64,000 bases of DNA from NCBI GenBank assembly GCA_965178125.1, contig OZ237735.1, positions 620,001-684,000 of the forward strand, written 5' to 3'. The notes beneath the pieces were generated by a model. That model did no database searches. It worked only from the letters and a program-made list of their open reading frames with translations, and was not told the origin of the DNA. Below are positions 1 to 64,000 of the stretch, in pieces. The translations under genes were made by a program, and so were the position numbers. Each line of letters starts with the position of its first letter. Within the stretch, counting starts at the first letter, position 1. This stretch comes from Bilabrum cf. latius (taxonomy: Eukaryota).

Positions 1-117
1 CATCGGTTTTGTCATCAAAAAATTACAATTTATTAAAGGTGATGCTTAATTTTAAATTGGAGCTGTAATTTTGCATTTAACTCTTCGAATGTGTCATAAA
101 CATATATTTGAGAGGGT
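1..117. repeat. Inner part of left terminal inverted repeat of the virophage
   Basis: Exact reverse complement of 26457-26573; the match stops at 118/26456. Confidence 0.95.
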
Positions 118-420
118 AAAATAAAAATATAAAATCAGGAACAAATCGCGACAAATTATATATTTTCTGAATTGTCACGAGCTGGAGAACACAAAAATCA
201 TATTTATAAGTTACGTGCATTTTTATTTTAAAAGTTAAAAATTAAAAGCTATATAGATACACACTCAAAAGCATGTAGATATATATAAAACAATGTCTGG
301 CTAACATGAACAACTCAAAAACAATTGACACATACACTCCAAGGCTATTAAATCCCTATATCGTATCTATATAATTATACACAAGAAAAAAAAAAGCGAA
401 AATAAAAACTATATATTTTT

Positions 421-424
421 TCTA
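421..424 (+). promoter_or_regulatory. TCTA late-promoter motif (representative copy)
   Basis: TCTA in AT-rich context ~13-16 nt upstream of the ATG of genes starting at 438, 1399, 3256, 10250(-), 11350(-), 12341, 13807, 15887, 16520 and 25915. Matches the CroV/mavirus late promoter motif. Confidence 0.75.
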
Positions 425-437
425 ACTATATAATATT

Positions 438-1328
438 ATGAGTCGTAATATTTATTTAACTGGACAATCCAGTGGAGCAAATGGGGCAGCTTCAATTGCT
501 CGTGTAAATGTAAATAGACAAACAGATATTATAAGTGATACTACGGGATGGTTAATTTCAGTAGAACGCTTAATTATGAATAAAATTCTTCTACCCTTAT
601 TTGATCCAAACGCAAATAAACCCACTATATCATTTCAAAATATTAGTTCTGGTGTCGTAACTTCTGAGGTTGTTGATTTTTCGGCATTTGATGACCAAGA
701 CGGATATATTTATGATTATAGAGATGTCGCCTCGGCAATATCAAATACATTTAGTTCTTTATGTTCAACTTTAAGTATTGCAGATGTTCCCATAATGACA
801 TTTAATGTATCAACAAATAAATTTGAAATTGTTTCGGTTGGTGCTTTTAGATCTGCTTGGAAAATTGGATTTAATAATGATCTATTTACTTACATGCCAT
901 CTTTTAATTATGAATCTGTTTTATCATCTCCTTATTATATTGAACTGGCAGAAGACAGAGAAACACAATATACAAGCACACTTGAGCTTATGTCCCCTGT
1001 TTCTAGAATTGTAATTAAATCGAATCTACCAACTGAAAACGAACTTTTACCTCCCCCAATTAACCAATCTGATGCAATCGCTGGATCTTCAGACAGTGCG
1101 GGTTTTCTAGTCGACTTTGATGTCCAACAGTCGAATAATCAGTCTGTTTCACTTATAAAATATAGTGCAAGAGATACTGACCATATATGGCACAATTTTA
1201 AAGAGTCTAGAAATATTAATTCATTCTATCTAGATTTTTATTGGTTTGACTATAATAATGTTGGTCATCCAATCGCATTAAATAAAAATTCACAAATTGA
1301 TATAAAATTATATTTTGTACAACAATAA
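438..1328 (+). CDS. Minor capsid (penton) protein
   Basis: 296 aa, beta-rich, immediately upstream of MCP as in mavirus; TCTA promoter; ends TAA. Confidence 0.75.
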   Translation: MSRNIYLTGQSSGANGAASIARVNVNRQTDIISDTTGWLISVERLIMNKILLPLFDPNANKPTISFQNISSGVVTSEVVDFSAFDDQDGYIYDYRDVASAISNTFSSLCSTLSIADVPIMTFNVSTNKFEIVSVGAFRSAWKIGFNNDLFTYMPSFNYESVLSSPYYIELAEDRETQYTSTLELMSPVSRIVIKSNLPTENELLPPPINQSDAIAGSSDSAGFLVDFDVQQSNNQSVSLIKYSARDTDHIWHNFKESRNINSFYLDFYWFDYNNVGHPIALNKNSQIDIKLYFVQQ

Positions 1329-1398
1329 TAAAAATAATATAAGTTTTAATAATCAATTAGACAAAAATATAATAATTTTTTTCTAATGTTAATTTATT

Positions 1399-3189
1399 AT
1401 GTCAAAATACTATAAAGATGTGGTCGTTATGATGCCATCAAACGAGAAATTTAAAGAGCCAAAAGACGTGATGTTAGGGGCAAGAGCCTCTAATTCTGAG
1501 TCTATAAGACGTGTTATTCCAGCCAGTAATGGCTCACCTGATAAAGGTCAAGCAGGAACAATTGAATTTAATTATAATTTCCCTAAGGGTGTGCAATCTG
1601 TGCCACAACTTCAGGCAGAGCTCACATTGACATTAAGAAAAATTAATAGCGAGGTGATTGCCGATAATAAAGCGTTATTTGGTAAATTCGGAATTAGACA
1701 ATTCGCATTAAATAGACTTATTGATAATGCCAAGGTAGAAATGAATGGGCACGAGTTCAGCTCCAGACCATCACAAACAACAGAGTGTTTTGTAAATTCT
1801 CAACCATTGTCTCAATTGATGCGTTTGTCTGATGCTCCAGCTGGTCAATTTATGACTACCTACACAGATAAATTTATTAATAACTCATTGCGTGAGGGTG
1901 CAAATGCTGTTGATACCGTTTCATCTAACGGGCTCGGGAATAACTGGACTTTCTCAGATGTTGCAGTTACTGCAGATGGTGCAGGTTTTGTAAAAGTTGC
2001 ATTAAAAGTTATCTATAGAGAGGTTATATTAGCTCAACCTTTCCAATACCATAACCCCAATCCAGTACCCTTTAGAAACCTAAAGGACTTCAAGTGTCAA
2101 TTTGACATTAAGGCATTGACTGGCTTGGTTGGTGACTTTTTAGTTGCTGACACAACAGCAGTTGACGCTACAACCACCGTTGAATGTACATCTTCTAAAT
2201 ATAGTTTACTTGTGCACACATGGAATCCAAGCTTAAACCCAATCATTCCTGAAGAAATCGTATATAATGCACCCGAAGTAACTAAGTTGGTTTCTCAATC
2301 TCAAAATATTGTATCTGGTGGTACTGTTACCCAAAGAACAATAGAAACAAGCACATTTGTACTTAATAGTGTACCTACTGCACTTTTCATATATGCTAAA
2401 AGAGAAAAACTAACCGATGGTTTAAGTTATGGACAACCTGATGAATACGCATCAATTAAAAACCTTTCTATCGGAACAGCCCAGAAAGAAGACATCTTTA
2501 GTAACTACACGCAAAGCCAACTTTATGAAATGTCAGCGTCCAACGGATACAACGAAAGGTACGCAAAATTTTCCCAGCAACAAGTGGGTGATGGTATATT
2601 CGGGCTTGGTTCAGTGCTAATTATTAAGCCTTCAGACATTCCTGCGGCATCTCAACAAGCCTTTATTAGTCACGCAAACGAGACATTTACTATGAAAGTT
2701 AAAACTCTATTGGATTGTCCAGTAACTGGAAATTATACACTTAATGTTCTAGCATATTATGACGATCTTGTTTTATTCAATGAAGGTGACAATGGCACTT
2801 ATAAATCTATGAGACCTCTCATTTCTGGTGAAGTATTATCTAAAGCACCCGTTGTATACTCTGAAAATACCGCTCAAGATAACCATATTGTCGGTGGTTT
2901 CTCCTTTAGAGACCTAGGAAACAGCGTTTGGTCAGGCCTTACATGGCTTGGTCGTCAATTACAAAGACCAGAGGTTAAAGCAGTATCTAGAACCCTAAGA
3001 AATTCAGGTCTTGCCCCTCAGGTAGCCGACGGCTCAGCAATTGGCGATTTTGTTTCTAGATTTGGTTATGGAAAAGGTAAGAAAACCACAAAGAAAGGGG
3101 GTGATTTACTAAACATTGGTTCAGGCAAAAGCAAAGGAGGTAAAAAGCTAAGCAAAGCCCAATTAAAAAAAATGCTTGACCAAATGTAA
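1399..3189 (+). CDS. Major capsid protein (double jelly-roll, virophage type)
   Basis: 596 aa, size and position typical of mavirus-like MCP; IVGG di-glycine motif ~96 aa from a basic C-terminus. Confidence 0.85.
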   Translation: MSKYYKDVVVMMPSNEKFKEPKDVMLGARASNSESIRRVIPASNGSPDKGQAGTIEFNYNFPKGVQSVPQLQAELTLTLRKINSEVIADNKALFGKFGIRQFALNRLIDNAKVEMNGHEFSSRPSQTTECFVNSQPLSQLMRLSDAPAGQFMTTYTDKFINNSLREGANAVDTVSSNGLGNNWTFSDVAVTADGAGFVKVALKVIYREVILAQPFQYHNPNPVPFRNLKDFKCQFDIKALTGLVGDFLVADTTAVDATTTVECTSSKYSLLVHTWNPSLNPIIPEEIVYNAPEVTKLVSQSQNIVSGGTVTQRTIETSTFVLNSVPTALFIYAKREKLTDGLSYGQPDEYASIKNLSIGTAQKEDIFSNYTQSQLYEMSASNGYNERYAKFSQQQVGDGIFGLGSVLIIKPSDIPAASQQAFISHANETFTMKVKTLLDCPVTGNYTLNVLAYYDDLVLFNEGDNGTYKSMRPLISGEVLSKAPVVYSENTAQDNHIVGGFSFRDLGNSVWSGLTWLGRQLQRPEVKAVSRTLRNSGLAPQVADGSAIGDFVSRFGYGKGKKTTKKGGDLLNIGSGKSKGGKKLSKAQLKKMLDQM

Positions 3190-3255
3190 ATAGATTAATT
3201 TTATTGTATTAATTAAAAGATTTTAATTTAGATTTATTTCTAAACTAAAATTATT

Positions 3256-4433
3256 ATGACTCCTCCACTTTCGAAAGAACAAAGGGAAATTTTAAGTAAT
3301 ATATATTATGATGAACATTTTTTATTTGGTCGTGATAAATTATATGAATTAGTTAAATCAAGAGGTTACGATATAAGCAGACGACAAATAATGAACTGGT
3401 TAAAATCTCAAGAAAACTATCAATTATACAAACCAATTAAACAAAAGAAAACAGTTCAAGCAACGGTATTAAAAAGACCTTATGAGCAGTTTGCAGTGGA
3501 TTTAGTAAATGTCCAAGATATCGAAAAAATAATAAAAAGTACTTGTTAACTGGCATAGACCTTTTTAGTAAAGAGGGTTTCGCATTTCCTATTAACAATA
3601 AGAAAAAAGAAACCGTATCAAAAGCATTAAAATTAATGATTGGACAATTAAATAAAAAACCATCAATTATTAGATCTGATAATGGGAGTGAATTTAAAAA
3701 TTCGGTTATGACTAAAATGTTAAAAAAAGAAGGAATAAAACAAGTATTCAGTAATCCCTATTCACCCGAGTCAAACGGTGGTATTGAACGTTTTAATGGT
3801 ACTCTAAAACGCATGATCAATAAGTCTTTACAGCTTAATAAAGATTGGGTTAATCTTATTTGGGATCTTGTAGATGCTTATAATAATTCTAAATCAAGAA
3901 TAACTAAATTTACGCCAAATGAAATTATTAAAAATAAAAAGTTATGGGAACAGGTTTATAAAAATACTAGAAAAGAAGCAAAAAATAAATTAGTGAATGA
4001 AAGTCATATATTAAAAAAAGGGGATAAAGTAAGAATGGCAAACCTTGAGGATAATTTAAACAGAGGTCAAAATTTCAGTAAAATAATATATGAAATTCAA
4101 GAAGTATACAAACCAAAGAAAACTTATAGTGTGCCTTCATATAAAATTAAAGGATTAAAAGGTAGATATTATAATGAAGATCTGCAAAAAATTAAATATG
4201 TAATGAATGAGCAAAAAGAAGAACAAAAATGGGTTATTTCAAAATTACTTAAACCTACATACAGAGATGGCGAACCTAGTTATTATGTTCTATGGAAGGG
4301 TTATAAAACGCCTACAATAGAGCCAAGAAAGAATTTAATGGAAGATGTTCCTAAAATGGTTAGAACTTATGAACGTTTATATTCTGTGAAATGGTATCCA
4401 AAAACTGAAACCTTTGACTTTGATTTAAGATGA
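3256..4433 (+). CDS. rve-family DDE integrase with C-terminal chromodomain, split by a 1-nt frameshift at ~3524-3529
   Basis: FAVDL (D1) lies in the first frame; IRSDNGSEF (D2) and SNGGIERFN (E) lie in the second. Chromodomain-like YYVLWKGY...EP. Adding one A to the A6 run joins the frames (EKNNKKYLLTGID). Confidence 0.9.
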
Positions 4434-5366
4434 ATTCAATTTATTCATGCAATTTAATAATATTTTTATTTGTTCCTGTTTTGACTTATCATTAATCATT
4501 GATAATATGGCGTCTTCTGGTTTTTTATCATTATTATTAGATTGACAATATTTAGTATATGTTAACATTTGAGTGCTTGGTGAATTTCCCATAACACGGG
4601 CTAAGTCTTCTCTTTCATCATTAGTAAATAATGTTCCTTTATTCATTTTCTCACTAATATAAACATTTCTAAAATCATTAATAGAAACTTTATTTTTAAA
4701 AATCTTGTTTAATATTTTTGTTATACTGGATTGGTCATTTTTTTTATTTGGATTCTTAAATGGAGATAAAACATATTCACATTTATATTTTTCTTTAAAA
4801 TGCTTACAGTAATATATTATACTATCTGGAACTTTAATATATTTGACACCATTTGACTTTTTAGTTTTATGATCGTATATGTGGAGCTCTTTTTCATCTA
4901 GTAATAATTTATTTTCTTCTTCGTGGTTGTCAGTATCTAATATTTTCGTTGTTAACCATTCCGTGACTCTAAGAGGTGGCATATATGCGTAAAGAGATAA
5001 AAGCCATGCTCTATATTCATTCATTTTATTATTATTGCCTCCTTCAATTTCTTTTAATTTCTTTTCAATATCAAAATATTTAAAACCTTTGATATGTTCC
5101 TTGGCATTTTTATTATAATATTTGTTGTTTTTTTTCAATTCAATTAATTGTTTATTTAATGTTTCATCATAATGTTTATTTATTGCCTTACAAACTGTTA
5201 TATATTTATGTAAAAAACTAGATTGGTTACTTTGTGGTACATCTTTTAAGTATTCCATTATTGGTTTATCTTGTTTCTCTATTTTTTCATAGATTCTAAT
5301 ATAATCATTTATGCTTTTTTCGGCAAGATTGGGCTTTATATTTTGTATTTTTTCATAAAAAGACAT
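4425..5366 (-). CDS. Tyrosine recombinase-like protein
   Basis: PPLRVTEW (R), HKTKK (K), INDFRNVYIS, LARVMGNS...LTY (catalytic Y) pattern. Confidence 0.75.
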   Translation of the reverse strand: MSFYEKIQNIKPNLAEKSINDYIRIYEKIEKQDKPIMEYLKDVPQSNQSSFLHKYITVCKAINKHYDETLNKQLIELKKNNKYYNKNAKEHIKGFKYFDIEKKLKEIEGGNNNKMNEYRAWLLSLYAYMPPLRVTEWLTTKILDTDNHEEENKLLLDEKELHIYDHKTKKSNGVKYIKVPDSIIYYCKHFKEKYKCEYVLSPFKNPNKKNDQSSITKILNKIFKNKVSINDFRNVYISEKMNKGTLFTNDEREDLARVMGNSPSTQMLTYTKYCQSNNNDKKPEDAILSMINDKSKQEQIKILLNCMNKLNSS

Positions 5367-5428
5367 TCTTTATATAATATATGCTTATATAAAAAATATT
5401 GTTTAAATGCGTTTTAAACTGTTAATAT

Positions 5429-6085
5429 TTATGTTTTTTTTGTGTGGCAAGAATAACAGCGATAATAATTAGAATCCTTTTTTATTGTGTACTTATTACA
5501 ATCAATGCATTTTTCTTTTCCTGTTTTCTTTGTCATGTAACAATCAAAACATCTTAATTTATATTGACTTTTCGGTATCCAATCCCTACAATCTAGACAT
5601 TTTTGGTTATATTTAAACATCATATTATTTTCTTGGTGTTTATCACTTTGACAATGTGTCACATATGAACCTCTTTTTAATACAGAATCGCATTTTTCAC
5701 ATTTTACGAGCATGGTGTTTTTGTGCACTGATGAATTCATTGGAAATAGCCCAGTTATGCATGTACTACCAATCATAAAATATTTTTCTGGTTTTTGCTT
5801 TTCAAATACTAAATAAGGATATTTTAATTGCTTACCACATACACAAAAATATGTGGTCTCCATTCCTTGCTCATTTTTTTTTGATAAAACCAAGTTTCGT
5901 TTGTAATTATAGCATTGCTTGTAAAGTTTTTTAGCCATGCTCTTAATTTCTTTTTCAGATGTCATATTATTGTAATTAATAGAATCGAAATTTTCAGTAT
6001 CAAATTTTTTATCTGAATTTTTCTCAATATAATCTAAACACTTTTTGAGACAAATAGTTTTATTATCTTTTGCTTTTTTACACAT
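5429..6085 (-). CDS. Cys-rich multi-zinc-finger protein
   Basis: CVCG...GSTCI, CEKC...HCQSDKH and four further CxxC pairs. Confidence 0.7.
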   Translation of the reverse strand: MCKKAKDNKTICLKKCLDYIEKNSDKKFDTENFDSINYNNMTSEKEIKSMAKKLYKQCYNYKRNLVLSKKNEQGMETTYFCVCGKQLKYPYLVFEKQKPEKYFMIGSTCITGLFPMNSSVHKNTMLVKCEKCDSVLKRGSYVTHCQSDKHQENNMMFKYNQKCLDCRDWIPKSQYKLRCFDCYMTKKTGKEKCIDCNKYTIKKDSNYYRCYSCHTKKT

Positions 6086-6112
6086 GTATATTGATACATA
6101 CGAAAAAAATGT

Positions 6113-6330
6113 TTAAGTGGTTTCAGTATTTTTTATACCTTTTTTCCTTCTAGTTTGTGCGTTTTCTCTATTGATTTTTCTTAATTTTTCTTTATGTGCT
6201 TCATAATAACGTTTATTCTGTATCCTTTTTAGTTCCTGTTTACTTGGTGAATATTCAAACTCTTTTAATTGTTCCAGAGTAATGTTAAGTTTTTTTAAAA
6301 TATCACTATCAAGATCTATAATGAACTTTT
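6113..6330 (-). pseudogene. Small basic virophage ORF (~72 codons) decapitated by an Ngaro repeat insertion
   Basis: Open frame KFIIDLDSDILKKLNITLEQLKEFEY...KNTETT-TAA with no ATG. Its TCTA promoter (tatctatactaaattt on - strand) lies on the far side of the insert at ~6505-6520. Confidence 0.6.
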
Positions 6331-6499
6331 TGATCCTAACGCCGGATGGGGTTCGGTGTTGATGCCAGAGTGGGAGCGCGTGAACGTCTCGTTGGGTTCC
6401 GATGGCGGTTGCGACCGGGAAGGTGCGACCAAGCCAACGGATTGCTTGCGATGACGCGCATACCCTCTCTGTGTTCAGGAGAGGGGCGGAGATTGGGTA
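6331..6499 (+). repeat. Solo (3'-truncated) A repeat of the Ngaro element
   Basis: Matches 19204-19372 and 25532-25700 (tgatcctaacgccggatgg...gattgggta); no B repeat follows. Confidence 0.95.
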
Positions 6500-6542
6500 C
6501 TTTTAAATTTAGTATAGATAATTTTTTAAGTATATTAAGTAT

Positions 6543-9044
6543 TTAAAAATCTAATGCGTTCTTTTTGTTTCTAATGATTGTTTTCTTTTTTGCTACTATT
6601 TCTTCACCATGATATTCTAACAACCAATTTTTATTTTTGCATATCTTCATTATCTCACTGGGGATAAATGATAATTGTCTTGATGTCTTGGTTCTCTTTT
6701 CAACAATTCCAAAATGTGTTTCAAGATCATTATAAAATTCTGATTTATTTAATTTCTTATTGCTTAGATTATATTCTTCCTCAATGTATTCTTTAAATTT
6801 CTCGAATAAACTAGTTTTATTTGTAATGTATTTTTTAGTGTAACTTGTTGATTTCCAATATTCGGGGTAATCTTCATCAACAACATCAACTTCATCATCA
6901 GCTTCAAACTGGCAAGTTTCAACAAAATTAATAAGAAATTGAATTTTTTTATTTACACATCTCATCATTAACTTACGGTATGCTTTGGTAATTGGTCTTT
7001 CTTTCTGGAAATTATTTATTTGAATATCATAAGTGCCTAGATGATAATATACAGCATCACAAAATGATTTATGATGTTCTTTATTTGGACCATATGCCTC
7101 ATAAAAATTCTCAAAGAAATATTCAGTTTTTTCATTTGGTTTAAAAGAATCAAAAACAACAAATCGACGTTCTCCAGTCATTGAATCAATATAAACGGGT
7201 ACTTTTTTATTTGATACAAATAATAACCTTGTATAATTTAATGCTGACACTTTATTTTTGTTTTTAAATTCATAATGCCATGTGTTGGATGTTGTAAATT
7301 GTTTAATTCTTCCTGTTAAGTCACTTCCTTCTTCTGATTCTTCAAGATTGAATAATAATTTACCCATTAAGTAACCATTAAAGCCGTCATATAATACACG
7401 ACCCGATGCCTCACTTAAAATTTTATCTTTACTAAATATCCATGTTAATATTTCGGTTATACTTGATTTACCGCTTCCTTGGTCACCTGTTACAATAACG
7501 GAGGTTGACGTTTCTTTTTTGGTTGGGTTTTGTATCATATCAGCTAACCACTGAATCATATAACTAACAAATCCCTTATTATTGTTATCATCACCAAGAG
7601 CATAACCAATTAATTTATATAAATGTTTTATGTATGTGTCATAATTTTCTGGTTTCTTTGGTATTTCTGGTAGAGGAACATGCATATTAAAATTATTTTC
7701 TTCAATGCTCTTTTCAATATCATTACCAAGATATACTCCAACGCTGTCATAAATATGTCTATTAGTATCAAATGCATATTTCTTAAGAAAGGGTAGCCAT
7801 ACTTCAATATCATTCCCATCTTCATCTTTTTGATTGTTTCCCAATTTATCTTTTTTAATAATTTTATAGTTAGCACCATTAATAAGTGTTGCTAGTTTAG
7901 AAGGTTCATAAGAATAACAATATTTATAAGATTTTTCATAATAGCAGTTTGCAGATTTAACATATCCAAAAAACATTTCAAAATATGTTTTCATTGTTTC
8001 GTAATTCTCAAGTTTCGACATAAATTTAAGGTCGAATTGTTTCATTGCTTTATTGTTTACTGAATAACTAGAAAGATCGACCCCGAAGGTTTCCATTTCC
8101 TTACAAATATATTTTATATCTAAATCAAGATTGGTTTTAATGTCATGCTCAACCTTCTTAATTAATTTAGTTAATTCTTTTTCAATATTAGAATCTTTAC
8201 TAAAAGAAGAATGATAAACATTTAACCCATCGTGCACAATTGCATTAACCTTAAATTCAGATTCTTTGATATGTCTTTCAAGTGTATCTATGCATTTTCT
8301 TTCATATTTGAATAAAAGTTTACATAAAAATGCTCCTTTCTTGTTCTTCTTATCACCTTTTTCAATTGATTTTTTTAATTCTTCACCATCGAACAACTCC
8401 GCATTTTTCCATACATAATTTTGAATCTTGCGAGATTCTAAAGCAAAATCAATTATAAAATCTAACATTTCACCATCAAGTTCTTTTTTATCTTTTTTGA
8501 ATTTCAAGTTATCAAAATCAATTTTATCAAAATCATTATCTTCAATCCATGTTTGAATAGAACCGCCAAATAATAGACATTGAAAGACTTGTTTTACTTG
8601 ACCCCTGTTTAATGTTACATCATTTTTTTTGAATTCTTCAATGATGCTTTTAATAACATCTTTACGGTTCTTGCAGTAATGGGATAATTTAGGGGTTTTT
8701 AATTTCTTCAATAGAGAATTAAGAATTGAAGGGCATGAGTTGACAATATCAACGTCATAGCAAAAATCAGCAATTAATATATTTCTAATGGTTGCATCAA
8801 TAGTTTGTAATGAAATACCTTTTGTGTATCTTCGGCCTTCTGATTCTGTGTAAGTTGTTGGAATTTTTCCATATTTGTCATTGTATATTAAACACTTACT
8901 AAGCATTTTTCCAACTTTACCATAACATTCTTTTAAATATTCCTTTCTTGACTTCATCCATTCATTTTTAGATAAGGCAGAGGTAAAGGCTAATTTTACG
9001 AGGTTGTCATAATTGACTAATTCGGATCTTACGAAAGCAGACAT
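6543..9044 (-). CDS. PolA-like (TVpol) primase-polymerase fused to SF3/D5-like helicase
   Basis: Family-A-like motifs DVDIVNSCPSIL (A), RGQVKQVFQCLLFGG (B), AIVHDGL (C). Walker A GDQGSGKS, Walker B LFNLEE, sensor LLFVSN. Confidence 0.8.
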   Translation of the reverse strand: MSAFVRSELVNYDNLVKLAFTSALSKNEWMKSRKEYLKECYGKVGKMLSKCLIYNDKYGKIPTTYTESEGRRYTKGISLQTIDATIRNILIADFCYDVDIVNSCPSILNSLLKKLKTPKLSHYCKNRKDVIKSIIEEFKKNDVTLNRGQVKQVFQCLLFGGSIQTWIEDNDFDKIDFDNLKFKKDKKELDGEMLDFIIDFALESRKIQNYVWKNAELFDGEELKKSIEKGDKKNKKGAFLCKLLFKYERKCIDTLERHIKESEFKVNAIVHDGLNVYHSSFSKDSNIEKELTKLIKKVEHDIKTNLDLDIKYICKEMETFGVDLSSYSVNNKAMKQFDLKFMSKLENYETMKTYFEMFFGYVKSANCYYEKSYKYCYSYEPSKLATLINGANYKIIKKDKLGNNQKDEDGNDIEVWLPFLKKYAFDTNRHIYDSVGVYLGNDIEKSIEENNFNMHVPLPEIPKKPENYDTYIKHLYKLIGYALGDDNNNKGFVSYMIQWLADMIQNPTKKETSTSVIVTGDQGSGKSSITEILTWIFSKDKILSEASGRVLYDGFNGYLMGKLLFNLEESEEGSDLTGRIKQFTTSNTWHYEFKNKNKVSALNYTRLLFVSNKKVPVYIDSMTGERRFVVFDSFKPNEKTEYFFENFYEAYGPNKEHHKSFCDAVYYHLGTYDIQINNFQKERPITKAYRKLMMRCVNKKIQFLINFVETCQFEADDEVDVVDEDYPEYWKSTSYTKKYITNKTSLFEKFKEYIEEEYNLSNKKLNKSEFYNDLETHFGIVEKRTKTSRQLSFIPSEIMKICKNKNWLLEYHGEEIVAKKKTIIRNKKNALDF

Positions 9045-9192
9045 AATATATTATATAATTCTATATTATTTTTATTATTTTAAGTGCGTTTTTTCTTAAA
9101 AATACACTTAAAAAACTTAAAAGGTGACATTGAATATTTGAATTAAAAAATTTGTCATTCATAAAAAAAGTATAATAGTATCCTAATAATGG

Positions 9193-9484
9193 TAATGCTA
9201 ACGCCGAATGGGGTTCGGGGTTGATGTGGCGATGCGTTCGAGACTCGAACACAGGCTCCGGTCTACCAACGCGAGGTTGCAACCGCCAGTGCGACCAGCA
9301 GCTTGCGAGGCATTCCCTCGTCTCCTTCCTTAGGGAAGGGGGCGGGGCAGCGCGGCAGTGGCCGTTCCGGCTCATGCCGTTGTTTTGTTCCAACCGACGT
9401 CGGCGCGCGGTCTGCTCAGATTGGCCATGCTTTGCCCATGTCTTGATTGAACTGGAGACGAAGTGTGTCGAGTAAGCATCGTTA
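9193..9484 (+). repeat. Solo A-B repeat of a second, diverged Ngaro family (ends approximate)
   Basis: GC-rich island. Its start ctaacgccgaatggggttcggggttgatg resembles the A-repeat start; its end ttgcccatgtcttgattg...gagac...gcatc resembles the B-repeat end. Confidence 0.7.
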
Positions 9485-9561
9485 CATCATTATTATATAA
9501 AATATTTAGTATTAATATTAATTTAATTTTAATTATCCCTCTATATTACTTTTTTTTGGAA

Positions 9562-9678
9562 AGGGTGACAAAAGCGGTGACAAAACGTGATTTTTGAGGT
9601 CTCAGAAAATTTTATTTTTTGAAATCATATTTTTATTGGACTTGGAAATTCTGATTTTGTCACCGCTTTTGTCACCCT
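9562..9678. repeat. 24-bp perfect inverted repeat with tandem GTGACAAAA units; internal diverged copy of a TIR segment
   Basis: agggtgacaaaagcggtgacaaaa (9562-9585) / ttttgtcaccgcttttgtcaccct (9655-9678). The whole module is similar to the reverse complement of 26558-26672. Confidence 0.9.
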
Positions 9679-9686
9679 AAAATATT

Positions 9687-10250
9687 TTAATGAAAAGCCA
9701 TTGTGACGATTTCATCTATTGAATGTCTATTTTTAAGTTTCTTTTTTGCCTCTTGCATTAGTTGATTATATTGATCGTTTGTAAGATCGGCATAGTGTAC
9801 GCGGTTTAATGAGTGCCTTCCACAACTCGCTATATGAGAACCTTCTCCTTGATGCTTATATGGTGAATAATCCACGTCATAACCGCTATCGAGTAAACGC
9901 CTAATTAATGTATTATTAGATTCTTGATATAAATTCAAATCTGCATATTTTTTTTGCCCAACATCGGGGAGTCCGCCGTAACTATCATAAAAATATATTG
10001 TATTTCCCTTTTTTGTTAAAGCTACATAATGCCCCGATGTTGCATTTCCTTGTTTAATCATTGGATAAAATACAATTAATTTATTATCTCCTTGAAATAA
10101 TGATTCAATTGATGGAGAATTTATAATATCGTCATATAATACAACACGAGGAGGTGGACCTTTAGTGTGTGGGTGTTTATTCCATAGTTCTTTTAATTCT
10201 TGAGGACTAAGATATGTCCCAACAAGTTGTTTTAATTTTTCTCTATTCAT
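9687..10250 (-). CDS. Adenain-like cysteine maturation protease
   Basis: SGHYVAL (H), YFYDSYG (D), HQ...SCGRH (Q, C); 187 aa; adjacent to the ATPase. Confidence 0.9.
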   Translation of the reverse strand: MNREKLKQLVGTYLSPQELKELWNKHPHTKGPPPRVVLYDDIINSPSIESLFQGDNKLIVFYPMIKQGNATSGHYVALTKKGNTIYFYDSYGGLPDVGQKKYADLNLYQESNNTLIRRLLDSGYDVDYSPYKHQGEGSHIASCGRHSLNRVHYADLTNDQYNQLMQEAKKKLKNRHSIDEIVTMAFH

Positions 10251-10288
10251 TAATATAAATAATGACTAGAAAATTATTCAAACTTTAT

Positions 10289-11350
10289 TTAAATTTTTAT
10301 CGCTTCCTTTTGACTTATCATATAGCCTATATCTGGGTTTATACTAATCCATCTAGATTTTTTCAATGCTAGTTTAACCCTTTTAATTTGTTCTTTATTG
10401 AATCCTAAATAAGTTCTTAATAAATAATTACGTTCATGGTCTGTACCTTTACTAAAAAATACATAATCGGTCGTTTCAATTTTAATTAACTTCATATGTG
10501 CACCATCTGACCCTTTGTGATTACATATAATTAAATTAGTCTTAGTGTGTCTCCCCTTGGTTAATAGGGTGTCCCTTAAAAATTCAATCTTTCCAATATC
10601 TGGGTTATTTTCGTAATCATCAAATAAAACTAATGAATCTTGAAATATAGCATCTCTTGCTTCTTGATCTATTTTAAACTCAAATTTATCTTTGCCTTTT
10701 CCGTCTGGTTTCATATCATGTAACATTAATTCTAACTTCATTAGCATTTCTGGGTCATCTGCATACATTTTCTTTTTGTATTTAAATTTAATCTTTGCTT
10801 TTTCATACTCTTTTTTTGCGTCTTCATGGCTCACATTTTCACCAACTAATGAATTAATATCTAAATATTTTACTTTTCCAAATTTAGAATCTTTGACATC
10901 CGTGATCACATAAATCTTTTTAATTCCAAATTTTCGTGACATTTCCATTATTTCGGTTGAAAAATATGACTTTCCAGAACCAGACTTACCATTTAAAAAG
11001 AATACGAATCTATTAAATGAGTCATCTTCAGTATGACCTAGTGAATACGGAATAACTCTAAACATTGATTTGTCTTTTATCTCTTCACTGTTGAATTTTT
11101 GGGCTTCTTCTGTTCCATTATATAAATTTATTAATTCTTGCTTTTTCTGTTCTTTAGCTTTCTTTGATCTTACCGCATGAGTTCCAAAGATTGCGTATAA
11201 TTGGTCATCCGTTATATCTTCGGGCTCTAATTCTTTATTTTTACATTCATTGTCATAATATAATACTTTATTTTTGCTTTGCTGGTTATTACCTGTATAT
11301 TTACGGTATGCAATGGGTATTGAATCATCTCCTCCGCTGTAACTAAACAT
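10289..11350 (-). CDS. FtsK/HerA-family genome packaging ATPase
   Basis: Walker A GKSGSGKS, Walker B LVLFDD, arginine finger GRH, IICNH. Confidence 0.9.
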   Translation of the reverse strand: MFSYSGGDDSIPIAYRKYTGNNQQSKNKVLYYDNECKNKELEPEDITDDQLYAIFGTHAVRSKKAKEQKKQELINLYNGTEEAQKFNSEEIKDKSMFRVIPYSLGHTEDDSFNRFVFFLNGKSGSGKSYFSTEIMEMSRKFGIKKIYVITDVKDSKFGKVKYLDINSLVGENVSHEDAKKEYEKAKIKFKYKKKMYADDPEMLMKLELMLHDMKPDGKGKDKFEFKIDQEARDAIFQDSLVLFDDYENNPDIGKIEFLRDTLLTKGRHTKTNLIICNHKGSDGAHMKLIKIETTDYVFFSKGTDHERNYLLRTYLGFNKEQIKRVKLALKKSRWISINPDIGYMISQKEAIKI

Positions 11351-11443
11351 ATTATAATTTAGTATAGATAATATTTATATAATAGAAAATATTTTTTGAA
11401 TTTGACAAAAAAAGAAAGGTAGTCATGCAACAATTTTAAAATG

Positions 11444-12307
11444 TTATTTAATTAAACGCTTGAATGCCTTAATTTCGTTTTTAACGTCATTTGTGATATA
11501 AGAATGTAATTTTTTCATAACTTCTTTTTGTATTTTACTAATATTTTTCATTTTAAAATCTGATTTCTTAAGATCCAAATTAAACATATTCTTTAATCTG
11601 ACCATTAAATCTTCCTTTATGTTGTTCATCACAAAGTTTTTAGTTGCCGTTGTATCTCGTACATTTTTAAGTGCTTCAAGTCTTGCATTAGTAAGATATA
11701 AAAAACCCACATTGTCAGAACTTAACAAACTATTAATTTCTTCCATTTTATCGTCGTATCCTGTTCTTCGGTATATCTCACGCAATCTCTTAAGGGCTTT
11801 ATAATATTTTCCTTCTTTTTCCAATTTCATGGCGTCTTCTATTAAATCTTCTGTTATTTCATCTTTAGTTTTTCCCATAATTGAATCACCAAAATCATAA
11901 ATTATCGTAACCTCTTCATAATACCCATTAGTAAATACTATTAAATCAAGTTTAACCCATTTTTTATCTTGTTTAATATACTTTGGGTTTTCTAGTTCAT
12001 CAGCAAGTAATTTGATAGCTTTTCTTTGTGTTCCTGCTTTCTTTTTACCTATTTTAAGTTCACTAACATCTATGTGATCACCAATGTCAATTAGAAAGCT
12101 GAATAGTTCACGTAAAAGCAGTTTATATTGTTTCATTTCTAATTTCATATATAAATCGAGATCAGAAGCAAAAAATGAAATAGGGAAAGAACCATTTAAT
12201 AACATATCTGCATCTTTTATTAACATAAGATCTTTAAACAATGCGGAATGGTCAGTATTAAATAGTTTGATGGTTTTATTGTTAATTTCCATTATATAGA
12301 ATAACAT
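11444..12307 (-). CDS. Putative Pol-beta-superfamily nucleotidyltransferase
   Basis: LLNGSFPISFFASDLDLY (GS...DxD) and a candidate third Asp in WVKLDLIVF, followed by a helical C-terminus. Confidence 0.5.
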   Translation of the reverse strand: MLFYIMEINNKTIKLFNTDHSALFKDLMLIKDADMLLNGSFPISFFASDLDLYMKLEMKQYKLLLRELFSFLIDIGDHIDVSELKIGKKKAGTQRKAIKLLADELENPKYIKQDKKWVKLDLIVFTNGYYEEVTIIYDFGDSIMGKTKDEITEDLIEDAMKLEKEGKYYKALKRLREIYRRTGYDDKMEEINSLLSSDNVGFLYLTNARLEALKNVRDTTATKNFVMNNIKEDLMVRLKNMFNLDLKKSDFKMKNISKIQKEVMKKLHSYITNDVKNEIKAFKRLIK

Positions 12308-12340
12308 AAGATTAATTTTTTTCTAGTGTAAATATATTAT

Positions 12341-13735
12341 ATGTCAACTGAATTAAGAAATATACTAAGACAGCAAAATATAAGACGTCAAGAATCCAAT
12401 AAAGGAGTAGAAAATAGAAATTTAAGTTTAAAGAATGAAAGACAATCTATTTTAGAAGCTTTAAAGAATCAACAAAGACAAGATGATATCGTATTAAGCA
12501 CACAATTTCAACCCCTAGAGCTAAGAAGAAGAGAAAAAAGAATGGATGGTATTCTAAGAAATTTAGTTACTGAATTGGTTGATGGTCTAAATAAAGACGA
12601 TGATACTAAAATTAAGGTAAATTTAGAAAGAATGAAGGAAATAATAGTAAAGGAAAACCCAAGCATATCAATGTTAGGGCAATTGGGAAAATTTTTAGAT
12701 CAATATCAAAATAAAATAGATTTATTGGGATTGTCTAAATCTAAAAAAACATCACTTAAAAGAACTGCACAGGAAACGGAAAACCTCGCAATATCTAGTT
12801 TGACAAGTGATGAAGATTTTAAAAAAATGATTAAAAGCCTAGACACACCTAATATTGATAAATTTTCAAATGATGATCTCGAGGTGTTTAGAGATTTATT
12901 TAATTTAGATCCTGCAATAAATAAAACAGATTTAAAAAACCTTATAAAAACAATCTTGGGTGATGATGTGTCTAAATATCTAGAGGGCGAGGTTCAAATT
13001 GATCGTGAGATAGTCAGTGCAACAAGAAATTTAAGAAATGTATTAGAACAATTTACCAAAGAACAGTTATTAGAACAATACTTTAATGAAGATGCAGTAG
13101 AAACATTTAAAGCAGATTATAAGGAAGATTATATAAAACAAGCACTAAAAAGTAAAAAAGGCATGATTGATTTTCTTGTTAGAGAATTTTATAATATTAA
13201 TGAAATTGGAGAACCTCCAATTTTAGAAAATATAGACGACATTGATTCACTTCCAACGGGTGAATTTATGACAATGAAAAAGGTGTTTAATGATTTCCTG
13301 TCTATGTTAATGACTGATGAAGCCCTAGAAGAGAAAGGATTATCAAGACAAACAGTGTCACGCATGACAAAAAAAAGATTTAAGGATCTATACGAAGAAT
13401 ATGTAGAAAAGTCACCTATTAAACGATTATATAATGTTCTTCTTTCCGTTGAGAATGATACTGTAACGAAAGAAGCACGAGAAACATTAGAAGCTATCAA
13501 GGAAGAAGCTCGAAAATTAAGAGAAGCACAGGATGCCCTTACAAAGAGAGTTGCAATAAGAAAAATAACGGAGGCACTGGAAAATTATGGATTAACTAAA
13601 AGAGAAGCAAGAAGAAGAAGAAGAATGGAAGAACTAGAAGATGAAGATGAACGAAGAGAAGATGAAGAAGGTGATTCTACAGATGATGAAGAATCTGACG
13701 GAATCGCTGTTGGTTTCGATAATGTTGATGAATAA
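12341..13735 (+). CDS. Helical/coiled-coil hypothetical protein with acidic tail
   Basis: 464-aa ORF with TCTA promoter; ends TAA. Confidence 0.8.
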   Translation: MSTELRNILRQQNIRRQESNKGVENRNLSLKNERQSILEALKNQQRQDDIVLSTQFQPLELRRREKRMDGILRNLVTELVDGLNKDDDTKIKVNLERMKEIIVKENPSISMLGQLGKFLDQYQNKIDLLGLSKSKKTSLKRTAQETENLAISSLTSDEDFKKMIKSLDTPNIDKFSNDDLEVFRDLFNLDPAINKTDLKNLIKTILGDDVSKYLEGEVQIDREIVSATRNLRNVLEQFTKEQLLEQYFNEDAVETFKADYKEDYIKQALKSKKGMIDFLVREFYNINEIGEPPILENIDDIDSLPTGEFMTMKKVFNDFLSMLMTDEALEEKGLSRQTVSRMTKKRFKDLYEEYVEKSPIKRLYNVLLSVENDTVTKEARETLEAIKEEARKLREAQDALTKRVAIRKITEALENYGLTKREARRRRRMEELEDEDERREDEEGDSTDDEESDGIAVGFDNVDE

Positions 13736-13806
13736 AATTAAAAATATAATTGTAAAATAATATATTAAATTAAAGTTAGAATAAATTTCTAATCTTAATT
13801 TATAAA

Positions 13807-15855
13807 ATGAGTATATCTAATTTACTATCAAATAATAATTTGGATCTTAGAGCTAGTCGTGTCATTGTTTCAAATACAAGAATAACAGAAAATACCCAAC
13901 TAGCAACGAAGGAATATGTCGACGCAGCTATAGCAGGGGATGGTGCAAATATCGATCAAGTTTTGACCATTGGAGACAATGCAAACGGTCGTAACATTCA
14001 AAATGTTGGAACTATTGGAACTACTGGAAATGCAAATATTGGAGGTAATGTAAATGCCAATGCTTTAACTTTAGAAGGTTTTAGTTCTGCACATGACAGC
14101 GGATGGGGTACAACCATGACAATCCCAGAAGGTGCATTATTGATTGAAGGAGGAGACCCAACAGCTAACTGGAAACCTGCTATGGGTGTTTATTCCGATG
14201 AAAGAAATGGAGAAAGAAATATATATTTTTGGACAGGTAATAAATCAGGAAATCAAAGAACTACAGGATGGGAAAATTACAATTTATATTTAGGTTCAAC
14301 TGTTGACTCAAAAGTACAAATAAATGTAGATGACACTACAGATTCAAGTGATCACACAAATGGTTCTATTGTTTCCGCTGGTGGTGTTGGTATTGCCAAA
14401 AATTTAAATGTTAATGGTGATATTAGTACAAATGGTAGTGTACATGTAAATGATATTCAGACAATTTTACCAAATAAGGTTTTAAATTTGAACACCAATA
14501 ATCCCAACACAAACGAAGGTATATGGATAACTGGATATAATCAAAATGGGGCGATGTTTGGGGGTGGTTGCTTTCCTGCAGGACCTAGACAAACAGATTA
14601 TACACATATTGGATATAATATAAAGTATGATTTATCAAATCAAGTATTTGACCCAACGACGCCCAACACTAATTCAAGAAATGGCATGTATATGTCCGTT
14701 GGATATGAAGGATTCAGTGTTACAAAAATCCCAAATACTAATATTTCAGGTGACCCTAATAAAGAATTATTTAGGGTTGATGTGGGGTTAAATGATTCAG
14801 CACCAGAAACAATTATTTCGAAAGTAGATCATACATTTGAACAAAACGCAGACGTTAAAGGTGATTTGTCCGTAACTGGTACATCTTCATTATCCAACGT
14901 GTCCGTTTCTGGAACTCATGGAGTCACTGGAACATCCACACTAGGAGCATTAGAAGTTAACGGATTAGTTAATTTTAATAATACAGATAATGAAAGCGTT
15001 GTATTTGACGGAGGAGTTAGAATAAATAAAAGTATCATTGTTAATCAAAACTTTTTAGTTCAAGGGGACGGCAATTTTACAGGCAATGTTACTATGGGCT
15101 CAAATCTTGCAGTCACTGGAACTTTAAACGTCACAGATGCAACAACATTAAACGATTTAGATATGAATAATACTAAAATTACAAATTTGGCAACTCCTAC
15201 ATTGTCAACTGATGCAGTAACTAAAGCTTATGTGGATAATTTGCCATCAACACAATCTAATTTATCTTCAGTGTTAACAACTGGTAATGATGCTAATAAT
15301 AATTCTATCATTGGATTAGAGAGTATTACATTTGGTAATACTAATGTAGACGCTAAAATTCAAACTTCAGAAATACTAATTAATGGATCATATCATACTA
15401 AATATGATACACAAGATGGAAAAGAAACAAGTAACTCTATATTTCCAAGACGGGGACTAAGAAATCAAGAAATTATCGATCCTAATACTAACACGTTCAC
15501 AATTCAACCTGGAATAAAAGATACTTTTAGATACATAGGAGTTATGACAAGAACTAATCTATTAGAAATAACAATTAAACTGGCAGTATTTAAAAGTACA
15601 AATAATGATCCAGCGGTAGTTCATAGAATACTAATAGAGAATTCACCATTAGTATCTATTCGCTATGAAACAAGTAATGTATCGAATGGGAATTCAATTG
15701 CGACAACCGCAGGGATTTACGAATTTAACAGACAGACAAATACAACAACAATAATGAATACCCCAGTTAATCGTAATTATAATTTACAAACTATGGAAAT
15801 AGAATTATGGTCAACAGGTAATGTTAATGGTGCTTGGTGTTCTAGAATACAATAA
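13807..15855 (+). CDS. Fibre/spike-like structural protein
   Basis: N/T/G-rich beta repeats; two ATKxYVD-type motifs (LATKEYVD, AVTKAYVD), each followed by VLTxGxxAN. Confidence 0.65.
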   Translation: MSISNLLSNNNLDLRASRVIVSNTRITENTQLATKEYVDAAIAGDGANIDQVLTIGDNANGRNIQNVGTIGTTGNANIGGNVNANALTLEGFSSAHDSGWGTTMTIPEGALLIEGGDPTANWKPAMGVYSDERNGERNIYFWTGNKSGNQRTTGWENYNLYLGSTVDSKVQINVDDTTDSSDHTNGSIVSAGGVGIAKNLNVNGDISTNGSVHVNDIQTILPNKVLNLNTNNPNTNEGIWITGYNQNGAMFGGGCFPAGPRQTDYTHIGYNIKYDLSNQVFDPTTPNTNSRNGMYMSVGYEGFSVTKIPNTNISGDPNKELFRVDVGLNDSAPETIISKVDHTFEQNADVKGDLSVTGTSSLSNVSVSGTHGVTGTSTLGALEVNGLVNFNNTDNESVVFDGGVRINKSIIVNQNFLVQGDGNFTGNVTMGSNLAVTGTLNVTDATTLNDLDMNNTKITNLATPTLSTDAVTKAYVDNLPSTQSNLSSVLTTGNDANNNSIIGLESITFGNTNVDAKIQTSEILINGSYHTKYDTQDGKETSNSIFPRRGLRNQEIIDPNTNTFTIQPGIKDTFRYIGVMTRTNLLEITIKLAVFKSTNNDPAVVHRILIENSPLVSIRYETSNVSNGNSIATTAGIYEFNRQTNTTTIMNTPVNRNYNLQTMEIELWSTGNVNGAWCSRIQ

Positions 15856-15886
15856 ATATAAATTTTTTTTCTAATAATATAGTATT

Positions 15887-16459
15887 ATGAGTATAAGCAA
15901 TTTATTAACTTCAAATAACCTAGACTTAAAAGCTAATTCTATTGATGCAATAGATGTTAAAAAGAAAGGTCAAGCTTTGACATTTAATGGATATCACTTT
16001 GTCCAAAATAGAGGAAATGGAACTACTCCTATAACTTTAAATGCTCCAGGAAATATTTTCGATGGATCAACTTTTACCGTTGCAGATACGGCATTATCTA
16101 TCATGGGTGGAACGTACAATATGCCAATAGACAACACTTATAATTGTATCATTAAATGTAATATGTCATTTATTAATACGAATACTTCAGCTGTCAGATC
16201 TGCAGGTATTGCCTTTCAATTTCAGAATGCCTCAGATGATACATGGGATATTAACCCTTCTAATTGTCCCGTGATGTGGCATATTATAAATCCTGAATCT
16301 ACCCAAACAATACAATTAGTACATTCATTAGATTCAAATCATGGATATAAAGCAATACGTTTAATGTTTGCTGGTGAGAATTCAATTGATATTGATTATA
16401 GCTCAAATAATCCAACTAGAATATGTTATTGCACTTTAGAACGTTTCTATAGTTTGTAA
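15887..16459 (+). CDS. Short fibre-like/structural protein sharing its N-terminus with the upstream gene
   Basis: MSISNLLTSNNLDLKA versus MSISNLLSNNNLDLRA. Confidence 0.65.
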   Translation: MSISNLLTSNNLDLKANSIDAIDVKKKGQALTFNGYHFVQNRGNGTTPITLNAPGNIFDGSTFTVADTALSIMGGTYNMPIDNTYNCIIKCNMSFINTNTSAVRSAGIAFQFQNASDDTWDINPSNCPVMWHIINPESTQTIQLVHSLDSNHGYKAIRLMFAGENSIDIDYSSNNPTRICYCTLERFYSL

Positions 16460-16519
16460 TTAAATATTAGTTATAGATAGAACAATAAATTAATATTTTT
16501 TTTCTAATATTAATTTATT

Positions 16520-17188
16520 ATGAAATATACAGTTAACGAATATTTGGACCTTATAGGTTCTGGAAAACCTAAACGTAAAAACTCTAAGGGAAAACAAACC
16601 AATGAACATAAAGAACATGTACAAGCTGTAATGGAACTTTTCGGAATGGGTAAATCTCAAGCTGATAAATTATGTTATGAATGCGAAGAGAATGCAAGAG
16701 TAAAAGGTGGCTCATTTTGGAAAAACTTGCGTAGGGGTCTTTCCAGAGTTGGTAATACCGTAAAACGTGGAGTTTCTAAAGTTGGCGATGCAGTAAAAAG
16801 GGGCGTAAGAGATCTTAAAAATATGGATACTGATGATGTTCTTTATTCTTTGGGTAAAGTAGCAACGAGTCAGATACCATACGTAGGAGCTTATGCTACG
16901 GAAGGCTTAGATGCATTACAACATCACAGAAAATACAATGCTAAAAAGGCAAGTAAAAACGCTTTAATTGATGTTGGTACTTCCTTTTTACCTCCAGGTG
17001 TTAGACAAGTTAGTAATTTTGCATTAAAGAAAGCCACGAAAGGTATGGGCAAAAAAGCTACAGGAGGTAAGAAACGTAAGGTATCACAAAAGATGAAAGA
17101 ACGTGGAGCTATGATAAAAAAGATTATGAAAAATACTGGAATGAAACTAGGAGAAGCATCAAAATTCCTAAAGGAGCACGGAAAGTAA
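16520..17188 (+). CDS. Basic virion core/membrane-lytic-like protein
   Basis: Lys-rich; VKGG-SFWKNLRRGLSRVG amphipathic segment after a di-glycine motif. Confidence 0.6.
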   Translation: MKYTVNEYLDLIGSGKPKRKNSKGKQTNEHKEHVQAVMELFGMGKSQADKLCYECEENARVKGGSFWKNLRRGLSRVGNTVKRGVSKVGDAVKRGVRDLKNMDTDDVLYSLGKVATSQIPYVGAYATEGLDALQHHRKYNAKKASKNALIDVGTSFLPPGVRQVSNFALKKATKGMGKKATGGKKRKVSQKMKERGAMIKKIMKNTGMKLGEASKFLKEHGK

Positions 17189-17245
17189 TAAATACGAATG
17201 AATTTTATTCTATTTTTATTAAAGAATAGATTAAAACTATTTGGA

Positions 17246-17527
17246 TCAATTCAAAACATCAGTTTTATAAACTGGAATAACTCCATATTTTTCTTTATAT
17301 TTTGTTTCAAGATTATTTAGTCTTTTTTCTAAATTGACCCTTGCATATCTTAGATTATCTTGTAATCGGTTATGATGTCCCATGGAATCAGAAGGTAGAT
17401 ACATAAATTTTAAACCACCACGTATGAAATCACTTAGATCATTTAATTCGTTATGTATATTTTTTAATTTTAATATTAGTCTTCGTGCTCTTTGAATTTT
17501 TCCGTCTAAACATTTTCTATGGTTCAT
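17246..17527 (-). CDS. Hypothetical protein
   Basis: 93-aa ATG ORF in AT-rich DNA, divergent from the next gene. Confidence 0.55.
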   Translation of the reverse strand: MNHRKCLDGKIQRARRLILKLKNIHNELNDLSDFIRGGLKFMYLPSDSMGHHNRLQDNLRYARVNLEKRLNNLETKYKEKYGVIPVYKTDVLN

Positions 17528-17537
17528 ATATATTCAT

Positions 17538-17849
17538 ATGGATATTAAATTATTAAATATTAAACCATCTACAAGAAAGAATAAAAGATTAATGGCAACA
17601 TTTAAATTAACTAAAAAAGGTTATGAACCAAAACAATATATTGTGCATTTTGGGGCTAGAAATGGAAAAACATACATAGACCATCAAGATAATAAAAAAA
17701 AAGTCAACTGGCTAAAAAGACACAAATACTATATAGAAAAAGCTGATTATGTCCCTTGGTCTGCTCCTGTGTTAAGCTGGAGAATATTATGGTCAAAGGA
17801 CAATTTAAAGGATGCAATAGATAATTATAGAAAGACTTATAATTTATGA
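17538..17849 (+). CDS. DUF5754-like small basic protein (common in NCLDV/virophages)
   Basis: PSTRKNKRLMA...VHFGA...YIDHQD...WLKRH pattern. Confidence 0.65.
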   Translation: MDIKLLNIKPSTRKNKRLMATFKLTKKGYEPKQYIVHFGARNGKTYIDHQDNKKKVNWLKRHKYYIEKADYVPWSAPVLSWRILWSKDNLKDAIDNYRKTYNL

Positions 17850-17879
17850 GAAACAAACTTTAAGAAAAATCTTATTGAA

Positions 17880-18500
17880 ATGTATATGTCAATGTTGAGT
17901 GATCTCCTCGATAAAAACACAAAAGATAGACAACAGGATCAAATATTTGTAGAATGTTATATAGGTTCAAAAATTACCCCACTATTAAGACTTCGTAAGT
18001 TTTTAATGGAACGTTATCCTCCTGAATTCTTTAAAAATGGAATTATTAAAAAAGACTTATTAAATTTACATAACACAGTAAATCGTATCAAGAAAGAGAG
18101 AACCGAATTATTATCAATCATATATGAAAAATATAATAAACTAACCAAAAATGAAAAAAGGAAATTAAGATGTCAAATGCCACTAGATTATAAAAAAATA
18201 TTCAAAAATGAACCAATACTCGTAAATCGAAAGTTTACAAGTTTTAGAAAACCATTAATTGATTATATTCAAGAATATGTAAATATGGATTTTATAATGA
18301 GACTTGAAGACGATATCGATGAATATCTATGGGGAAAACCCCTTGATGAGGTTATTGACCATTTAAATGAGAAATCTAATAAACATCTAGAAAAGTTATA
18401 TTTATGGCAACTGAATAAAAAAGAGATAACGGGCTTTATGAAAGTTGAAATAGAATTTAGAAGAATGCAAGAAGAAATTTATATAACCACTCATTTATAA
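17880..18500 (+). CDS. Hypothetical protein
   Basis: 206-aa ORF in AT-rich DNA; ends TAA. Confidence 0.7.
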   Translation: MYMSMLSDLLDKNTKDRQQDQIFVECYIGSKITPLLRLRKFLMERYPPEFFKNGIIKKDLLNLHNTVNRIKKERTELLSIIYEKYNKLTKNEKRKLRCQMPLDYKKIFKNEPILVNRKFTSFRKPLIDYIQEYVNMDFIMRLEDDIDEYLWGKPLDEVIDHLNEKSNKHLEKLYLWQLNKKEITGFMKVEIEFRRMQEEIYITTHL

Positions 18501-19203
18501 ATCCGTAAAGTTCTTTAAAGCATGTACATTAAAATAATTATTCTTTTTATGAGGGCTGGTATAAAATGTCACTTGATCAGGATTCATAAATTGGGCTAAA
18601 TTATGACTTACAGGGTCGCCATCTACAACATGATATTTAATATTACCAATGTTAAATTTAGGGTCTCTTATCATTTCAAAATTTAAAGCTGGATTAAATG
18701 AATGTCCTTTAATTTCTTTACCGTATTTTTTAGTAAGATATGCAACCATCCCAGAACCCAGTGAGTGAGAAGCAAAAGAAATATTATGATCTGGAAAAGC
18801 TTGTTTGACAGCTTCATAAATATCAACTAGATCTTTAAAGTTTTCACTTTTATCTAGTGTGCCTTGTGCTATCTTTAAATCATCCATAACGTCCGATCCG
18901 TCAACTGTACCCCTAACTCCAATAATGATATTTTTATTTTTAATATAAATTTTTCTTCTATCATCTTTAAAGATTACACGATAACCGTCTATTATATCCC
19001 TTTGTTTAGTCTTTGGGTATGTTTGACGTGCAATTTTAGCGTGTAATTTAGCTTCCTTACTTAATTGCTGTAGTTTCTTATTTCTTCTTGTTAAAAATCT
19101 ATAAGTTCCCACGGGTACATCTTTAATAAATTCCCAGACATTCCCGCCCTTTACTCGTTTTTTTAAAATTTGTATAATTTCTTTTTTTGTCAATTTATTT
19201 TTT
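18495..19203 (-). pseudogene. Class-3 lipase/alpha-beta hydrolase, interrupted in codon 2 by Ngaro (first 5 nt ATGCC at 25868-25864)
   Basis: IGVRGT, ASHSLGSG nucleophile elbow, DGDPVS, C-terminal H. Removing 19204-25863 restores ATG CCA AAA AAT AAA TTG ACA. Confidence 0.85.
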
Positions 19204-19379
19204 TGATCCTAACGCCGGATGGGGTTCGGTGTTGATGCCAGAGTGGGAGCGCGTGAACGTCTCGTTGGGTTCCGATGGCGGTTGCGACCGGGAAGGTGCG
19301 ACCAAGCCAACGGATTGCTTGCGATGACGCGCATACCCTCTCTGTGTTCAGGAGAGGGGCGGAGATTGGGTAATTTTTG
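19204..19379 (+). repeat. Ngaro repeat A1
   Basis: Matches A2 (25532-25707). Confidence 0.95.
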
Positions 19380-19407
19380 AAGAAAGTTCCTGCTCCGTTC
19401 ATTTAAC

Positions 19408-22400
19408 ATGAACAGCGCCGGTAGCCATCGGATCGACCCGGCGGCGCGCGGGGCAGCAGGCAGCGCCAGGGTGATCGCCGCAGCTGCAGTGTTCGCTCGC
19501 GCGGTAGGCCAACCTGCGGTCACGTTGGCCGATTTAGCTACTCGATATGGTATGAATGATGCTGTGTTCTCGGATTTCATTGCTCGTCTCAACGTGCAGC
19601 GCGACACCATGGCACCTCGCGATCCCGATCTTCGACGTTCACACGATGCGGGGTTCCTGTGCTACTTGCTCGACAGGTACTCATCAAAGCAGTCCTTTAC
19701 GGCATCACGGTCCATTAATGCTGTCAAGAGCACCGCTCTCGCCAGGTTCGTGTCAAATGGGACGCTAACGACTCTCGGTGCACGGCTGCTTCTGCCGGCG
19801 TCGCCGAGCTCTCCTCGACGGCAACAGCCTGAGCGACTCGCAGGACAAGTACATCTTCATCCTGTTCAGCAATCTCCAGAGGCTCCTTCTTCAATCGAGT
19901 CTCCATGGTCCCTGAGTTCACTACCGACGGGCCGGGGGACAGCTTCTCTTCGCGGACAGCATCGGCCACCAGGACGCCTCGACTTCGGCGCCGCCATCCA
20001 TGCTTCACCTGGACGCGACCGAGCGGCGTAGAGTGCCACCAGGACAAGCCGCGGAATTTCGCCCTTGCGGGCGCGGCCAGGCTCTTCGACGCGGCCGACC
20101 CCGCTCGCGCGGGGCGGGCGGGCCCACCTGCACGAGTCCCCGAACCGAGGGCCCCCGGGGACAGCAGCAGATACCCAGCGCAGCGGCCAGCCCAACTTCT
20201 CAACGTCTTCACCCCCGCGGCACCAACCTCCACCTGCCTCGGGCAGGCTCCCCGGTAGGCCAGGCACTCGGGACTTCGGCGATCCGACAGTGCTCGCGGA
20301 GGCGCTCAGCAGTGCAGCATCACGGTCAACGGGCCCGGCAGGCCCTCAGCTTCTTCTTCCTCGTGTGTCTCCGGCTTATGACTCCCCCGGCGTGACTCCG
20401 GGAACCAGCCGCTAGCTTGATGCGGTCTGGGGCCGCCTTCCTGGGGATCTCCAACGGGCAGTGTTGCACTCCACGACGCTGCGGGGAAAGGCCGACCCAG
20501 CGACAATTCTGCATCTACGCCTGTTTGCGCTGTGGCACAGCATTCCGACTCTACGCCAGCAAGAGCTGCTGTCGCACCTCTCCGCCCACGTGGAATTACA
20601 ATGGTACTTCTAGCACCGACTGGCAGCTTCGATGCACTCATCCCCGCCACCGGTCGACGTTCTACCCGCTCATCAGCCTCCCCGTGAACCTCCTGTCTCA
20701 TCTTCTGCCTCACCGCAGCCTGCGTCTTCAATTGACCCAGTTTCACCGGGCGCAGGCACGGCAGTGGACTCCGCGGTCGGTCGCTCGCAACCAGTGGAGA
20801 ATTTGTAGCGTGAGGCCTCTGCACCTTCAATCGCTGCAATTCGAATGCAGAATTGGTTTTCTGATGATTTCTTGGCAACGTTGACCTCGATCTTTCGCCA
20901 ATCCGCGTTCATGCCGCGGTTTTGCTAGGCTGACGCGCTTCATTTGGACGCTAGCGGCCGCGATTTCGCTGCCGAACTGGCCCGTGCCCTGTTTGGTCAG
21001 GCTGTGACGAGAGCCAAGATTGAATCGGCTATTTTCTCGTTCACGAGCCGGCTTCATGCAGCTCTGCCGATGAGCAATGCTAGTTTTGGGGAGTTTGATG
21101 CGTCCAACTCGGAGTCGTCTGCTGCAGGCGGACGAGACAAGTAGGTACCATCTAGCGAGTTACTATGCACTATTTACTCGGCTATTTCCTTTGCTTTAGG
21201 CTGTGTGCTTGTGCGGGCTGCTTGCGTGAATTCGACGGCGTCCTTGCCGTCCTGGTTGCCGCAGGGCAGCAGCTCGTGGTAGTGTCCAGCATCACTAGTG
21301 CCCGATTGGAAAACCTTAGGGCAGGTTCGCAATGATTTTCTTCGTTTAGTTAGTGCTTCCGGGGCATCATCTGCATCGGCGTCCAGACTAGAGGTGGTGT
21401 TTGCCGCTGTGTGTGTGATACCACGCGGAAGTTCAGCTTTTGAGATGCTCTCATCCCATGCTTGGCGCCATACAGGCGAACGCTGTGACGTTGAGATTCG
21501 TGACCTTGTTGGGAATGAGATTCCATCGTGCTCTTCTGGCGACTGCATGCGTCTCCTACAATTGCTGCATCCGTGGGCCACTGAGGCATGCAGATCAGGC
21601 GAACCTGGCCTCGTGCGCGGACTGCTACAGGGAGTCCAGGCTGACATGCAGGCGCCGTCCCGTCGAGCAGCACTGTCCCGTCACTTCGACCCCCGCGGGG
21701 GCAGTGGAGGCCGGGGCAGTGGAGGCGGGGGCAGTGGAGGCTCCAGGCGCAGCGGGGGTGACAGCGACCAGCCCAGTGCCGATCGTGGCGGAGGTCGACA
21801 CCGTCGAGGCCGTGGACGTGGCGGTGCAGGCCAGCAAGGTGGCCAGCACCAGCGTGCGGACCGGCAGGACGGGGGTTCCACCAGGAAGTCCAAGGAGCCT
21901 TCACCTGACCCCCCCCCACGAGGTACGTCACGTCAGAGCCAGCCCAGCACTCCAACACCAACACTGCCGCAGGGGCGTACGCAGACTACCACCACATCGG
22001 ACGCGTGTGCTGCTTCCACACCACCTGTCACGTCAACGCCCGCGCTTCACCCAGTCCTGGTGGCCCTAGCGCGCCCTAAGCGACCGCAGCGGCCGCCCAC
22101 GGCGTCATCCACGAGGCTGCCAGGTAGGACGGACATCTCTCCAGCATTCGTTGACTGGGCATATCCAGCTCCGGATCCAAGCCATGAGTGGGCAGGGACG
22201 ACAGCACCCTCCGTCGAGGACTTCATACAGCGAAAGGACGATCACCAGCGTATCAGAGAATGTCCCGGCGAATTCGTGGAGGCTCCAGCTGCGACGTGGG
22301 ACCGTGAGCGGCTCCACCTGAAGGTTCACGACGACCCGCTGGCATTCACGCCACGCAAGTACTTCGACAAGGTGCCTCGCTAGACTGCAACACTGCGGAC

Positions 22401-25167
22401 CCGGCGGGAGGTTCTGTTTGGCGGCCGCACACCGAGGAAGGCCCCGTCCCTTGCCGAGTTTAAAGCCCTCCCACGAGTCGAGCGTGTACTGGCAGCACTG
22501 AACTATGGTTGCCCCCTAGCCATCGTGGACGAGGTGCCCAAAGAGCACGATCTAGACTACAAGGACCGTAAGCTGTCTCCGGAAGAAAAGTGGGAGATCG
22601 CCTGCGAGATCGGGCGCTCCATGCGGGCTGGCGAGCGTGACTTCGTGTCACCCAAAGATTTCGACACAGCCCGGGCCCGGCCGCTGGTGATCCCCAAGAA
22701 GGACTCGACAAAGCTACGGTTCCTTCAGGACTCCTCACTCAAGGTGAACGGCCAGCGTACCGGTCTGAACAAGGCCATCGACTACAGTGCAGCCACGCCT
22801 GTGCAGCAGACGAGCAGCATGGACGTGCTGCGCTCGGCAGCCGCAGCAGTTCGATCCTGCCCCAAGCGTGCCAGCGGATACGTCGTCGACATTTCCTCGT
22901 ACTTTCGGGTCCTGCCGGTGGCAGTGGAGGATCTCCAATACAACCTGATCAAGCTGCCCGACGGGCGCATCGTGCAAGATTTCAGGCTCTCTATGGGCAG
23001 CTCATCATCTCCCGCCTTCGCAACTACGATCAGTTCGGCTTTGGCCCAAGCCCTCGAGGAGCAGTCCATTGGCAGGGCCATGCGACCCGGACGGAGACAC
23101 AAGCAGAAGCAACGACGCCGGAAGCAGCAGCACGCCAACGCCCAATCCAGCACGACGGACCAGGCGCCCCAGGCGAACTCGTCAGCAACGTCCACCCCGC
23201 CTGCCGCTAGCACGACAACGGGACATGTCAAGACGGCCCAAGACTAGTCCCGCCATTGGTAGGTCGAAAATGAGGTGTTTGTAGATGACTTTGCCTGCCT
23301 CGGCGGAGATCACGAAGTCGATGCATGGGCAATTCGAGCCATGGGGCAGCTGGACTCCACAAACTTCCCCGTCAGCATCTCGAAAGCATTGAAGCAAGGG
23401 GCCCCAGCCCCGGTGTTCGAGTACTTGGGCCTCACCTACGACTTGATCAAACACGAGGTGCGGTGCCCTAAGGACAAGGCCAACGACGTCCTGCGCAGAC
23501 TGCACGAGGCACTCACGACGAAGGGGATGCTACTGTCTAGCTTTGAGACCTTGGTCGGCAAGTTGTCCTTCCTGTCGGGCGCACTTTATGGTATGCGCGG
23601 TGCTCTACGTCCCCTGTATGACGCCAAGGGCTGGGCCCTTCACAAGTAGGCCAGCCGGTCACGACCAGGTGAGGTGTGGGTCCCCACCTCCTTTGTGTCC
23701 AAGGGTGGCTTCACAGTTGGGGAAATCCTCGAGGGATTCCAGGTGGCTATCCAGCGCAAAGGCGGGCGCAGCTTTCCGATGCGGGGCACCATTGACTGTC
23801 CCATCCTTCGCACTGATGCGTCGGTGACAGGCTACGGCGCCGAGCTGCTTCTCCACGACAAGGACGGCAACATCACTTCGCACACCGGCATCCAGGGCAC
23901 TTGGCCGCATCGCCTAGAGGCGAAGGATGTAGCGGCGGCAGAACTTGCAACATGTTTGTTGGCACTGGCGCATTGGCGACAGCACCTGCGTGGACGTGTG
24001 GTGCGTTTGTGGTGTGATAATGATGCTTCCGTGTAGCTGATACGCTACGGCAGACCCAAGAGCCACATCATGGCAGCCTTACTTCGCCCTATCTTCGTAC
24101 TGCAGACAACGCAAGATGTGCAGATTCACGTGAAACACATTCCTGGCGAGGACAACGTCGTTGCGGACGCTTTGAGCCGCGGCTCACAGGAGGCATACAC
24201 GCACCTGGACGCGGTGTATCAGGTCGACTGTCCCACGCCGATCTGGAACACCTTGTACAAGCACGACCATTTCACGCTGGTGGCCACTCTGGACTCAGTG
24301 GGTTGCGCACGGCGTGGGGGCACTTCGACAACTTCCTCACGTGGTACGACATCGACCGCAGTTTCATGGACGGGCATCTTCCAGCAGCTCGCAGACTCTT
24401 CGCGTTCAGGCTCAATGCAGCGCTCTCGAGATTCGCAGTCTTCTTAGGGGAATGTTCGCCTCTCAGTGGCGGCACCATCGCTACATACACCAGAAATGCC
24501 TAGCGAGTCGTCATCGAGTCCACAGGAGCGTGCGGCGTCCCACGGTCACGCTAGCTCGACAGCATCCTCCGGTACTACCACAAAGCATCGCCATCGGCGC
24601 ACCCGTTGCGTCGATCTTCAGCCCCACTCCGCGCAATCCGACGGTGTTTCTCGACAGCCGGTTGCAGCACAACAGAGTAGGCTGCTCGGACAGCTGTCTG
24701 TCTCTGCTTCTGTGGGGGCCTCCGGCTGGGAGAGCTCGTCGGTGCGTCCAGACGACAAGCCGGCCTCCAATGGCAGCAAGTGCAGTTCATCACGCGAGAC
24801 GGACGCATCCATGGTGTTGCCATCCGCCTGGGCCTCCACAAAGCCGACGGCCCAGCCAAGTTCTCCATCCCAGCCGCAGAGCCCATCGCAGTCCATTGCA
24901 GAGCCGGACGATGGGCAGTCACAGGCAGCAGGTTCTGCGGCGTGCGAGCCTTCGTGGCGTGGGCAGCAGCGAGCCACGCCCCAACTGCAGGCGCAGACGA
25001 AGACTACGCCCGGTAGCTGGCGCTCAGCTGCCCCACGTCAGGGCCAGTCTTCGTGGCGAACACGAAGCCGATCGTCAAGGCGCAGGTAGTACGGGCGCTC
25101 CGCAGCTTCTGCTCACGAGAAGTTGCAGGAGCGGTGCACGGACATTCCATCCGCATCGCGGCAGTGA
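19408..25167 (+). CDS. Ngaro Gag-like/RT/RNase H polyprotein, 1919 aa if TAG=Gln
   Basis: One frame with 14 TAGs and no TAA/TGA until TGA 25165-25167. RT motifs VVDISSYF, LSMGSSSSP, FVDD, YLG. RNase H motifs TDAS, AAAEL, WCDN, HIPGEDNVVADALSR. Confidence 0.85.
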
Positions 25168-25361
25168 TGTGTTTGGACCGTGCTGGGGTCGCCTTCGAGG
25201 TCATTAGGCGATTTGGCAGATGGAAGTCGGCATCTGCATGCGAGGTGTACTTGCGGGGCGTCAGGGAAGGCTTGCCTCCTCTGGAGCTCGGCGGCAGGAG
25301 CCTCGATTTGAACAGGCCAGTGTGGGTGCTGGCCAGCGCGCTGCGGCTGAACTTGGAGTGA
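24303..25361 (+). CDS. Ngaro tyrosine recombinase (start uncertain; frame open from ~24024, first ATG 24366)
   Basis: With 4 TAGs read through: GGLRLGEL (R), HKAD, HGHSIRIAA (HxxR), FGRWKS...VYLR (Y); ends TGA. Confidence 0.85.
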
Positions 25362-25401
25362 GCCACACAGCCGCAGCGTACAAGACATGGCGGTAAGATT
25401 T

Positions 25402-25863
25402 GGCGGAGTAGTGCACGTGCTCTTCCCAGCCCCGGTCAGTCCGGTCAAGGGTCGCGCACAGGCACAGCTTTGTCAGGTCTTGCCATGTCTGATTGTTAAC
25501 GAGACTAGGTTGCGCGTACACTCTGGCATCATGATCCTAACGCCGGATGGGGTTCGGTGTTGATGCCAGAGTGGGAGCGCGTGAACGTCTCGTTGGGTTC
25601 CGATGGCGGTTGCGACCGGGAAGGTGCGACCAAGCCAACGGATTGCTTGCGATGACGCGCATACCCTCTCTGTGTTCAGGAGAGGGGCGGAGATTGGGTA
25701 ATTTTTGCCCACCCTCCCAACCCCCTCCTCCTCGGCGGAGTAGTGCACGTGCTCTTCCCAGCCCCGGTCAGTCCGGTCAAGGGTCGCGCACAGGCACAGC
25801 TTTGTCAGGTCTTGCCATGTCTGATTGTTAACGAGACTAGGTTGCGCGTACACTCTGGCATCA
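25402..25863 (+). repeat. Ngaro B1 (25402-25531), A2 (25532-25707), C-rich spacer, B2 (25734-25863)
   Basis: B1 matches B2 (130 bp) and A2 matches A1, by direct comparison. Confidence 0.95.
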
Positions 25864-25914
25864 GGCATATATAAGTTAACATAATAAAAAAAAATATCTA
25901 ATGTTATATATATA

Positions 25915-26541
25915 ATGGCTTTAGAAATAGCTATTTCATCAGTAAGCGGAGCTTCGGCTCTAGTAGCATTAGGCTATTATGGGGTGTCCTGCATGGGCAA
26001 GGTAAAAAAAGCATTTGACATTAAGAAGGCATGTCTTGTAATTCCCAAGGGATGCGGAAAGACTACATTGTGTAAGAAATTTGAAGGAAATGACACGAAT
26101 CTTTTAGTCGTAGACCTTGACGAATTGGTATCAAAGCATCCAGATACGGACAAATCTTTTTTAGAAGGATTAGAAAAAGCTAGGGAGTCAGGCGATGACT
26201 CAACATATAGGGTATTATATCAAGAACTGGCAAAGAAAGTATACGAATCATTAAAAAAATCATGGTTAACAAAAAAAGAAAAAAGAATGTTGTGTTTGAC
26301 TGGATCATTAGAACTAGCCCAAGAATTATTTAAAAAAACTAGTATTTTCGTTGCCTCACCATCAAATAAATTATTTAAGGATCTTGTATATGAAGCAACA
26401 AATGAAGTACAAGAAGTAATGAGAAGAGAAAGAACAAATTTAATATCCGAACTGCAACCCTCTCAAATATATGTTTATGACACATTCGAAGAGTTAAATG
26501 CAAAATTACAGCTCCAATTTAAAATTAAGCATCACCTTTAA
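25915..26541 (+). CDS. P-loop NTPase/kinase-like protein with hydrophobic N-terminus
   Basis: CLVIPKGCGKTTL Walker A, LLVVDLDE; TCTA promoter; the last 85 nt lie inside the TIR. Confidence 0.7.
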   Translation: MALEIAISSVSGASALVALGYYGVSCMGKVKKAFDIKKACLVIPKGCGKTTLCKKFEGNDTNLLVVDLDELVSKHPDTDKSFLEGLEKARESGDDSTYRVLYQELAKKVYESLKKSWLTKKEKRMLCLTGSLELAQELFKKTSIFVASPSNKLFKDLVYEATNEVQEVMRRERTNLISELQPSQIYVYDTFEELNAKLQLQFKIKHHL

Positions 26542-27459
26542 TAAATTGTAATTTTTTGATGACAAAACCGATGACAAAATTAATATTCTGAACTCTACAG
26601 AAAATATGATTTTAAAAATAAAAATTTCCTGAGACCTCGAAAATCACGTTTTGTCACCGCTTTTGTCACCCTTCTAAAAAAAAGTATAATAGGCAAGTAT
26701 TCTGAAAATATTATTATATTCCATTAATATATTAATATTTAATATTATTAGTTATCTGTATTACTTTTTCAATTGGTGACAGAATTTAAAAAAAATATTT
26801 TATTGTCTTTCTCAGTAAATTAATTAAAATAAATTATTATAATATTATTTCTAACTTTTATTACTATATCACTTTTAAGCGAACGAAGAGAGCGACCCAA
26901 TGCATGAACTCAAATTATAGAGCCATAAATAAAGCAATAAAATATTTTAATGATTAACCCCTTAAAAATTCCCATAATAAAATAAATATGCTTTTTCCAT
27001 TTCTTAAAAACGAAAACAAAAAATAAATAAATTTATTTTCTGCTTTCTGGCGAACTTTTTTTAAAATGTGAGCCATCCGCCAAATTGTACAAATTATAGA
27101 AATATAATAAATATTATTTGATGATCCATTTATAAATTAAATTCTTCGAATTTAATTATTTTCATTCTATCGAATAAAAATAAATTTTGATAAAAATCAA
27201 TAAATTGATTTAATCTTAATCCGCGAAAATATTATAAAAAAATAAAAAGTATAGCATGTAACGAATTATAATTATTCAATATATTACAACAAAATTATTA
27301 TTTTATAAAAAATTTAATTATACAAAAAAATATAAATAAATAAAAAAATAAAAGTGAATATATGGACACATTAAAAAAGTGAAGCATGCGTGACGTAGTC
27401 CGAAAATAAAATAGGAATATAATGTCATTATATTCCTATTTTATTTTCGGACTACGTCA
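26457..27459. repeat. Right terminal inverted repeat (~1 kb; outer part inferred)
   Basis: 26457-26573 pairs with 1-117; the remainder is AT-rich and non-coding up to the host junction. Confidence 0.8.
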
Positions 27460-27460
27460 C
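27390..27460. repeat. Perfect terminal palindrome (35-bp arms, 1-nt centre)
   Basis: gtgacgtagtccgaaaataaaataggaatataatg-t-cattatattcctattttattttcggactacgtcac. Confidence 0.97.
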
Positions 27461-30400
27461 CGCCTCGAGTGCATCCTGGATATCCTGCGCGGATGACCTA
27501 TCACCGCCCTACACGACCTGCTCTACTACCTTGGACACGTGCACCTCCAGCACTTGCGCGGCAGCGGCAGCTGTCGATGGCCCCGCTGCATCCTCTGGAC
27601 CCCCCGCAGCACCAGCACCAGGCCCAGGCCCAGGCTGGCTGCTGGCGGCGCCGCCCCCGGCCGAACCCTCGCTGCTTGTCACGGCAGGTCCAGCTGCACC
27701 AGATACGGGCTTGCCACTCGTCATCGTGACCAGTCCGACCTCACCGGGGCCCCGATACCGCGCGTCGCACGCAAGCAGCCAATCCACGCACTGGAGCGCC
27801 CTGCTCCCGTCCAAGTCCTCAGGCCGCATCTCGGCAGCCTCAGGCTCCGAGGAGTCGCCACCTTTCGACTTGGACCCGCCACTGTCGCGCTTGCCACCGC
27901 TTGACTTGTCGCCATCACCGGTTCCAGGCTCCTCTAGCCCAAAGGCGACGGAGTCGGCCCACTCCCTCACCATCCCGATGGTGACCCGGCCCAGGCACGG
28001 GCGCAGCGCATCGACGATGCGATCAATCGCTTCCTGGGAAGCTCGCACGAAGGTCTGTCTGCAAGCATCCGCCAGCACGCATTCCTCGATTGCTGCTGTA
28101 GACAGGTACGCCACGTGTGCGCCCATGGTGAGCAGTGCCTGCAGCTCAAAGTGCTCGCTGGGGTCCAGCTCAAAATCGCCGACTTCGTGCTTGCGCGGAG
28201 ACCTCGAGTAGTCCAGCTGCTCGAGGAGCTGCCACATCGAATGCAATCGCTGAGCATGCAGCTTCTTGACGGCTCTGCTGAGGCCAGCGCGCCGGAATGC
28301 AACGCCGATGCTGTCGGCATGGAGGACGTCCCCGTGGACCACCGATTTTGCCGAAAGCGATGCTGGCTTGCTACCTGCACCCTCTGGGACACTCGTATCC
28401 TCGCCGCTCGTGTGCATGCCCGCCAGTTTAGTCTTGTGCTGAACCCGTGCGATCAAGCGAAGGCCAGCTCCCTCGCTGCTGGAGCTAAACGCGTCGGCCG
28501 CACCAGCTGAGGCCTGGTCGCTGGGGTGTTCCGCGACGCACCTTGACTGTGCCACGGCTTTGGAGTGGAGCATCAAGCTGCGAACCATGTAGCCGGCAGC
28601 GCGGGCGCTGACGCCGATGAGTGGGTAGCCTGCCGTATCGTGTCGGGATGCGAGGCGAAGCACGTCGAGCAGCTGCCACTCCGACACGAGTCCTGCGTGC
28701 TCGACAGCAGCCGTTTCCACAGCTTCCAGTGCCGCAGCATACCCATTTACTGCTTCGTGGAATACGGACCTGAACAGCCTGCGAGCAGAGGCCCTGGCCC
28801 CAGCGTCGTCGCCGGGACGACATCCGACCAGGCACAGGCCCCTCACGGCTGAAGGCTTGAACCGAAGGCAGTCCTTGACTCTCTCTACCACCCGAGCATC
28901 GCACATTCCAGCCTTCTTCGCGTTGTCGCTTTTCTCCAGTACACCCCGCAGATCACCCACCGTGACGGCATCTGCAAAGTGCGCAAGCGACGCGATGTAC
29001 CTCGCAGCCCCAGCCGCTCGCAGCAGCCCATCGCACGGCGCGGCCTCCGAAGTGATGCGTCTGATCCAGCTTTTCTGCTCCCTCGCCTGCACAGCAACGG
29101 TAGGATCATGCGCCGCGCCGTCGCCCTGGCTCAGCGCGACTTGCCCCTCGATCCCAGCCGCCGCCAGGGGGTCCTCCCCGACCGCCAGCAGGTCGAGCAC
29201 CGCGCCCTGCTTGCCTCTCATGAGGGTGCGACCCGTGCGAATGAACGCAGCGATGCGATCTTGCAAGGATTCAAGCACCTCTGGCTCTACTCGGTCACCC
29301 GTGCTGCATGCTCTGCCTCCTGCACCCAGAGCTGCGCTGCACAATTTGCTCACCTGGGCGAGTGACAGGCTGTTGGGTGGCACGATCCTTGCTGCTTGCT
29401 CTGCTGCGGATTTCACATCGGCTGTCACAATCACGTCAGTTGATGCTGTTGACGATCTACGAAGCACGATAGGCTGCTGCAGACCCACCTTTGTGTCCTT
29501 CTGGTCAATGCTTCCCTGCTTGACTGCTTCTGTAGGAGATTCAAGCCCCAGTGCATCGGCACCCGGAATACCTCGCCCCCCCTCAATGGTCTCCTCCTGC
29601 GAGAAGCACTCCATGATGCGGCGCTCCACCTGGGTCGGCGAGCACCACGCGAACTCCTTCATGGCATCCTCGTCGCCGGCACGCAGGGCCGCCAGCTGCC
29701 TCTGATGGCCCCGGATGGTGACCCCGTACTTGCTGAAGGAGCCCGGGTCATCAACGTCGATGTCATCCACGGTGATCACCCCCTCGCTCTCGAATCCCGG
29801 CAGGTACTGCTCCATGCCCGCCCTGAACAGCCACTCGTGTATGGACATGAGGTTCCCAACGGTAGATATCTTGCCCTGCGCCTGCAGCAGGCTGTCCACG
29901 GCCGCCTGGCTGCTTGCAGCGCGAGGGTCGTCCCTGTGCTTGAGCAGGTGCCCTTGCAGCGCCGCGGGTGCCAGTTGCTTGCGACTGCATCGCTGAGCGA
30001 ATGTCTGGGCCATCATCTCCAGCTCTTTCGTGGTGAAGGCCGCTGCTGCAGAAGACTTGCTCGGAAACTATCTGCCCGTTGGGTCGGCTTGACCTGCGCC
30101 CGCGTCGTTCGAAGCGGATGGCTTTCCCGACATTCGATCCAGGGCCTCGGCATCCTCCTCCTCATGACCGTCCTGCTTGCCCCCTATTCGCCGCTGAATG
30201 CCGTGCGAATAGAAGTGCGTGAACATCTTGCGCATCTGATTCGGAGACGCGTAGTCGAGCTTGACGTGCACATCACAGCGGCCCGGGCGCACGAGGGCTG
30301 GATCGAGCTTCTGCAGGTGGTTGGTGGTCATGAACACGACTCGTCCTTGTTGAGAGGCCACCCCGTCCAGGGCGTTTAGGAGACCAGAGAAGGAGACGCC

Positions 30401-31510
30401 GACGCCTCCCTGGCTGGCGGCCTGCCGTTGCACGAATATGCCGTCGATGTCCTCTAGCAAGAGAATGGAGCGCGGAGGAGATTTCTAGAAGAGCTGCATG
30501 AGTCTGCGGTCGTCCACGCTGTTCCCCGCTAGGTTGACCACGCACACGTCCAGCTTTGGCTCCATCGCTCCCGCGATCGACATCACCGTGCTGGTCTTGC
30601 CGGTCCCTGGCGGGCCGTGCAGCATGTATCCGCGTCGCCATGGGACACCCCGGTCATCGTACCACTTCCTAGACGCAAAGAAGCGGTTCAAGTCAGCGAG
30701 CAGGTACTCCCCGATGTCCACCGTGCTGCCGTCAGGGCCGGCGGTCTTGTCGAGGATCACCGAGGAGAGGGGGCGAGGCTTGCGGGAATCGACCTTCATC
30801 CAGGTGCGCCAGCTGTAAGGGTGTGTAACAAATACTCTGGTGTTTTGCTGTTCTTCTTGGAAGGCGTACAGCTGCGCCTCGGCCACTAGTGTCTCGAGCA
30901 CCTTGCGATCCAGGCCAAGAGTCGAGATGCGCAGGTACCTGCGCACAGTAGGCTGATTGTCCCAGCCTTCCGTGCTAGGCTTAGCGCTCCAGCGAGTTAT
31001 CCACATGATACGCCCAGAGTACAGCAGCAAGCTCATGCCATCCCCCTCGTCAAACTTGAGAGGAGGCGGACCGCTGCCCTTCGTTTCCTTTGCCTTCCGA
31101 CGGTCAATTTCTACACGGGACGCGCGCGATGTAAGGAGCGTGTAGCTAGGATGATCTTGCAGCCACGTGCTGATATGATCGAAGCTGTCATCGCTAGATT
31201 CGACCGTGAGCTGGACGACTAGTTGGCCCCTGGCCCACGACCACCAAGCTGAAGCGTTCTGATAGACCTTGGCCCCGATCACGACGGCAAAGCCCCAGAC
31301 CCATGGCATTGACAATAAATCTACGATCCATCCACCCGCTTTGCTGTGAGGCTCTCCGTGTTCCGAACCAGGAGAATCCTCATCCGCGGTGCGCTCGGAT
31401 ACCTGCTCAGCGTCCTAGATCTACGTCACGACAGACTAGTTATCAGCTCCGAATGCAAACAAGACATTCAAACTACAAAGTACTAGCGAAAATACAGGGC
31501 TGTAGATCAT
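27461..31510 (-). CDS. Host BCS1-like AAA ATPase with SAM domain(s) and long C-terminal extension; 3' end runs into the virophage
   Basis: BCS1_N-like region, RGYMLHGPPGTGKTS, LLEDID, GLLNALDG, LDPALVRPGR; SAM-like WLFRAGMEQYLPGF...GHQRQL. Single frame joined by TAGs at 31436, 30485, 30068, 27509 and others. Start uncertain. Confidence 0.8.
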
Positions 31511-31976
31511 TAGTACGCTTGCTGAGCTGACTCTGATGCCCAAGAACAGATCGCAAAACAGCGGATTCAGACTATGAACTTCCGGTTTTGCGCGAATTGT
31601 CGGGAATAGCTTGACCGGCCTCGTTGCCCAGCCTGGTTTGATATACAGGGCTGGCATGGTGAACCACGACCCCTTTGATGGCTCGCTGGCAGGGCGTCAG
31701 CCGCAGGACTGCTGAGAGGGCGACCACTGGGCTAGAGGCAGCGGTTGGGGGTCCGCTGGAGCCACCTATCGAGCGGCGTGCTGCTGTGCCTACCAAGGCT
31801 GCCCGTGAACAGTCCGGTGATCAAGCTTTAAGACGAGTTTAGAACGACAACGGTTGCTGTACAGGCGCAGATTGCAGGCACTAGAGTCTATGACTTCGGT
31901 TGTTCCGGAGTGTTTTGAAACGTGTACTTTCAGCCGGCCAGGCGAGGCCTCATTTCCATTCCAGCTTCTGTTTCTT

Positions 31977-34385
31977 ATGGCATCCGTCGCTGCTTCCTCT
32001 CGAGCGTCATAGCTAGTAGCTCGGCTGAGCGCTGTGCGGGCGATTCTGGCCAGGAGGTCTGTGCAGGCATTCGTAGTGCCCACGTCTGACGCCCACGAGA
32101 GCGAGTACGTTGCAGACTGCGATGCGCGCAGGGTGTACCTATCTGGATTCACTGGCTCCGCAGGAACAGCAGTAATTACCGCTGATCATGCCAAGTTGTG
32201 GACAGATGGCAGGTATTTTGCTCAGGCGAATGCCGAGCTTGTGGAGCCGTGGCAGCTCGTCAAAGATCGGCTTGCAACCTCTCCGACTGTAGGAGGCTGG
32301 CTTTCCTCCGAAGAAGCAGGACTTCCTGCCGAATCATAGGTCGGCGTTGATCCTCGTACCGTGACAATCTCGATGGCGAAGAGTATGCAAGCTGCTCTCG
32401 GGGCCACGGGGCATACGCTTAAAGCTCTCGACAGCAATCCTGTCGACGAGGTATGGGGAGAAGACCGCCCGAATGCTCCAGCCGACCCTGTTCGAGTACA
32501 TCCGGACGATCTGGCGGGCGAGAGCGTGGCATCAAAGTTGGACCGGCTCAGGGAGAAGATGAGGGCGAGCAAGGCAGTTGCCCTTGTTGTCACGGCTCTG
32601 GATGAGGTCGCCTGGCTGCTGAACATGAGGGGCAGCGATGTTGAATGCAACCCTGTATTCTTCGGATTCGTGATCGTGACTGCCGCTCCGAAGGGCACGA
32701 CTGGGAGTGAAGCGTCGTCGTCCTCATCCGCCGCAGCATCTGCTTCCTCCTCTGGTGAAGTGAGCATCAACCCAAGCACCGACGGTGCGTACGTCTTCCT
32801 GCCCCCGGGCAAGCTGGACATCCCCGCGAAATCCGATGGCCCCCCTGCCAAGGGACCCAGCCCCCGGGAGCACCTGGCTGCGTGTGGGGTGCAGGTGCAT
32901 GAATACGAGCAGGTGTACGGTGCGGTGGAGAGCATTGCACGGTGGTGCGCGGCCGCCGGCCCATCCAAGCTGTGGATTGACCCCAACGTGGCCAACTGGG
33001 ATGTCCTCAAGGCGGCCCAGAGGGGTTTCCCCACCGACGGGGTTGTCGACACCCCGGGGGTGGTGCACCTGCAGGCTGGCCCCATCCCGCTCATGAAGGC
33101 CGTCAAGAACGATGCGGAGCTGAAGGGATTCGCCGACTGCCACATCCGGGATGGCGCCGCGCTTTGCCGAACGTTCGCTAAGGTGTTCGCTGACGTGGGC
33201 AAGGCCCGAGGCGGGGTTCAGAGTGCCCCCCGGGTGACCGAGTACGACGTCGCCTAGGAGGCCCTCAAGCAGCGGGGCGCGGACCCGAGCTTCTTCTTTC
33301 CCTCTTTTGCCACCATCGCGGGGTCGGGACCCAACGGGGCCGTGATCCACTACGACCCTGAGGAGGACACTGCCCTGGAGGTTAAGCTAGGGAGGCAGCT
33401 GCTCGTTGACTCAGGCGGGCAGTACGCTGACGGCACCACGGACGTGACGCGAACCATGGTGGTGCCTCGTGACTCGGAGGCTGGTGCGGCCGCGGATCTG
33501 GGGGCCTTCCAGCGCAGGTGCAACACGCGCGTGTTCCAGGGCTTCGTGAGCATCGCCAATGCTGTGTTCCCCCAGGGAACAAGGGGCGAGCAGCTCGACG
33601 CGCTGGCCCGGATGCACCTCTGGAGGGACGGCCTCAACTTCAACCACGGCACCGGTCACGGGGTGGGCGCATTTCTCAACGTGCACGAGGGACCTCACGG
33701 GATCGCGCCGAGGGGGAGGCCCTACCACGGGGGCATGGTCGCTGGCATGACTGTGACGGACGAGCCGGGGTACTACCAGGAGGGCCAGACCGTCCCGGGA
33801 GACTAGGGAGACGCCGCTGGTGCTAGCGCTGGGGCCGGAGCAAGCAAGGGCCAGGTGGCCATGGAGGGCGGGGCCGCTGCGGGCGGGAGCGGCGAAGCCG
33901 CGCTGTGCGGGGAGGGCTTTGGGTACCGCGTGGAGAACGTTCTTTCCATCGTGAAGGCGGATCGGGCCCTGTGCCCACACCGGTTCGGCGGCAGCCAGGT
34001 ACTTCGATTCGGGCACCTGACGTGGGTGCCCATACAGGCCGACTTGTTCGACCTCGAGCTGCTGTCGGGAACGGAGCGGAGGTTCCTGGACACGTACAAC
34101 GCGGAGTGCAGGCGCCTCCTGACCCCGCTGCTGCAGGCCGGTGCGGACAGGGCAGGCACGGCTGCACAGGGCCCGCACGGTGTGGCTGCGCCCGCGGACG
34201 CGGAGGACGACAAGAGGGGGCTGGAGTGGATGATGAGGCTCACGCGGCCTGTGGGCGGCTGGGACCCATCCAACGACCTGGAGAGGTCGCCGTCGCTGGT
34301 GGACTCTCCGTTCTACGATGGGCAGGGGATCCTTGGGGCGGAGGCTGCTGCGGGCGGCGCAGGCAGCAAGCGAGCCCGCACGTGA
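31977..34385 (+). CDS. Xaa-Pro aminopeptidase (aminopeptidase P, XPNPEP1-like), 802 aa
   Basis: DAHESEY, SGFTGSAG, LWTDGRY, DSGGQYADGTTDVTRT, HGTGHGVG..LNVHEGP, DEPGYY, GYRVEN. In-frame TAGs at 32010, 32337, 33255, 33804; ends TGA. Confidence 0.92.
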
Positions 34386-34620
34386 AGGTTGCACGGCAGC
34401 TTGATGGCATAGAATCCTTTGCGTCTGGGGGGCTCTTCGGGAGACAGGTTTTGCACAGGCAGGAACGAACATGGGAATGGCCGGAGATGGCACGACTCGG
34501 AATAGAAACGATTTCATAATATCGTGGTTCAGGGGGCAATAAGTTATCTGTGTGAAATATATCAAGCAGAATTCTGTGGAATACGAATTAGACTTCGACT
34601 GCTCGTGAGCAGCTGTTGCT

Positions 34621-36639
34621 ATGCTCGGCTCACAGATATCTGCTGAGGTATGGGTAGAATTGCGGGAACAGTCTCTGCTTGCGTGGCCTGTTGTGACCAC
34701 CTACCTGCTGCAACTAGCAAGCATGGTTACAACAACAATAATTGTAGGGCATCTCCCGACTGCAGTTCCACTGGGAGCGGTTGCACTAGCAAATATGTGG
34801 GTAAACTCCACTGGTTTCTCCGTGATTCAGGGGTTAGCCACCGCACTAGATACCTTGATGGCGTAGGCTTACGGGGCGAGATCCTATGTACGGTTAGGGA
34901 GGCTGGCCTAGCGCGGGGTCTGCATTCTTAGCTTAGTGTGCGTTCCCATATCGGCATCATGGTGGTTCTCTGGAGCCGTGCTTTCGAATCTTGGATAGGA
35001 CCATGACACAGTTGAGCTCGCAGAGAAGTACTGCAGGATCCTTCTTGGTGGTTTATGGCCCGCTGTCATATTTGAGGTTGCCAAGAAGTACTTGCAGGCG
35101 CAAGGTATCGTGCTTCCAGCCATGGTAGCGGCAGCAGTGGGAGCCGTCACGAATGGCATACTGGCGTATGGAGCCGTTTACAAGTCATCTCTCGGGTTGA
35201 TGGGTGCTGCCGTAGCACAAGTAGTATCACAATGGGTGATGGCAGGCATTGGGGTAGGGTACGCCGTGTGGCTTCACCTGGCCAGGCGAGCCAATGCCGA
35301 AGGGTATGGAAAAATGAAAAGCCGAAACGTATCGTCATTGCAGCAATCGAAGAGCGGCGCATCGCAACTGCAGCAAGCCGCCGTTGAATCGGAAGCGGGT
35401 CACAATGCGCACTCGACCGGCTTGGACGAGCAAGTACTAGCCGTATCGCCGAGGCAGATGCCCATAACGTGGGGAGGGCTGCAGTGGACGGCTTGTTTCA
35501 GCGTGGCAGGTTGGCTCGAGTTCCTTGGGCTGGGCCTCCCTGGAATGCTCATGTCCATTATGGAATGGGCTGTCTATGAGGCATCTTCTGTGGCTGCCGG
35601 CCTTCTTGGCAAGGAGCAGCTGGCTGCGCACGCAGTGCTCGCCCAGGCAGGTGCTCTGAGCTACATGGTGCCTCTTGGCGTGAGCGTGGCTGCGGGTGTA
35701 AGGGTAGGACAGATGCTGGGCGCGAAGGACCCGGCAGGCGCCAAACGAGCCACGTCAGTGGCCGTGTTTCTCGGCTGGACCGCCGTTGCAATCACTGCGA
35801 GCACTTTCTACCTCGCTAGGTGGCCCTGGGCCAGCGCCTTTTCGGAGGATGCTGGCGTGCGGGAGGCGGCAGCCAACTCGATGTACATGCTGGCGATCTT
35901 TACGCTGCTGGACCAGTACTAGTGCGTGCTGTCGGGAATCATGCGTGGGATGGGGCGCCAGGGGGCAGGGGCGATCGTCAACGTGGTGTCGTACCTCGGG
36001 GCCGAGCTGCCCCTTGCCTTTGTTCTATCGGGACCGGCGGGGCTCGGGCTGGACGGCGTGTGGCTCGGGATATTCATCGGAGTGGTGATATCGTCAGTCA
36101 TGCTGACGTGGCTGACGCTGCGGAGCGACTGGGAGAAGCAGAGTCGACTGGCGGCCGAGCGGGCCTCGGGGCCTGGCGGTCCATCCAGTGTATCTGACGG
36201 TAGTGCAGGGGGGAGCGGGCGGGGTGCCTACGCACAGGTGGAAGGGGGCAAGGGGGGAGGGCTCGGTAGAAATCCCGGGGTGAACGGATCTGGATCGATC
36301 GCGGGCGGGCGCAGCGATTCGGAATAGGAAGGAGGGCTCGAGGCCCCGGCAGTGGGTCGGGGCCGAGGCAGGGGGCAGGACGTGTCTGGGCATGGCCTGG
36401 GGGTGGCTGGAAGCGATAGCGACTCTAGTGGTAGCGGACTAGAGATGGTATCGAGTGGATTGCGTATGATTGTGGAGGACGACTCGGAGGAGGAGGGGGG
36501 CGGCGACAAAGGCAAGGATGCCTCCATTGTGCCCTCCGTCCTGTCCGGGAGTGCGGCGGCGGTACAGTGGGACGATGAGATGGAGGAGGCCGGGGGCTTG
36601 GATCCACTGGAAGCAGAGGAAGGCAGGAGACAACTGTGA
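34621..36639 (+). CDS. MATE-family efflux transporter
   Basis: VGHL...LGAVALA, ALDTL, KYLQAQG, EW, RVGQMLGA, GLDGVWLG. TAGs at 34864, 34909, 34996, 35920, 36325; ends TGA. Confidence 0.92.
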
Positions 36640-36765
36640 GGTACTCGGCTGGCTGTGCATATGGATGCATTGCATGCAAATGGAACGAACGAACCACTGC
36701 CGAACCTGCAACGAACCTGGCAGATCGCCGGACAATCCTCGGCCATTCCCTACAACGCCACTAGC

Positions 36766-38607
36766 ATGGAGGAGCGTATCGATGATCTAATCCGCAGTTT
36801 GGATGATGCAGTGCAGTCGGTCGATATTGATCCCTCTGGGTCCATCACTGTGAACGAGGATGCCGGTGTTGATGCAATAATCAAAGTTGGCGCACATAGC
36901 GAGGCACCAGCTGCTGCTAGGGCTGAACTTGACTCGAAGATAAGCAGGATTTTGCAAAGAACGTCACCTAAAGGCAGCAGCGATAGAAAATCTAGATCAG
37001 GTGTAGGGGTGGAGGGCTCCTGCAGGCCGACGAGTAGGTCGGACTTCTTGCGAAGGCTGGCTACGTTCAGAGTTACGAACTGGTTTGGAAAGCCACATAG
37101 GTTGAGGCCGGCAATTTGTGCAGCGGCCGGCTGGGAAAGTACAGGATCAAAAGATGCGCTGAGATGCACAACGTGTAAGAGGATAGCCTGCATATCAAAC
37201 CCCCCAACTGGATGGGGTGCTTCGGGCGGCTCATCGAACAGTGCTGCCGACAGCAGTCAACAGCCTGCTATAAGAAGTGCTATTGATACAATTCATCACG
37301 CTGGGCACGGCCCAAAGTGTCCTTGGAGAGGCGCGTAGTGCCCAATGGCATTTGAGCGGATTCGCCCAGTTCCAAGCAAGCGATTGGCATAGACTTTTCT
37401 AGACAGCACTAAGAATGTAGGCGGATTGATTGAATCACTCATGAGCAAACACAGCGGTGATGCTGCGCGCATCTCTGTGCCGTTCTGGGACGCAGCTCGT
37501 GGGGCGCTAAACCACGGTCAAATCGACACTGTGGGGGGCCTTTGCCGCCGGCTGGTCGCAGGCGCAGGGGCAGGGACCCGGTAGGCATAGGCACATGTCA
37601 GTGGTGACGCCTCCGCACTCGCTCTCTCCAACCTGCCTGGCCCGCTCGGACTGGCGGTGGGAATGGTGCTGTGCGGGTGGGGGCTAGGGGATGAGCTAGG
37701 CGATGCAATGGGCTTGTCGAGCACCGCAGTGCGGTGCAGCGATTGCGGCGCGGAGCTCCGATGCTTCCACCTGCTGCAGCAGGATCAAGGCACCGGGCGG
37801 TCAGAGGGCTCAGCAGGCCAGAAGCGAGCAAGGGAGCAGCACAGACCCGGAGCAGGTGCTTCGCCATCATCCCGGCCCCCCGCGGAGCGACGCTCCGGGC
37901 AAGGCGCCGAGGAACCTTCCGCGAAACGTCCCCGCTCAGAGGACGAAAGCAGAGCGTAGAGTGGGGCAGCCACAGGGTCAGGATCAGGATCAGCTTAGCA
38001 GGCCGCTGGGTCTGCCAGGTCGTCATCGCTTGCAGCAGCAGGCCGCGGCACAAGCATGGACGCGTCATGCATGGACCCTCGGCGATGGCACGCGTACGGC
38101 TGCCCGTGGACTGCGCGCGCGTCTCGGATGCTCGGAGAGCACGAAGTCAAAGAGGTCCTCGGCTAGGAGAGGTGGGGCGTGCTGTCTGCAGCAGCAGCGG
38201 CTGCCTCCGACCGTGCTCCTGCCACCGGTGCCCCGCCGCTTGCAGAGTCGTCAGGCGCGGCAGCCTCGAGCACCCCTGCAAGCGGAAGCGCAAGTGGAAA
38301 GACCGGAAGCTCAGCGCAAGCGCAAAGTCCGCCGCCCGGAAGGTCTCCAACCCGCGCGCCTGCCGAGGTCCGCTCGTAGGTCCTTGCCGCGCTGCACACG
38401 CTGGACAAGGCGACTTCGAGGCAGGCGGGTTTGGGGTACACTGGCCTATCAGCAGGTGCTTCTGGGTCGGAGGATGACGACGAGCAGGAAGAAGGCGTCA
38501 TGGGTGCTGCCGGGGGTTCAGTCGTCGATGGCTGGGAAGTGTACGCCCAGGCCGTCGGGGTGTCGGTGCTGGCTTTCTAGGAGCGAGGGGCAGCAGAGAG
38601 CACGTGA
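36766..38607 (+). CDS. C3HC zinc-finger protein (NIPA/ZC3HC1/Rsm1-like)
   Basis: CRP.SRSDFLRRLATF..NWFGKP...CAAAGW...LRCTTC...H...CPW; second module LCGW...CSDC...DPRRWHAYGCPW. Continuous through TAGs to TGA 38605-38607. Confidence 0.8.
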
Positions 38608-38669
38608 CGAGAAGGTTGTGTCGGTGCTGGCTTTCTAGGAGCGAGGGGCAGCAGAGAGCACCTGACGAG
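38560..38669 (+). repeat. 52-bp tandem duplication (1 mismatch) spanning the stop codon of the C3HC gene
   Basis: 38560-38611 versus 38618-38669. Confidence 0.9.
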
Positions 38670-38741
38670 CCGGGGCCTTGATCTGCACATTGTCATTATA
38701 GATTCGTCTTTTCTAAGCTTTAATCCTCCTCTAAACCCACT

Positions 38742-41700
38742 TCAAATCCTCCGTTTTCGCCTGGTCACCACCGGCACCCTGCTGCTACCTGACTGTGCTA
38801 GCTGAGCCGCTGCCTCCTAGATCTGGCCGAATGCCCGCCCAGTCGACGAGTGCTACATCCCGACCGTGCTTTCAAAGGCAGGCTCTTCCCCGCCCATGGC
38901 TGCCATCCCACCGTCTGCTAGCTCCGCACCCGCGCGCTCCGGTCCACCGCCTCGCCCCCTCCCGCTCCGCCCCGCCTCCAATGCCGCCGCCCCGGAGTCC
39001 ATGTCGAAGGTCGGATCCACGGGGGGCGGGTCGAATGCCTTGCCCCCGGGCTATCTGTCTTCCTCTGCATATTCGCCCGAATCCATCGAATCTGTCGTGA
39101 CCGGCCGCCGGTTGGCGCCGGACTGCGACCTACCCAGTCCACTACCAGAAGCCTTGCCACTGCCGGGGCGGATCTTCCTAGCCACTGGCGCTGCTGCACG
39201 CGAGCCCGAAGGCGGTCGCGGGGGTTGCTGAGCGGCCCTCGCACCCCCATGATTCTGCGCGGCAGTACCCGGGTCCGCTACCCGCCTCTGGCCCGCTGCA
39301 GCCACTCCCACACCCCCGGCCCCTTCCGCCCTTGTTTGGATCGGGCTCACCGAGCGATGATGCAGGGTCCCGCCACCTCTTTTCTACTTGACGTCCTGGG
39401 GAGGCTCCCGCCGCGACCCATCCCAGCTGCTACCGACTCCTTCCCCTTCCCCTTGCACCTGCCCCTGCACCGCAGCAGCAGGCAGCCCGGCGGCCTGCAA
39501 CCGCTCCTGCAGCTGCTTGAGCGCACGATCGAAGACGGCCTGCCTCTCCGCCAGCGCCCTCTCGGCCCCCTCCGCATCCAGAGCGCGGGCCTCCACTGCC
39601 TCCTCGTAGTTGGCCTTCTGCGCCTCCAGCTGGTTCTCCAGGGTGGCCACGCGCGCCTTGAGTCGGTCCAGCAGCCGCTGCTGCTTTGACGACGAAGACG
39701 GCGCAGATGACTTACCCCTCCGGCCTCGACTGCCAACGCCCTCGATTGCGGCCCCCTCCCTGCCCAGACGCCCCAGCTCAAGATCCAGCGCCCTGCACCT
39801 CTCCTCCAGGCCGGTCGACCTGTCCATGTACTCCTCTACCTGCCTCTCAAGCCCTTTGGACCTCTCTCTCGCCCGCTTCAGCTCGCCCCGCAGCCTGGCG
39901 CAGTCGTGCTCGGCCACCCGCAGCCTGCTCTCGGCCTCAGCTGCACGCACCTCAAGGGCCGCCGCCGCGCGCACGCCCGCACCCGCAGACATCCCAATAC
40001 CTCTCCTGTGCACAGGCCCGCTGCTCTGAGACCCCGCAGAGCCCGGGTGGGAAAAGGAAGAGGAGGACTCGTGCTTGCCGAGACTGCCCTTTAGCCTGTC
40101 GTTCTCCTCCCTGACCCTCTGCAGCTCGCCCTTGAGCCGAGCAAGCATCTTGTCCTGCACGTCGATCCGACGCTGCTGCTGCCGCGCCAGCCTTTCCACA
40201 CGAGCCCCATCCGCGGCCACTTTGGCCAGCTCCTCCGGTGCTACTCCAGTGGTCATCTGGCTGCCAGCCACTGAGGCCGACCCGAAGCCACCCTCGGTGC
40301 CAGCAGCACCACCCCCGGTGGCGAGCCCTGCCACGGACTGCCTTCCCGGGGAGGACGAGGGGACCCCCTAGGGCGACGAGATGGACGAGGCCACACCCGC
40401 AGTCGCAGCCTCCTTCGCGTCCTGCTCGAGCTGAGCCCCTGTGCGGCCGTGCACCGCGAAGGCAGCCCGTGCTGCGCGAGCACCCAGGCCGCCCGTGAAG
40501 GCAGTTCTCGCGGGAGACCCCGCCTCTGCGCTGGCCTGCTCGCGGCCCATCTGCGCCACCTTCATTTGCAGCTTGGTACGCTCTGCCCTGAGGGCCTCGA
40601 CGAGCCGGTCGTCGATCTCGGATTTCTCCTGCATGTTCCCCAGCTTCGCCTTGGCTTCCTTGGCCTCCCGCGCCACCGCCTTCATCCGTGATCGCAGGCC
40701 CTTGGCCTCGCGCCTGGATGCCTCAAGCTCCTGCTGCAGCTGGGAATTCTCCCTGACGGCCTTCTATGCCTCTGCCCTGCGTGCCGCTGCAATGCCCTGC
40801 AGTTGCCGCTCCGCCCGCGCGTCCACGTCGACGGGCCCGCTCGCCCCGCCGCCGCTGCGAGCAGACTGGGGGCCCGAGGGACTGCCCCCCCCGGGCCCGT
40901 CATCCGCGCCAGACAACAATCCCAGCCCCATGGGCACGTCAGGCTCATCAGGCCCGTCACCAGATGCAAGACCGGAACCCCCCCTGCCAGTGGCATCAGC
41001 GCCGCGATGAGACCCTCCCGATGCAGAGTGCCCCGCCTCCGCAATCCCCGCCTCCTGCAGCTGCTTTTGCAGCTTCTTCACCCTCGCCTTTAGCATCACG
41101 ATCCGCTGGGCCCGACCCCTCCACCCAGCCCTCCCTGCCCCCCCTGGGCCTCGGAAACCGGCAGACTCCGCCCCGGCCCCGGCCGCCCCCGAAGAGGACA
41201 CGGCCTTCACCACGTCTTGGAGAGGAATATCATCTCCGAGCTCATTGCGCAGGGCGCGCTCGAACTGCATTGCACGAACGCGCGACTCGTCTGCCTGCCG
41301 CTGGGCCGCTTGCGCTCGCCGAGAGGCCTGTGCCGCTTGCCGGCGCAGGCGAGCAACCTCGTCTTGCTCGTTCAAGCGAGCGTCATCCGAAACCGCTGAT
41401 TGCTTCGAAGGCGATGCTTCAGAGGCTCTAGTCCCAAATGCAAGCGATGGAGCTGCACCTGAACTTGCCTTCCTAGCGCTTGGCGTGCTGGCTGCATCGC
41501 TAGTCCCGAGCGCTGCCGCTCGCCTCTGTTTCTGCAATGCCATGTGCAACTATCGGTTCTTCCTAGCAAGATCAAGCAATTTGGCATCTCTTGCATCGCT
41601 GGCAGACTACCTCTTCTTCAGCTTTGCCGCGCCTTTGGCTCCTGCTGCCTCGATAGCCGCGTGGCGATGCTGAACTGCGAGGAGCTGCTCTGGGTCTACT

Positions 41701-42101
41701 CCATCAGGAGGCTGTATTGCGATTACTAGCTCCTCTAATCTTGCCACTTCTTTCTACTTTGCCCTCAATTTCCGCTACAGCTCTGCTGTTGCCGTAGAGA
41801 CTGCCCGCTCGACGTCTGCATGCTACCCTACGGCTTTTGCTGCTCTCATACCGCCCGGAGGAATACCACGAGTGCCTTTTTGTGTGAACTTTGGATTTCC
41901 CAGAGATCTACTGGTTGTTTGTCTGCCAGGCGATGCGGAAGTGCTGCTACTGCCGGGTGCTGGGGAGATGCGCTACTCGTCCTCATTCGGTGAATCGATA
42001 ACGTCTCCCTCAAAACCACCCAAAAGATGCAATTTCAATTCTGTGGGGGCATCTGGATCCATGCGAGACTCCTACAACGCTTCGAAATAAGGGGCTTCCA
42101 T
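38742..42101 (-). CDS. Coiled-coil protein, CCDC13-like (start uncertain: 42101 or 42128)
   Basis: LDLARKNR, GWRGRAQRIVMLKARV and KSEIDDRLVEAL motifs. Track ORFs 39051, 39384, 40368 and 40764 share one frame separated only by TAG; ends TGA. Confidence 0.7.
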
Positions 42102-42516
42102 CCGGATCAACGGAAACCACCGTGCCATGATGTTGCGTGTGGTTCCACCCATTCCTACTAAGGTCGCCGCGAAGGATAGCCCCTGCCTGGCCGCACTGCG
42201 AATACAATGCCAGCAGGAGCCTATGGTGACATCGTTTAGCCCTCCCGAGGCAGTACCGCCGGCAAGGAAGGAAACAGCCCGTCTAGTTTGTGCTCCCTAG
42301 CCCGCTTCGGCCCTGTTGGCCAGGCCAGGCCTACAAACACACCCTTGCGGCGAAGGAAGACTGAATTGGCTGGTCGGCTCGGTGGCTGACCGAATGAGAA
42401 GCCACGTAGTGTTGCACCCGAAGCAAGCTGCCACCGCCGCCGGATAGAGACAAAAGCCGACGCAGACGCACTGCCACTGGCAGTTCCGGCTTGCCGATCA
42501 GCGAAGGCCGAGCTCG

Positions 42517-43602
42517 ATGACCCGCTCCACCCAAACACACACTCGAAAGTTGCACGTAAGCATGCAGGCGAGCCCGTCCAATTCGTCCAGCATGGTACCA
42601 GCCCGACACTCAGTCGGTTGTACTGGGCGAAAACGGGCCAGAGTTGACCTTGAGCAGTGCCAAGCGCAGGCTGCAGCTGCTGAGGCCCCTGATTCCGCTG
42701 CTAGGACCCAACCCTCTGCTCTACGCAGAGCTGTTAAGTTCTCCCAGGCATCAAAGTAGCATGATGGCCCAAGTACACCAGTGCAGGCATTCACAAGAAT
42801 AGTGGAGGAAGCACTGGAGGCCGCTTCGTCAGCGCCAGGGACCCTGTGGCACTCAGGCAAGCGATGCTAGGCTATCATGAGGTCGGCCGATGTGGCTAGG
42901 GGGGTTCTTGGGCTCATTACGGATCTTAGATAGCGTATCGAGGCGATTTCAGTGGAAAATGAAGGGGAAGCACCGAGCAAGCGCAGGAGGACACTTTCAG
43001 AGTCGCCATCGCGTCGCAAATCGAGAGGCGTACCTGCGTTGCTGTGCGGGGGAGGGCCAGGTTGGCGATTCGATCAAGCTCATCTAGAACTAGTTTAGTT
43101 CATTGAACGGGTTCTGCAAGCAGGCATTGCCTACATGGAGGACTAGGCAGGCAGCTCTGTGGATGCCGGCTAGAACCCCGGTCCATTATCCGCCCAGCCG
43201 AGCACTGCCGCGAGAGGCAAGAGTAGCACGGCTAAATCGTTCTAGTGTGATAGTAACATTGCTAAAATGGGTGAGGCGAGGCAATCTACTGCAGCAGCAC
43301 CGTAGAATCAGACCGACGACGATGCAAACCAGTGGAGTGATTCAACAGTTGAAACCGACGGCCCGGAGGAGTAGGACCTGGAAAGCGAAAGCACATCCCC
43401 TAGTGCAAGCTCACGTGAATTTAGGGACGGGAGTACGAGAGGATCACCACCTTTGCTGGCGTCTTCACCCAAAGCAGCTGTTGCCGTCGGAGTTTCGGTT
43501 GAAGAAGTCAAAGCGCCGCAATTTGCGGGGACGCACAGCAGTGCTAGCTCGGCACAGTAGGATCAAGATATAGGTATGGCTTCATAGGGAGGTGCAGATT
43601 GA
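42517..43602 (+). CDS. Hypothetical protein, visible only with TAG=Gln
   Basis: 361 codons with 11 in-frame TAGs and no TAA/TGA until TGA 43600-43602; start 42517 or 42562. Confidence 0.65.
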
Positions 43603-44040
43603 CTGTCCCAGAATTGCCGCCTGGAGACGTGCGATGCAGGCTCCGAGAGTCTTGAATGTTCTGACAGCTGCACCCAATGGTTGGACGCCTCCACGTGAGA
43701 TATGATCATGTACGGGGAGCACCATGGCAACATGTTCATGCAAGAAGTACTTGGCTGCTTGTGTCGTGATTTGGTGAAGTATGAAGGGGTCCCAGCCAGC
43801 ACGAGCAGTGCTCCTCGCTTCCTCATTCGGATTTTGTGAGCCACAAGCGATTAACAAACCGAATCACAGCATTTTTAGACGTGCTGACAATGCAAGTTGA
43901 TCCAAACGATCGATCAAAGCATGCCTCCAGCTGTGCTCATGCACCCATCGCGTGTCGTGACTACCCTCGGAACAGATAAAATAGTAAGCATACGGAAGCA
44001 ATGCAGGCCTAAACAAGAACGAAAGGAGCTCTAATAACAG

Positions 44041-45741
44041 TTAGTGCTCTTTCTTGCTCTCCTGCTGCCCAGCCGCGGCCCTACGAACGGCTGCCACTTC
44101 CTCGGGAAGCTCCTCCACCTTGGCCTGTCCCTTGGCAGAAGCAGGGATTTTCCAGCCTGCAGAGGGCGCATCCGGCACGCGAGCAACGCGCCGCAGGCGC
44201 ATTAGCTGCTGAGCCGCATCATTGTGCCTGTGCACATCTCCGGCGAACGCCCTGGTCGCGTCCCTGCCCTTGTAGCCCAGGATGAAATCAGCGCCGCCTG
44301 GATGCTACTCCTCGAAGCCGGTCGCGTCGACCGCAAACCCGCCGATCACCATCAGGCTCCGGTCGTTCTCCTTGCACTCCTGCTTCATGCGAGCCATGGT
44401 CCACTCGGGCAGATCGGCGGGCGCGTCCCCCCAGTCCAGCTCGGCGGCCTTGGCGTGCGCGGCCCGGGCCATGGTCTCTACCCTGCACTTCTCGATCGCG
44501 TCTTTGGGGAACTCCACAAGCTCCTCCACCAGGCCCAGCACGGACAGGCCGTAGATGAGCCACTTGGTTGGGTCGTACTGGTACCACTCGATCCCGTTGC
44601 GGTAGTCGTTGGGGAACTCGTGGTGGAAGTTGTGGTAGCCCTCCCCGAGGGTGAGCACCGCAGTGATGATCGAGTTGCGGGCCGTGTGGCCGTCGCTGAA
44701 CGTCTGGTCGCCAGCCCAGTGGGCAAGCGAGTTCACGCAGAACGTGCTGTGGTGTACGAACAGCAGACGCGCGAGGCCGGCCCAGAAGTACCCGCCGGAC
44801 CAGTCGCCCCAGCCGAGCCCGCACACGATCGTCGGGAGCAGGGCGCCCATCCCGATGGCTGCGAGCAGTCGGAGAAATACACAAAGCAACAGACGAAATG
44901 GAATAATAATACATTGTGGCAATTTAAGCCGCCGAGAGGTCGCGGAACTCAGTTGAATCTCACCGAAGAGGCCGTAGTACTTGGCCTGTGCTCGAATGAA
45001 CCAGTTCTTCTCGAGGTCTTTCACCATGCGCGTGCTGCTGCCTGTCAGCAAGCGGCGATCTTTCTTGACGAGCATCCATCCCATGTGGGAATAGAAAAAG
45101 CCTTTGGGTGCCGCGTAGGGATCCAGCGCGGTGTCGACGTACCTGTGATGCGCGCGATGGTCCCGAGCCCACCACAGAAGGGAGCCCTGCACCGCACCAG
45201 ACCCCGCCAGAAGCAGCGCCCACGTAACAGTCCAATGTGCTTTGAACGCTTGGTGAGAGAACAGCCGGTGGTAGCCTGCGTGGCATGGCGGAGGAATCTA
45301 AAAGGACCAAGGAGTTGCACCGGCACCAAGTGCAACCGAGCACGTCAAGATGCGTCTTGACCGCTGCATGTTCGGTGTCTCCAGGGGGCGTGTAACCATG
45401 AACTTACCAGCAGTAATACCAAAACCAGTGAAAAAGTAGTAGAATACAGCAAACGCAGCGGTTCGCCACTGAAGAGGCACGTAAAAGATGGCGTAGATAG
45501 TTGCCAAAGGTACTCCGGCAAGGATGAACAGATGGATGTAGTTCAGCCGCTGCCACAGGGGCTTCTCAGCGTGCGCATCACCAAGCATTGACGGCTAATG
45601 GGCAGCCTTGCCGACAGTAGCATCAAGTCGCTGCTCGAGCGGCAGCAGGACCGGGTTGTACCCAGACTTGCCGTCGCCCGTTTCCTCCGCCGGGGCCTGC
45701 AGGTGAGGCGTAGCGCTGGATTTGGGCCCTTCTTTAGGCAT
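44041..45741 (-). CDS. Delta-9 acyl-CoA desaturase with C-terminal cytochrome b5 (OLE1-like); introns 45276-45407 and 44859-44963
   Basis: His boxes GYHRLFSH, HRAHHRY, GEGYHNFHHEFP; b5 motif HPGG directly after TAG 44305; GT-AG introns; ends TAA. Confidence 0.92.
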
Positions 45742-46027
45742 TTTATGGATTTCTTTCGGAAACAGGCTCGACCTACGCCAAAAGACCAGAGATTTCTGGC
45801 TGATGTCACCGTGAATAATCCACTTCACGAAGCTATCATTATCCGGTATTGCAAAACATATCGCAACTTGAACAGAAAAAGTTTTGCGAAAGACTCGCAT
45901 CTTGACATTCCCAGCCTGTATGAACCAAGTTCACACAACACTGCAACAAACAATACAATCTTATAGTACAACAAATCCAACTGCTCGACCTGCACCTCCT
46001 GTGTCTAATCCGATGCTCCGCAAAAGC

Positions 46028-49000
46028 TCACTGCGGCTCCCATGGCATTGGCCTGCCTTTCACTCGCAGGCTGTCCCTGCCGCGTGAAGTAGCCGCGATC
46101 GGCCCTCTCTGCCGCCTGTCACTCGGTCCGATCGACCTAGATCTCACCTTCACCTGCACTGATTCGCTCCCCTTCCTTGCCTCGGGCCCAGGCCCCGCCG
46201 TCCTGCCTCTCGATCGCATAGATGCGCGGGAGGGCAGCGTGCCGTAGTGCAATGCATCTTCGGCGAGAGCGTGGGGGTCCACCACGGAAACATGTGCGCC
46301 CCGATCTGCACCGGAGTGCGCTGCACCCAGCCCCGCAGACATGAACGAGGACACCCCATCCGCTACCGCGGACGAGTGGCCCGGACCCATTCCTCCTCCT
46401 CCTCCTCGTCCCGTGGCCATCCCGGTCACAGCACCTGGCAAATGGATCTGACTGTGAGACTGCGACTGCTGGTAGTGGTGATGATGGTCGTAGGGGTAGG
46501 AGGAGCCCCGGCCGGGGTGCACTGCACGATGCCCGCTGTGACCATAGAAGCCGTCGCCTCTTCTTGCCCCACCTCTGCTGGCAAGATAAGCGCTGGTCGC
46601 TGAGGTCTGAACACCGGAGGCAGGTGGAACAGGGAGGGGGGCACCCCTGGGGTACAGCCGGGCGTCGACCGGCACTCCGCCTTGCTACCCGCCGTGCGCC
46701 TCGGGAAAGCGACCCGCGTGATGGTGACCCGCCTGTATAACCGTGGCGCCAGTACCGCTCGGCCGCACCACCCACCTATCCCCACCTTGAGGAGGTGGAG
46801 GACGCAGGGGGCCACGGCCAGCCTGCTGCTGCTGCTGCTCGCTTTGCGGCTGCTGATCCCTCGGCCTCGTACCTGCAGCGGCGGCATGCACGCCATGTAC
46901 GGGCATCGAGCCGGTGCTCGCAGCGGAGTCGCGGACACCCCTCCCGCCGTACGCCCCATGCGTGCTGGCTGCAGCCATGGCAGCTTCGTGCCTTCGCATC
47001 TCCTGCGCCCTCCTCTATCTCTCGACCTCCTGCATGCCCTCGGCAACTGCCCGTCGAGTTGTAGGGGATGCCGAAACACCGCTTGCAGGCCTGCGCGGCC
47101 CTTTCTCACCCGATATCTCAAGGCGTCCCGGGGTTGCCTCCAGCCTCGGTCTCGACGAGACACTCACACTGTGTTCCCTGCGTTCCCTGACCCTGGCCTC
47201 CCGCGGTGGTGACCACGCCCGCGCACCGCCCGCCATTTCGTACCCCTGCGGCCCTCGGCGACCTTGTTCCCTGTTTTGTTCCCTGCTCGACGGCCTTGCC
47301 CCTCGTCGCGTGTTCTCCGTCGAGGCGCCCCGTCTCCTCCTCGGCGACGGATCTCGGGAAGTGCGGACAGCTTGCGTCTCCCGACGGACCTGTTCCCAAT
47401 CCACCTCGGAATCTTGCTGCCGCCCCGGCATCCTGTGGTGCCACTGCTGCTACTCTTCGGTAGACTCGTACTCGTGCGCTGTGCCGCCTTGCACCGCATA
47501 TCCGTGCACCGCCCTGCCACCCGGTGCTTGCCTGCCACGCAAAGCTCCGTGGGAAGTGGCTGCCACTGCCCCTGTGCTAGCGCCCTGAAGATCCCACGGC
47601 TAGAGCGCACGGAGTGGACGGGCTCCGCTGCTACCTGCGGCCCTGTTCCCTGGTCGGGGGTGCGACCCCAACACGGGGGTGCCGTTGGGGTCTCGGGGAA
47701 ATCGCCTCAGGTGCTTGGGGCGCGTATCACCCGCCGCCTGGAAGTCCATCGTCTCGGGAGCGAGAGCTTCTTGCCTCTGTGCCTGCATGGGGTGCGACTT
47801 CGACTGCGACTGCGACTGCGATCGCGATCGGGAGCGGTGTGCTGAGCGATGGGGATCCCTGCCTCGAGACTGGCTGGCAAATGGAGGCTGTGCCGCCACC
47901 CCTGACCGCGCTGGTCTCATCGCCGGGCTGGCAGTCCTGGATCTGACCTTGGGCGTGGATCTCGGGGACGTGTCCCGGCTGGTGGGCCTGGATTGCCTGA
48001 GCTTCAAGTTGGGGCTGACGATGCCCTCCCTCGGGGGGTGTGCCCCCACGGTGGCGCGGGCGAAGGCCAGGATGTCTTCTGGAATACCCCCATTGTTGGA
48101 CCGGGTCTGGCCGTTCATTGCGTCGCTAGGTGTGATTTGCGACCTCCTCTATCCGTTCGGTGCGGCCGAAGTACCTGCCTCACCGGTTGCTCCTCGGCGG
48201 ATCCCACTGAAGCGATGGAATGCATCCGCAAGAAACCGAGTGCCACCAGACGCACCGCTCGCGTGCGCAGCTTCGTCAATTCTTCTACCATTAGACTGAT
48301 CGACCTAATGAACGCCATCGCGTATCGGCGAGTCTTGCTTTGCGTTATCGAGCAAGCCGCTCGCCGAGCTGGCACCGCTGGAATCGCCGGCCACCTAACC
48401 GAGTATCTCCGCGATTTCTCGCGCTTCTCGGGCCTCGCGCCTGGTTTGTGCCACAGACGTCCATTTTCTGTCATGGGACGGGCCGTACCTCCCTGCGCTG
48501 GACGGGCGAGCACCACTTTGAGAGCGAGCACTTGCCCCTGGCCGGGTCCCCACGGAAGCAGAGCCCCCCGAAGGTGTGGCAGACAGTCCAAGCTTTCTTG
48601 CTGCGCGGGTATTTGTACTGACGGAATAATCTCCTCTTTCTTGCATTATGCTTGCCGCCAACGTTCGGACGTCCTTGAACAGGGACGTAGACTGTGTGGC
48701 ACCTCGGCGGCTTCCAGCGCTGCTCGGTCGCGAATCTGGGGGTGCTACATCTGTATCAATTTCATTGATACCCATTCCTAGAAAATCGAGCTCGTAGGTG
48801 TTCTAGCCTTGGTGCGGGCGGGGCTGTTGCTACAAAGCGCCAGGGTGCCTCCGAGGTTCTGGTGTGGCCTCTTTCGAACCACTCTGAGAGCTCAGATTCG
48901 ACAATGTAGGCCTATCTGCGAATTCAATACTTGCTTTTGCCGATGTGTGGCCCGGGGATCTTCCAGCTCTGTTGTCGCTCCTTGAAAGGATGCCAGCTAG

Positions 49001-49096
49001 CTCTCTGATACGCTCACTGCGTTGCCGCAGCTGGACAACGTTGGACGGGCGCATACATGCAGCCAATGCTGTTGAAAAATCACTGCTTGCATCCAT
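46028..49096 (-). CDS. Long low-complexity hypothetical protein (~1020 aa)
   Basis: Six track ORFs share one frame separated only by TAG; ends TGA at 46028. Confidence 0.65.
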
Positions 49097-49258
49097 TGTG
49101 CCAGTACGCACCAAACGGTGTCAAGTTTGACGATCGTGCCCGACGAGAGCAACGGGTCGTCTCCGCTTTAATTCAGAAAATGCCTCACAGCAGACGTTGG
49201 CAGATTCACCGCCCACAAGGCCAGACGCCAGCCCCATAAGAGCCCTTGTGGCTCTGGA

Positions 49259-50159
49259 ATGGCATCTGGGGTATCATTAGGCTCAGCTGCTCCTTCTGGC
49301 GATGATGTCGGGGCGTCTTTGCTTGCCTCACCGGAGAAACACCGAGAGTCTGCCAGTATGTACGGATCGCTAGCGGGAGGCGCTGCCTCTGGCAAGTCAA
49401 CAAAACGGAACATTAAAGATGCTGTAGTTACTAGACCTTTATTGAGCGGCCAGGCGCTTGATCCAACCAAAGCATTGGAAGCGGCAGCAACGACTGCGAA
49501 GCGCCTGCTGTCGAGCATCCGAGATCGACGAGAAGATATAGTTGGGTCGCTTGGGTCGTTTGCAAGGCGGAATAACGCGGCGTAGCGTAAGTGTCTGGGT
49601 CGCATCGCTAACGCTACTCGGCATGGCCCGATCCACGCCGCCACGTTCGCATACATGCATTCCCGTTGCCCTCGCAGTGAAGGATGCCTCGTAGCACAAG
49701 GATGTGGTTGTGGCTGCTCTGGAGAGATCATTAGACTAGGAGCTCAGGTCAATCTAGCGAGTTTAGGAAGAAGCGGATGAAGAAGACTAGTGCTGTTTCA
49801 TGCTTCGGGAAGTGAGCATTGCTGCGCGTGCGTCGTCCCTTGTGCTAGAGTGCCCTGCTCTTTTTGGCGTACCCGACCAGCGCCCGCCGCATGCTGCCCA
49901 CTTAAATCGAATTGCTCCGCATCTTACGCAGAGCGCCATGGGTCGCCACCGCACGAATTGCCGCCGCGCCGTCCGCGGGCTGCTGTCAGTCGTGAGGCTC
50001 ACAGCGCAGAGGTACCGCCGCCTGGAGACCGACAGAGCCATGGACGTGTCACCCATGAGCAAGCTGCTCACCGAGTCGGCCGAGGAACTGGATGAAATCG
50101 TGCAGAAGATGCCCCCGGCTGCAGACGATGGTTGTTGTTTGGGCTGCTGCCCTAGCTAA
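49259..50159 (+). CDS. Hypothetical protein with Cys-rich C-terminus (GCCLGCCPS); intron 49587-49677
   Basis: A gtaagt...cgcag intron joins the frames; 6 TAGs read through; ends TAA. Confidence 0.65.
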
Positions 50160-50263
50160 CGGTCGATTGAGAGTTGGCCGCGCGAATAGATGAGATTCTT
50201 GAACATGTTGACAACACTTTATTGCCTGCCTCAGGCACTTATTAAAGGCGTTAATGTAGTAAT

Positions 50264-53200
50264 TCATTGGAAACCCTCCGGCGGTGTGGCAATCTCCTCT
50301 TCCTCGCCGCTCTCGTCAGGACGGTAGAACCGGATGGCTGCCTCGCCGCCTGCCTTCATGTGTCCGGCTGCCCCCCGGAGTGCCAGCAGCACGTCGTTGA
50401 AAGAAGCCTCTGTCAGGTCGGCCGCCTTATCAAGAAGCGAGGAGGGCACATCTCCCTGCTCCACGCTGGCCACCGACACCACAACATCCCCCGTGCGCAC
50501 TGACCCAAAGGCCGGGGATGACTCCGACACGTTCACCACCATGGCACCCTTCGCGCTGTCGTGCCCCGCACCCTCGTCTCCGAACAGGCTCTCCACCCGC
50601 AGGCCCATTTTCCGGCCGCGCATTCGTACCACTAGCAGCTGCACGTCCTCCTCCCCACCCCCATCCGCATCCCACGCGGCGGTACCGTCATCAGCCTCGC
50701 CAGCATGCCTCTCTCCTTGGCCAGCGGCGTCTTGCACTTCGTCAAGCAGCGCGAGCACATCCTGCTCCTGAGGAGGATCCTAGTCGCCAGCACCGCTGTC
50801 AGGATATGGCTGCGGATGCGGGAGTGAATTCATTCCACCATTTGAATCGTCGGCATCGTTGCTCTTCCGCTCCGGTTCTCCCCTCGATGCGCCTGCATCC
50901 TTGCTCTCCTGCCCCGAACCTAGCTAGCGTCCTCCAAACTCACCCACTCCGGCCTCGTCCTCCCCCTCTCCTTCCCCTTCTCCGGCCTCGTCCTCCCCCT
51001 CTCCTTCCCCTTCTCCGGCCTCGTCGTCGTCGCTCTCTGGTGCCTCTTCGCCCTCCCCCTGCCGGTGCTGCTCGAATGCCTGTGATTCTATCTCTTCAAT
51101 CGTTGGGATATCGAATCGCCGACCGGCATGACGCCTTCCAGGACCAGGGTTACCTGTGGTCGGCCCTGCTGCCTTATCAACACTGTCGGATGGCTCGTGA
51201 CCCGACGCTGTGGTTGAAGGCGGGCCGTCTCCTCCCGCTGCAGGCGAAGAGGCCATCATCCGCGGGCTCCCTGCCGGCGAATCGCTCGGCGTGAGGGTGT
51301 CGCCGTGCACAAGCTGGAAGCTCTGGAGGGACCTCGAGTGCTGCGAGTGCCCATCGCTGGTTGACCTGCCGCCCTCCGTGCCATCGTCCTCGAGGCTTGC
51401 CTCGGTGACGGTCTCCATCTGTTCAACGTAGTCTGGGGGCGCGGGGGGCGTGGCTGATCCGTCCGCCCTGCTGGCGATGATGCCTTCTTCCCGATCCACG
51501 ATCGCATTGACCGCATTCCCCTCCAAGCTATCAAGCTGCGCATCGCCGTCATCGTGGTTGAGGTCATCGCTCGGCTCGAATGGCGCCTTGGCTGTCGCAC
51601 CGCCGTGCGGCTCCATTCGCGACTCCTGCTCATATCGGTCTGCAATGCGTTGAGAATCTTCATTTTGAACAGCATCGTCCATATCCAGGAATGGCGTGGC
51701 CGCCAGCTTGCTATTGGTGGCAGCTGCGGCCTCCTGCTGTTCGCATGCAGGTGCTACGTAGCCGTCGTCAAGGTCCAGCATTTCAGCCTCGGCTTCGAAG
51801 TCAGTCGCTGGTGCTGGTGCTGGTGCTGGTGCTGGTGCTGGTGCTGGTGCCGGTGCTGGTGCTGGTGCCGGTGCTGGCGATGATAGTGCGGCATCACGCG
51901 ACATGGACTAGCTACGCTGGGGGCTGCCTTGATTACCACCTAGCTAGCTACCGCCTGGTGCTCGAACAACAGCACCCTGAGCAGAGAATGGCAGGTGCTT
52001 GGGGGCACTCTGCGGCATCATGCTAGTAGAAGACGGGGCATTTGGCTCCTTTGTACGGCGCTGCGTGGCTAGGACTGCTTGCGGCGATGCCATGGCTGCA
52101 GATCGTTTCGGTTCAGTTTGCTTGATGGGGCTCGTGCTGCTTGTCGATCCAGAGGCACCGTGAACACTGCCAGCGTACCTTGCTAGGCGTGGACTGCGCC
52201 TGTTGCTCCTCTAGGTAGCACCCTGCACCGGTGGAGGCGGGCTGGCCAGACACGGGGGTGCAACCCCAGCGGTTGCTGCAGGCAAGAGTCCCGTCCCGCT
52301 CGAAGACAGTGGATCGGCCGTTGCTGTTGCTGCAACCCCACCGCTTGTGCTGTCACGCGTGGATGACAAAGTCGCTGCAGCAGATGCACCATGTGGTGCT
52401 GACGATCCCTTGCCGTAGTCAGGGCTCGAGACAGCGGTACGACGGTCCGGGTCCGCTAGCACACGTGCCATACTCTTCCCTTCTCGCAACGAGTGTGTGC
52501 TATGCGGTTTTCGGGGCCTAGCACATGACCGCGCTGGTCTCCGTGACGCAGCAGCCATGCCGGTAGTAGCATCATCAAGTTTGAGTCGGGTATGCACTCC
52601 GATCGGTGTGCGCGCACTGCCATCACGTGGACCGCTCCGTGCCGGTGAGAAGCCAGAGCGAGCGAGCATTCCGTCTGTTGATACCACGCTATGGTTCTGT
52701 TCCCGTTCCTGGTGCTGCATATCCGCATGGCGCGGTTTACCTGAATCGTCCGCCTCCTCGCGACCGGAATGCCGCCCCATGCCTGTGATCTGGCCATCGT
52801 CCAAACTGCCGGATCTTGAGCGCTGCGGGCTGCCCTCCCTACTGGCAGGGTCCTCGATCCATCCCCTCCTGCGCCTGAATCTCCTAGCCACCTCGATCTG
52901 GAGGGGGCTGCCCTCCGTGATGGACCCAGCAGCTTCTCGAAACATTCGGAGTATCGATGAGTAGTGCCAGTCGCGGACGGAGGCCCCATACACTTTGACC
53001 ACCACGTCCCCAGAGCGGAACGGCAAGCGTTCCGAGTACATCTCGTCGACCTCAGCCACGACCGCACCGAGCCTAGGCTGCTCCCCTTTCCTGGTGCCTG
53101 GCACAAGCCGAACGGCCAGCGGGCCTTCGGACACCGTCGCCGCGACAGTCTCGAACGTGCCTTTGCCAGACCGGTACAGAACGCCAACCTCTGAATACGC

Positions 53201-56200
53201 CGAGTCCTGTGCTGATAGACCAGAAGGTAGTGGTGCCACTGACTGCTCAGGCTATGGAGGGGGGCTAAGCTGGCGCGCCTCGACAGGCCTAGGCACCAGC
53301 CTAGATTCGCGTTGTATCCTGCCACTGTCATGGGAGAATATCCCCCCTTTTTGCCCTGGACTGCCGTTGCTACTGCGGCGACTGTGGTCCCTTGTGCTCG
53401 GAGATATAGACCTGCTTGTTCTGTTGCTGACGGCGCGTTCTACCAGCTGTTCGGCAGCGATGTGCGCCTGCTCCTTGTGGCTGGCGGCCGTGGGGGGCAG
53501 CAGCTCCCGCGGCTGGCCCTCGCCTACTTCATGTTCATCTGCGCTGCTACTTCCATCGTCGTGCCGCTCAGCCAGGCTATCGCCAGCCACACTCAGCGCA
53601 ACCGGCGGGGTTGGGCTGCGGCGCTGCTGCTCGTCCTCCATCTCCACCTCTGAGCTGTTGCCCGCTTCGTCGTTGCTTGAACGGTGCTCGGCTCGAGGCG
53701 AGTACCCATTGGAGGGTGGCAGAGGTGGCGACTAAGGAGCGGACGGAGGCGCCGACGTTAGAGGGGTCGTAGCCTAGCTGTCGAACCGCGCGCCCGTGCC
53801 ACTGTCCCGGCCAGGCCACTGCTGCTCCATCTGCCTGTCCTGCGGCAAGTCTAGGAAGGTCTCCAGGCCAATGGCCCGGTCTAGGCGACCAACGCCCCTC
53901 GATGGCGATCCCTGCGAAAGACCCAGCCCAGCCTGCCGCCTGCTGGCCTCCAGCTCTGCCTACACGCCCGACCGCTGCTACTGGGGAAGCTACCATCCAC
54001 GCGGCCTCCGACCGCCCGTCCACTCCAAGGCGCTCGGCTACTATTTGGTGGCAGCGAGCCCGAGTGCCTCTTCCAAGGCATCGAGGTCATCGATACCGTC
54101 CACGGAGGCCACTACGGGCGGGCGAGACATCATCGTTCCTTTGGGAGAGTGCGGTCGCGAGGGCAGGCGAGAGGGCCCGTCGGAGTCGTCGTCCCGAGCG
54201 GGAGAAGGCAGCCTGGACCACCTCTGGTCGGGGCTAGTCGGTGCACCGTATGATTCCTGGACATCTGAAAACTCACGGGCTTGCCCGTCGGCCCGCCTCA
54301 CTGTGGCCTGGGCCTTGGCAATGGCAGCAGCGAGCCCCCAGAGCCTGTTCCTCACAGCCGCCTCGTGCTCGTCCTGCAGCAGCCCCTCCATGCCCACCCT
54401 TACCTGCTCGATCTTGGCTGCCTGCTCGAGCCACAGCGTGCGCATGGCCTGGAGAGCAGCTGCTTGGGCGCTGCTGCGTCTATTCCTGTCCGACTGCTGC
54501 TTCAGCACGGTAGAGGCACCCGTGGCGCTGGCTGCGGCCTCGTCCAGCTCGTGGGCCTGCTGCAGCAAGCCGTTCAGGCGGGCGATCAGCTGCTCCCCCG
54601 CGCGCGCAGTTTCGGGCTGCTGCGTGCTGAGCGGCGCCAGGCCCTGCGACAGCGCCTCGGCTGCGGCTTCCATCCCACGGAGCTCGCGCTGGGGATCAGG
54701 CTTGGATGCCGGCTAGTTCGCCTGCGACGGGCTGTGACGCTGGCGATCGGCAGGCTCTGATCGCCTGTCTGGTGATCGCAACACGACAGGGTTGTGGCCG
54801 TCAGCAGATGGCCCAGAGCTCCCGTTTGCATACCGATCTCCGTACGGTGCTACTGCCTCGCTCGCTGCCTCGACAGCACTCCGAGCCAACTCTCGAATGC
54901 GAGCGAGGTCCACTGCCCTGGTCCCGTCCGACACGGAAGAGGCGCCACTGTGCGGCCTGCTGCTTACCACATCAAGATCACGATCGCGATCATTTGCAGC
55001 GACGCGACCGTCTGGGCCAACGAGAGATACCGATGCGTGCCTGCCGTCCAGGTCCCCAGCAGACATGGGGCCCTTGCTGTTGCTCTAAGCCGGCGGAGAC
55101 CGCAGCTTCCAGGAGTCTCCCTGCTTGACGGTGATGCCGTGTGCCGCTGCGGCCGCTTGCTCCCTCACTGCGCGATCTCCGTCGAACGCGCGATCTGCCT
55201 CCGTGGCGATCTTCTGTTCGACCCTGCTGCGCGGCGGCAGCAGGTCAGTCCCGTCGTCAGCGTCGTGCTAGGTGCCGTCACGAGGCTCGGTCAACGACCC
55301 CGGGGCCATGCCAAATCCTTGCTGCTCCTTGCCTGGCGTGCTGTTGGGCGACGGGTCCATGGCCGGGTCCTGCAAGGCGGATCGCAGGTCTGTCGCCGCT
55401 CGCTCGGCCTCAAACTACGCACCGGCAGCACCCAGGCGGATGGCCTGCTGCGACAGCTGGGACTGGTCGCGCGGCTACAGCCCGCTTGCTGCTCGAGTAG
55501 GTGACTCTGGCGCGGCCACTTGCTTCAAATGCTCCATGCGCTTGCGCTGCTCCGCCACAGCAGGCTGCAGCAGGCTGGTAGCATCGGCTCTCGAGCCGCG
55601 CATGCCCGCCGCCCCGGGACTGGCCGCCCCGAACCCGACCCTGCGTCGCACGTAGGGCGGGTAATCCCCCTTCGATGCCTCTAGGATCCGTTCAGGGCTC
55701 ACCTGCACGGGCTTTCGCAGCTTGTGCACCCCATCCACCCCGTGCAGCCTGCCCCGCGCCTTGGCAACGACAGATGCCGATAGCTCGTCCCTCGCATCCT
55801 GCTCACCGTGCCTTCTTGCCCGTGCATCCGCTCTGCTTTGCGCCTTCTTGGCCTTGCGAAGCTCCTCCTCGTGCAGCTCACGCCGGCGCCTAGCCGCTTC
55901 CAGCGCGTCCTCCACGCTGTCTCGCAGTACAGATGCGGGGACCTGCCTGCTCTTTCCCATCGCGTGCCTGCCTCGACCCTTGCCTCTAGATCCCGCCCTG
56001 CTTCGCCTGCCCTTGGCCGCTCCATGCTCCTCGTCGTCCGGGCTCACAGTCAGCTGGGGCCGGACACCGACTCGACTGGCGCGGGCCCCAAAGCGCAGCG
56101 TTGCCCTCGTCTCAGCATGGTTACTAGTGGCTGGGCTCACAGTCACGATGATCGAAGCCACGGCGTTCCCGTCGAGGATGGGCCGCAGCAGCCTCGTAAG

Positions 56201-58015
56201 CACCGACTCTCGCCACGGGATGTGCACATTAGGAGGCCGGGGAGCGCGACGAGGCCTGCCCTTGCGGACCGCAGCCGTTCGCCTCTGCTACTCCCTCTCT
56301 CCCTCAATCTTGGCAAGGGCGTGGATGCACTTGCCAAGCACCGTGATTGAGTCGTTGATCGCGATCCTCTCCTTCTCGCTGCCTAGCCTAACCTGATTGT
56401 AGCCCCCTGCATCGGGGTCTAGCGAGCTGTTTCCAATCGACCTTCTCGGCGCACCCCCGTGCCCCTGCCGGCCGGAAGATCTCCTAGACTGCGGGCCCGA
56501 CCTGCCAAGGGACCGACTCCTAGCACCCGAGGAGGAGTTAGAGCTCAACCTTCCCGAGCCAAGGGCGAATGGCAACGCCTGTTTTGCGCTCTCACTGCCG
56601 GCCAGATCCACGAGATAGAGCCTAGATACCACGGACACCTTTGCCGCGGGATTTCTCTGCCGCAGCGTGAGCACGTACACGCAGTGGCTCCTAGACGAAA
56701 AGTCGTTGTGGTGAGTCGTGCCGACCGCGCGTCGGACCGAGGCAAGCCTCATCAGCTGCACGCCGTCCGCCGAGTCCGCCAGCTGCACCTCGATGGCCCC
56801 CCCTACAACCGTGGCGCCATCCGCCGCTCTAGAGACCGACAGGCTGGGCCCTCGCCGGGGCGGCGACACAGCTCCGTGCCGGAGTGCATCCGGGATGCTT
56901 GATGTTCGCTTCCTCGTCGGTGACCTTCCTCTATCATGGAGGACACCGCTGCTGCTGCTGCCGCCACCCACTCCCACGCTAGAATCTGCCAATGAATCTC
57001 CGTCCATTCCCGTCACGATCGAGTCCCCGTCATCCAATGAGCCACCGGCCCTGCCCCTACCTCTGCCGCCCCTGCCCTTGCCCCGACCACCGGCACCATC
57101 ATCCCTCGAGCTCCCGGCCCGGCCCCGCCCCGAGGCACCCCACCCGTTCTCGCCGTCCTCCAGACTGCCACCTTCGATGGTGCTTGCTACTTCATCGGGC
57201 AGCTCGGGCAGCCCTGCCAGCACGTCAAACACCTCGTCCTCATACACCTCCACGACCTGCATCGTCACAGTGCGCTCCAGCAGAGCCACGCCCTCCTCCC
57301 TCAGCTTCTCGATCACTTCTGGAGTCAACTCCGCTGATTCGGGCGGCCCCAAATCTACACGCGCGGAAACTGAAGCATCTGTGCCATCCTATCCGTTCGA
57401 CTGGCCTTCCAGCAGGCCCATCGAGCTCGCCTCCTTCAGCAGGCCTGTCCGCTCTTCGTCATCGGCCTCGAAAATCCCCTGAAAGATGCCCTCCAGCACC
57501 CGAGGGGCTAAGCCACGCAGTTCATCGTCATCTACAGTTGGGCCCTCCATCGTGAAAGTCTGCGAACTTTATGGATTTGAGGGGGCGACCAGAATGCATG
57601 ACTGAACACCAGGCTGCAGCGAACAGCCGAATGTCCTTGGTTGAACTAGTTCGGGCCTCGTAAATTCGTTGTAACATAAAACACAGTGCACAGCCACACA
57701 GTTAGTGGCACTTACCTTGCCTGTCCCAGTCTATCCGAAAGCCAGGACGCCGGCATTGAATCCATCCAGTAATGCAGACACCACTGGCTCTCCAACTCTG
57801 CGGAACACATCTATCTGTCGACTTGCTTTGTCCAAAACGTGATCATACCGAAATCTTTGCGATCCCCCCTGCGTAACTTTATTCCTATGTTCGACCCAAC
57901 CTTCGTCGGTTGAGTAGCGGATCAGCGATGGACCATCCGCCTCTGCCTTTTCATCCCTGGATAGAGGCCGGATTCTACACAGCACCTACAGATGAGTAGG
58001 CACCGCGGCATCCAT
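50264..58015 (-). CDS. Giant N-terminal-motor kinesin (~2530 aa) with two PDZ-like domains; intron 57560-57715
   Basis: VLCRIRP, FRYDHV, G(TAG)TGTGK/TFTMEG, SSRSH, LVDLAGSE, HIPWRESVLTRLL. One frame to TGA at 50264. PDZ-like segments at ~52900-53200 and ~50330-50650. Confidence 0.88.
51808..51877. repeat. (GCTGGT)n coding microsatellite (Pro-Ala repeat in the kinesin tail)
   Basis: Directly visible hexamer repeat. Confidence 0.9.
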
Positions 58016-58380
58016 TAGACCCGCCTGGGCAGCAATTTTAGTTGGTTTCTTCTGGATATCTGTTAAAGGTTGCGTGCAGTTTGGCCGAATTTGGTATTTC
58101 GTTCTCGTTTCAAGCTCACGTTGCGCGCAGCAGTCTGCTTCAGCCGATACGCGACATTGAGTTGCTTTGGGGTATTGAAAGTATTGTTAGCGCGCTGCTG
58201 ACCGATTCCCTCGACTTTGGAAGCAAAATTGCGGCCTCTGGAGCCGCCAACCACCCCGGCTCGAATTGGTGAACAAGCGAAGGGCATCACAACGAGCGAC
58301 AGAGGGATTCCAGGGTAGTTATACCCGAGTTATTGTCAGTTCTGTATTTGAGGGCTGTATTAGGCTGCTTTGCGTGCTGA

Positions 58381-59479
58381 ATGTCGTCTTCTAATGAGGA
58401 GAACTCTAGGCGGGCTGTCGCGTACGTTCGAGTGCTCGGGACAGTCCTCGCAAGGCTGGTCGCTGCGAATGATGCGCAGACCGGGGGAGCTGCACCTGCT
58501 GAAGTGACAAGGTTTCACGCCCTGCGAGCTCCTTCAATCTCTGTCGGCGACTACCTGGACCGGTGAGTGCTAGCTGCTTGTTGGTTTCGCGTTCCTGCGT
58601 ATTGCTGGTGCGAACTGACTTCGATGCATACTATGTCACGGCTTTGTATTCTATGTGATGTGCTTATGTTCCCTTACTGACCTTTCTTGTCGCAGGATTC
58701 GCAAATACTCCCAGTGCAGTGCCGAGTGCTTCATTCTCGCACTGGTGTACATCGATAGGCTCATCTAGCGAAAGGGGATAACGCTTACCTCTCTAAATGT
58801 TCATAGGGTGGTGATTACAAGCGTCATGCTAGCTGCGAAGTTCTTTGACGACCACTACTACAACAATGCATTCTACGGCCGCATCGGCGGAGTTCCCACC
58901 GGCGAGATGAACGCCCTCGAGCTCGAGCTGCTCTTCTCGATCAATTTCTCGCTGCACGTGCCCGGCGCGGTGTTCAATAGGTACTTTACGGAGTTGTAGA
59001 ACCACGTTCCGGCTATGCCTCCGTCGGCTGACATGCCTCACTTGCAAGCCATGATGGCCCAGGCACCCAGGGCACTCGAGGTCGCGGGGGAGATGGAGCA
59101 GGCGGGGGGCGGGCCAGGGGGGAGCGGAGGCCTTCCAGTCAGGGCGGCGGGGGAAGGGCCAGGTCCTGGCGTGGGCATGGGCGCGGGGATGGGCGCCTCC
59201 GGCCGAGCTGGGGCCGCATCACACGGGCCGGCTGGTGGGGCCCCCGGGGGGGCGGGGGCAGGCGCAGGGGGGAAAGGGTCGATTATGGGAGCAGGCACTG
59301 TGCCTGGTAAGGGTGGTAGCGGAGGGGAGGGGCACCCCAAGTGGGGCGGGGGTCCAGGGGTTCCGGGGGGTCCTGGCGGTGGTCCCCCTCATGGCGGCGG
59401 GGGTGGGTGGGGACCTGGCGGGGGCAGTGGTGGTGCTGGAGGTGGTGCTGCTCCCATGGACGGTGAAGGTAGATATTGA
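58381..59479 (+). CDS. PHO80/cyclin-U(P)-like cyclin with Gly-rich tail; intron 58563-58695
   Basis: [39 protein letters not shown](TAG)R...[31 protein letters not shown]...EMN.LELE; ends TGA. Confidence 0.92.
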
Positions 59480-59641
59480 ACGCAACAGCTGCAGCGCTGT
59501 TTTGATTAATTTTTCCGCTAATTTCATTTTATTCTGCCAGTGATGCGGTACCTTGCCAAACCGGAACTTGCTTGTCCAGCCGAATTCGAATCTCGACAAA
59601 TGCAAGCCGTCACACATGTGCTTGTAGCAACATATGTCATC

Positions 59642-62137
59642 ATGAACGTTGCAGCAAGCAGTAGCAACGATGCCGAACTACTATCTCGCCTTGCTACTGC
59701 CTCGAGAAGCAGGCTTGGAGATCAGCTTGCTGCGATCCCTGATCATACTGTTGCTGCACTACTAGCCGCATTGCCATCACTTGCTGCAGATGTAGCACGC
59801 AGTGCAACGGCAAGCCTTGAATAGGAGTAGCAAGCGCGCGCTCAAGCCGCACGTGCCCACTCCCGCCTGAAAGCTTCGCTTGAGGCCCTGCAGCTGCAGG
59901 CAGAAGCCACTGCTGCGCTAGAGCGTCGCGTGGCAAGAGCAGAAGAGGACTCAATGAGGGCCCAAACCGACTGTTCAATCTATAAAGTGCGTCTTGCTAA
60001 GATTACGGCGACTTTGAAGTCCTATGTCAAATATGCGAGCAACAAGCAGACGTCAGATCAGAGCGAACGGCAACTGGCACCGTTGGAAAGGGCTGCAGGG
60101 CATAGATCTCCGAGGAGAAGACGTATTGAGAAATGTTCGGGGCGTAGTGAATCGCTGAGACCTGAAGACCTGTCCGTGCCCTAGGGTGTGCGCTCGAGGA
60201 TGACGACAAGTCCCACTGAAAACAAGGAGGAAGGTGCAGGCCGTGGGCACACCGGCGGTGCCACCGGCGAGATAAGGACAGATCCAGAGGCGGAACCCGT
60301 AATACATCAAAGCAATGAACCAAGCACCACTGGAGGAGCAACGCACGGAACACCTCTGCAGCTCCGAGTCCTTGCTCGGCCCACTGCCCCTGGCATGGCT
60401 GCTGGCAGCACCAGCAGCCCGCCAGCCAGAGCACCGGTCGCCACCCCATGCCCTCAACCGGATGCTTTGCAGCCGCAAAGCAGCCATGTATCCCTTGCAC
60501 CTACACCTTGTAGGCCCAGACCTAGTGGATCGCATTCAAATGATGCAGACGTAGAGGCCAGAGTGGCTCGCATCCGCGATGCGATTCGGAGTGCCACTCG
60601 CACGCATCAAGCAGCGCCACTGGCATTGGGCCATGTCAGGATGCCCGCTGCTACATGCCGCGGCCCTGCTCCATATGCGGCTGGTGTGTCTTCAACAGAT
60701 GCAGTGCCAGCAATGGCTCGCATGGATGGACCGCCGCAATTGCCAGTCACGCGCACCAAGTAGGACTTGCGTCGGTCTGGCACCGCGCCGGTGCATACCT
60801 CCGGGCAGGCTGAGTCTGCCAGCGGCGAGTCCATTAGTAGCGAGTCCATTCCTACCGAACCAAATAGGAGCTCTGAGAGTAGCACAGCAGAAGGGTGTGG
60901 CGCTGTCCCCGACAGAGACCGGAATCAACAGGCAGTGACAGCGGCAGCGGCAGCCTTGACCTCAGAGGTCAGCTCGGTTGGGAAGTCACCATAGCCGCAG
61001 CAAGCCCACCATGATAGTAGCAGCGAGGTTCAATCAGCGTCCCGCTCGTACGCAGTCAGGCAGCGGCTGCTAGCGAAACTCTAGCTCGGGGACCTGCTGC
61101 CTGCTCGACCTGTACACGCCGGCAGGGGCGCAAGCAGCATGGCAGGCCCAGTCTCCCGATTCCGCGGAGCCGTTGCATCTGGGCGGCAGTTCGCTGCCGA
61201 CCCCAGAGCAGTGTCAATCTATCGGAGCCACTCAGAAAGTACGAGCCAAAAGGCACTCAATAGCGATGGAAACGGGACTGGAATCGATGCTGGAGCAAGA
61301 CCGCTTGGGACGATGCGGGGCAGGCTGCAGCAGCTTGCTGACCAGGTGTTGGACGGGTTCGATCGGGTCAGGGCGGAGCACTCGCTCGAGAGGGCGAGAC
61401 TTGCTCGCTTGGATGCTCGTCGAAAACGATCGCACGCGCCTCTTGCGCACCACGAAGACCTGGCAGAGGTGCGGCACGAGCCGGCCCGCGCCGCGCGACG
61501 AATGCATGGGTCAGCTGGGCGCAGCAGCAGCAGAGTTAGAATAGAAGACTCGGATAGGCCGGACGATGGTGAACGAGAAGGGTCGTGGGGTGGTGGCACT
61601 GATGAGAAGGGTGGCCGAAGGGTGCACTGGGACGACGGATACAACCACTCGCTCGATGCGAGCATGGACGAGGATGAGGATGAGGGTGTTGTTGGGCTGG
61701 GGCAAGACGATCATGACATTGGCGATGAAGAGGAAGAGGAAGAGGAGTACGACTACAACGAAGAGGATGGCAGTGGTGAATTGCAAGGCGACATAGAAGA
61801 TAGGCACCAGGACGAGGACGGGCGTGGGTGGGCAAAAATCGGCGGGGAGCCCGGTGATGCCTCGGGGAGCAGCAGCCGCGGCAGCACCCCCCCCGGCAGC
61901 CTGCGCGCATCGCTCGAGAGCCTGAACTCCGAAGACGCGGCCTGGCTTGAGGCACAGCTAGGTCTCGATGATTCAGAAGCAGGGGCGGCAGGGGCGCCTG
62001 CTGCCCGTTCTTCCAGCTCGGACATGGATCAGGAGACGGGGCGTGGCAGTGGCAGCAGCCGGCCCCCTCCGAGTCGTCCCCGGCTGTAGCCGTCGCGAGG
62101 ACGAAGGGAGGTTCGGCTGAGGGCCCACGGCAACTGA
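59642..62137 (+). CDS. Hypothetical coiled-coil/low-complexity protein (start uncertain)
   Basis: Five track ORFs in one frame separated only by TAG; ends TGA 62135-62137. Confidence 0.65.
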
Positions 62138-62663
62138 AACACTCTTGCTTGGCTGTTGATATTGTTGCTTGCGTTCATGTGAGTCTACTACGGCGGGTAA
62201 GTAACCAGTTGCAGTTCGTGCATTTCGTACTGCAGCGCACTGTGGCACACGCGGGCGGCAAGATCCTGGAGAGTTCAGCACATCGCCTCGCTTGCCCACT
62301 TTGCACCCTCATTTTCCAGGCGAGGAACGCGGTTGGAAGGTGAGCGCAAACAACAAAGAAAATATGAGACCCTGCCGCTCGGCCTGCGTATGGCGACTCT
62401 CCTACGCCCCACCGCTCTGTAATGATCCACCTGCCACTGGTCAGACCTGGTCCGCACCAAGTGCGGCAGGTCAGGACACTCAGGTTCATGAGTGCAGCAA
62501 TACCTAGATTAAGCAGTAGTAGCCAGTACCTGTGGTGCACTTCCAGCCTGACACTGCAACTCTCCAGGCAGACTACGGCTAGTTGGCTAGCCCAGCTCAT
62601 CGGACGAATAGAGTCGCCACACACTGCGTGCAGCCGAGCCAAATTGTGTGCCCACCCTTCGAC

Positions 62664-64000
62664 TCAATCGTCGGTTGTCAGCTGGCTATCCACCTCTATG
62701 CCCTTCCCCTGCTTCACAGGCTCGTCAACTTGCTCCACCAGACGGCTGGAGAGCTCCTCTATCTGGATCTCAAACACCTCTCGCTGCTCTTCCAGGGCCT
62801 GCTTGAGCCGCTCGACCTCCTCTTCCCGCTCCCCCATGAGCTCAAGCAACACATCGTGCTTCATGCGGAACTCCTGTGCCTCCTCAGCAACTTGACGAGA
62901 CCGCTTCTCACTATCACGTGCATCGGTTGCAGCGGCCTCTGCAGAGCGTACACGCCTGTGGAGCTCATCAAGCTGCTGCGCGGATGACCGTGCAGCCTCT
63001 AGTTCCACTCGCAGCTGGGAGCCTAGCGGGCGCAACAGCCCCTGCAGCTTCGCTGCAACATGCACCGGCACGTCCTCTTCCTCGATCGCACCAGTGACTG
63101 CCTGGGTCAAGGCCGTGTACGCTAGCACTGCAGGCGACTCGTCCACGCTAATCGAGCGCCGCGTTCGAATAGGGGATGCATACTAGCTCTTCTGCTCGAT
63201 TGTCGATGCTAAACGCCGGCTCGCACCTTCCGGTGGCGGTGCAGCGGCAACTGATTGAGACTCGCGAGGAGAAGCAGCACTGCTGCTGCAGCTGCTGCTG
63301 CGGGCGCCACTCGAAGCCTGTGCGCTTGCACGCACGCTCTCCTCCGCCTTAAGCCTAGCTGTCGACTCGTACTCTACGTCTCTCTGAAGCTCCGCGACGG
63401 TGGCTCGAAGTGCATCCATCGTCCGACGAGCGCCTGCAATCTCCTCATCCAGCTCCCTGCGCTTCTGCCGCTCAGCCTGCAACTCCCGCTGCAGGGCTTG
63501 GCTGTCTTTGGCCATGCTTTCCACTTGCCGACGTAGCTGCAGCGACGCGTCGTCCGACCTCTGCACTGCATCGCTCCGTTGGCGCAACCTCTGCTTGCAT
63601 GCATCCAGTTCCTGCTGCAGCTCATGCCTCTCCGCGGCCGACTCGGCCAGCTGGGCCCGCATGCCATCCTCATTATCTGAAGCCTATGTCCTGACATCTT
63701 CGAGCTCACGCTGCACCTGCAGCAGCTGCTACAGCAATGACTCAGATTCGGAAGCGCCCGACTTGGATGGGGTACCATCGCTGCTGCTACTGTCGCTTTG
63801 TGCTGGCTCAGCATCGGATGCCCCGGCGGAAGACGCAGACTTCGGGCTACGAGCGAGCTGCAATCGAAGAGCCGCAAGATCGTCCTCCAGCTTGTCTTCC
63901 CTCGCTGCCGACGCAATCCCCTCGGCACGAAGCCGTTGCTGCAGGCCAGCCACTTCGCGCTTGGATGCTTGGAGCTCTGACCTCGCTGCCCCCTCGCTCT
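62664..64000 (-). CDS. TMF1/Sgm1-like golgin, 5'-partial
   Basis: Coiled coil ending in KHDVLLELMGEREEEVERLK...VFEIQI, which resembles the TMF C-terminal domain. Frame continuous through TAGs; ends TGA. Confidence 0.65.

Follow-up and report, generated by a model that had tools for sequence, protein, structure and literature searches.

The window analysed here, a stretch of 64,000 nucleotides from the genome of a Cafeteria-related protist (a bicosoecid), opens with an endogenous virophage bounded by terminal inverted repeats (TIRs) of 1,003 bp that are 99.9% identical (Table 1). The element has the features of a mavirus-like endogenous virophage (EMALE type), namely a major capsid protein (MCP), penton, packaging ATPase, protease and rve integrase together with TIRs and a target-site duplication. 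Its capsid proteins match PDB 6g45 and 6g41, which we take to be mavirus proteins. No open reading frame (ORF) for a protein-primed DNA polymerase B (pPolB) was found among the window genes, and for this reason the element is not filed as mavirus or EMALE type 4. The late-promoter motif TCTA precedes 11 of the 17 window genes examined and turns up in 10% of background windows. An Rfam scan of positions 1-28000 gave zero matches, and the virophage contains no tRNA gene.

Table 1. Features of the virophage, its nested retrotransposons and the adjoining host DNA, in window coordinates.
Feature	Position	Strand	Evidence and remarks
Left TIR, inner end	1..117		TIR begins ~885 bp outside the window
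Penton (minor capsid protein), 296 aa	438..1328	+	PDB 6g41, E 2.3e-45; TAA stop, no TAG
Major capsid protein, 596 aa	1399..3189	+	PF22031, E 1.7e-13; PDB 6g45, E 2.8e-55
rve integrase with chromodomain	3256..4433	+	rve, rve_3 and Chromo matches
Tyrosine-recombinase-like, 313 aa (lead only)	4425..5366	-	Atlas 0.97 to Preplasmiviricota clusters
Cys-rich protein, 218 aa	5429..6085	-	family search: no match
Solo A-repeat remnant, Ngaro family of 19200	6327..6504	+	99% identical; missing from C36 copy
Primase-helicase, 833 aa	6543..9044	-	DUF5906, E 3e-14; phrog_1156 DNA primase, E 1.3e-19
A+B repeat remnant, second Ngaro-like family	9194..9490	+	45 matches in host assembly
Putative maturation protease, 187 aa	9687..10250	-	position and likeness; 49% identity, E 7e-55 to L109 gene
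Packaging ATPase, 353 aa	10289..11350	-	Walker A GKSGSGKS, DD motif; 50% to L109
Conserved 287-aa gene	11444..12307	-	directly upstream of ATPase
Charged protein, 464 aa	12341..13735	+	family search: no match
Fibre-like gene pair, 682 aa and 190 aa	13807..16459	+	phrog_11338 tail fibre, E 3.2e-5
Four small genes	16520..18500		222 aa (+), 93 aa (-), 103 aa DUF5754 (+), 206 aa (+)
Lipase-like gene	18495..19202	-	alpha/beta hydrolase, E 0.005, weak; frame TAG-free
Ngaro retrotransposon	19200..25863	+	RVT_3
Ngaro repeats	A1 19200-19377, B 25402-25531, A2 25528-25705, B 25734-25863	+	repeat comparison
P-loop protein, 208 aa	25915..26541	+	AAA_14, weak; stop falls within right TIR
Right TIR	26457..27459		terminates in 71-bp perfect palindrome 27390-27460
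Target-site duplication CCGCC, 5 bp	27460..27464	+	identical 5 bases left of left TIR
Host BCS1-like reading frame	27428..31657	-	7 in-frame TAG; overlaps TIR

The MCP gene is TAG-free and ends in TAA. The integrase is split by a frameshift into ORFs at 3256-3549 and 3636-4433 and is a single 392-aa ORF in the other three copies of the element, on contigs C36, C21 and C40. For the recombinase-like candidate, PF00589 occurs on 16% of one Atlas cluster, and its own Pfam search gave no match. The putative protease, likewise without a Pfam match, has an L109 counterpart that sits between the ATPase and penton, and the 287-aa gene is placed like MV14 in EMALEs. The two fibre-like proteins have related N-termini. 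The lipase-like gene has its 5' end cut by the Ngaro insertion, and its frame is TAG-free as far as the junction; in the Ngaro itself TAG is sense, with 14 in-frame in the long ORF. The 297-bp remnant of the second Ngaro-like family is missing from the C36 copy. The palindrome of the right TIR has a folding energy of -37.2 kcal/mol (z = -15), and the BCS1-like frame extends into this TIR, so the element was inserted in the 3' end of the BCS1-like gene.

As far as the available part of the source describes them, the EMALEs of Cafeteria burkhardae share with the window element the MCP, penton, ATPase, protease and rve integrase, a length of ~20 kb, TIRs near 1 kb, a 5-bp target-site duplication, the TCTA promoter motif and nested Ngaro retrotransposons (PMC8547959). 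The integrase with a recombinase-like gene, the long primase-helicase and the lack of pPolB resemble EMALE types 5-7. The window element differs in its host, which reads UAG as Gln; in its low GC, since this gene set pairs with mid GC in C. burkhardae; and in its 71-bp terminal palindromes, the available part of the paper having no passage on palindromes or hairpins. Its main text mentions neither the genetic code nor UAG (PMC8547959).

The nuclear code of the host evidently reads UAG as Gln (table 15 type), judging by TAG at Gln positions, stops of TAA and TGA, and a CUA-anticodon tRNA at C23:907607 whose D arm resembles that of host tRNA-Gln. The host eRF1 gene has a TAG aligned with Q of PDB 8ip8, and in a sister virophage on contig C37, 13 of 28 TAG stand opposite Q and every other residue accounts for at most five. 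Eight host ORFs contain 4-20 in-frame TAG apiece. In an aminopeptidase of the host, which shares just 43% identity with C. roenbergensis, one of four TAGs lies opposite Q in the closest homologues and the remaining three fall in gappy or variable columns. Position 69 of eRF1 was considered as a code-linked change and rejected, as Q is also at that position in PDB 8ip8. A pattern search for further Gln tRNAs gave no matches, with the pattern overlooking the known CUA tRNA too; tRNA scoring covered 63 of 780 candidates. Another eukaryotic 18S is present in the host assembly; its contig (C95), 17.9 kb in length, has long ORFs that end in TAG.

Nuclear UAG=Gln with UAA as stop is described in Iotanema spirale, Protocruzia tuzeti and two phyllopharyngean ciliates; these cases share the reassignment and a dedicated CUA tRNA with the window host, and none of those in the available part of the source is a stramenopile (PMC11687900). 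Literature searches found no nuclear UAG=Gln case in bicosoecids or other stramenopiles. A UAG=Gln bicosoecid is apparently unreported and a larger novelty than the window element, as is the presence of both code-adapted and code-foreign virophages in one genome.

The window virophage region is AT-rich (GC 0.25-0.38 per kb; 0.306 for the element, with GC3 ~0.2). Among its 20 ATG ORFs one was dropped, leaving 19 that represent 18 genes, with the integrase in two pieces. Over 5,743 sense codons, Gln is written CAA 168 times, CAG 25 times and TAG never (0/193), and the stops are TAA (16) and TGA (3), with no TAG. This confirms the initial annotation, according to which about 18 virophage genes lack in-frame TAG and all end in TAA or TGA, and the contrast that it drew with host and Ngaro genes is also real. 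The dropped ORF, at 9061-9375 (-), ends in TAG and is spurious, as its start lies within the remnant at 9194-9490. Six further ORFs of 40-71 aa that end in TAG when read by the standard code either share their sequence with real genes or fall within a retrotransposon remnant. Calling ORFs with TAG as Gln gave the same gene ends, so the zero is not circular. Against the GC-matched sister on C37, sense TAG makes up 0 of 189 versus 47 of 199 Gln codons (Fisher p = 1.2e-15). Tandem back-up stops do not differ between the window element and C37.

The host genome has ~70 virophage loci, mostly UAG=Gln and many present as identical copies, with five standard-code immigrants. In-frame TAG occurs in 56 of 61 capsid matches and 65 of 74 ATPase matches, so neutrality towards the code is not host-wide. 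Three TAG users are matched to the window element in GC, namely C37 (GC 0.303), C9:670k (97/282 Gln codons, GC 0.323) and C14:305k (45/130, 0.316), which makes the window family a real outlier. The C37 sister, with structural genes as in the window element and TCTA upstream of 5 of 14 genes, reads TAG as Gln in 14 of its 18 genes. The reassigned codon is thus used as sense, as expected of a code-adapted endogenous virus, by C37 and most others and not by the window element. An unrelated TAG-free element at C9:349684-391642 (17 genes, no sense TAG) has in one gene a TAG stop at the exact end of the window homologue, overlapping the stop of a converging gene, and reads as a standard-code genome. 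TAG-free families number four copies and one, whereas the families that use TAG reach 15, 17 and above. A search of the host assembly for giant-virus capsids gave no match, and its control was likewise silent.

For stop codons, the baseline was taken from environmental virophages. TAG ends 3 of 65 genes in seven AT-rich loci and 16 of 46 in five mid-GC loci (p = 5e-5); the AT-rich baseline is small, with 65 stops from ORFs that were called mechanically, and it is from their frames that these loci are taken to use the standard code. L122, L124 and L125, near relatives of L123, were left out (4/92 with them included), as were L126, L127, L128 and L130 (overlaps or near duplicates) and L108 (GC 0.39, two stops). 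At this baseline, none in 19 has P = 0.41, and the direct comparison of 0/19 with 3/65 gives Fisher p = 1, at low power. AT-rich environmental virophages are thus equally poor in TAG stops. The absence of sense TAG is beyond chance, and that of TAG stops is within chance; the scarcity of TAG stops is compositional, and neutrality requires no selection. The caveat entered at the outset, that AT-richness explains the pattern, therefore holds for the stops and fails for the missing sense TAG, which GC-matched siblings use.

The four copies of the window family, on C1 (the window copy), C36, C21 and C40, lie on four large contigs and are 83-100% identical; C1 and C36 are 99.6-100% identical, and the C21 copy is a mosaic. 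Host-code Ngaro elements lie within every copy at sites that differ between copies, and three separate Ngaro events in the window copy suggest some residence time. Between C36 and C40, Leu codons differ as CTR/TTR at 34 of 67 C-bearing sites, while TAG stands at none of 28 CAG-bearing Gln sites (~14 expected), and among newly placed Gln codons TAG is 0 of 64, against 18 of 145 in the comparison with C37. These comparisons show that sense TAG was banned while the family diverged. All 16 of the C36/C40 gene pairs share their stop codon, which means that the copies cannot be counted as separate trials. The near-identical TIRs, the intact target-site duplication, the likeness of C1 to C36 and the few copies of the TAG-free families support the earlier suggestion of a recent arrival. 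Four such copies are explained as well by repeated traffic, or by replication in this host, as by single arrivals that proved dead ends. Sequencing run X5, from another study and under a different organism label, contains virophage pieces at a depth of 2-3 but no single-copy DNA of the host. These pieces agree with C21 and C37 alleles from the host assembly (difference counts 60/44/15); carry-over and free particles are equally likely sources, and no weight is given to the pieces.

In the capsid tree, from a later version of which L106 was left out, the three TAG-free members group together with support 46/58, C37 adjoins them, the next clade consists of four environmental TAG users, and the outgroups are TAG-free; monophyly of the TAG users has p-AU 0.095. 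The tree leaves the direction of change unfixed, and TAG loss from a TAG-using ancestor is compatible with it. TAG is found in four of seven metagenomic relatives; the environmental relative L105 has no TAG among six stops and no sense TAG. Another close relative, P0002, lies on a 10.4-kb contig and has a capsid of 63% identity. IMG/VR capsid searches with the window protein and an alignment, and a search of the phage collection, returned nothing, and a standard-code host with the window family was not found.

The reading we prefer, at a probability of about 0.6, is that a standard-code mavirus-like virophage family diverged in standard-code hosts, was recently and repeatedly integrated here, and passed the code barrier by chance. 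The family would have evolved with sense TAG forbidden, its hosts then reading UAG as a stop, and integration into a bicosoecid with UAG=Gln would have followed recently and more than once. With TAG stops seldom used by AT-rich virophages, an 18-gene genome would be ~40% likely to have none. The host code may act as a one-way filter, under which AT-rich standard-code virophages would be correctly read in this host, mid-GC ones (~1/3 of stops TAG) would suffer readthrough, and lineages resident in UAG=Gln hosts would accumulate TAG and become unreadable in standard-code cells; TAG content would then record host history. We infer the origin of the ban in standard-code hosts, the direction of transfer, the filter and the donor host of the window family, and the code of the window element is best read as a sign that it came recently from a different kind of host. 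Shuttling between hosts may also continue.

A selected two-code generalist, which would replicate by turns in hosts of the standard and the UAG=Gln code alongside a giant virus of broad host range, with selection purging TAG in both roles, is a less probable account, and its version with a shared giant virus and TAG perhaps purged from a TAG-using ancestor is similarly doubtful. Such a generalist would suit four copies without TAG stops, three distinct variants (C1/C36, C21, C40) in this host, the equally TAG-free L105, and a promoter type common to the window element and the TAG-using C37. Against it, TAG-stop scarcity lies at the compositional baseline and not below it, which gives no demonstration of selected neutrality; the shared stops deprive the copies of independence, the other TAG-free lineage (C9) retains a TAG stop, and the copies are few and much disrupted.

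Some giant viruses encode eRF1. A helper giant virus that restores UAG termination, through a release factor or tRNA depletion, and so obliges its virophages to avoid sense TAG would account for the TAG stop found in the C9 element and for the TAG-free state of the two lineages, and a 'peptide release factor' cluster is listed for virophages and PLVs of another bicosoecid (preprint 10.64898/2026.07.28.741278). This idea, also raised in the initial annotation as a giant virus altering termination, is improbable: C37 combines TCTA-type promoters with sense TAG, so at least one helper of that promoter class leaves UAG as sense, and an eRF1 family search of the host assembly brought up the host's own eRF1, a Pelota-like gene and nothing else. 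No release-factor match was found among the window genes, and element-borne suppressor tRNAs were rejected on the basis of the 63 of 780 tRNA candidates scored, the tRNA genes near several capsid loci being Met and Pro.

Composition alone, by which a native virophage would drift to CAA and TAA, accounts for the stops at this GC and is refuted for sense TAG: TAG and CAA are equal in G+C, TAG makes up 24-35% of Gln codons in the three native elements of matched GC, and the first-position bias of T over C (TTG:CTG 50:10) would have TAG outnumber CAG, as it does in C37 (47:17), whereas the window element has 0:26; it is very unlikely as a whole. An assembly artefact joining the virophage of a contaminating standard-code eukaryote to host contigs could draw on the second 18S contig and its TAG-ending ORFs, and is scarcely credible given four loci on four large contigs with exact target-site duplications and host-code Ngaro within every copy at different sites.

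Code adoption by endogenous viruses has a precedent in Streblomastix strix, whose Maverick-Polinton-like viruses use host code 6, a match read as long association and paralleled here by the TAG-using majority; code 6 assigns TAA as well as TAG to Gln, whereas here only UAG is reassigned and the elements are virophages proper, and the available part of that report mentions no code-foreign elements, whereas adapted and non-adapted sisters share one genome here (PMC10120064). A 2026 catalogue states that every confirmed giant-virus isolate comes from a standard-code host (PMC13524828). UAG=Gln virophages in many identical copies imply giant viruses infecting a recoded host, and among the five standard-code immigrants is one whose close sister is code-adapted. 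Standard gene calling fragments TAG-containing metagenomic virophages such as the four relatives above. The question of whether a variant genetic code protects its host against viruses is an old one, for which Shackelton and Holmes (2008) is cited in the same catalogue. By itself the code-neutrality of the window element is modest; a two-code generalist, if true, would give the first demonstration of a eukaryotic DNA virus bridging a nuclear code barrier, with its sisters locked in the recoded host. On the preferred reading of recent immigration, the barrier would follow a rule by which mid-GC virophages are stopped and AT-rich ones pass, and TAG frequency would be an internal record of host jumps.

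The window virophage carries a capsid gene (PF22031; PDB 6g45 match, E 2.8e-55), a penton gene (PDB 6g41 match, E 2.3e-45), and genes for an ATPase, a protease, an rve integrase, a primase-helicase, and a recombinase-like protein; no protein-primed polymerase was found among its genes. Its terminal inverted repeats (TIRs), 1,003 bp long, 99.9% identical, and flanked by a 5-bp target-site duplication, both end in a perfect 71-bp palindrome, a feature that, given the lack of pPolB, may hint at replication primed by hairpins. TCTA, the late promoter motif of CroV according to the accessible text of PMC8547959, precedes 11 of 17 window virophage genes against a 10% background. In this copy the integrase is broken by a frameshift, the 5' end of a lipase-like gene is interrupted by a full Ngaro retrotransposon, and two further Ngaro remnants are present. 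The insertion occupies the 3' end of a BCS1-like reading frame of the host, so that the TIR now supplies the final ten codons and the stop of that frame. The same Ngaro family (at least about 18 copies in the host assembly, G000) occurs in five of five TAG-free elements (window and contigs C36, C21, C40, and C9), at a different site in each; most copies of a second, Ngaro-like family are close to TAG-using elements.

The initial annotation described the virophage genes as free of TAG and ending in TAA or TGA, and this is real: the 19 ORFs of the AT-rich part (5,743 sense codons) encode Gln by 168 CAA, 25 CAG, and no TAG, and stop at TAA (16) or TGA (3). Gene ends are identical when ORFs are called with TAG as Gln; thus, the way in which ORFs were called does not account for the absence. 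The contrast drawn with host and Ngaro genes also holds, with 4–20 in-frame TAG in each of the eight host ORFs examined and 14 in the Ngaro ORF, and Pfam domains found in such frames of both. One ORF with a TAG stop was discounted, as it starts in a retrotransposon repeat remnant absent from the C36 copy.

For stop codons, the absence of TAG in the window family is ordinary AT-bias. Seven AT-rich environmental virophage loci end in TAG at 3 of 65 stops, a baseline at which 0 of 19 has P = 0.41, while five mid-GC loci do so at 16 of 46 (p = 5e-5); no deficit of the window element relative to virophages of matched GC could be shown. The lone TAG of the TAG-free C9 virophage, which is unrelated to the window family, ends a DUF5754 gene at the same position as the end of the window homologue, and it shares bases with the stop of a converging penton gene. 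It is thus a true TAG stop, and at least that lineage uses the ordinary standard code rather than being code-neutral. Nested in this element are a TAG-using virophage and a Ngaro.

The caveat that AT-richness alone might suffice thus stands for stops and fails for sense codons, since the TAG-using sister on C37 matches the window element in GC (0.303 vs 0.306; structural proteins 38–80% identical) and is rich in TAG (Fisher p = 1.2e-15). Code-neutrality is also no general trait of the virophages of this host, as siblings carry in-frame TAG in 56 of 61 capsid matches and 65 of 74 ATPase matches. The five TAG-free capsid matches are C1 (window), C36, C21, C40, and C9:385k; the nine TAG-free ATPase matches comprise these same five elements and four split-gene pieces with TAG in the other part, a pairing deduced except on C37. 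The C37 element shares the structural module of the window family and has a different replication module (helicase, integrase, a 620-aa polymerase-like protein recognized by motif only; TIR 487 bp), a premature TGA in its capsid gene, and an ATPase split by a Ngaro remnant. Some TAG-using virophages carry tRNA-Met(CAT), one also with tRNA-Pro.

Locations of features in the window and on contigs (C) or extracted loci (L), with TAG among Gln codons
Feature	Location	TAG/Gln codons
Window virophage, AT-rich part	window 1-19199 + 25864-27459	0/189-193
Full Ngaro	window 19200-25863	
TIR palindromes	window 27390-27460; L048:9115-9185	
TIR-derived end of BCS1-like frame	window 27428-27459	
Host region read with UAG=Gln	window 27428-62137	
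Discounted ORF	window 9061-9375	
Window family, other copies	C36	0/199
	C21	0/184
	C40	0/183
TAG-free virophage	C9:349684-391642 (L090-L094, L138)	1/200 (single TAG ends a gene)
TAG-using virophage nested in it	C9:355302-373024	67/219
TAG-using sister	C37:139537-160791 (L031-L033)	47/199
Other TAG-using virophages	C9:670k	97/282
	C4	105/262
	C5	74/349
	C3	91/343
	C14, two counts	45/130 and 35/96
tRNA sites in TAG-using virophages	C5:282086; C3:1096678; C3:1096994; C3:1133102; C9:698618	
CUA-anticodon tRNA	C23:907607-907679 (L050)	
Host eRF1	L079:1510-1899	
Mitochondrial contig	C111 (L049, L064)	
Contig with second 18S	C95 (L136, L137)	

The C36 copy is 99.6–100% identical to the window copy. 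Between C36 and C40, up to half of the four-fold sites of the capsid gene differ, and 34 of 67 C-bearing Leu sites show the first-position change CTR/TTR, yet CAG became TAG at 0 of 28 Gln sites (about 14 expected), which indicates that the window family diverged while sense TAG was forbidden. In C37, TAG:CAG (47:17) is near Leu TTG:CTG (38:7), as expected from long residence in recoded hosts.

Among seven metagenomic capsid loci, L102, L103, L106, and L107 carry one to three in-frame TAG within their capsid or penton genes; most of these codons align with Gln, so UAG=Gln virophages exist in metagenomes. The capsid genes of L104, L105, and L108 are free of in-frame TAG. In a capsid tree rooted on L104/L105, C37, the window family, and P0002, a relative whose code was judged solely from its full-length predicted protein, group together (support 85/91), apart from a clade of the environmental TAG users (100/99). 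The tree data do not reject a single clade of all TAG users (p-AU 0.095), and support for the TAG-free trio is 46/58. The simplest interpretation is an ancestor without TAG, and reversion of the window family from a TAG-using one is possible.

The host is probably a bicosoecid related to but distinct from Cafeteria roenbergensis, as that species supplies the top named homologue of one host enzyme (43% identity). Its UAG=Gln code is well supported by sequence, though not proven: there is a CUA-anticodon tRNA whose D arm resembles host tRNA-Gln, host ORFs stop at TGA (seven) or TAA (one), and 13 of 28 TAG of the C37 sister lie opposite Gln. An in-frame TAG of the host eRF1 gene aligns with Q in PDB 8ip8 but with L in yeast-type and human-type chains, and one of four TAG of a host aminopeptidase is opposite Q in two bicosoecid-like homologues, the other three falling in gappy or variable columns. 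In the eRF1, Val replaces Ser just before NIKS (TAVNIKS), a change that might be connected with losing recognition of UAG. A tRNA with a UCA anticodon on the mitochondrial contig fits the reading of UGA as Trp, the code of Cafeteria mitochondria; the accessible text of PMC6972860 mentions a non-standard code for C. roenbergensis only in mitochondria. A second eukaryotic 18S, sharing 83% identity with the main one, sits on a 17.9-kb contig that also has long ORFs with TAG stops; this contig is probably from a standard-code contaminant or co-cultured eukaryote.

The window element is thus a standard-code virophage with AT-biased stops. At a probability of roughly 0.6, its family would reside in standard-code hosts and spill over into the UAG=Gln host, where its genes would be read correctly by happenstance. 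Mavirus can enter and integrate without a giant virus, so integration in a recoded host is no proof of replication there. Selected shuttling between hosts of different codes is rather doubtful, as it predicts a TAG-stop deficit and none was demonstrated, and code-neutrality as an adaptation is unsupported. A helper giant virus overriding the reading of UAG, as the initial annotation offered in the form of altered termination, is very improbable, conflicting with a TAG-using sister of the same promoter type. Mis-assembly and a purely compositional origin can both be all but dismissed.

The kinds of components are already known: Streblomastix elements use their host's code (PMC10120064), giant-virus MAGs with other codes exist while isolates all come from standard-code hosts (PMC13524828), and known UAG=Gln eukaryotes are listed (PMC11687900), each per the accessible text. 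The main text of PMC8547959 mentions neither the genetic code nor UAG, and the accessible text of the Halocafeteria preprints (10.64898/2026.07.28.741278 and 10.64898/2026.06.25.734631) contains no code-related terms. In the literature searched, where subscription journals are sparsely covered, no report was found of code-mixed virophages within one genome, of a UAG=Gln bicosoecid, or of nuclear UAG=Gln in a stramenopile. What is new is a recoded host holding both adapted and foreign virophage sisters, through which the question of a code barrier becomes testable; UAG=Gln in a Cafeteria-related host probably outweighs the virophage observation in importance.

Follow-up and report, generated by a model that had tools for sequence, protein, structure and literature searches.

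Introduction

Among described systems, the closest to the locus studied here are the Ngaro retrotransposons in the endogenous mavirus-like elements (EMALEs) of Cafeteria burkhardae. As portrayed in passages of PMC8547959, these have the layout A1-ORFs-B1A2B2, encode a reverse transcriptase (RT), an RNase H and a tyrosine recombinase, form GC-rich inserts of ~6 kb in AT-rich virophages, and are accompanied by solo repeats and 5'-deleted copies. The element that we describe from Bilabrum cf. latius is alike in all of these respects. It differs in requiring UAG to be read as Gln and in having ORF1 and ORF2 fused in one frame. Copies lacking ORF1 are placed in host DNA by the same passages, whereas here deleted copies also lie in low-GC DNA (12 of 13 have both flanks at ≤45% GC).

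A second point of comparison is Streblomastix strix, whose code has TAA/TAG=Gln and whose Maverick-Polinton-type elements are presented, in portions of PMC10120064, as integrated viruses in the host code, which was taken as a sign of long association. Here too integrated viruses use the host code, but they are virophages with mavirus-like capsids, TAG is the only reassigned codon, and recoded types occur beside TAG-free ones, one sister pair spanning both states. UAG=Gln with UAA kept as a stop has been reported, in sections of PMC5304391 and PMC11687900, for Iotanema spirale, Protocruzia tuzeti, Hartmannula sinica and Trochilia petrani. The present host has the same code, a tRNA(CUA) of the kind predicted there and an eRF1 that differs at Leu69, a site that those papers discuss; it differs in being a probable bicosoecid stramenopile, absent from the cases that those sections list, and in having two TAG codons within the eRF1 gene itself. 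In our literature searches we met with neither UAG=Gln in a stramenopile nor virophages in two code states within one genome. Recoded organisms have also been discussed as barriers to viruses and plasmids, the code difference blocking foreign genes (parts of PMC6207430 and PMC11903333). The barrier considered below would be natural, eukaryotic and opposite in direction, with exit blocked and entry costing read-through only.

Structure of the Ngaro Element

The window (the whole 64,000-nucleotide stretch of DNA analyzed) contains the following Ngaro features:

19204-25863, Ngaro element, full extent, left end from empty-site comparison
19204..19379, + strand, repeat A1, 176 nt, identical to 25532-25707, left end via the empty site
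19408..25167, + strand, single Ngaro ORF of 1,919 aa with 14 TAG as Gln: putative Gag region, RT, RNase H and an unselected tail
24024..25361, + strand, tyrosine recombinase frame, -1 relative to the long ORF, 4 TAG
25402..25531, + strand, repeat B1, 130 nt
25532..25707, + strand, repeat A2, 176 nt
25734..25863, + strand, repeat B2, 130 nt

The initial annotation had the frame of the ORF right, but the element's true span extends beyond the coordinates that it gave. The split direct repeats occur in the order A1-ORFs-B1-A2-B2, with 100% identity within each pair. What appears to be a shattered element had been interpreted as one 5,760-nt ORF, and this proved exact: there are 14 TAG codons (20029, 20413, 20611, 20806, 20926, 21142, 21280, 22381, 23245, 23260, 23647, 24034, 24445 and 25087) and no TAA or TGA before the TGA at 25165, and the recombinase frame has the four further TAGs claimed for it, at 24501, 24552, 24678 and 25014. 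Base composition predicts 35 TAA and TGA codons over a length of 1,919 codons (probability of finding none ~7e-16), and the probability that 14 stops born of decay would all be TAG is ~9e-5. TAG makes up 14 of the 109 Gln codons (13%) of the long ORF; the TAGs at 24445 and 25087 sit in its tail, which overlaps the recombinase frame.

An RNase H-like domain (PF13456) was found at aa 1506-1591 of the long ORF (E 8e-6). The RT was assigned via relatives, 8 of 10 tested matching PF00078 with three of the four closest below the cut-off; the element's own RT fell short of the PF00078 threshold, and an RT profile had no match in PDB. We spotted by eye an FVDD motif that presumably belongs to the RT. 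The "Gag" label reflects position only: that region has no Pfam match, yet it is under selection, is homologous to the corresponding part of a metagenome relative (L144) and is fused to the RT. The recombinase frame matched PF00589 below the cut-off (E 3e-4), and His-x-x-Arg and Tyr are visible in it, as in the description given in a portion of PMC8547959. It is 63% and 42% identical to its counterparts in relatives, with conservation starting at ~24237, 43 codons ahead of the first ATG (24366). A canonical slippery heptamer was absent from the recombinase start in the window and in L144, and one CCCTTTC was present in the relative L139. Neither frame had a Pfam match to rve (DDE integrase), and Rfam gave no match across 19000-26000.

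The Ngaro inserted without a target-site duplication: in the C36 copy of the surrounding virophage, the empty site equals the left flank joined to the right flank, and one contig of run X5 joins 19203 directly to 25864. Insertion without target-site duplication is usual for tyrosine recombinase elements. The protein collection carries the Ngaro only as fragments of 240, 124 and 125 aa.

Genetic Code of the Host

That the host reads TAG as Gln, as had been proposed, was borne out by dynein alignments, eRF1 and a tRNA. At conserved dynein columns, TAG is opposite Gln in 20 of 30 cases and Tyr in none, and the comparison values are 218/288 for CAG and 22/28 for CAA. TAG accounts for 272 of 2,824 dynein Gln codons, in ORFs that exceed 3,000 codons and contain as many as 47 TAG, and for 74 of 464 Gln codons in eight genes of the window. 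The final TAG of one eRF1 exon falls at a position occupied by Gln in 100 of 100 homologues, and eRF1 keeps GTS, NIKS and YxCxxxF. Among the tRNA candidates (63 of 780 were scored), a single tRNA(CUA) gene that folds into a complete cloverleaf was present. Its acceptor stem shares 6 of 7 pairs with tRNA-Tyr(GUA), scoring 50 compared with 43 and 42 for two Gln tRNAs, whereas a section of PMC5304391 predicts an origin from tRNA-Gln(CUG). Reading of TAG as Tyr, which this tRNA prompted us to consider, was ruled out by the dynein columns and by the virophage alignments described below. PRP8 was dropped as a code test: it has 4 TAG in 2,791 codons, and the two in conserved stretches both face residues other than Gln (His/Ser; Pro). 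From these alignments we infer a host code of UAG=Gln with UAA and UGA kept as stops.

The host is probably a bicosoecid stramenopile, as its mitochondrial genome (38.4 kb, TGA=Trp as in bicosoecids) and the pairing of Ngaro with EMALE suggest; searches with eRF1 and cox1 yielded no named neighbor that would decide the placement. A host gene adjoins the virophage:

27428..31657, - strand, host BCS1-like AAA gene, 7 in-frame TAG, 3' end cut off by the virophage

Copies and Relatives of the Element

Eight full-length Ngaro copies at 98-100% identity lie on eight contigs. Random differences in TAG position among copies would have pointed to decay, but 15 of the 18 TAGs are common to all eight; the other three (20611, 21280 and 25087) read TCG in other copies. 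None of the seven other full-length copies has a new stop, and indels are in frame in six of them. At five Ngaro TAG sites, no change was present among those listed across three independent runs. Among copies, pN/pS is 0.24-0.50 in the Gag region and 0-0.33 in RT-RNase H; in the recombinase it is 0.26-0.35 in four of five copies, whereas the remaining copy gives 1.06 from 4 changes. Purifying selection is absent from the long-ORF tail in four of five comparisons between copies, where pN/pS is 1.1-2.25 or synonymous changes are lacking; the most diverged copy gives 0.59. The view of the element as young and intact is upheld by its identical repeats, many young copies, shared TAGs and purifying selection. 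Judged from its sequence, the Ngaro is intact and recently mobile, with a circular intermediate and transposition predicted.

Near-identical TAG-containing copies in standard-code hosts did not turn up either: the two runs under other organism labels in which long pieces of host genes were present match this host with 0 differences. The virophage in runs X7 and X8 and most host genes in X5 (no contig cover) were left out of the evidence, as was the high Ngaro depth in run X8, where the kind of library is unsure.

A first metagenome scan with the RT query gave no match. Metagenome relatives at 31-33% protein identity are likewise open frames with TAG only: L144 has 7 TAG in 1,841 codons and L147 has 9 in 846, with no in-frame TAA or TGA in either. 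In a quick tree, all eight elements with DNA sequence fall in one 12-row clade (SH-aLRT 99). Two clade members known as protein rows only, P0246 (607 aa) and P0252 (533 aa), are TAG-free stretches whose hosts may use the standard code. The element has no TAG position in common with L144 or with a sibling family at 62% identity, and residence is therefore inferred from the clade. The suggested long-term residence in a UAG=Gln lineage thus holds at the clade level, as relatives with TAG-only open frames support it. No named Cafeteria protein or Ngaro was among the protein matches.

The Carrier Virophage and Virophage Code States

The Ngaro lies within an endogenous virophage:

1..27459, no strand assigned, endogenous mavirus-like virophage, ~28% GC, starting 886 nt left of the window; TIR ~1 kb; 5-nt target duplication CCGCC
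438..1328, + strand, penton (minor capsid), PDB 6G41, E 2e-45
1399..3189, + strand, major capsid protein, TAG-free, PDB 6G45, E 3e-55; PF22031
3256..4433, + strand, rve integrase, split into ORFs of 97 and 265 aa
6331..6504, + strand, solo A repeat belonging to this Ngaro family
6543..9044, - strand, primase/helicase-like gene, PF19263
9195..9489, + strand, solo repeat, from a related element; the C36 copy lacks it
18495..19203, - strand, 237-aa virophage gene, weak alpha/beta-hydrolase matches; the Ngaro interrupts its second codon, and C36 has the empty site

The major capsid protein and penton (Atlas 0.97), TIRs, target duplication and rve integrase place the carrier among mavirus-like virophages; the integrase, split here, is a single 392-aa ORF in three other copies. 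A 353-aa ORF (packaging ATPase candidate) had weak P-loop matches only, and a 187-aa ORF (maturation protease candidate) had no match in Pfam, PHROGs or PDB. No free relatives of the carrier, which would have given a baseline for TAG stops in standard-code virophages, were found in two scans of IMG/VR.

The carrier has 0 TAG versus 177 CAA/CAG in 15 ORFs. The C36 copy, 93% coding, has 19 ORFs that end on 16 TAA, 3 TGA and 0 TAG, and none of the 15 genes of the C40 copy has a TAG stop. The carrier can be read correctly under both codes. Across the genome, 56 of 61 virophage capsid matches have in-frame TAG and five, the carrier included, do not; that most virophages here are themselves recoded had escaped the initial annotation. 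The sister virophage at C37 is recoded, with TAG opposite Gln at 11 of 22 sites and Tyr at 1 of 22 (CAR, 30/51), and a further type, at C9, is otherwise TAG-free and terminates one gene on TAG. This Ngaro lies within 20 kb of 5/5 TAG-free matches versus 14/56 recoded ones (Fisher p 0.002), and within 15 kb of 4/5 versus 11/56 (p 0.011), where the Ngaro copy lists give minimum numbers and three TAG-free matches are near-identical to one another; the association may reflect AT-richness or age. A resident element that uses its host's own code is expected, and the larger result is the two virophage code states around the Ngaro. Members of the TAG-free minority, the carrier among them, most likely came in recently from hosts with the standard code, and the code in which a virus is written may tell long-standing residents from newcomers.

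Discussion

We consider it probable that this is an intact, recently active Ngaro of a clade long resident in UAG=Gln protists, in which TAGs accumulated by drift with a barrier to transfer as by-product, and that its carrier is among the TAG-free newcomers. Host ribosomes with tRNA(CUA) would produce a single Gag-RT-RNase H polyprotein, the RT would copy the RNA and jump between the split repeats to form a circle, and the recombinase would integrate that circle. The polyprotein, circle and integration steps come from general DIRS/Ngaro biology. Drift would have raised the TAGs to the level seen in the host and would likewise have recoded most resident virophages. The resulting failure of translation in standard-code cells would be a one-way barrier that involved no adaptation.

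That the element would be untranslatable in a standard-code host, as the initial annotation stated, is borne out by the sequence, with a first stop after 207 codons and a longest TAG-free piece of 367 codons. Whether this acts as a firewall, with the virophage ferrying the Ngaro into new hosts and TAGs barring its establishment in standard-code ones, matters only if virophages move Ngaros between hosts. The soundness of the carrier under both codes, seen also in the C36 ORFs, and the proximity of Ngaro to every TAG-free capsid match at 20 kb favor such traffic, and virophage transmission is named as an open question in a passage of PMC8547959. However, the insertion adds 6.7 kb to a virophage of ~21 kb and breaks a viral gene, the integrase of this copy is split, and reactivated C. 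burkhardae virophages were without Ngaro, with excision at reactivation inferred, according to part of PMC10945749; we find the idea doubtful. A helper giant virus with its own release factor might instead render TAG hazardous in either role, as a sense codon or as a stop, leaving the carrier TAG-free. Class I release factor genes are present in Mimivirus and Megavirus (a section of PMC3521657), and the 19 C36 and 15 C40 genes have no TAG stop, but 0 TAG among 19 stops is a weak sign of avoidance and one gene of the C9 type does terminate on TAG, so that we regard this account as unlikely.

Two further alternatives concern the TAGs themselves. Ambiguity of UAG in the host (Gln/Tyr or Gln/stop) was proposed because of the Tyr-like acceptor stem of tRNA(CUA), and the retained eRF1 motifs would also fit it; the near-absence of Tyr at dynein and virophage sites and the TAG-rich ORFs of >3,000 codons make it very improbable. 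Assembly artefacts often account for stop codons in endogenous viral elements (a passage of PMC10120064), but a decayed copy with nonsense mutations or assembly errors hardly merits any credence here, as it is ruled out by the dynein alignment, by TAGs common to copies on eight contigs and by purifying selection that flanks them on both sides; the TAG-only composition and the lack of listed change at five TAG sites also speak against it.

Returning to the reading of a resident Ngaro in a newly arrived carrier, we tentatively extend it, at somewhat less than even confidence, to a ratchet. Virophages would enter from standard-code hosts, either TAG-free or with TAG still in use as a stop, would drift to TAG=Gln once resident, and would from then on be confined to the recoded lineage and its code-tolerant giant viruses. 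TAG-free types would be live shuttles that pass between hosts of either code, which the Ngaro targets while itself being filtered at the code boundary.

Standard-code annotation fragments this intact retrotransposon and most virophages of its host. The data add a probable stramenopile case, with a tRNA candidate, to the rare split of UAG from UAA, and place recoded residents, code-neutral types and one TAG-ending type together in one genome. This provides a natural marker for virophage residence time and for the movement of virophages and retrotransposons between hosts. If the ratchet is true, TAG content would date the residence of every element in this genome and show its host range.

Reading Frames and Structure of the Element

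The 14 TAG positions given in the initial annotation for the long frame of the Ngaro (19408–25167) are exactly right, this frame has no TAA or TGA, and the second frame (−1, 24024–25361) has the four TAGs claimed for it. From composition, ~35 TAA and TGA codons would be expected in the long frame (P of none 7e-16), and the probability of TAG being the sole stop type under random decay is ~9e-5. The repeats match each other as had been stated (100% identity) and are arranged in the order A1-ORFs-B1-A2-B2:

19204–19379, repeat A1
25402–25531, repeat B1
25532–25707, repeat A2
25734–25863, repeat B2

The long ORF contains an RNase H-like domain, 8 of the 10 relatives tested matched the RT family, and the second frame matched a tyrosine recombinase below the cut-off. 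The element is a Ngaro of the kind described in the sections available of PMC8547959. The proposed recombinase start at 24366 could not be upheld, since the frame is conserved from 43 codons upstream of its first ATG and two relatives lack an ATG at the corresponding start. A 13-nt stretch (24289–24301) was identical in three families (window 24237–24366, L139 from the same genome, and L144 from a metagenome), with both frames constrained.

In comparison to the empty site in the C36 virophage copy, the Ngaro was inserted without target duplication, interrupting a viral gene (237 aa) in its second codon. Low-GC flanks were observed for 8/8 full copies and 12/13 A-capped deleted copies; in this the deleted copies, nearly all within low-GC DNA, are unlike the situation in C. 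burkhardae. The deleted copies join the end of A1 to internal points that vary from copy to copy, a pattern that incomplete reverse transcription would produce. Nested deletions (L009, L010, L012, L013, L016, L019–L026, and L029) all begin at the A1 end and keep the 3′ end. In DIRS/Ngaro biology, a polyprotein is produced, reverse transcription jumps between split repeats, and the resulting circle is integrated by the recombinase. The proteins of this element would likewise be made as a polyprotein, its reverse transcription would jump between the split repeats to yield a circle, and that circle would be integrated by its recombinase. The C36 copy lacks two solo repeats present in the window, an A repeat of the same family (6331–6504) and one from a related family (9195–9489).

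Copies and Relatives

The host genome has at least 8 full-length copies at 98–100% identity, a lower bound on copy number, plus many deleted copies. Their TAG positions are not random: 11 of 14 in the long ORF and 4 of 4 in the second frame are common to all 8, and the other three sites are TCG in other copies. The other seven full-length copies have no new stops, and in six of them indels are only in-frame. In five copy comparisons, pN/pS was 0.24–0.50 for the putative Gag region, 0–0.33 for RT-RNase H, and 0.26–0.35 for the recombinase, apart from one copy at 1.06, a value resting on four changes; the long-ORF tail overlapping the recombinase was largely without selection. The near-identical copies, identical repeats, common TAGs, and purifying pN/pS bear out the suggestion that the element is young and intact. 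TAG makes up 14 of the 109 Gln codons in the long ORF, close to the host level (272/2,824 in dyneins and 74/464 in eight window genes), a level that drift would produce, with no sign of selection for TAG.

Metagenome relatives at 31–33% identity repeat the TAG-only pattern (L144 has 7 TAG but neither TAA nor TGA in 1,841 codons; L147 has 9 TAG in 846 codons). A quick tree was built from 56 rows, for which 45 of the distant matches were retained; all 8 elements with DNA fell into one 12-row clade (SH-aLRT 99). These results support the proposed long residence in TAG-reading hosts. Four clade rows are known from protein only: P0003 and P0248 stop where relatives carry Gln or TAG, and P0246 and P0252 may use either code. 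No TAG site was common to different families when the window family was compared with a sibling family and L144. The genome contains at least five further Ngaro-like families (L139–L143); TAG occurs in frame in all of them, and the first ORF of several includes tandem repeats. The metagenome contig of one relative, L145, shows circular permutation and a 366-nt tandem repeat, and is possibly a collapsed assembly.

Host Code and Identity

The host code was assessed on the genome's own dynein heavy chains (19 stretches totalling 60,152 codons, 272 TAG), scoring columns conserved at ≥70%. TAG faced Gln in 20 of 30 columns and Tyr in none; in the same columns the values for CAG and CAA were 218/288 and 22/28. 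Counting against Gln, both TAGs at conserved PRP8 sites oppose non-Gln residues. In eRF1, TAG is the last codon of one exon, where 100/100 homologues have Gln. The second TAG is at position 69 (homologues: Leu 93, Gln 5, Asn 2), to which UAG recognition has been tied (PMC5304391, in part), and Ser60 is replaced by Val, found in 0/100 homologues. The TAG codons and Ser60Val possibly represent feedback on termination. The eRF1 gene (L081, ~1070–2941, + strand) needs two TAG read-throughs (positions 44 and 69), in addition to Ser60Val.

One tRNA(CUA) gene with a cloverleaf fold was found (L033:1501–1573, − strand; G000:C23:907607–907679). It scores nearer to tRNA-Tyr than to either tRNA-Gln (63 of 780 candidates scored); its acceptor stem shares 6 of 7 pairs with tRNA-Tyr(GUA), and its D arm is like that of tRNA-Gln(UUG). 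Judged from sequence, it may have derived from tRNA-Tyr.

Mitochondrial TGA is Trp in this host, which, with the Ngaro-virophage pairing, indicates that it is probably a bicosoecid (code comparison in the available part of PMC6723347); homology searches with eRF1 and cox1 yielded no named neighbor that would decide the placement. A second, differing 18S rRNA gene on the small contig C95 (L079; compare the C12 array, L080) perhaps belongs to a further eukaryote whose DNA was assembled alongside the host's.

Virophages in Two Code States

Endogenous virophages in this one genome exist in two code states, recoded and TAG-free:

1–27459, carrier of the Ngaro, a mavirus-like provirophage (~21 kb not counting inserts) that has inverted repeats of 1 kb and lies in a CCGCC target duplication
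L119:3826–4164, − strand, 112-aa gene ending on TAG in the otherwise TAG-free C9-type virophage; homologues end there too
L104, L106–L118, L120–L122, recoded virophage loci
the window, L105, L119, L130–L136, TAG-free set

The carrier, whose capsid and penton match structures 6G45 and 6G41, has 0 TAG vs 177 CAA/CAG in 15 large ORFs. Genome-wide, 56 of 61 capsid matches have 3–11 in-frame TAGs, and TAG was present in most genes at 16 of 20 loci examined around such matches; the five without represent three virophage types. The recoded C37 sister virophage has proteins 57–81% identical to TAG-free orthologues, with synonymous sites close to saturation, and Gln is faced by its TAG at 11 of 22 sites. 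Its coding share under the standard code is only 50%, vs 88–93% for TAG-free elements. The TAG stop of the C9 type is what a standard-code newcomer would show; the gene lies tail to tail with its neighbor. The window's Ngaro family occurs within 20 kb of 5/5 TAG-free capsid matches vs 14/56 recoded ones (p 0.002), from incomplete copy lists in which some virophage copies are related to each other.

Within the window, the integrase is split over two ORFs (3256–4433; a single 392-aa ORF in the C21, C36, and C40 copies), and an internal hairpin (9562–9678) shows 82% similarity to a segment of the terminal repeat (26551–26683). The host's BCS1-like AAA gene (27428–31657; L063 near 9115) is interrupted at its 3′ end by the virophage, and the remaining frame is seemingly past the virophage's left end.

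Possible Transfer between Hosts

Under the standard code the long ORF halts after 207 codons, so a barrier exists on paper and the element would, as proposed, be untranslatable in a standard-code host. The carrier itself would, from its sequence, be among the few virophage types able to express their own genes in such a cell. A genetic-code firewall is plausible, although the virophage route it requires has published counter-evidence: in reactivated C. burkhardae virophages no Ngaro was found and excision was inferred (PMC10945749, in part). The split integrase and broken viral gene of the window copy also count against carriage. In four sequencing runs (X5, X7, X8, and X10) we saw neither a Ngaro copy in a standard-code host nor transfer between hosts. 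X7 and X8 contain Bilabrum host, whatever their labels, since the Ngaro occurs there alongside host-gene pieces at 0 differences; X5 has virophage, Ngaro, and the empty site, and X10 short pieces.

Based on the portions available of each source, Ngaros inside virophages (PMC8547959), integrated viruses using a host's altered code (Streblomastix strix, PMC10120064), and UAG=Gln alone (Iotanema and three ciliates, PMC11687900) are already known. No report of a stramenopile with UAG=Gln, or of recoded and TAG-free virophages sharing one genome, was found in literature whose coverage leaves out most subscription papers; neither appears in the parts seen of a Halocafeteria preprint (10.64898/2026.07.28.741278) and PMC12220804. 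The element is an intact Ngaro written in the host code. Use of the host's code by a resident element is expected, and it is the two code states of the virophages that are the result most worth following.

Follow-up and report, generated by a model that had tools for sequence, protein, structure and literature searches.

What is the role of a perfect palindrome that forms the outermost end of an integrated virophage, and could it be the trace of a hairpin with which the ends of the viral DNA are copied? The question is raised by a window of 64,000 nt (64 kb; the whole stretch of DNA that was analysed, and to which all positions refer), in which a mavirus-like element ends in a palindrome of 71 nt. 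An earlier note on this DNA had proposed closed hairpin ends for the free genome, with the tyrosine recombinase (YR) of the element as the enzyme that resolves them. The features on which the answer depends are collected in Table 1.

Table 1. Positions of the features discussed, numbered from the first letter of the window.
Feature	Position	Strand	Basis or remark
Left terminal inverted repeat (TIR), inner end	1..117	.	Exact reverse complement of 26457-26573
Penton (minor capsid) protein	438..1328	+	PDB 6g41 'Minor capsid protein', E 2.3e-45
Major capsid protein (MCP)	1399..3189	+	Pfam MCP_V20_C 1.7e-13; PDB 6g45; PDB 3j26
rve (DDE) integrase, split frames	3256..4433	+	Pfam rve 1.5e-12
Tyrosine recombinase, Cre/Xer-like	4425..5366	-	313 aa; R133, K167, R233, Y270
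Primase-helicase-type replication protein	6543..9044	-	833 aa; DUF5906 3e-14
Internal copy of inner-TIR module	9551..9683	.	Imperfect inverted repeat, 2+2 GTGACAAAA boxes
Right TIR	26457..27460	.	1,004 bp; palindrome is the outermost 71 bp
Same module inside right TIR	26551..26683	.	82% complementary to 9551-9683
Perfect 71-nt terminal palindrome	27390..27460	.	Inner arm 27390-27424, centre T 27425, outer arm 27426-27460
Host flank, 61% GC	27461..27560	.	Composition

The palindrome and its place at the end of the element

The two arms of the palindrome, each of 35 nt, are 100% complementary and have a single T as spacer, which confirms the 35-bp perfect arms around one T described in the earlier note. 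The note had the palindrome end in ...GTCA; the CA is indeed present, at 27459, but the perfect palindrome stops at ...GTCAC, at 27460. The boundary between palindrome and host DNA is ambiguous by 1 nt (27459 vs 27460), and if the CA is the true end of the element the arms would be 34 bp long, with the 35th pair formed by chance. Enzymes of the rve type usually join a CA end.

Symmetry is perfect at 35 of 35 pairs, including the 22 AT-rich pairs per arm that lie between two GC-rich boxes. These boxes are formed by the outer 13 nt of either arm (62% GC), and the 45 nt that separate them have a GC content of 13%. The 13-bp box (GTGACGTAGTCCG) is absent elsewhere in the window at up to 2 mismatches. 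As single-stranded DNA the palindrome folds at -37.2 kcal/mol with 34 pairs and a 3-nt loop, compared with -6.3 +/- 2.05 kcal/mol over 200 shuffles (z = -15), none of which was as good.

Beyond the two arms themselves, no further arm copy with up to 3 mismatches was found in the 64-kb window, and 0 of 100 shuffled controls gave any arm match. When the whole window was scanned for perfect hairpin palindromes (arms of at least 10 nt, loop of at most 6 nt, perfect pairing), the 71-nt palindrome was recovered together with one other, with arms of 10 nt, at 27135-27157. The chance expectation for a palindrome such as the terminal one, calculated from the base composition of the element, is about 1e-14 per 64 kb. 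A chance origin is ruled out by the shuffles, the whole-window scan and this expectation. Most likely the virophage genome has this palindrome as a built-in part of its ends, and neither chance nor a local event produced it.

The palindrome coincides with a break in composition, from 21% GC in 26457-27389 to 61% GC in the host flank. AT-rich DNA of the element (about 28-30% GC) occupies 1-19203 and 25864-27460, and from 27461 onwards the GC content is about 61%. On the host side, a long minus-strand ORF (27509-30016), which has matches to the BCS1 lid and the SAM domain, stops 48 bp short of the junction.

At the right end of this one copy, the palindrome lies inside the TIR, at its outer tip, and directly adjoins host DNA. 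The TIR length of 1,004 bp is inferred from the exact match of 117 bp between the two ends of the window's element DNA, the remainder of the left TIR being upstream of the window. In window coordinates the left tip should fall at -886, i.e. about 886 bp upstream of the window, which agrees with the "~0.9 kb upstream" of the earlier note. Because the visible 117 bp of both TIRs are identical, the left tip is expected to be identical too, and since a palindrome reads the same on both strands, this very sequence would stand at the end of an intact left TIR. By this symmetry the left tip probably carries the same palindrome. An exact scan for 24-nt stretches of the tip among bacterial and archaeal genome contigs returned 0 stretches.

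A P-loop ATPase-like ORF (25915-26541; AAA_14, E 0.0022, below cut-off) extends 85 nt into the right TIR, so the left TIR must hold a copy of the 3' end of this ORF.

The virophage and its genes

The element is a linear, TIR-bounded, mavirus-like virophage, with a size of about 21.7 kb after subtraction of a Ngaro-type retrotransposon. Its MCP is related to the double jelly-roll MCPs of virophages with solved structures, and matches PDB 6g45 'Putative major capsid protein' (E 2.8e-55, residues 7-591) while the match to capsid protein V20 of 3j26 is far poorer (E 3.7e-8). We take the PDB 6g4x entries to be those of mavirus, and the element is therefore read as mavirus-like. Its penton gene lies just upstream of the MCP gene, a gene order that has been described as a rule for mavirus-like elements (PMC8547959). 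The earlier note had called the locus the end of a provirophage, which is well founded, since the capsid proteins match solved virophage capsid proteins and the palindrome tips a 1,004-bp TIR.

An rve integrase and long TIRs, which are also expected of a mavirus-like virophage, are both present, though the integrase gene is frameshifted. Its two halves (3256-3549 and 3543-4433) are separated by a 1-nt frameshift in A-runs near 3525-3545. Either the gene is truly inactivated or the assembly has an error in a homopolymer there. The C-terminal Chromo match of the integrase is weak (0.0033, below cut-off). The ORF at 10289-11350, checked as a packaging ATPase, gave weak P-loop matches (E >= 0.019), and the ORF at 9687-10250, checked as a cysteine protease, gave 0 Pfam or PDB matches.

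Relatives of the MCP are few, with 5 at E <= 0.001 among 8,000 scored candidates from a set of 5.8 billion proteins; the best has 63% identity and none is named. A tblastn search with the MCP against a phage collection gave 0 matches, and 110 pattern matches from a scan of bacterial and archaeal genome contigs with the MCP alignment included 0 that were confirmed by tblastn. The lineage appears to be barely sampled.

Two adjacent ORFs (13807-15855 and 15887-16459) have nearly the same N-terminal peptide (MSISNLL..NNLDL). The first, the longer of the two, is rich in N, T and G, and a phage tail fibre matches it weakly (E 0.038). The two are possibly paralogous fibre proteins.

A GC-rich (about 60%) insertion of 6.66 kb occupies an intergenic spot of the virophage at 19204-25863. 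It has the split repeats of a Ngaro-type retrotransposon in the layout A1-[ORFs]-B1A2B2, both at 100% identity (A, 19204-19379 and 25532-25707; B, 25402-25531 and 25734-25863), with weak reverse transcriptase (RT) and RNase H matches and six in-frame stops in the pol frame (21283-25092). With its identical TIRs and identical Ngaro repeats, the element is young. A solo Ngaro A repeat (6327-6504; 99.4% identical over 178 nt, without a B repeat) lies between a zinc-finger-like ORF (5429-6085) and the primase-helicase gene. Just upstream of this gene there is also a patch of 46.5% GC (9061-9475) in the AT-rich element, in which 32 nt (9195-9226) resemble the beginning of the Ngaro A repeat at 90.6%; the patch may be a remnant of another type of retrotransposon.

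The AT-rich DNA has 23 ORFs that reach 80 aa, three of them nested in others. The absence of PolB claimed in the earlier note is upheld for the 20 that are not nested, which had 0 matches to a protein-primed polymerase (pPolB) or other polymerase at E <= 5. The polymerase expected of a mavirus-like element is thus lacking in these ORFs, and the unread 886 bp are TIR. Only two ORFs are long enough for a pPolB, and they encode the helicase (6543-9044) and the fibre-like protein (13807-15855). The sole replication gene recognised in the element is that of the primase-helicase, a putative D5-type protein. For its N-terminal half the nearest Atlas clusters are viral, two of them with D5_N on 31-38% of their members; this putative D5_N link is a lead only, and the comparison of the protein with the PDB gave no meaningful match. 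The Pfam matches of the 20 ORFs included no Rep/HUH family, i.e. no HUH Rep nickase. The palindrome is found alongside an rve integrase and replication genes other than pPolB. Because a primase-helicase replaces the protein-primed polymerase, the element needs another answer to the replication of its ends, and hairpin ends are the classical alternative to protein-primed end copying.

The TIRs also contain a second type of repeat. It is a module of 133 nt, itself an imperfect inverted repeat, whose AT-rich spacer is flanked by two plus two (G/A)TGACAAAA boxes 12 nt apart. Each TIR has one copy, and a further copy lies inside the element, on the upstream side of the primase-helicase gene. The copy in the left TIR is placed by symmetry, around window positions 1-23 and upstream. 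This module is a candidate origin or promoter. The recombinase gene, the primase-helicase gene and the internal, TIR-derived module are clustered within 4425-9683.

Readings of the terminal palindrome

We tentatively read the tip as a terminal hairpin, used to replicate the ends, that has been unfolded into duplex DNA; this may well be correct, though we are not confident of it. The hairpin is a plausible reading of the sequence; nothing in the window shows covalently closed ends. Under such a scheme, the last 35 bp of each end would fold back to give a self-primed 3' end or a closed telomere, and a polymerase supplied by the helper virus or by the cell would copy the folded ends. The hairpin would be unfolded by a site-specific nick where the palindrome begins on its inner side, and copying would restore the perfectly symmetrical tip in each round. 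The outer end, ...CGTCA(C)-3', would be the one that the DDE integrase joins to the host, and because it is this CA end that is joined, the provirus would keep both arms. DDE integrases leave a 3'-OH, as the unfolding of a hairpin needs, and tyrosine recombinases have the chemistry for sealing. The possible assignment of nicking and sealing to the two enzymes follows from this general enzymology, and hairpins are presumed to form in vivo.

The hairpin is favoured because the symmetry is perfect, including the AT-rich spacer, and because the element is linear and lacks a pPolB. The symmetry of the spacer fits templated fold-back copying, and selection on two binding sites would not maintain it. 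The palindrome also lies exactly at the TIR tip and at the composition break, and no pPolB was matched in the 20 ORFs scanned. Further points in its favour are the hairpin priming proposed for the Halocafeteria virophages (10.64898/2026.07.28.741278), the joint change of TIR and primase/helicase in Cafeteria EMALE04 (PMC10945749), and the PLV 'end module' (PMC11296320), whose three parts are also neighbours here. Several points weigh against it. Only one end of one copy is visible, the element ORFs scanned include no HUH Rep nickase or protelomerase, and the encoded primase points to internal, RNA-primed initiation over self-priming. The integrase is frameshifted in this copy, and in a young element a perfect palindrome would persist however it had arisen. 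The preprint on Halocafeteria also names an alternative, accidental annealing at breaks in a single strand (10.64898/2026.07.28.741278).

A bolder form of the hairpin reading would have the virophage replicate as a small hairpin-ended linear genome, which is sealed by the recombinase or by helper machinery and nicked by the DDE integrase 35 nt from the tip; we think this rather unlikely. Within it, the 71-bp tip would be the replicated telomere, and the nick would unfold the hairpin both for copying and for joining to the host, which is likewise a doubtful proposition. The helper giant virus may have a hairpin-ended genome too. If true, this would add a third solution for end replication to the virus group, beside circles and protein priming. 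The parasite would then be copying the telomere biology of its helper, with the work split between two enzymes that are both called integrases.

The palindrome could alternatively be a symmetrical protein-binding site, with a dimeric terminal protein on the two inverted 13-bp boxes (GTGACGTAGTCCG) and a hairpin that never forms. The protein might be a packaging factor, the integrase within its intasome, or the primase-helicase bound to an origin. A recognition sequence is suggested by the position of two boxes of 62% GC in a TIR of 21% GC and by the absence of the box, at up to 2 mismatches, from the rest of the window, and palindromic origins are usual for replicons with SF3 helicases. In Cafeteria EMALE04, moreover, the TIR and the primase/helicase co-vary (PMC10945749). 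However, the perfect symmetry of the 45-nt spacer of 13% GC is left unexplained by a pair of binding sites, and the separate repeated module with its GTGACAAAA boxes looks the better candidate for an origin or promoter. Taken as a whole, and whichever protein is meant, a binding site is an unlikely explanation, though one to be taken seriously.

It is also conceivable, but in our view quite improbable, that the palindrome is a one-off by-product or artefact without a role in the life cycle, in which the outer arm was added once. The arm could have come from fold-back synthesis or from repair of a hairpin-capped break during integration, from a tail-to-tail insertion that was abortive, or from an error of assembly; together these routes are no more probable than that. 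A one-off event would agree with the single end of a single copy that is visible and with the broken integrase of this copy, and accidental annealing after single-strand breaks is the alternative cited in the preprint (10.64898/2026.07.28.741278). Against this, the sequence is continuous, 27 kb and 36 kb from the ends of the window and with unique flanks, unlike the fold-back artefacts of contig ends. The CA that rve enzymes usually join sits at the outer end of the palindrome, not at its centre. The same arrangement also recurs at TIR tips next to target-site duplications (TSDs) in several Halocafeteria subtypes (10.64898/2026.07.28.741278). Two of the routes were considered on their own. An assembly fold-back was judged unlikely, as the palindrome is short and has unique sequence on either side, and tail-to-tail joined and then truncated elements are less economical and put the element end at ...AATG, not CA.

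The version of the hairpin reading in the earlier note gives a part to the recombinase. Virion DNA would end in covalently closed hairpins, with the recombinase serving as the telomere resolvase that makes them at a replicated junction, and the integrase would nick after CA on the fold-back strand. The recombinase does belong to the element, as the earlier note had held. On its own it had no Pfam match and no single-sequence PDB match; it was recognised through its relatives (389 at E <= 0.001), a profile and a predicted structure. The alignment was built with 60 of 150 listed relatives, the longer ones among the first 74 listed. R133, K167 and R233 are invariant in the 61 aligned members, and a His and Y270 are nearly so. 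Pfam Phage_integrase was matched by 15 of the 61, at best with 6.3e-10. A retrotransposon origin of the YR was rejected, as no tyrosine recombinase was recognised in the GC-rich insert (19204-25863) and the YR is the element's own gene.

In favour of this version, an intact-looking tyrosine recombinase is encoded beside the integrase, protelomerases share the catalytic fold, and the protelomerase TelA is among the fold matches. The perfect palindrome resembles telRL of phage N15 and a site in a phaeovirus element (PMC13236599), and the action of a recombinase on the ends of polinton-like viruses (PLVs), for the resolution of dimers, has been suggested (PMC11296320). However, the best fold matches of the predicted structure (pLDDT 92.5) are XerA (E 1.3e-5), Cre (TMq 0.57-0.59) and integrases, with TelA at rank 27 (E 0.024, TMq 0.39). 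Among PDB entries the family profile picked out an integrase (3nkh, E 8.5e-4), and protelomerases were absent from its matches. Known resolvases are larger and have extra domains, for which a protein of 313 aa has no room. In the MGHS motif before the catalytic Tyr, this recombinase has Asn where at least 90% of the 61 aligned members have His, so that the near-invariant His of the family is replaced. The palindrome is also of odd length, and the symmetrical 6-nt stagger of telRL-type sites cannot apply unchanged (PMC13236599). A dedicated telomere resolvase of the N15, Borrelia or Agrobacterium type was not found. The element has a recombinase of its own and of the right catalytic class, with nothing that marks it as a telomere resolvase, and we regard this version as very improbable.

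Comparison with known systems

The earlier note had seen in the palindrome a new replication and integration strategy for a virophage, a claim that has since been overtaken. A preprint of July 2026 on endogenous virophages and PLVs describes palindromes at the TIR tips of pPolB-less virophages in Halocafeteria seosinensis, 52 nt long in subtype 5 and next to target-site duplications, and proposes a model of hairpin-primed replication (10.64898/2026.07.28.741278). In our literature search, terminal palindromes in virophages were found in this preprint only. As in the element described here, the palindrome lies at the outer TIR tip at the host junction and is accompanied by an rve integrase and non-pPolB replication genes, and some of the Halocafeteria elements also have a tyrosine recombinase (10.64898/2026.07.28.741278). 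The palindromes differ in length (52 nt in subtype 5 vs 71 nt here) and are likened by description, not by sequence. The host is a different one, since the preprint gives Halocafeteria a GC content of 47% and no Ngaro elements (10.64898/2026.07.28.741278). Judged by their capsid genes, the Halocafeteria virophages appear to be another lineage.

In its general build the element resembles the endogenous mavirus-like elements (EMALEs) of Cafeteria burkhardae, which are AT-rich provirophages in GC-rich host DNA with TIRs of 0.2-2.3 kb, and which share the intergenic Ngaro insertion with its A1-[ORFs]-B1A2B2 repeats and the solo repeats (PMC8547959). Mid-GC EMALEs combine an rve integrase with a tyrosine recombinase and have no pPolB, as here, whereas low-GC EMALEs carry a pPolB and this element of 28-30% GC does not (PMC8547959). 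The local GC content of the host is about 61%, compared with a genome average of 70% for C. burkhardae (PMC8547959). Neither 'palindrom' nor 'hairpin' occurs in the main text of that paper.

In the Cafeteria EMALE04 elements, the version of the primase/helicase and the sequence of the TIR change together (PMC10945749). A related unit has been described in PLVs as an 'end module', consisting of inverted repeats, a primase-helicase and a tyrosine recombinase, in which the repeats are suggested to be both origin and substrate of the recombinase, with resolution of dimers at hairpin-type ends (PMC11296320). The same three parts are found together in the present element (4425-9683). The elements of that study are PLVs of entomopoxviruses, and the rve integrase is an additional component here; 'palindrom' does not occur in its main text (PMC11296320).

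A telRL-like palindrome with fold-back reads has been reported in a phaeovirus element of Ectocarpus (PMC13236599). With this site, and with telRL/TelN of N15, ResT of Borrelia and TelA of Agrobacterium, the present locus shares a perfect palindrome and a nearby enzyme of the tyrosine-recombinase fold. In protelomerase systems the palindrome would be the replicated form of two hairpin ends, a further shared trait. Unlike these systems, the element has no dedicated protelomerase, its palindrome is of odd length and lies at the tip of an integrated element and not internally, and integration is of the DDE type.

Poxviruses, ASFV, chloroviruses and parvoviruses have linear genomes with inverted terminal repeats and fold-back tips, and their duplex palindromes arise when the hairpin is unfolded and copied. 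The loops of poxviruses and ASFV are incompletely paired and occur in flip and flop forms, and parvoviruses use an HUH Rep nickase. In contrast to the pox and ASFV telomeres, the arms here pair perfectly and only the central base is unpaired. The rolling hairpin of parvoviruses differs in its nickase, as the Pfam matches of the 20 ORFs include no HUH Rep.

The observed palindrome is a real feature and a further case of the terminal-palindrome pattern that has just been described. Its discovery value is smaller than it would have been a year earlier, as the preprint already contains the pattern and, with it, the idea of a hairpin (10.64898/2026.07.28.741278). For the copying of ends in linear virophages and PLVs without a protein-primed polymerase, the palindrome at the TIR tip provides a concrete, testable handle, from which one would expect reads that fold back, DNA that snaps back and a nick at a defined site. 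The present locus links the pattern to the neighbourhood of a recombinase, a primase-helicase and a TIR-derived module, a unit of the kind that others have proposed to move together. Beyond Halocafeteria, it adds to the pattern a mavirus-like lineage whose host is a different one and rich in GC.

Follow-up and report, generated by a model that had tools for sequence, protein, structure and literature searches.

UAG very probably encodes glutamine in the nuclear genes of this host, whereas UAA and UGA still terminate translation. The first-pass annotation proposed this code, and several lines of evidence now support it: homology that continues through the TAGs, TAG in RNA-derived contigs, glutamine at the corresponding positions of relatives, and C-termini that coincide with TGA. 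The window, meaning the whole 64-kb stretch analysed, combines an AT-rich virophage with GC-rich host DNA, and the conclusions concern about 15 ORFs at this single locus. The host features are as follows.

27461..64000, no strand: GC-rich host nuclear DNA with TAG as an in-frame sense codon (composition and ORF statistics).
27428..31696, minus strand: long-tailed BCS1-like AAA ATPase that also carries a SAM domain, 7 in-frame TAG, TAA end (Pfam BCS1_N 2.4e-24, AAA 6.4e-22; PDB BCS1 3.3e-58); its last codons overlap the virophage terminal hairpin.
31977..34385, plus strand: Xaa-Pro aminopeptidase P, 4 in-frame TAG (32010, 32337, 33255, 33804), TGA end (Pfam; homology; relative P0001).
34609..36639, plus strand: MATE transporter ORF, 5 in-frame TAG (34864, 34909, 34996, 35920, 36325), TGA end (Pfam MatE 6.9e-56; PDB alignments).
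36640..38607, plus strand: zf-C3HC (NuBaID) protein ORF, 9 in-frame TAG, TGA end (Pfam 5.1e-23).
38742..42497, minus strand: coiled-coil protein ORF, 14 in-frame TAG, TGA end (ORF and relative P0150).
44041..45930, minus strand: fatty-acid desaturase fused to cytochrome b5, 2 exonic TAG (45595, 44305), TAA end at 44041-44043 (Pfam).
46028..49120, minus strand: low-complexity ORF of 1030 aa, 9 in-frame TAG (ORF listing).
50264..58186, minus strand: kinesin-like gene, 22 in-frame TAG, TGA end; exon 1 57717-58186, remainder 50264-57568 (Pfam, PDB).
58619..59479, plus strand: PHO80/cyclin-Y-like cyclin ORF, 2 in-frame TAG, one at 58766 (Pfam Cyclin 5.7e-26; PDB alignments).
59522..62137, plus strand: ORF of 871 aa, 7 in-frame TAG (ORF listing).
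62664..63998, minus strand: coiled-coil ORF running past the window edge, 3 in-frame TAG (ORF listing).

ORF statistics single out TAG among the three stop codons. Under standard stops, the longest ORFs in 27461-64000 measure 852, 429, and 384 aa; once TAG is opened they reach 2434, 1412, 1251, 1030, 871, and 854 aa, and ORFs of at least 600 aa rise from 1 to 10. Opening TAA as sense in the same interval left the ORF list unaltered, with no lengthening among the longest ORFs, and opening TGA gave 5 ORFs of at least 600 aa, the longest of 1060 aa. The null model consisted of 200 first-order Markov simulations in which only TAA and TGA acted as stops. In these simulations the longest ORF had a mean length of 410 aa (largest 645), and ORFs of at least 600 aa averaged 0.01 per simulation (largest count 1).

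The 15 ORF segments contain 116 in-frame TAGs in 13,648 codons, or 8.5 per 1000 codons and about 16% of the presumed glutamine codons. Because a single gene carries up to 22 of them, decoding would have to be efficient rather than an occasional read-through. The segments end in TGA (12) or TAA (3, one of which sits in the kinesin intron), and their lack of internal TAA and TGA follows from how an ORF is defined. The Pfam-supported genes provide a separate view: the BCS1-like ATPase, aminopeptidase P, MATE, zf-C3HC, desaturase, kinesin, and cyclin genes are interrupted by TAG alone, and none by TAA or TGA. The earlier claim that host genes are broken in frame only by TAG thus holds for the recognisable genes. 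The assignment of TAA as a stop is based on two of these, the desaturase and the BCS1-like gene. For UGA, the C-termini of the relatives P0150 and P0001 coincide with TGA stops here, that of P0001 at the same residue. The gene end previously placed at 44041 matches the desaturase TAA, and the ORF list contains 49446-50159, which ends at the other stop given there, 50157.

Several TAGs lie inside conserved domains. In the kinesin, the minus-strand TAG (CTA at 57731-57733) falls within the P-loop, A-F-G-TAG-T-G-T-G-K, where it encodes the invariant glutamine of G-Q-T-G-x-G-K (Q in all three PDB alignments). Motor homology spans this TAG and that at 57986-57988, in H-L-TAG-V-L-C-R-I-R-P; the intron behind exon 1 covers roughly 57569-57716 and begins with GTAAGT. 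MATE homology passes through four TAGs in PDB alignments, with glutamine at site 86 in 3/3, at 101 in 2/3, at 130 in 2/3, and at 438 in 1/3. Among five homologs the counts are 3/4, 3/4, 5/5, and 4/5, respectively, and the relatives P0121 (94%) and P0122 (64%) have glutamine at each covered site. Homology in aminopeptidase P spans three TAGs. The TAG at 33255 corresponds to glutamine in the relative P0001 (70%); some TAG columns of this protein are poorly conserved (R/V/K and D/E). In the BCS1-like protein, the PDB alignment crosses one TAG within the AAA domain (30485), in a poorly conserved column with N or S in homologues. All TAG coordinates of the first-pass annotation that were checked are correct (kinesin 57731 and 57986; MATE 34864, 34909, 34996, and 35920; cyclin 58766). 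Its view that these seven sites are glutamine in the family consensus is sustained for the kinesin P-loop and, to a varying degree, for MATE. It fails at the kinesin HL-TAG-V site, aligned with K, Q, and R in PDB structures, and at cyclin TAG 58766 (codon 50 of the ORF starting at 58619), which faces T or an insertion or gap.

Comparison with close relatives (54-95% identity; 20 site-by-relative pairs at 17 sites) bears directly on the identity of the amino acid. Glutamine stands opposite TAG in 12 of the 20 pairs, followed by E in three and by K, N, A, S, and G in one each; against a glutamine background of 4.8%, the binomial P for 12/20 is 1.4e-11. Ten of the 17 sites show glutamine and seven do not (E, K, N, A/G, S), and many TAG sites occupy poorly conserved columns, as in aminopeptidase P, BCS1, and cyclin. 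As a control, the same alignments place Q opposite CAG in 124/148 pairs (84%), CAA in 30/39, GAG in 2/195, and AAG in 0/96, and opposite non-glutamine codons at 1% or less. UAG might instead specify, for example, Glu, Lys, Leu, or Tyr; it means leucine in some ciliates and in a rhizarian, and glutamate in one ciliate. The E and K pairs would fit this, and GAG and AAG lie one base change from TAG. Yet no residue other than Q exceeds three pairs, L and Y never appear opposite TAG in close-relative pairs, Q stands opposite E, K, L, Y, W, and S codons in at most 1% of pairs, and the kinesin P-loop glutamine is TAG. We therefore consider a different amino acid very improbable.

Ends of the relatives' ORF fragments (n=10) correspond to CAG in our sequence in five cases, to TAG in three, and to other codons in two, which suggests that the relatives carry TAG at these breaks. 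Because standard-code ORFs of relatives 83-95% identical break at our TAG and CAG positions, the code change would predate the split from them.

Sequencing or assembly errors (for example, miscalled CAG), RNA editing, pseudogene lesions, or missed introns could in principle leave the TAGs untranslated. Indeed, one of the 55 in-frame TAGs compared, at 45298 in the desaturase gene, is intronic. Of these 55, 26 lie within the listed X5 contigs and 17 within X6 contigs. Contigs of runs X1, X5, X6, and X8, from four studies with four organism labels, match the window with 0 other letters; one X5 contig spans all nine zf-C3HC TAGs with 0 differences. As contigs, these data lose rare variants, and partial editing could escape them. 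In X5 and X6, the desaturase contig lacks both GT-AG introns (44859-44963 and 45275-45406; joints 44858>44964 and 45274>45407, ends CT..AC), and contigs end at gene borders. Both features indicate that these runs contain RNA, and for X5, labelled 'RNA? (probably DNA)', the RNA reading rests on them. TAG unchanged in four runs, including spliced RNA-derived contigs, argues against sequencing error and editing. The interruption of genes by TAG only, the TAGs within the cores of conserved domains, among them the kinesin P-loop and MATE helices, and the relatives' ORF breaks at homologous Gln/TAG positions also speak against untranslated TAGs, an account that we find scarcely credible. What these comparisons show is that conserved, expressed, and spliced genes contain TAG in frame and that it behaves like a glutamine codon when set against the relatives.

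UAR and UGA are context-dependent in Condylostoma or Blastocrithidia, and UAG could likewise have a dual meaning here, as glutamine inside genes and as terminator near some 3' ends. Some TAGs do lie close to ORF ends (zf-C3HC codon 647 of 655; BCS1-like codons 1396 and 1415 of 1422), the contig covering the BCS1-like gene in X5 ends at 27510, within the TAG codon 27509-27511, and the MATE fragment of the 94% relative stops where the gene here continues with CAG. However, contig ends are weak evidence, since every one of the four runs has a further break at 38589, which points to an assembly effect. Moreover, all 15 ORF segments extend to TGA or TAA. In the coiled-coil gene at 38742..42497, a C-terminus that P0150 conserves lies downstream of two TAGs, 36 and 24 codons upstream of the TGA stop. 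A dual meaning is thus improbable.

Under the UAG = glutamine reading, cytoplasmic translation would insert glutamine at UAG and terminate at UAA and UGA, the latter being commoner in the window. By analogy with other UAG = Gln lineages (available text of PMC5304391), the predicted machinery includes a tRNA-Gln with anticodon CUA that pairs with UAG and not UAA, probably derived from a copy of a tRNA-Gln(CUG) gene, an eRF1 with weakened UAG recognition, and a glutaminyl-tRNA synthetase tolerant of the CUA anticodon. The 64-kb window contains no tRNA genes. Alternatively, there might be no dedicated tRNA, and UAG would be read efficiently as a near-cognate by a changed tRNA-Gln(CUG) or through modification of the anticodon loop or stem. 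Dedicated suppressor tRNAs are sometimes not found in recoded eukaryotes (PMC5304391, in part), and the accessible text of PMC13092985 offers a precedent in the tRNA-Trp with a 4-bp anticodon stem that reads UGA in Blastocrithidia. Conversely, other lineages with UAG or UAR = Gln do have documented tRNA-Gln(CUA) genes (PMC5304391, same text), and the heavy TAG usage calls for very efficient decoding. This route appears unlikely, with a small but appreciable probability.

The remainder of the window holds two nested mobile elements.

1..27460, no strand: AT-rich endogenous mavirus-like virophage, split by a Ngaro element (Pfam, PDB, repeats).
1399-3189: virophage MCP (Pfam MCP_V20_C 1.7e-13; PDB 6g45 2.8e-55).
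3636-4433: virophage rve integrase with a weak chromodomain match (Pfam).
6543-9044: virophage DUF5906 helicase (Pfam).
27390-27460: virophage terminal hairpin.
19204..25863, plus strand: GC-rich Ngaro-type (DIRS order) tyrosine-recombinase retrotransposon inside the virophage (repeats; Pfam).
19381-25167: Ngaro RT/RNase H ORF, 14 in-frame TAG (Pfam RVT_3 8e-06).
24024-25361: Ngaro recombinase ORF, 4 in-frame TAG (Pfam Phage_integrase 0.0003, below Pfam's cut-off).

The window begins within the left terminal inverted repeat of the virophage (1-117 / 26457-26573, 100%). The Ngaro is a recent insertion, bounded by split direct repeats (A1 19204-19379, B1 25402-25531, A2 25532-25707, B2 25734-25863; all 100% identical), and it too has in-frame TAGs, 18 in total. 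This resident retrotransposon would have adopted the host code.

A host position near Cafeteria is weakly supported. Of the proposed Cafeteria-like stramenopile, what stands is a clade with Cafeteria in one gene tree (aminopeptidase P; support 0.889, 43% identity to the Cafeteria protein) and the nesting of a Ngaro within a virophage, as in C. burkhardae (PMC8547959, available text); overall, support is weak. C. burkhardae itself was rejected as the host because GC is ~60% here and ~70% there (PMC6972860, in part).

UAG-only reassignment is a rare code change that seems to be undescribed for the group of this probably Cafeteria-related flagellate. Among known variants, UAR = Gln (NCBI table 6) occurs in many ciliates, hexamitid diplomonads, oxymonads, Amoeboaphelidium, and some ulvophytes. 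Table 6 likewise turns a stop codon into glutamine and keeps UGA as a stop, but it also assigns UAA to glutamine, whereas the longest ORFs here gain no length when TAA is opened and no supported gene has an in-frame TAA. The resident elements resemble the endogenous mavirus-like elements (EMALEs) of C. burkhardae (PMC8547959, in part). Shared features are an AT-rich virophage (~20 kb) that has terminal inverted repeats and encodes an rve integrase and a mavirus-type capsid protein, and, interrupting it, a GC-rich Ngaro (~6.7 kb) with A1-[ORFs]-B1A2B2 repeats. The host differs from C. burkhardae in GC content, in its aminopeptidase P, and in reading TAG as sense; the accessible portions of the C. 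burkhardae papers mention no code change other than a mitochondrial one (PMC8547959, PMC6972860).

The first-pass statement that a UAG-only code is rare and reported from Iotanema and some ciliates agrees with the available text of PMC5304391 and PMC11687900. Iotanema spirale (Fornicata) has the same codon table, with UAG alone read as glutamine, uncoupled from the UAA and UGA stops, and the same mechanism, tRNA-Gln(CUA) with an altered eRF1, would apply here. It belongs, however, to an unrelated eukaryotic supergroup, its main stop is UAA rather than TGA (12/15 ORF segment ends here), and it was studied from a transcriptome with a known eRF1 T32G substitution (PMC5304391, in part). The phyllopharyngean ciliates Hartmannula sinica and Trochilia petrani also putatively read only UAG as glutamine and keep UAA, their preferred stop (PMC11687900, in part). 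They belong to a group with many code changes, and the present host contrasts with a ciliate macronuclear genome in being GC-rich and flagellate-like, with spliceosomal introns and virophage insertions. Since Iotanema and two ciliates share this code, the host would extend a known variant to a new lineage.

Opening TAG to sense turns the host part of the window into long reading frames that correspond to real genes. Under standard stops, the longest ORFs in 27461-64000 measure 852, 429, and 384 aa. With TAG opened, they reach 2434, 1412, 1251, 1030, 871, 854, 676, and 655 aa, and the number of ORFs of at least 600 aa increases from 1 to 10. The list of longest ORFs in this interval stayed the same when TAA was opened, and opening TGA yielded five ORFs of at least 600 aa (maximum 1060 aa), although TGA is the commoner trinucleotide. 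Simulated sequence with TAA and TGA as stops (200 first-order Markov runs) gave a longest ORF of 410 aa on average (maximum 645) and a mean of 0.01 ORFs of at least 600 aa. Across 15 ORF segments comprising 13,648 codons, TAG occurs in frame 116 times, next to 441 CAG and 165 CAA codons.

Family matches identify the long TAG-open ORFs as genes for a BCS1-like AAA ATPase, an Xaa-Pro aminopeptidase P, and a MATE transporter. Further matches define a zf-C3HC protein, a desaturase-cytochrome b5 fusion, a kinesin, and a PHO80-type cyclin. Alignments to PDB chains cross the TAG positions without a break in aminopeptidase P, MATE, kinesin, and BCS1. Homology, RNA-derived contigs, and ORF statistics place UAG in frame within conserved, expressed protein-coding genes. 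The coordinates of the first-pass annotation proved correct wherever they were checked, and its central reading, UAG as glutamine with UAA and UGA kept as stops, holds on these three lines and on the comparison with relatives.

UAA and UGA still terminate translation at the one locus sampled. TGA closes 12 of the 15 ORF segments and TAA the other 3, although one of these three TAA codons falls within the kinesin intron. Neither codon interrupts the supported genes of this locus in frame. The aminopeptidase TGA lies at exactly the same residue as the C-terminus of P0001, a database protein of a relative of the host. The TGA of the coiled-coil protein likewise matches the end of a relative's fragment (P0150), with two TAG codons located 36 and 24 codons upstream of it. 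UAA serves as the terminator of both the desaturase and the BCS1-like gene at this locus; the desaturase TAA stands ~50 residues past the cytochrome b5 domain, and RNA contigs extend 46-75 nt beyond it. Two broader reassignments were rejected. A code reading UAR as glutamine (NCBI table 6) conflicts with the lack of in-frame TAA and the null effect of TAA opening on the longest ORFs, and a code without dedicated stops, of the Condylostoma or Blastocrithidia type, conflicts with supported genes being broken by TAG only. UAG itself may have a dual use.

Conserved alignment columns indicate the amino acid at several TAG positions. In the kinesin P-loop, A-F-G-TAG-T-G-T-G-K aligns with G-Q-T-G-[ST]-G-K, and glutamine faces TAG in 3/3 PDB alignments. 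The MATE ORF carries TAG at residues 86, 101, 130, and 438, where PDB homologs have glutamine in 3/3, 2/3, 2/3, and 1/3 cases and five database homologs in 3/4, 3/4, 5/5, and 4/5, respectively. Other columns are variable and uninformative, namely those of BCS1 (N/S), cyclin (T or an insertion), and kinesin HL-TAG-V (K, Q, R) in the PDB alignments, as well as those of aminopeptidase P (R/V/K, D/E, or gaps) in a family alignment of 105 homologs, which leaves out 15 of the 120 listed matches. The proposal that TAG occupies consensus glutamine positions thus stands for the kinesin P-loop and, in majority or in part, for the MATE sites, but fails for HL-TAG-V and cyclin.

Close relatives of the host permit a codon-level comparison. 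Their database proteins are fragments predicted under the standard code:

Fragments of close relatives aligned with host genes
P0001: aminopeptidase P, 70% identity
P0122 and P0121: MATE transporter, 64% and 94% identity
P0144-P0147: kinesin tail, 83-91% identity
P0148-P0156 and P0171: coiled-coil protein, 54-95% identity

Using the first HSP only for each relative, these alignments cover 17 TAG sites in 20 site-by-relative pairs. The residue opposite TAG is Q in 12 pairs, E in 3, and K, N, A, S, and G in 1 each, and Q appears at 10 of the 17 sites. Such a share has a binomial P of 1.4e-11 against a glutamine background of 4.8%. Second HSPs of the coiled-coil protein (25-27% identity), in which A, S, P, I, and E stood opposite TAG, were dropped as spurious. 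As controls in the same alignments, Q stands opposite CAG in 124/148 cases (84%) and opposite CAA in 30/39 (77%), compared with 2/195 for GAG, 0/96 for AAG, 0/141 for CTG, 0/42 for TAC, and 0/49 for TGG. Hence, TAG behaves as a somewhat less constrained glutamine codon. Taken together, the relatives' glutamine counts, the CAG and CAA controls, the kinesin P-loop, and the MATE sites assign UAG to glutamine.

The points at which the relatives' fragments end carry a further signal. Five of the 10 placeable ends fall on a host CAG (P0121, P0144, P0148, P0149, P0171), three on a host TAG (P0145, P0147, P0152), and two on other codons (P0146 on CGG, P0153 on GTC); P0155 and P0156 were left unscored, as their alignments stop short of the fragment end. 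From these protein ends rather than from the relatives' DNA, we infer that the ORF breaks in the relatives are probably TAG codons. This pattern is what a shared UAG-glutamine code would predict for the relatives at 83-95% identity. In the relative at 64-70% identity, both ORFs lack their N-terminal parts, and Q occupies five of the six covered sites, with E at the sixth. Its two fragments, P0001 (aminopeptidase P) and P0122 (MATE), each derive from a 4511-nt contig, probably the same one, so the aminopeptidase-MATE gene order (31977-36639) seems conserved.

Public sequencing data bear on whether the TAG codons arise from base-calling error or from transcripts edited to CAG, either of which, according to the first-pass annotation, would undo the reading. 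Twelve runs from seven studies contain all or part of the stretch, and eight of these contain half or more of the words sampled from it. Contigs of four runs (X1, X5, X6, and X8; four studies, four organism labels) were compared over 27461-47460. Their listed long pieces differ from the window by 0 letters and 0 gaps, and TAG is retained throughout. X1 and X8 provide long, DNA-like contigs that run across genes, while those of X5 and X6 end at gene borders. No run is on record as RNA (X5 is labeled 'RNA? (probably DNA)'), and the RNA content of X5 and X6 is deduced from splicing. In both, the desaturase contig omits 44859-44963 and 45275-45406, whose ends read CT..AC, i.e., GT..AG on the coding strand. 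The loss of these two introns indicates that X5 and X6 contain spliced RNA. In X5, this contig has a depth of 1047, compared with ~10-30 for the other listed contigs, and in X6 a depth of 100, compared with ~6. Seven ORFs in 27461-47460 hold 55 in-frame TAG codons, 1 of which is intronic (45298); 26 lie in listed X5 contigs and 17 in X6 contigs. UAG is therefore present in mRNA. Sequencing error and editing are unlikely sources of these codons, with the proviso that contigs lose rare variants and low-level editing could escape notice.

The same contigs illuminate several individual positions. The highest density of in-frame TAG in the window occurs in a candidate coding frame on the plus strand (42091-43602; 503 codons, 13 TAG), part of which is covered by an X6 contig over 43166-43854. 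The TGA of the MATE ORF lies only ~21 nt upstream of the first zf-C3HC ATG (36637-36661). Because a single X5 contig (36284-38589) spans the MATE end and the zf-C3HC ORF, and the MATE fragment of the 94% relative ends at a host CAG (36226), the MATE 3' coding end is only putative. An RNA-like X5 contig of the BCS1-like gene stops at 27510, so that only the first two bases (U and A) of an in-frame UAG (27509-27511) are included. Candidate explanations are a break in assembly, a difference between strains at the site of insertion, or polyadenylation that completes a UAA stop. Contig ends are poor evidence for termination at UAG because every one of the four runs is also interrupted at 38589, where contigs of X1, X5, and X8 end. 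From there, a pair of very short contigs (74 and 44 nt) in X1 and X8 leads on to the next long contig, which starts at 38632, which suggests that the sequence at 38589-38632, between the zf-C3HC and coiled-coil genes, is polymorphic or repeated.

Base composition divides the window into three layers. An AT-rich layer (1-19203 and 25864-27460; 26-33% GC) is interrupted by a segment of ~60% GC (19204-25863) and followed from ~27461 to the end by sequence of 55-67% GC. The AT-rich layer is an endogenous mavirus-like virophage, apparently complete, and the interrupting segment is a retrotransposon inserted in it:

Features of the virophage and the nested retrotransposon
1399-3189: capsid ORF; Pfam MCP_V20_C at 1.7e-13 and PDB chain 6g45, 'putative major capsid protein', at 2.8e-55 over the full length
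3636-4433: rve integrase ORF with a weak chromodomain match (profile match)
6543-9044: DUF5906 helicase ORF (profile match)
19204-25863: Ngaro-type retrotransposon within the virophage, with RT/RNase H and tyrosine-recombinase ORFs
19204-19379 (A1), 25402-25531 (B1), 25532-25707 (A2), 25734-25863 (B2): Ngaro split direct repeats, all 100% identical

We take 6g45 to be the mavirus capsid protein. A tblastn search of a phage collection with the virophage capsid protein returned no match, and PHROGs gave one weak match only for 10 virophage ORFs. Positions 1-117 and 26457-26573 are complementary at 100%, so the window begins inside the left terminal inverted repeat of ~1 kb. Without the Ngaro insert, the virophage would measure ~21-22 kb. 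It is closed, exactly at the host junction, by a perfect inverted repeat of 35 nt whose loop is a single nucleotide (27390-27460). The BCS1-like ORF has its last codons and its TAA stop within this hairpin; hence, the virophage, upon insertion, apparently substituted its own sequence for the original 3' end of the gene.

Both elements were examined for their use of TAG. Among 23 virophage ORFs of at least 80 aa (1-19000 and 25500-27460), 19 end in TAA, 3 in TGA, and 1 in TAG, the last at 9061-9375 on the minus strand. That TAG stops are almost lacking agrees with the host code, yet the shortage is not significant given the AT-rich composition (P ~0.06 by our own estimate). The inserted element conforms to the Ngaro type (DIRS order) in its A1-[ORFs]-B1A2B2 repeat arrangement, an RVT_3 match, and a sub-threshold Phage_integrase match, and its recombinase has an H-x-x-R...Y-like C-terminus. 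Its long RT/RNase H frame holds 14 in-frame TAG codons and its recombinase frame 4, although some may fall outside the true coding parts, as the frames overlap at 24024-25167. The identity of its repeats points to a recent insertion, in which these TAGs must be read as sense. The Ngaro element is thus adapted to the code of its host.

The identity of the host was approached through aminopeptidase P. Rfam gave no match in the window, rRNA included. Among the 120 aminopeptidase matches listed, the best one with a name comes from Cafeteria roenbergensis (43% identity, 7.4e-140). A FastTree phylogeny of 106 sequences places the query and P0001 within a clade of seven whose only named member is C. 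roenbergensis (support 0.889). A Ngaro element nested in a virophage, as found here, is likewise described for Cafeteria burkhardae (PMC8547959). This single, thinly sampled gene tree and the nesting point tentatively to a Cafeteria-like bicosoecid, in line with the earlier placement among Cafeteria-like stramenopiles. C. burkhardae itself was rejected as the host: its genome has ~70% GC, compared with 0.55-0.67 per 2 kb here, and the best Cafeteria protein is just 43% identical. The C. burkhardae data paper mentions only a mitochondrial code with UGA as tryptophan (PMC6972860).

Overall, UAG is very probably a sense codon read as glutamine in the nuclear genes of this host. A wider proposition, to which we give an even chance, is that this host offers the first case of a stop codon reassigned in the nuclear genome of a stramenopile, with at least two close Cafeteria-like flagellates reading UAG as glutamine with UAA and UGA as stops, under a code old enough for a still-mobile Ngaro element to depend on it. 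As a resident virophage must be translated in the same cell, this proposition implies that the host's giant viruses and virophages live under the variant code. If true, the host could be tied to those giant viruses whose genomes are best annotated with code 15, and the system would reveal how Ngaro elements, virophages, and giant viruses manage when their host translates one of their stops. Nuclear code changes are rare, and a further independent case would come from a culturable-looking, GC-rich flagellate lineage, offering a new system for how eRF1 and tRNA-Gln evolve to part UAG from UAA. It also carries a warning for annotation, since the standard code cuts such genes into fragments, as in the relatives' database proteins.

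The most likely mechanism in the host, by analogy, is the route proposed in PMC5304391. A tRNA-Gln(CUA) derived from tRNA-Gln(CUG) would read UAG while being unable to pair with UAA, substitutions in the N-domain of eRF1 would weaken UAG recognition, and the glutaminyl-tRNA synthetase would tolerate the altered tRNA. ARAGORN detected no tRNA genes in the 64-kb window, which does not encode eRF1 either. No report of UAG as glutamine in stramenopiles or bicosoecids was found in a literature search whose reach ended short of subscription journals and supplementary files, and PMC12480563 and PMC10120064 contain no matching code report. A separate fate of UAG and UAA was for a long time considered constrained, and the only reported cases are Iotanema, a single rhizarian, and a few ciliates (PMC5304391, PMC11687900, PMC10553269); the former 'Table 15' is stated to have been wrongly attributed to Blepharisma (PMC5304391). 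The code of the present host is the same as that described for Iotanema spirale, with UAG as glutamine and UAA and UGA as stops (PMC5304391), and it shares UAG as glutamine with the putative assignment in the ciliates Hartmannula sinica and Trochilia petrani (PMC11687900). The variant is already known and the lineage apparently new, which makes this case a new lineage for a known code.
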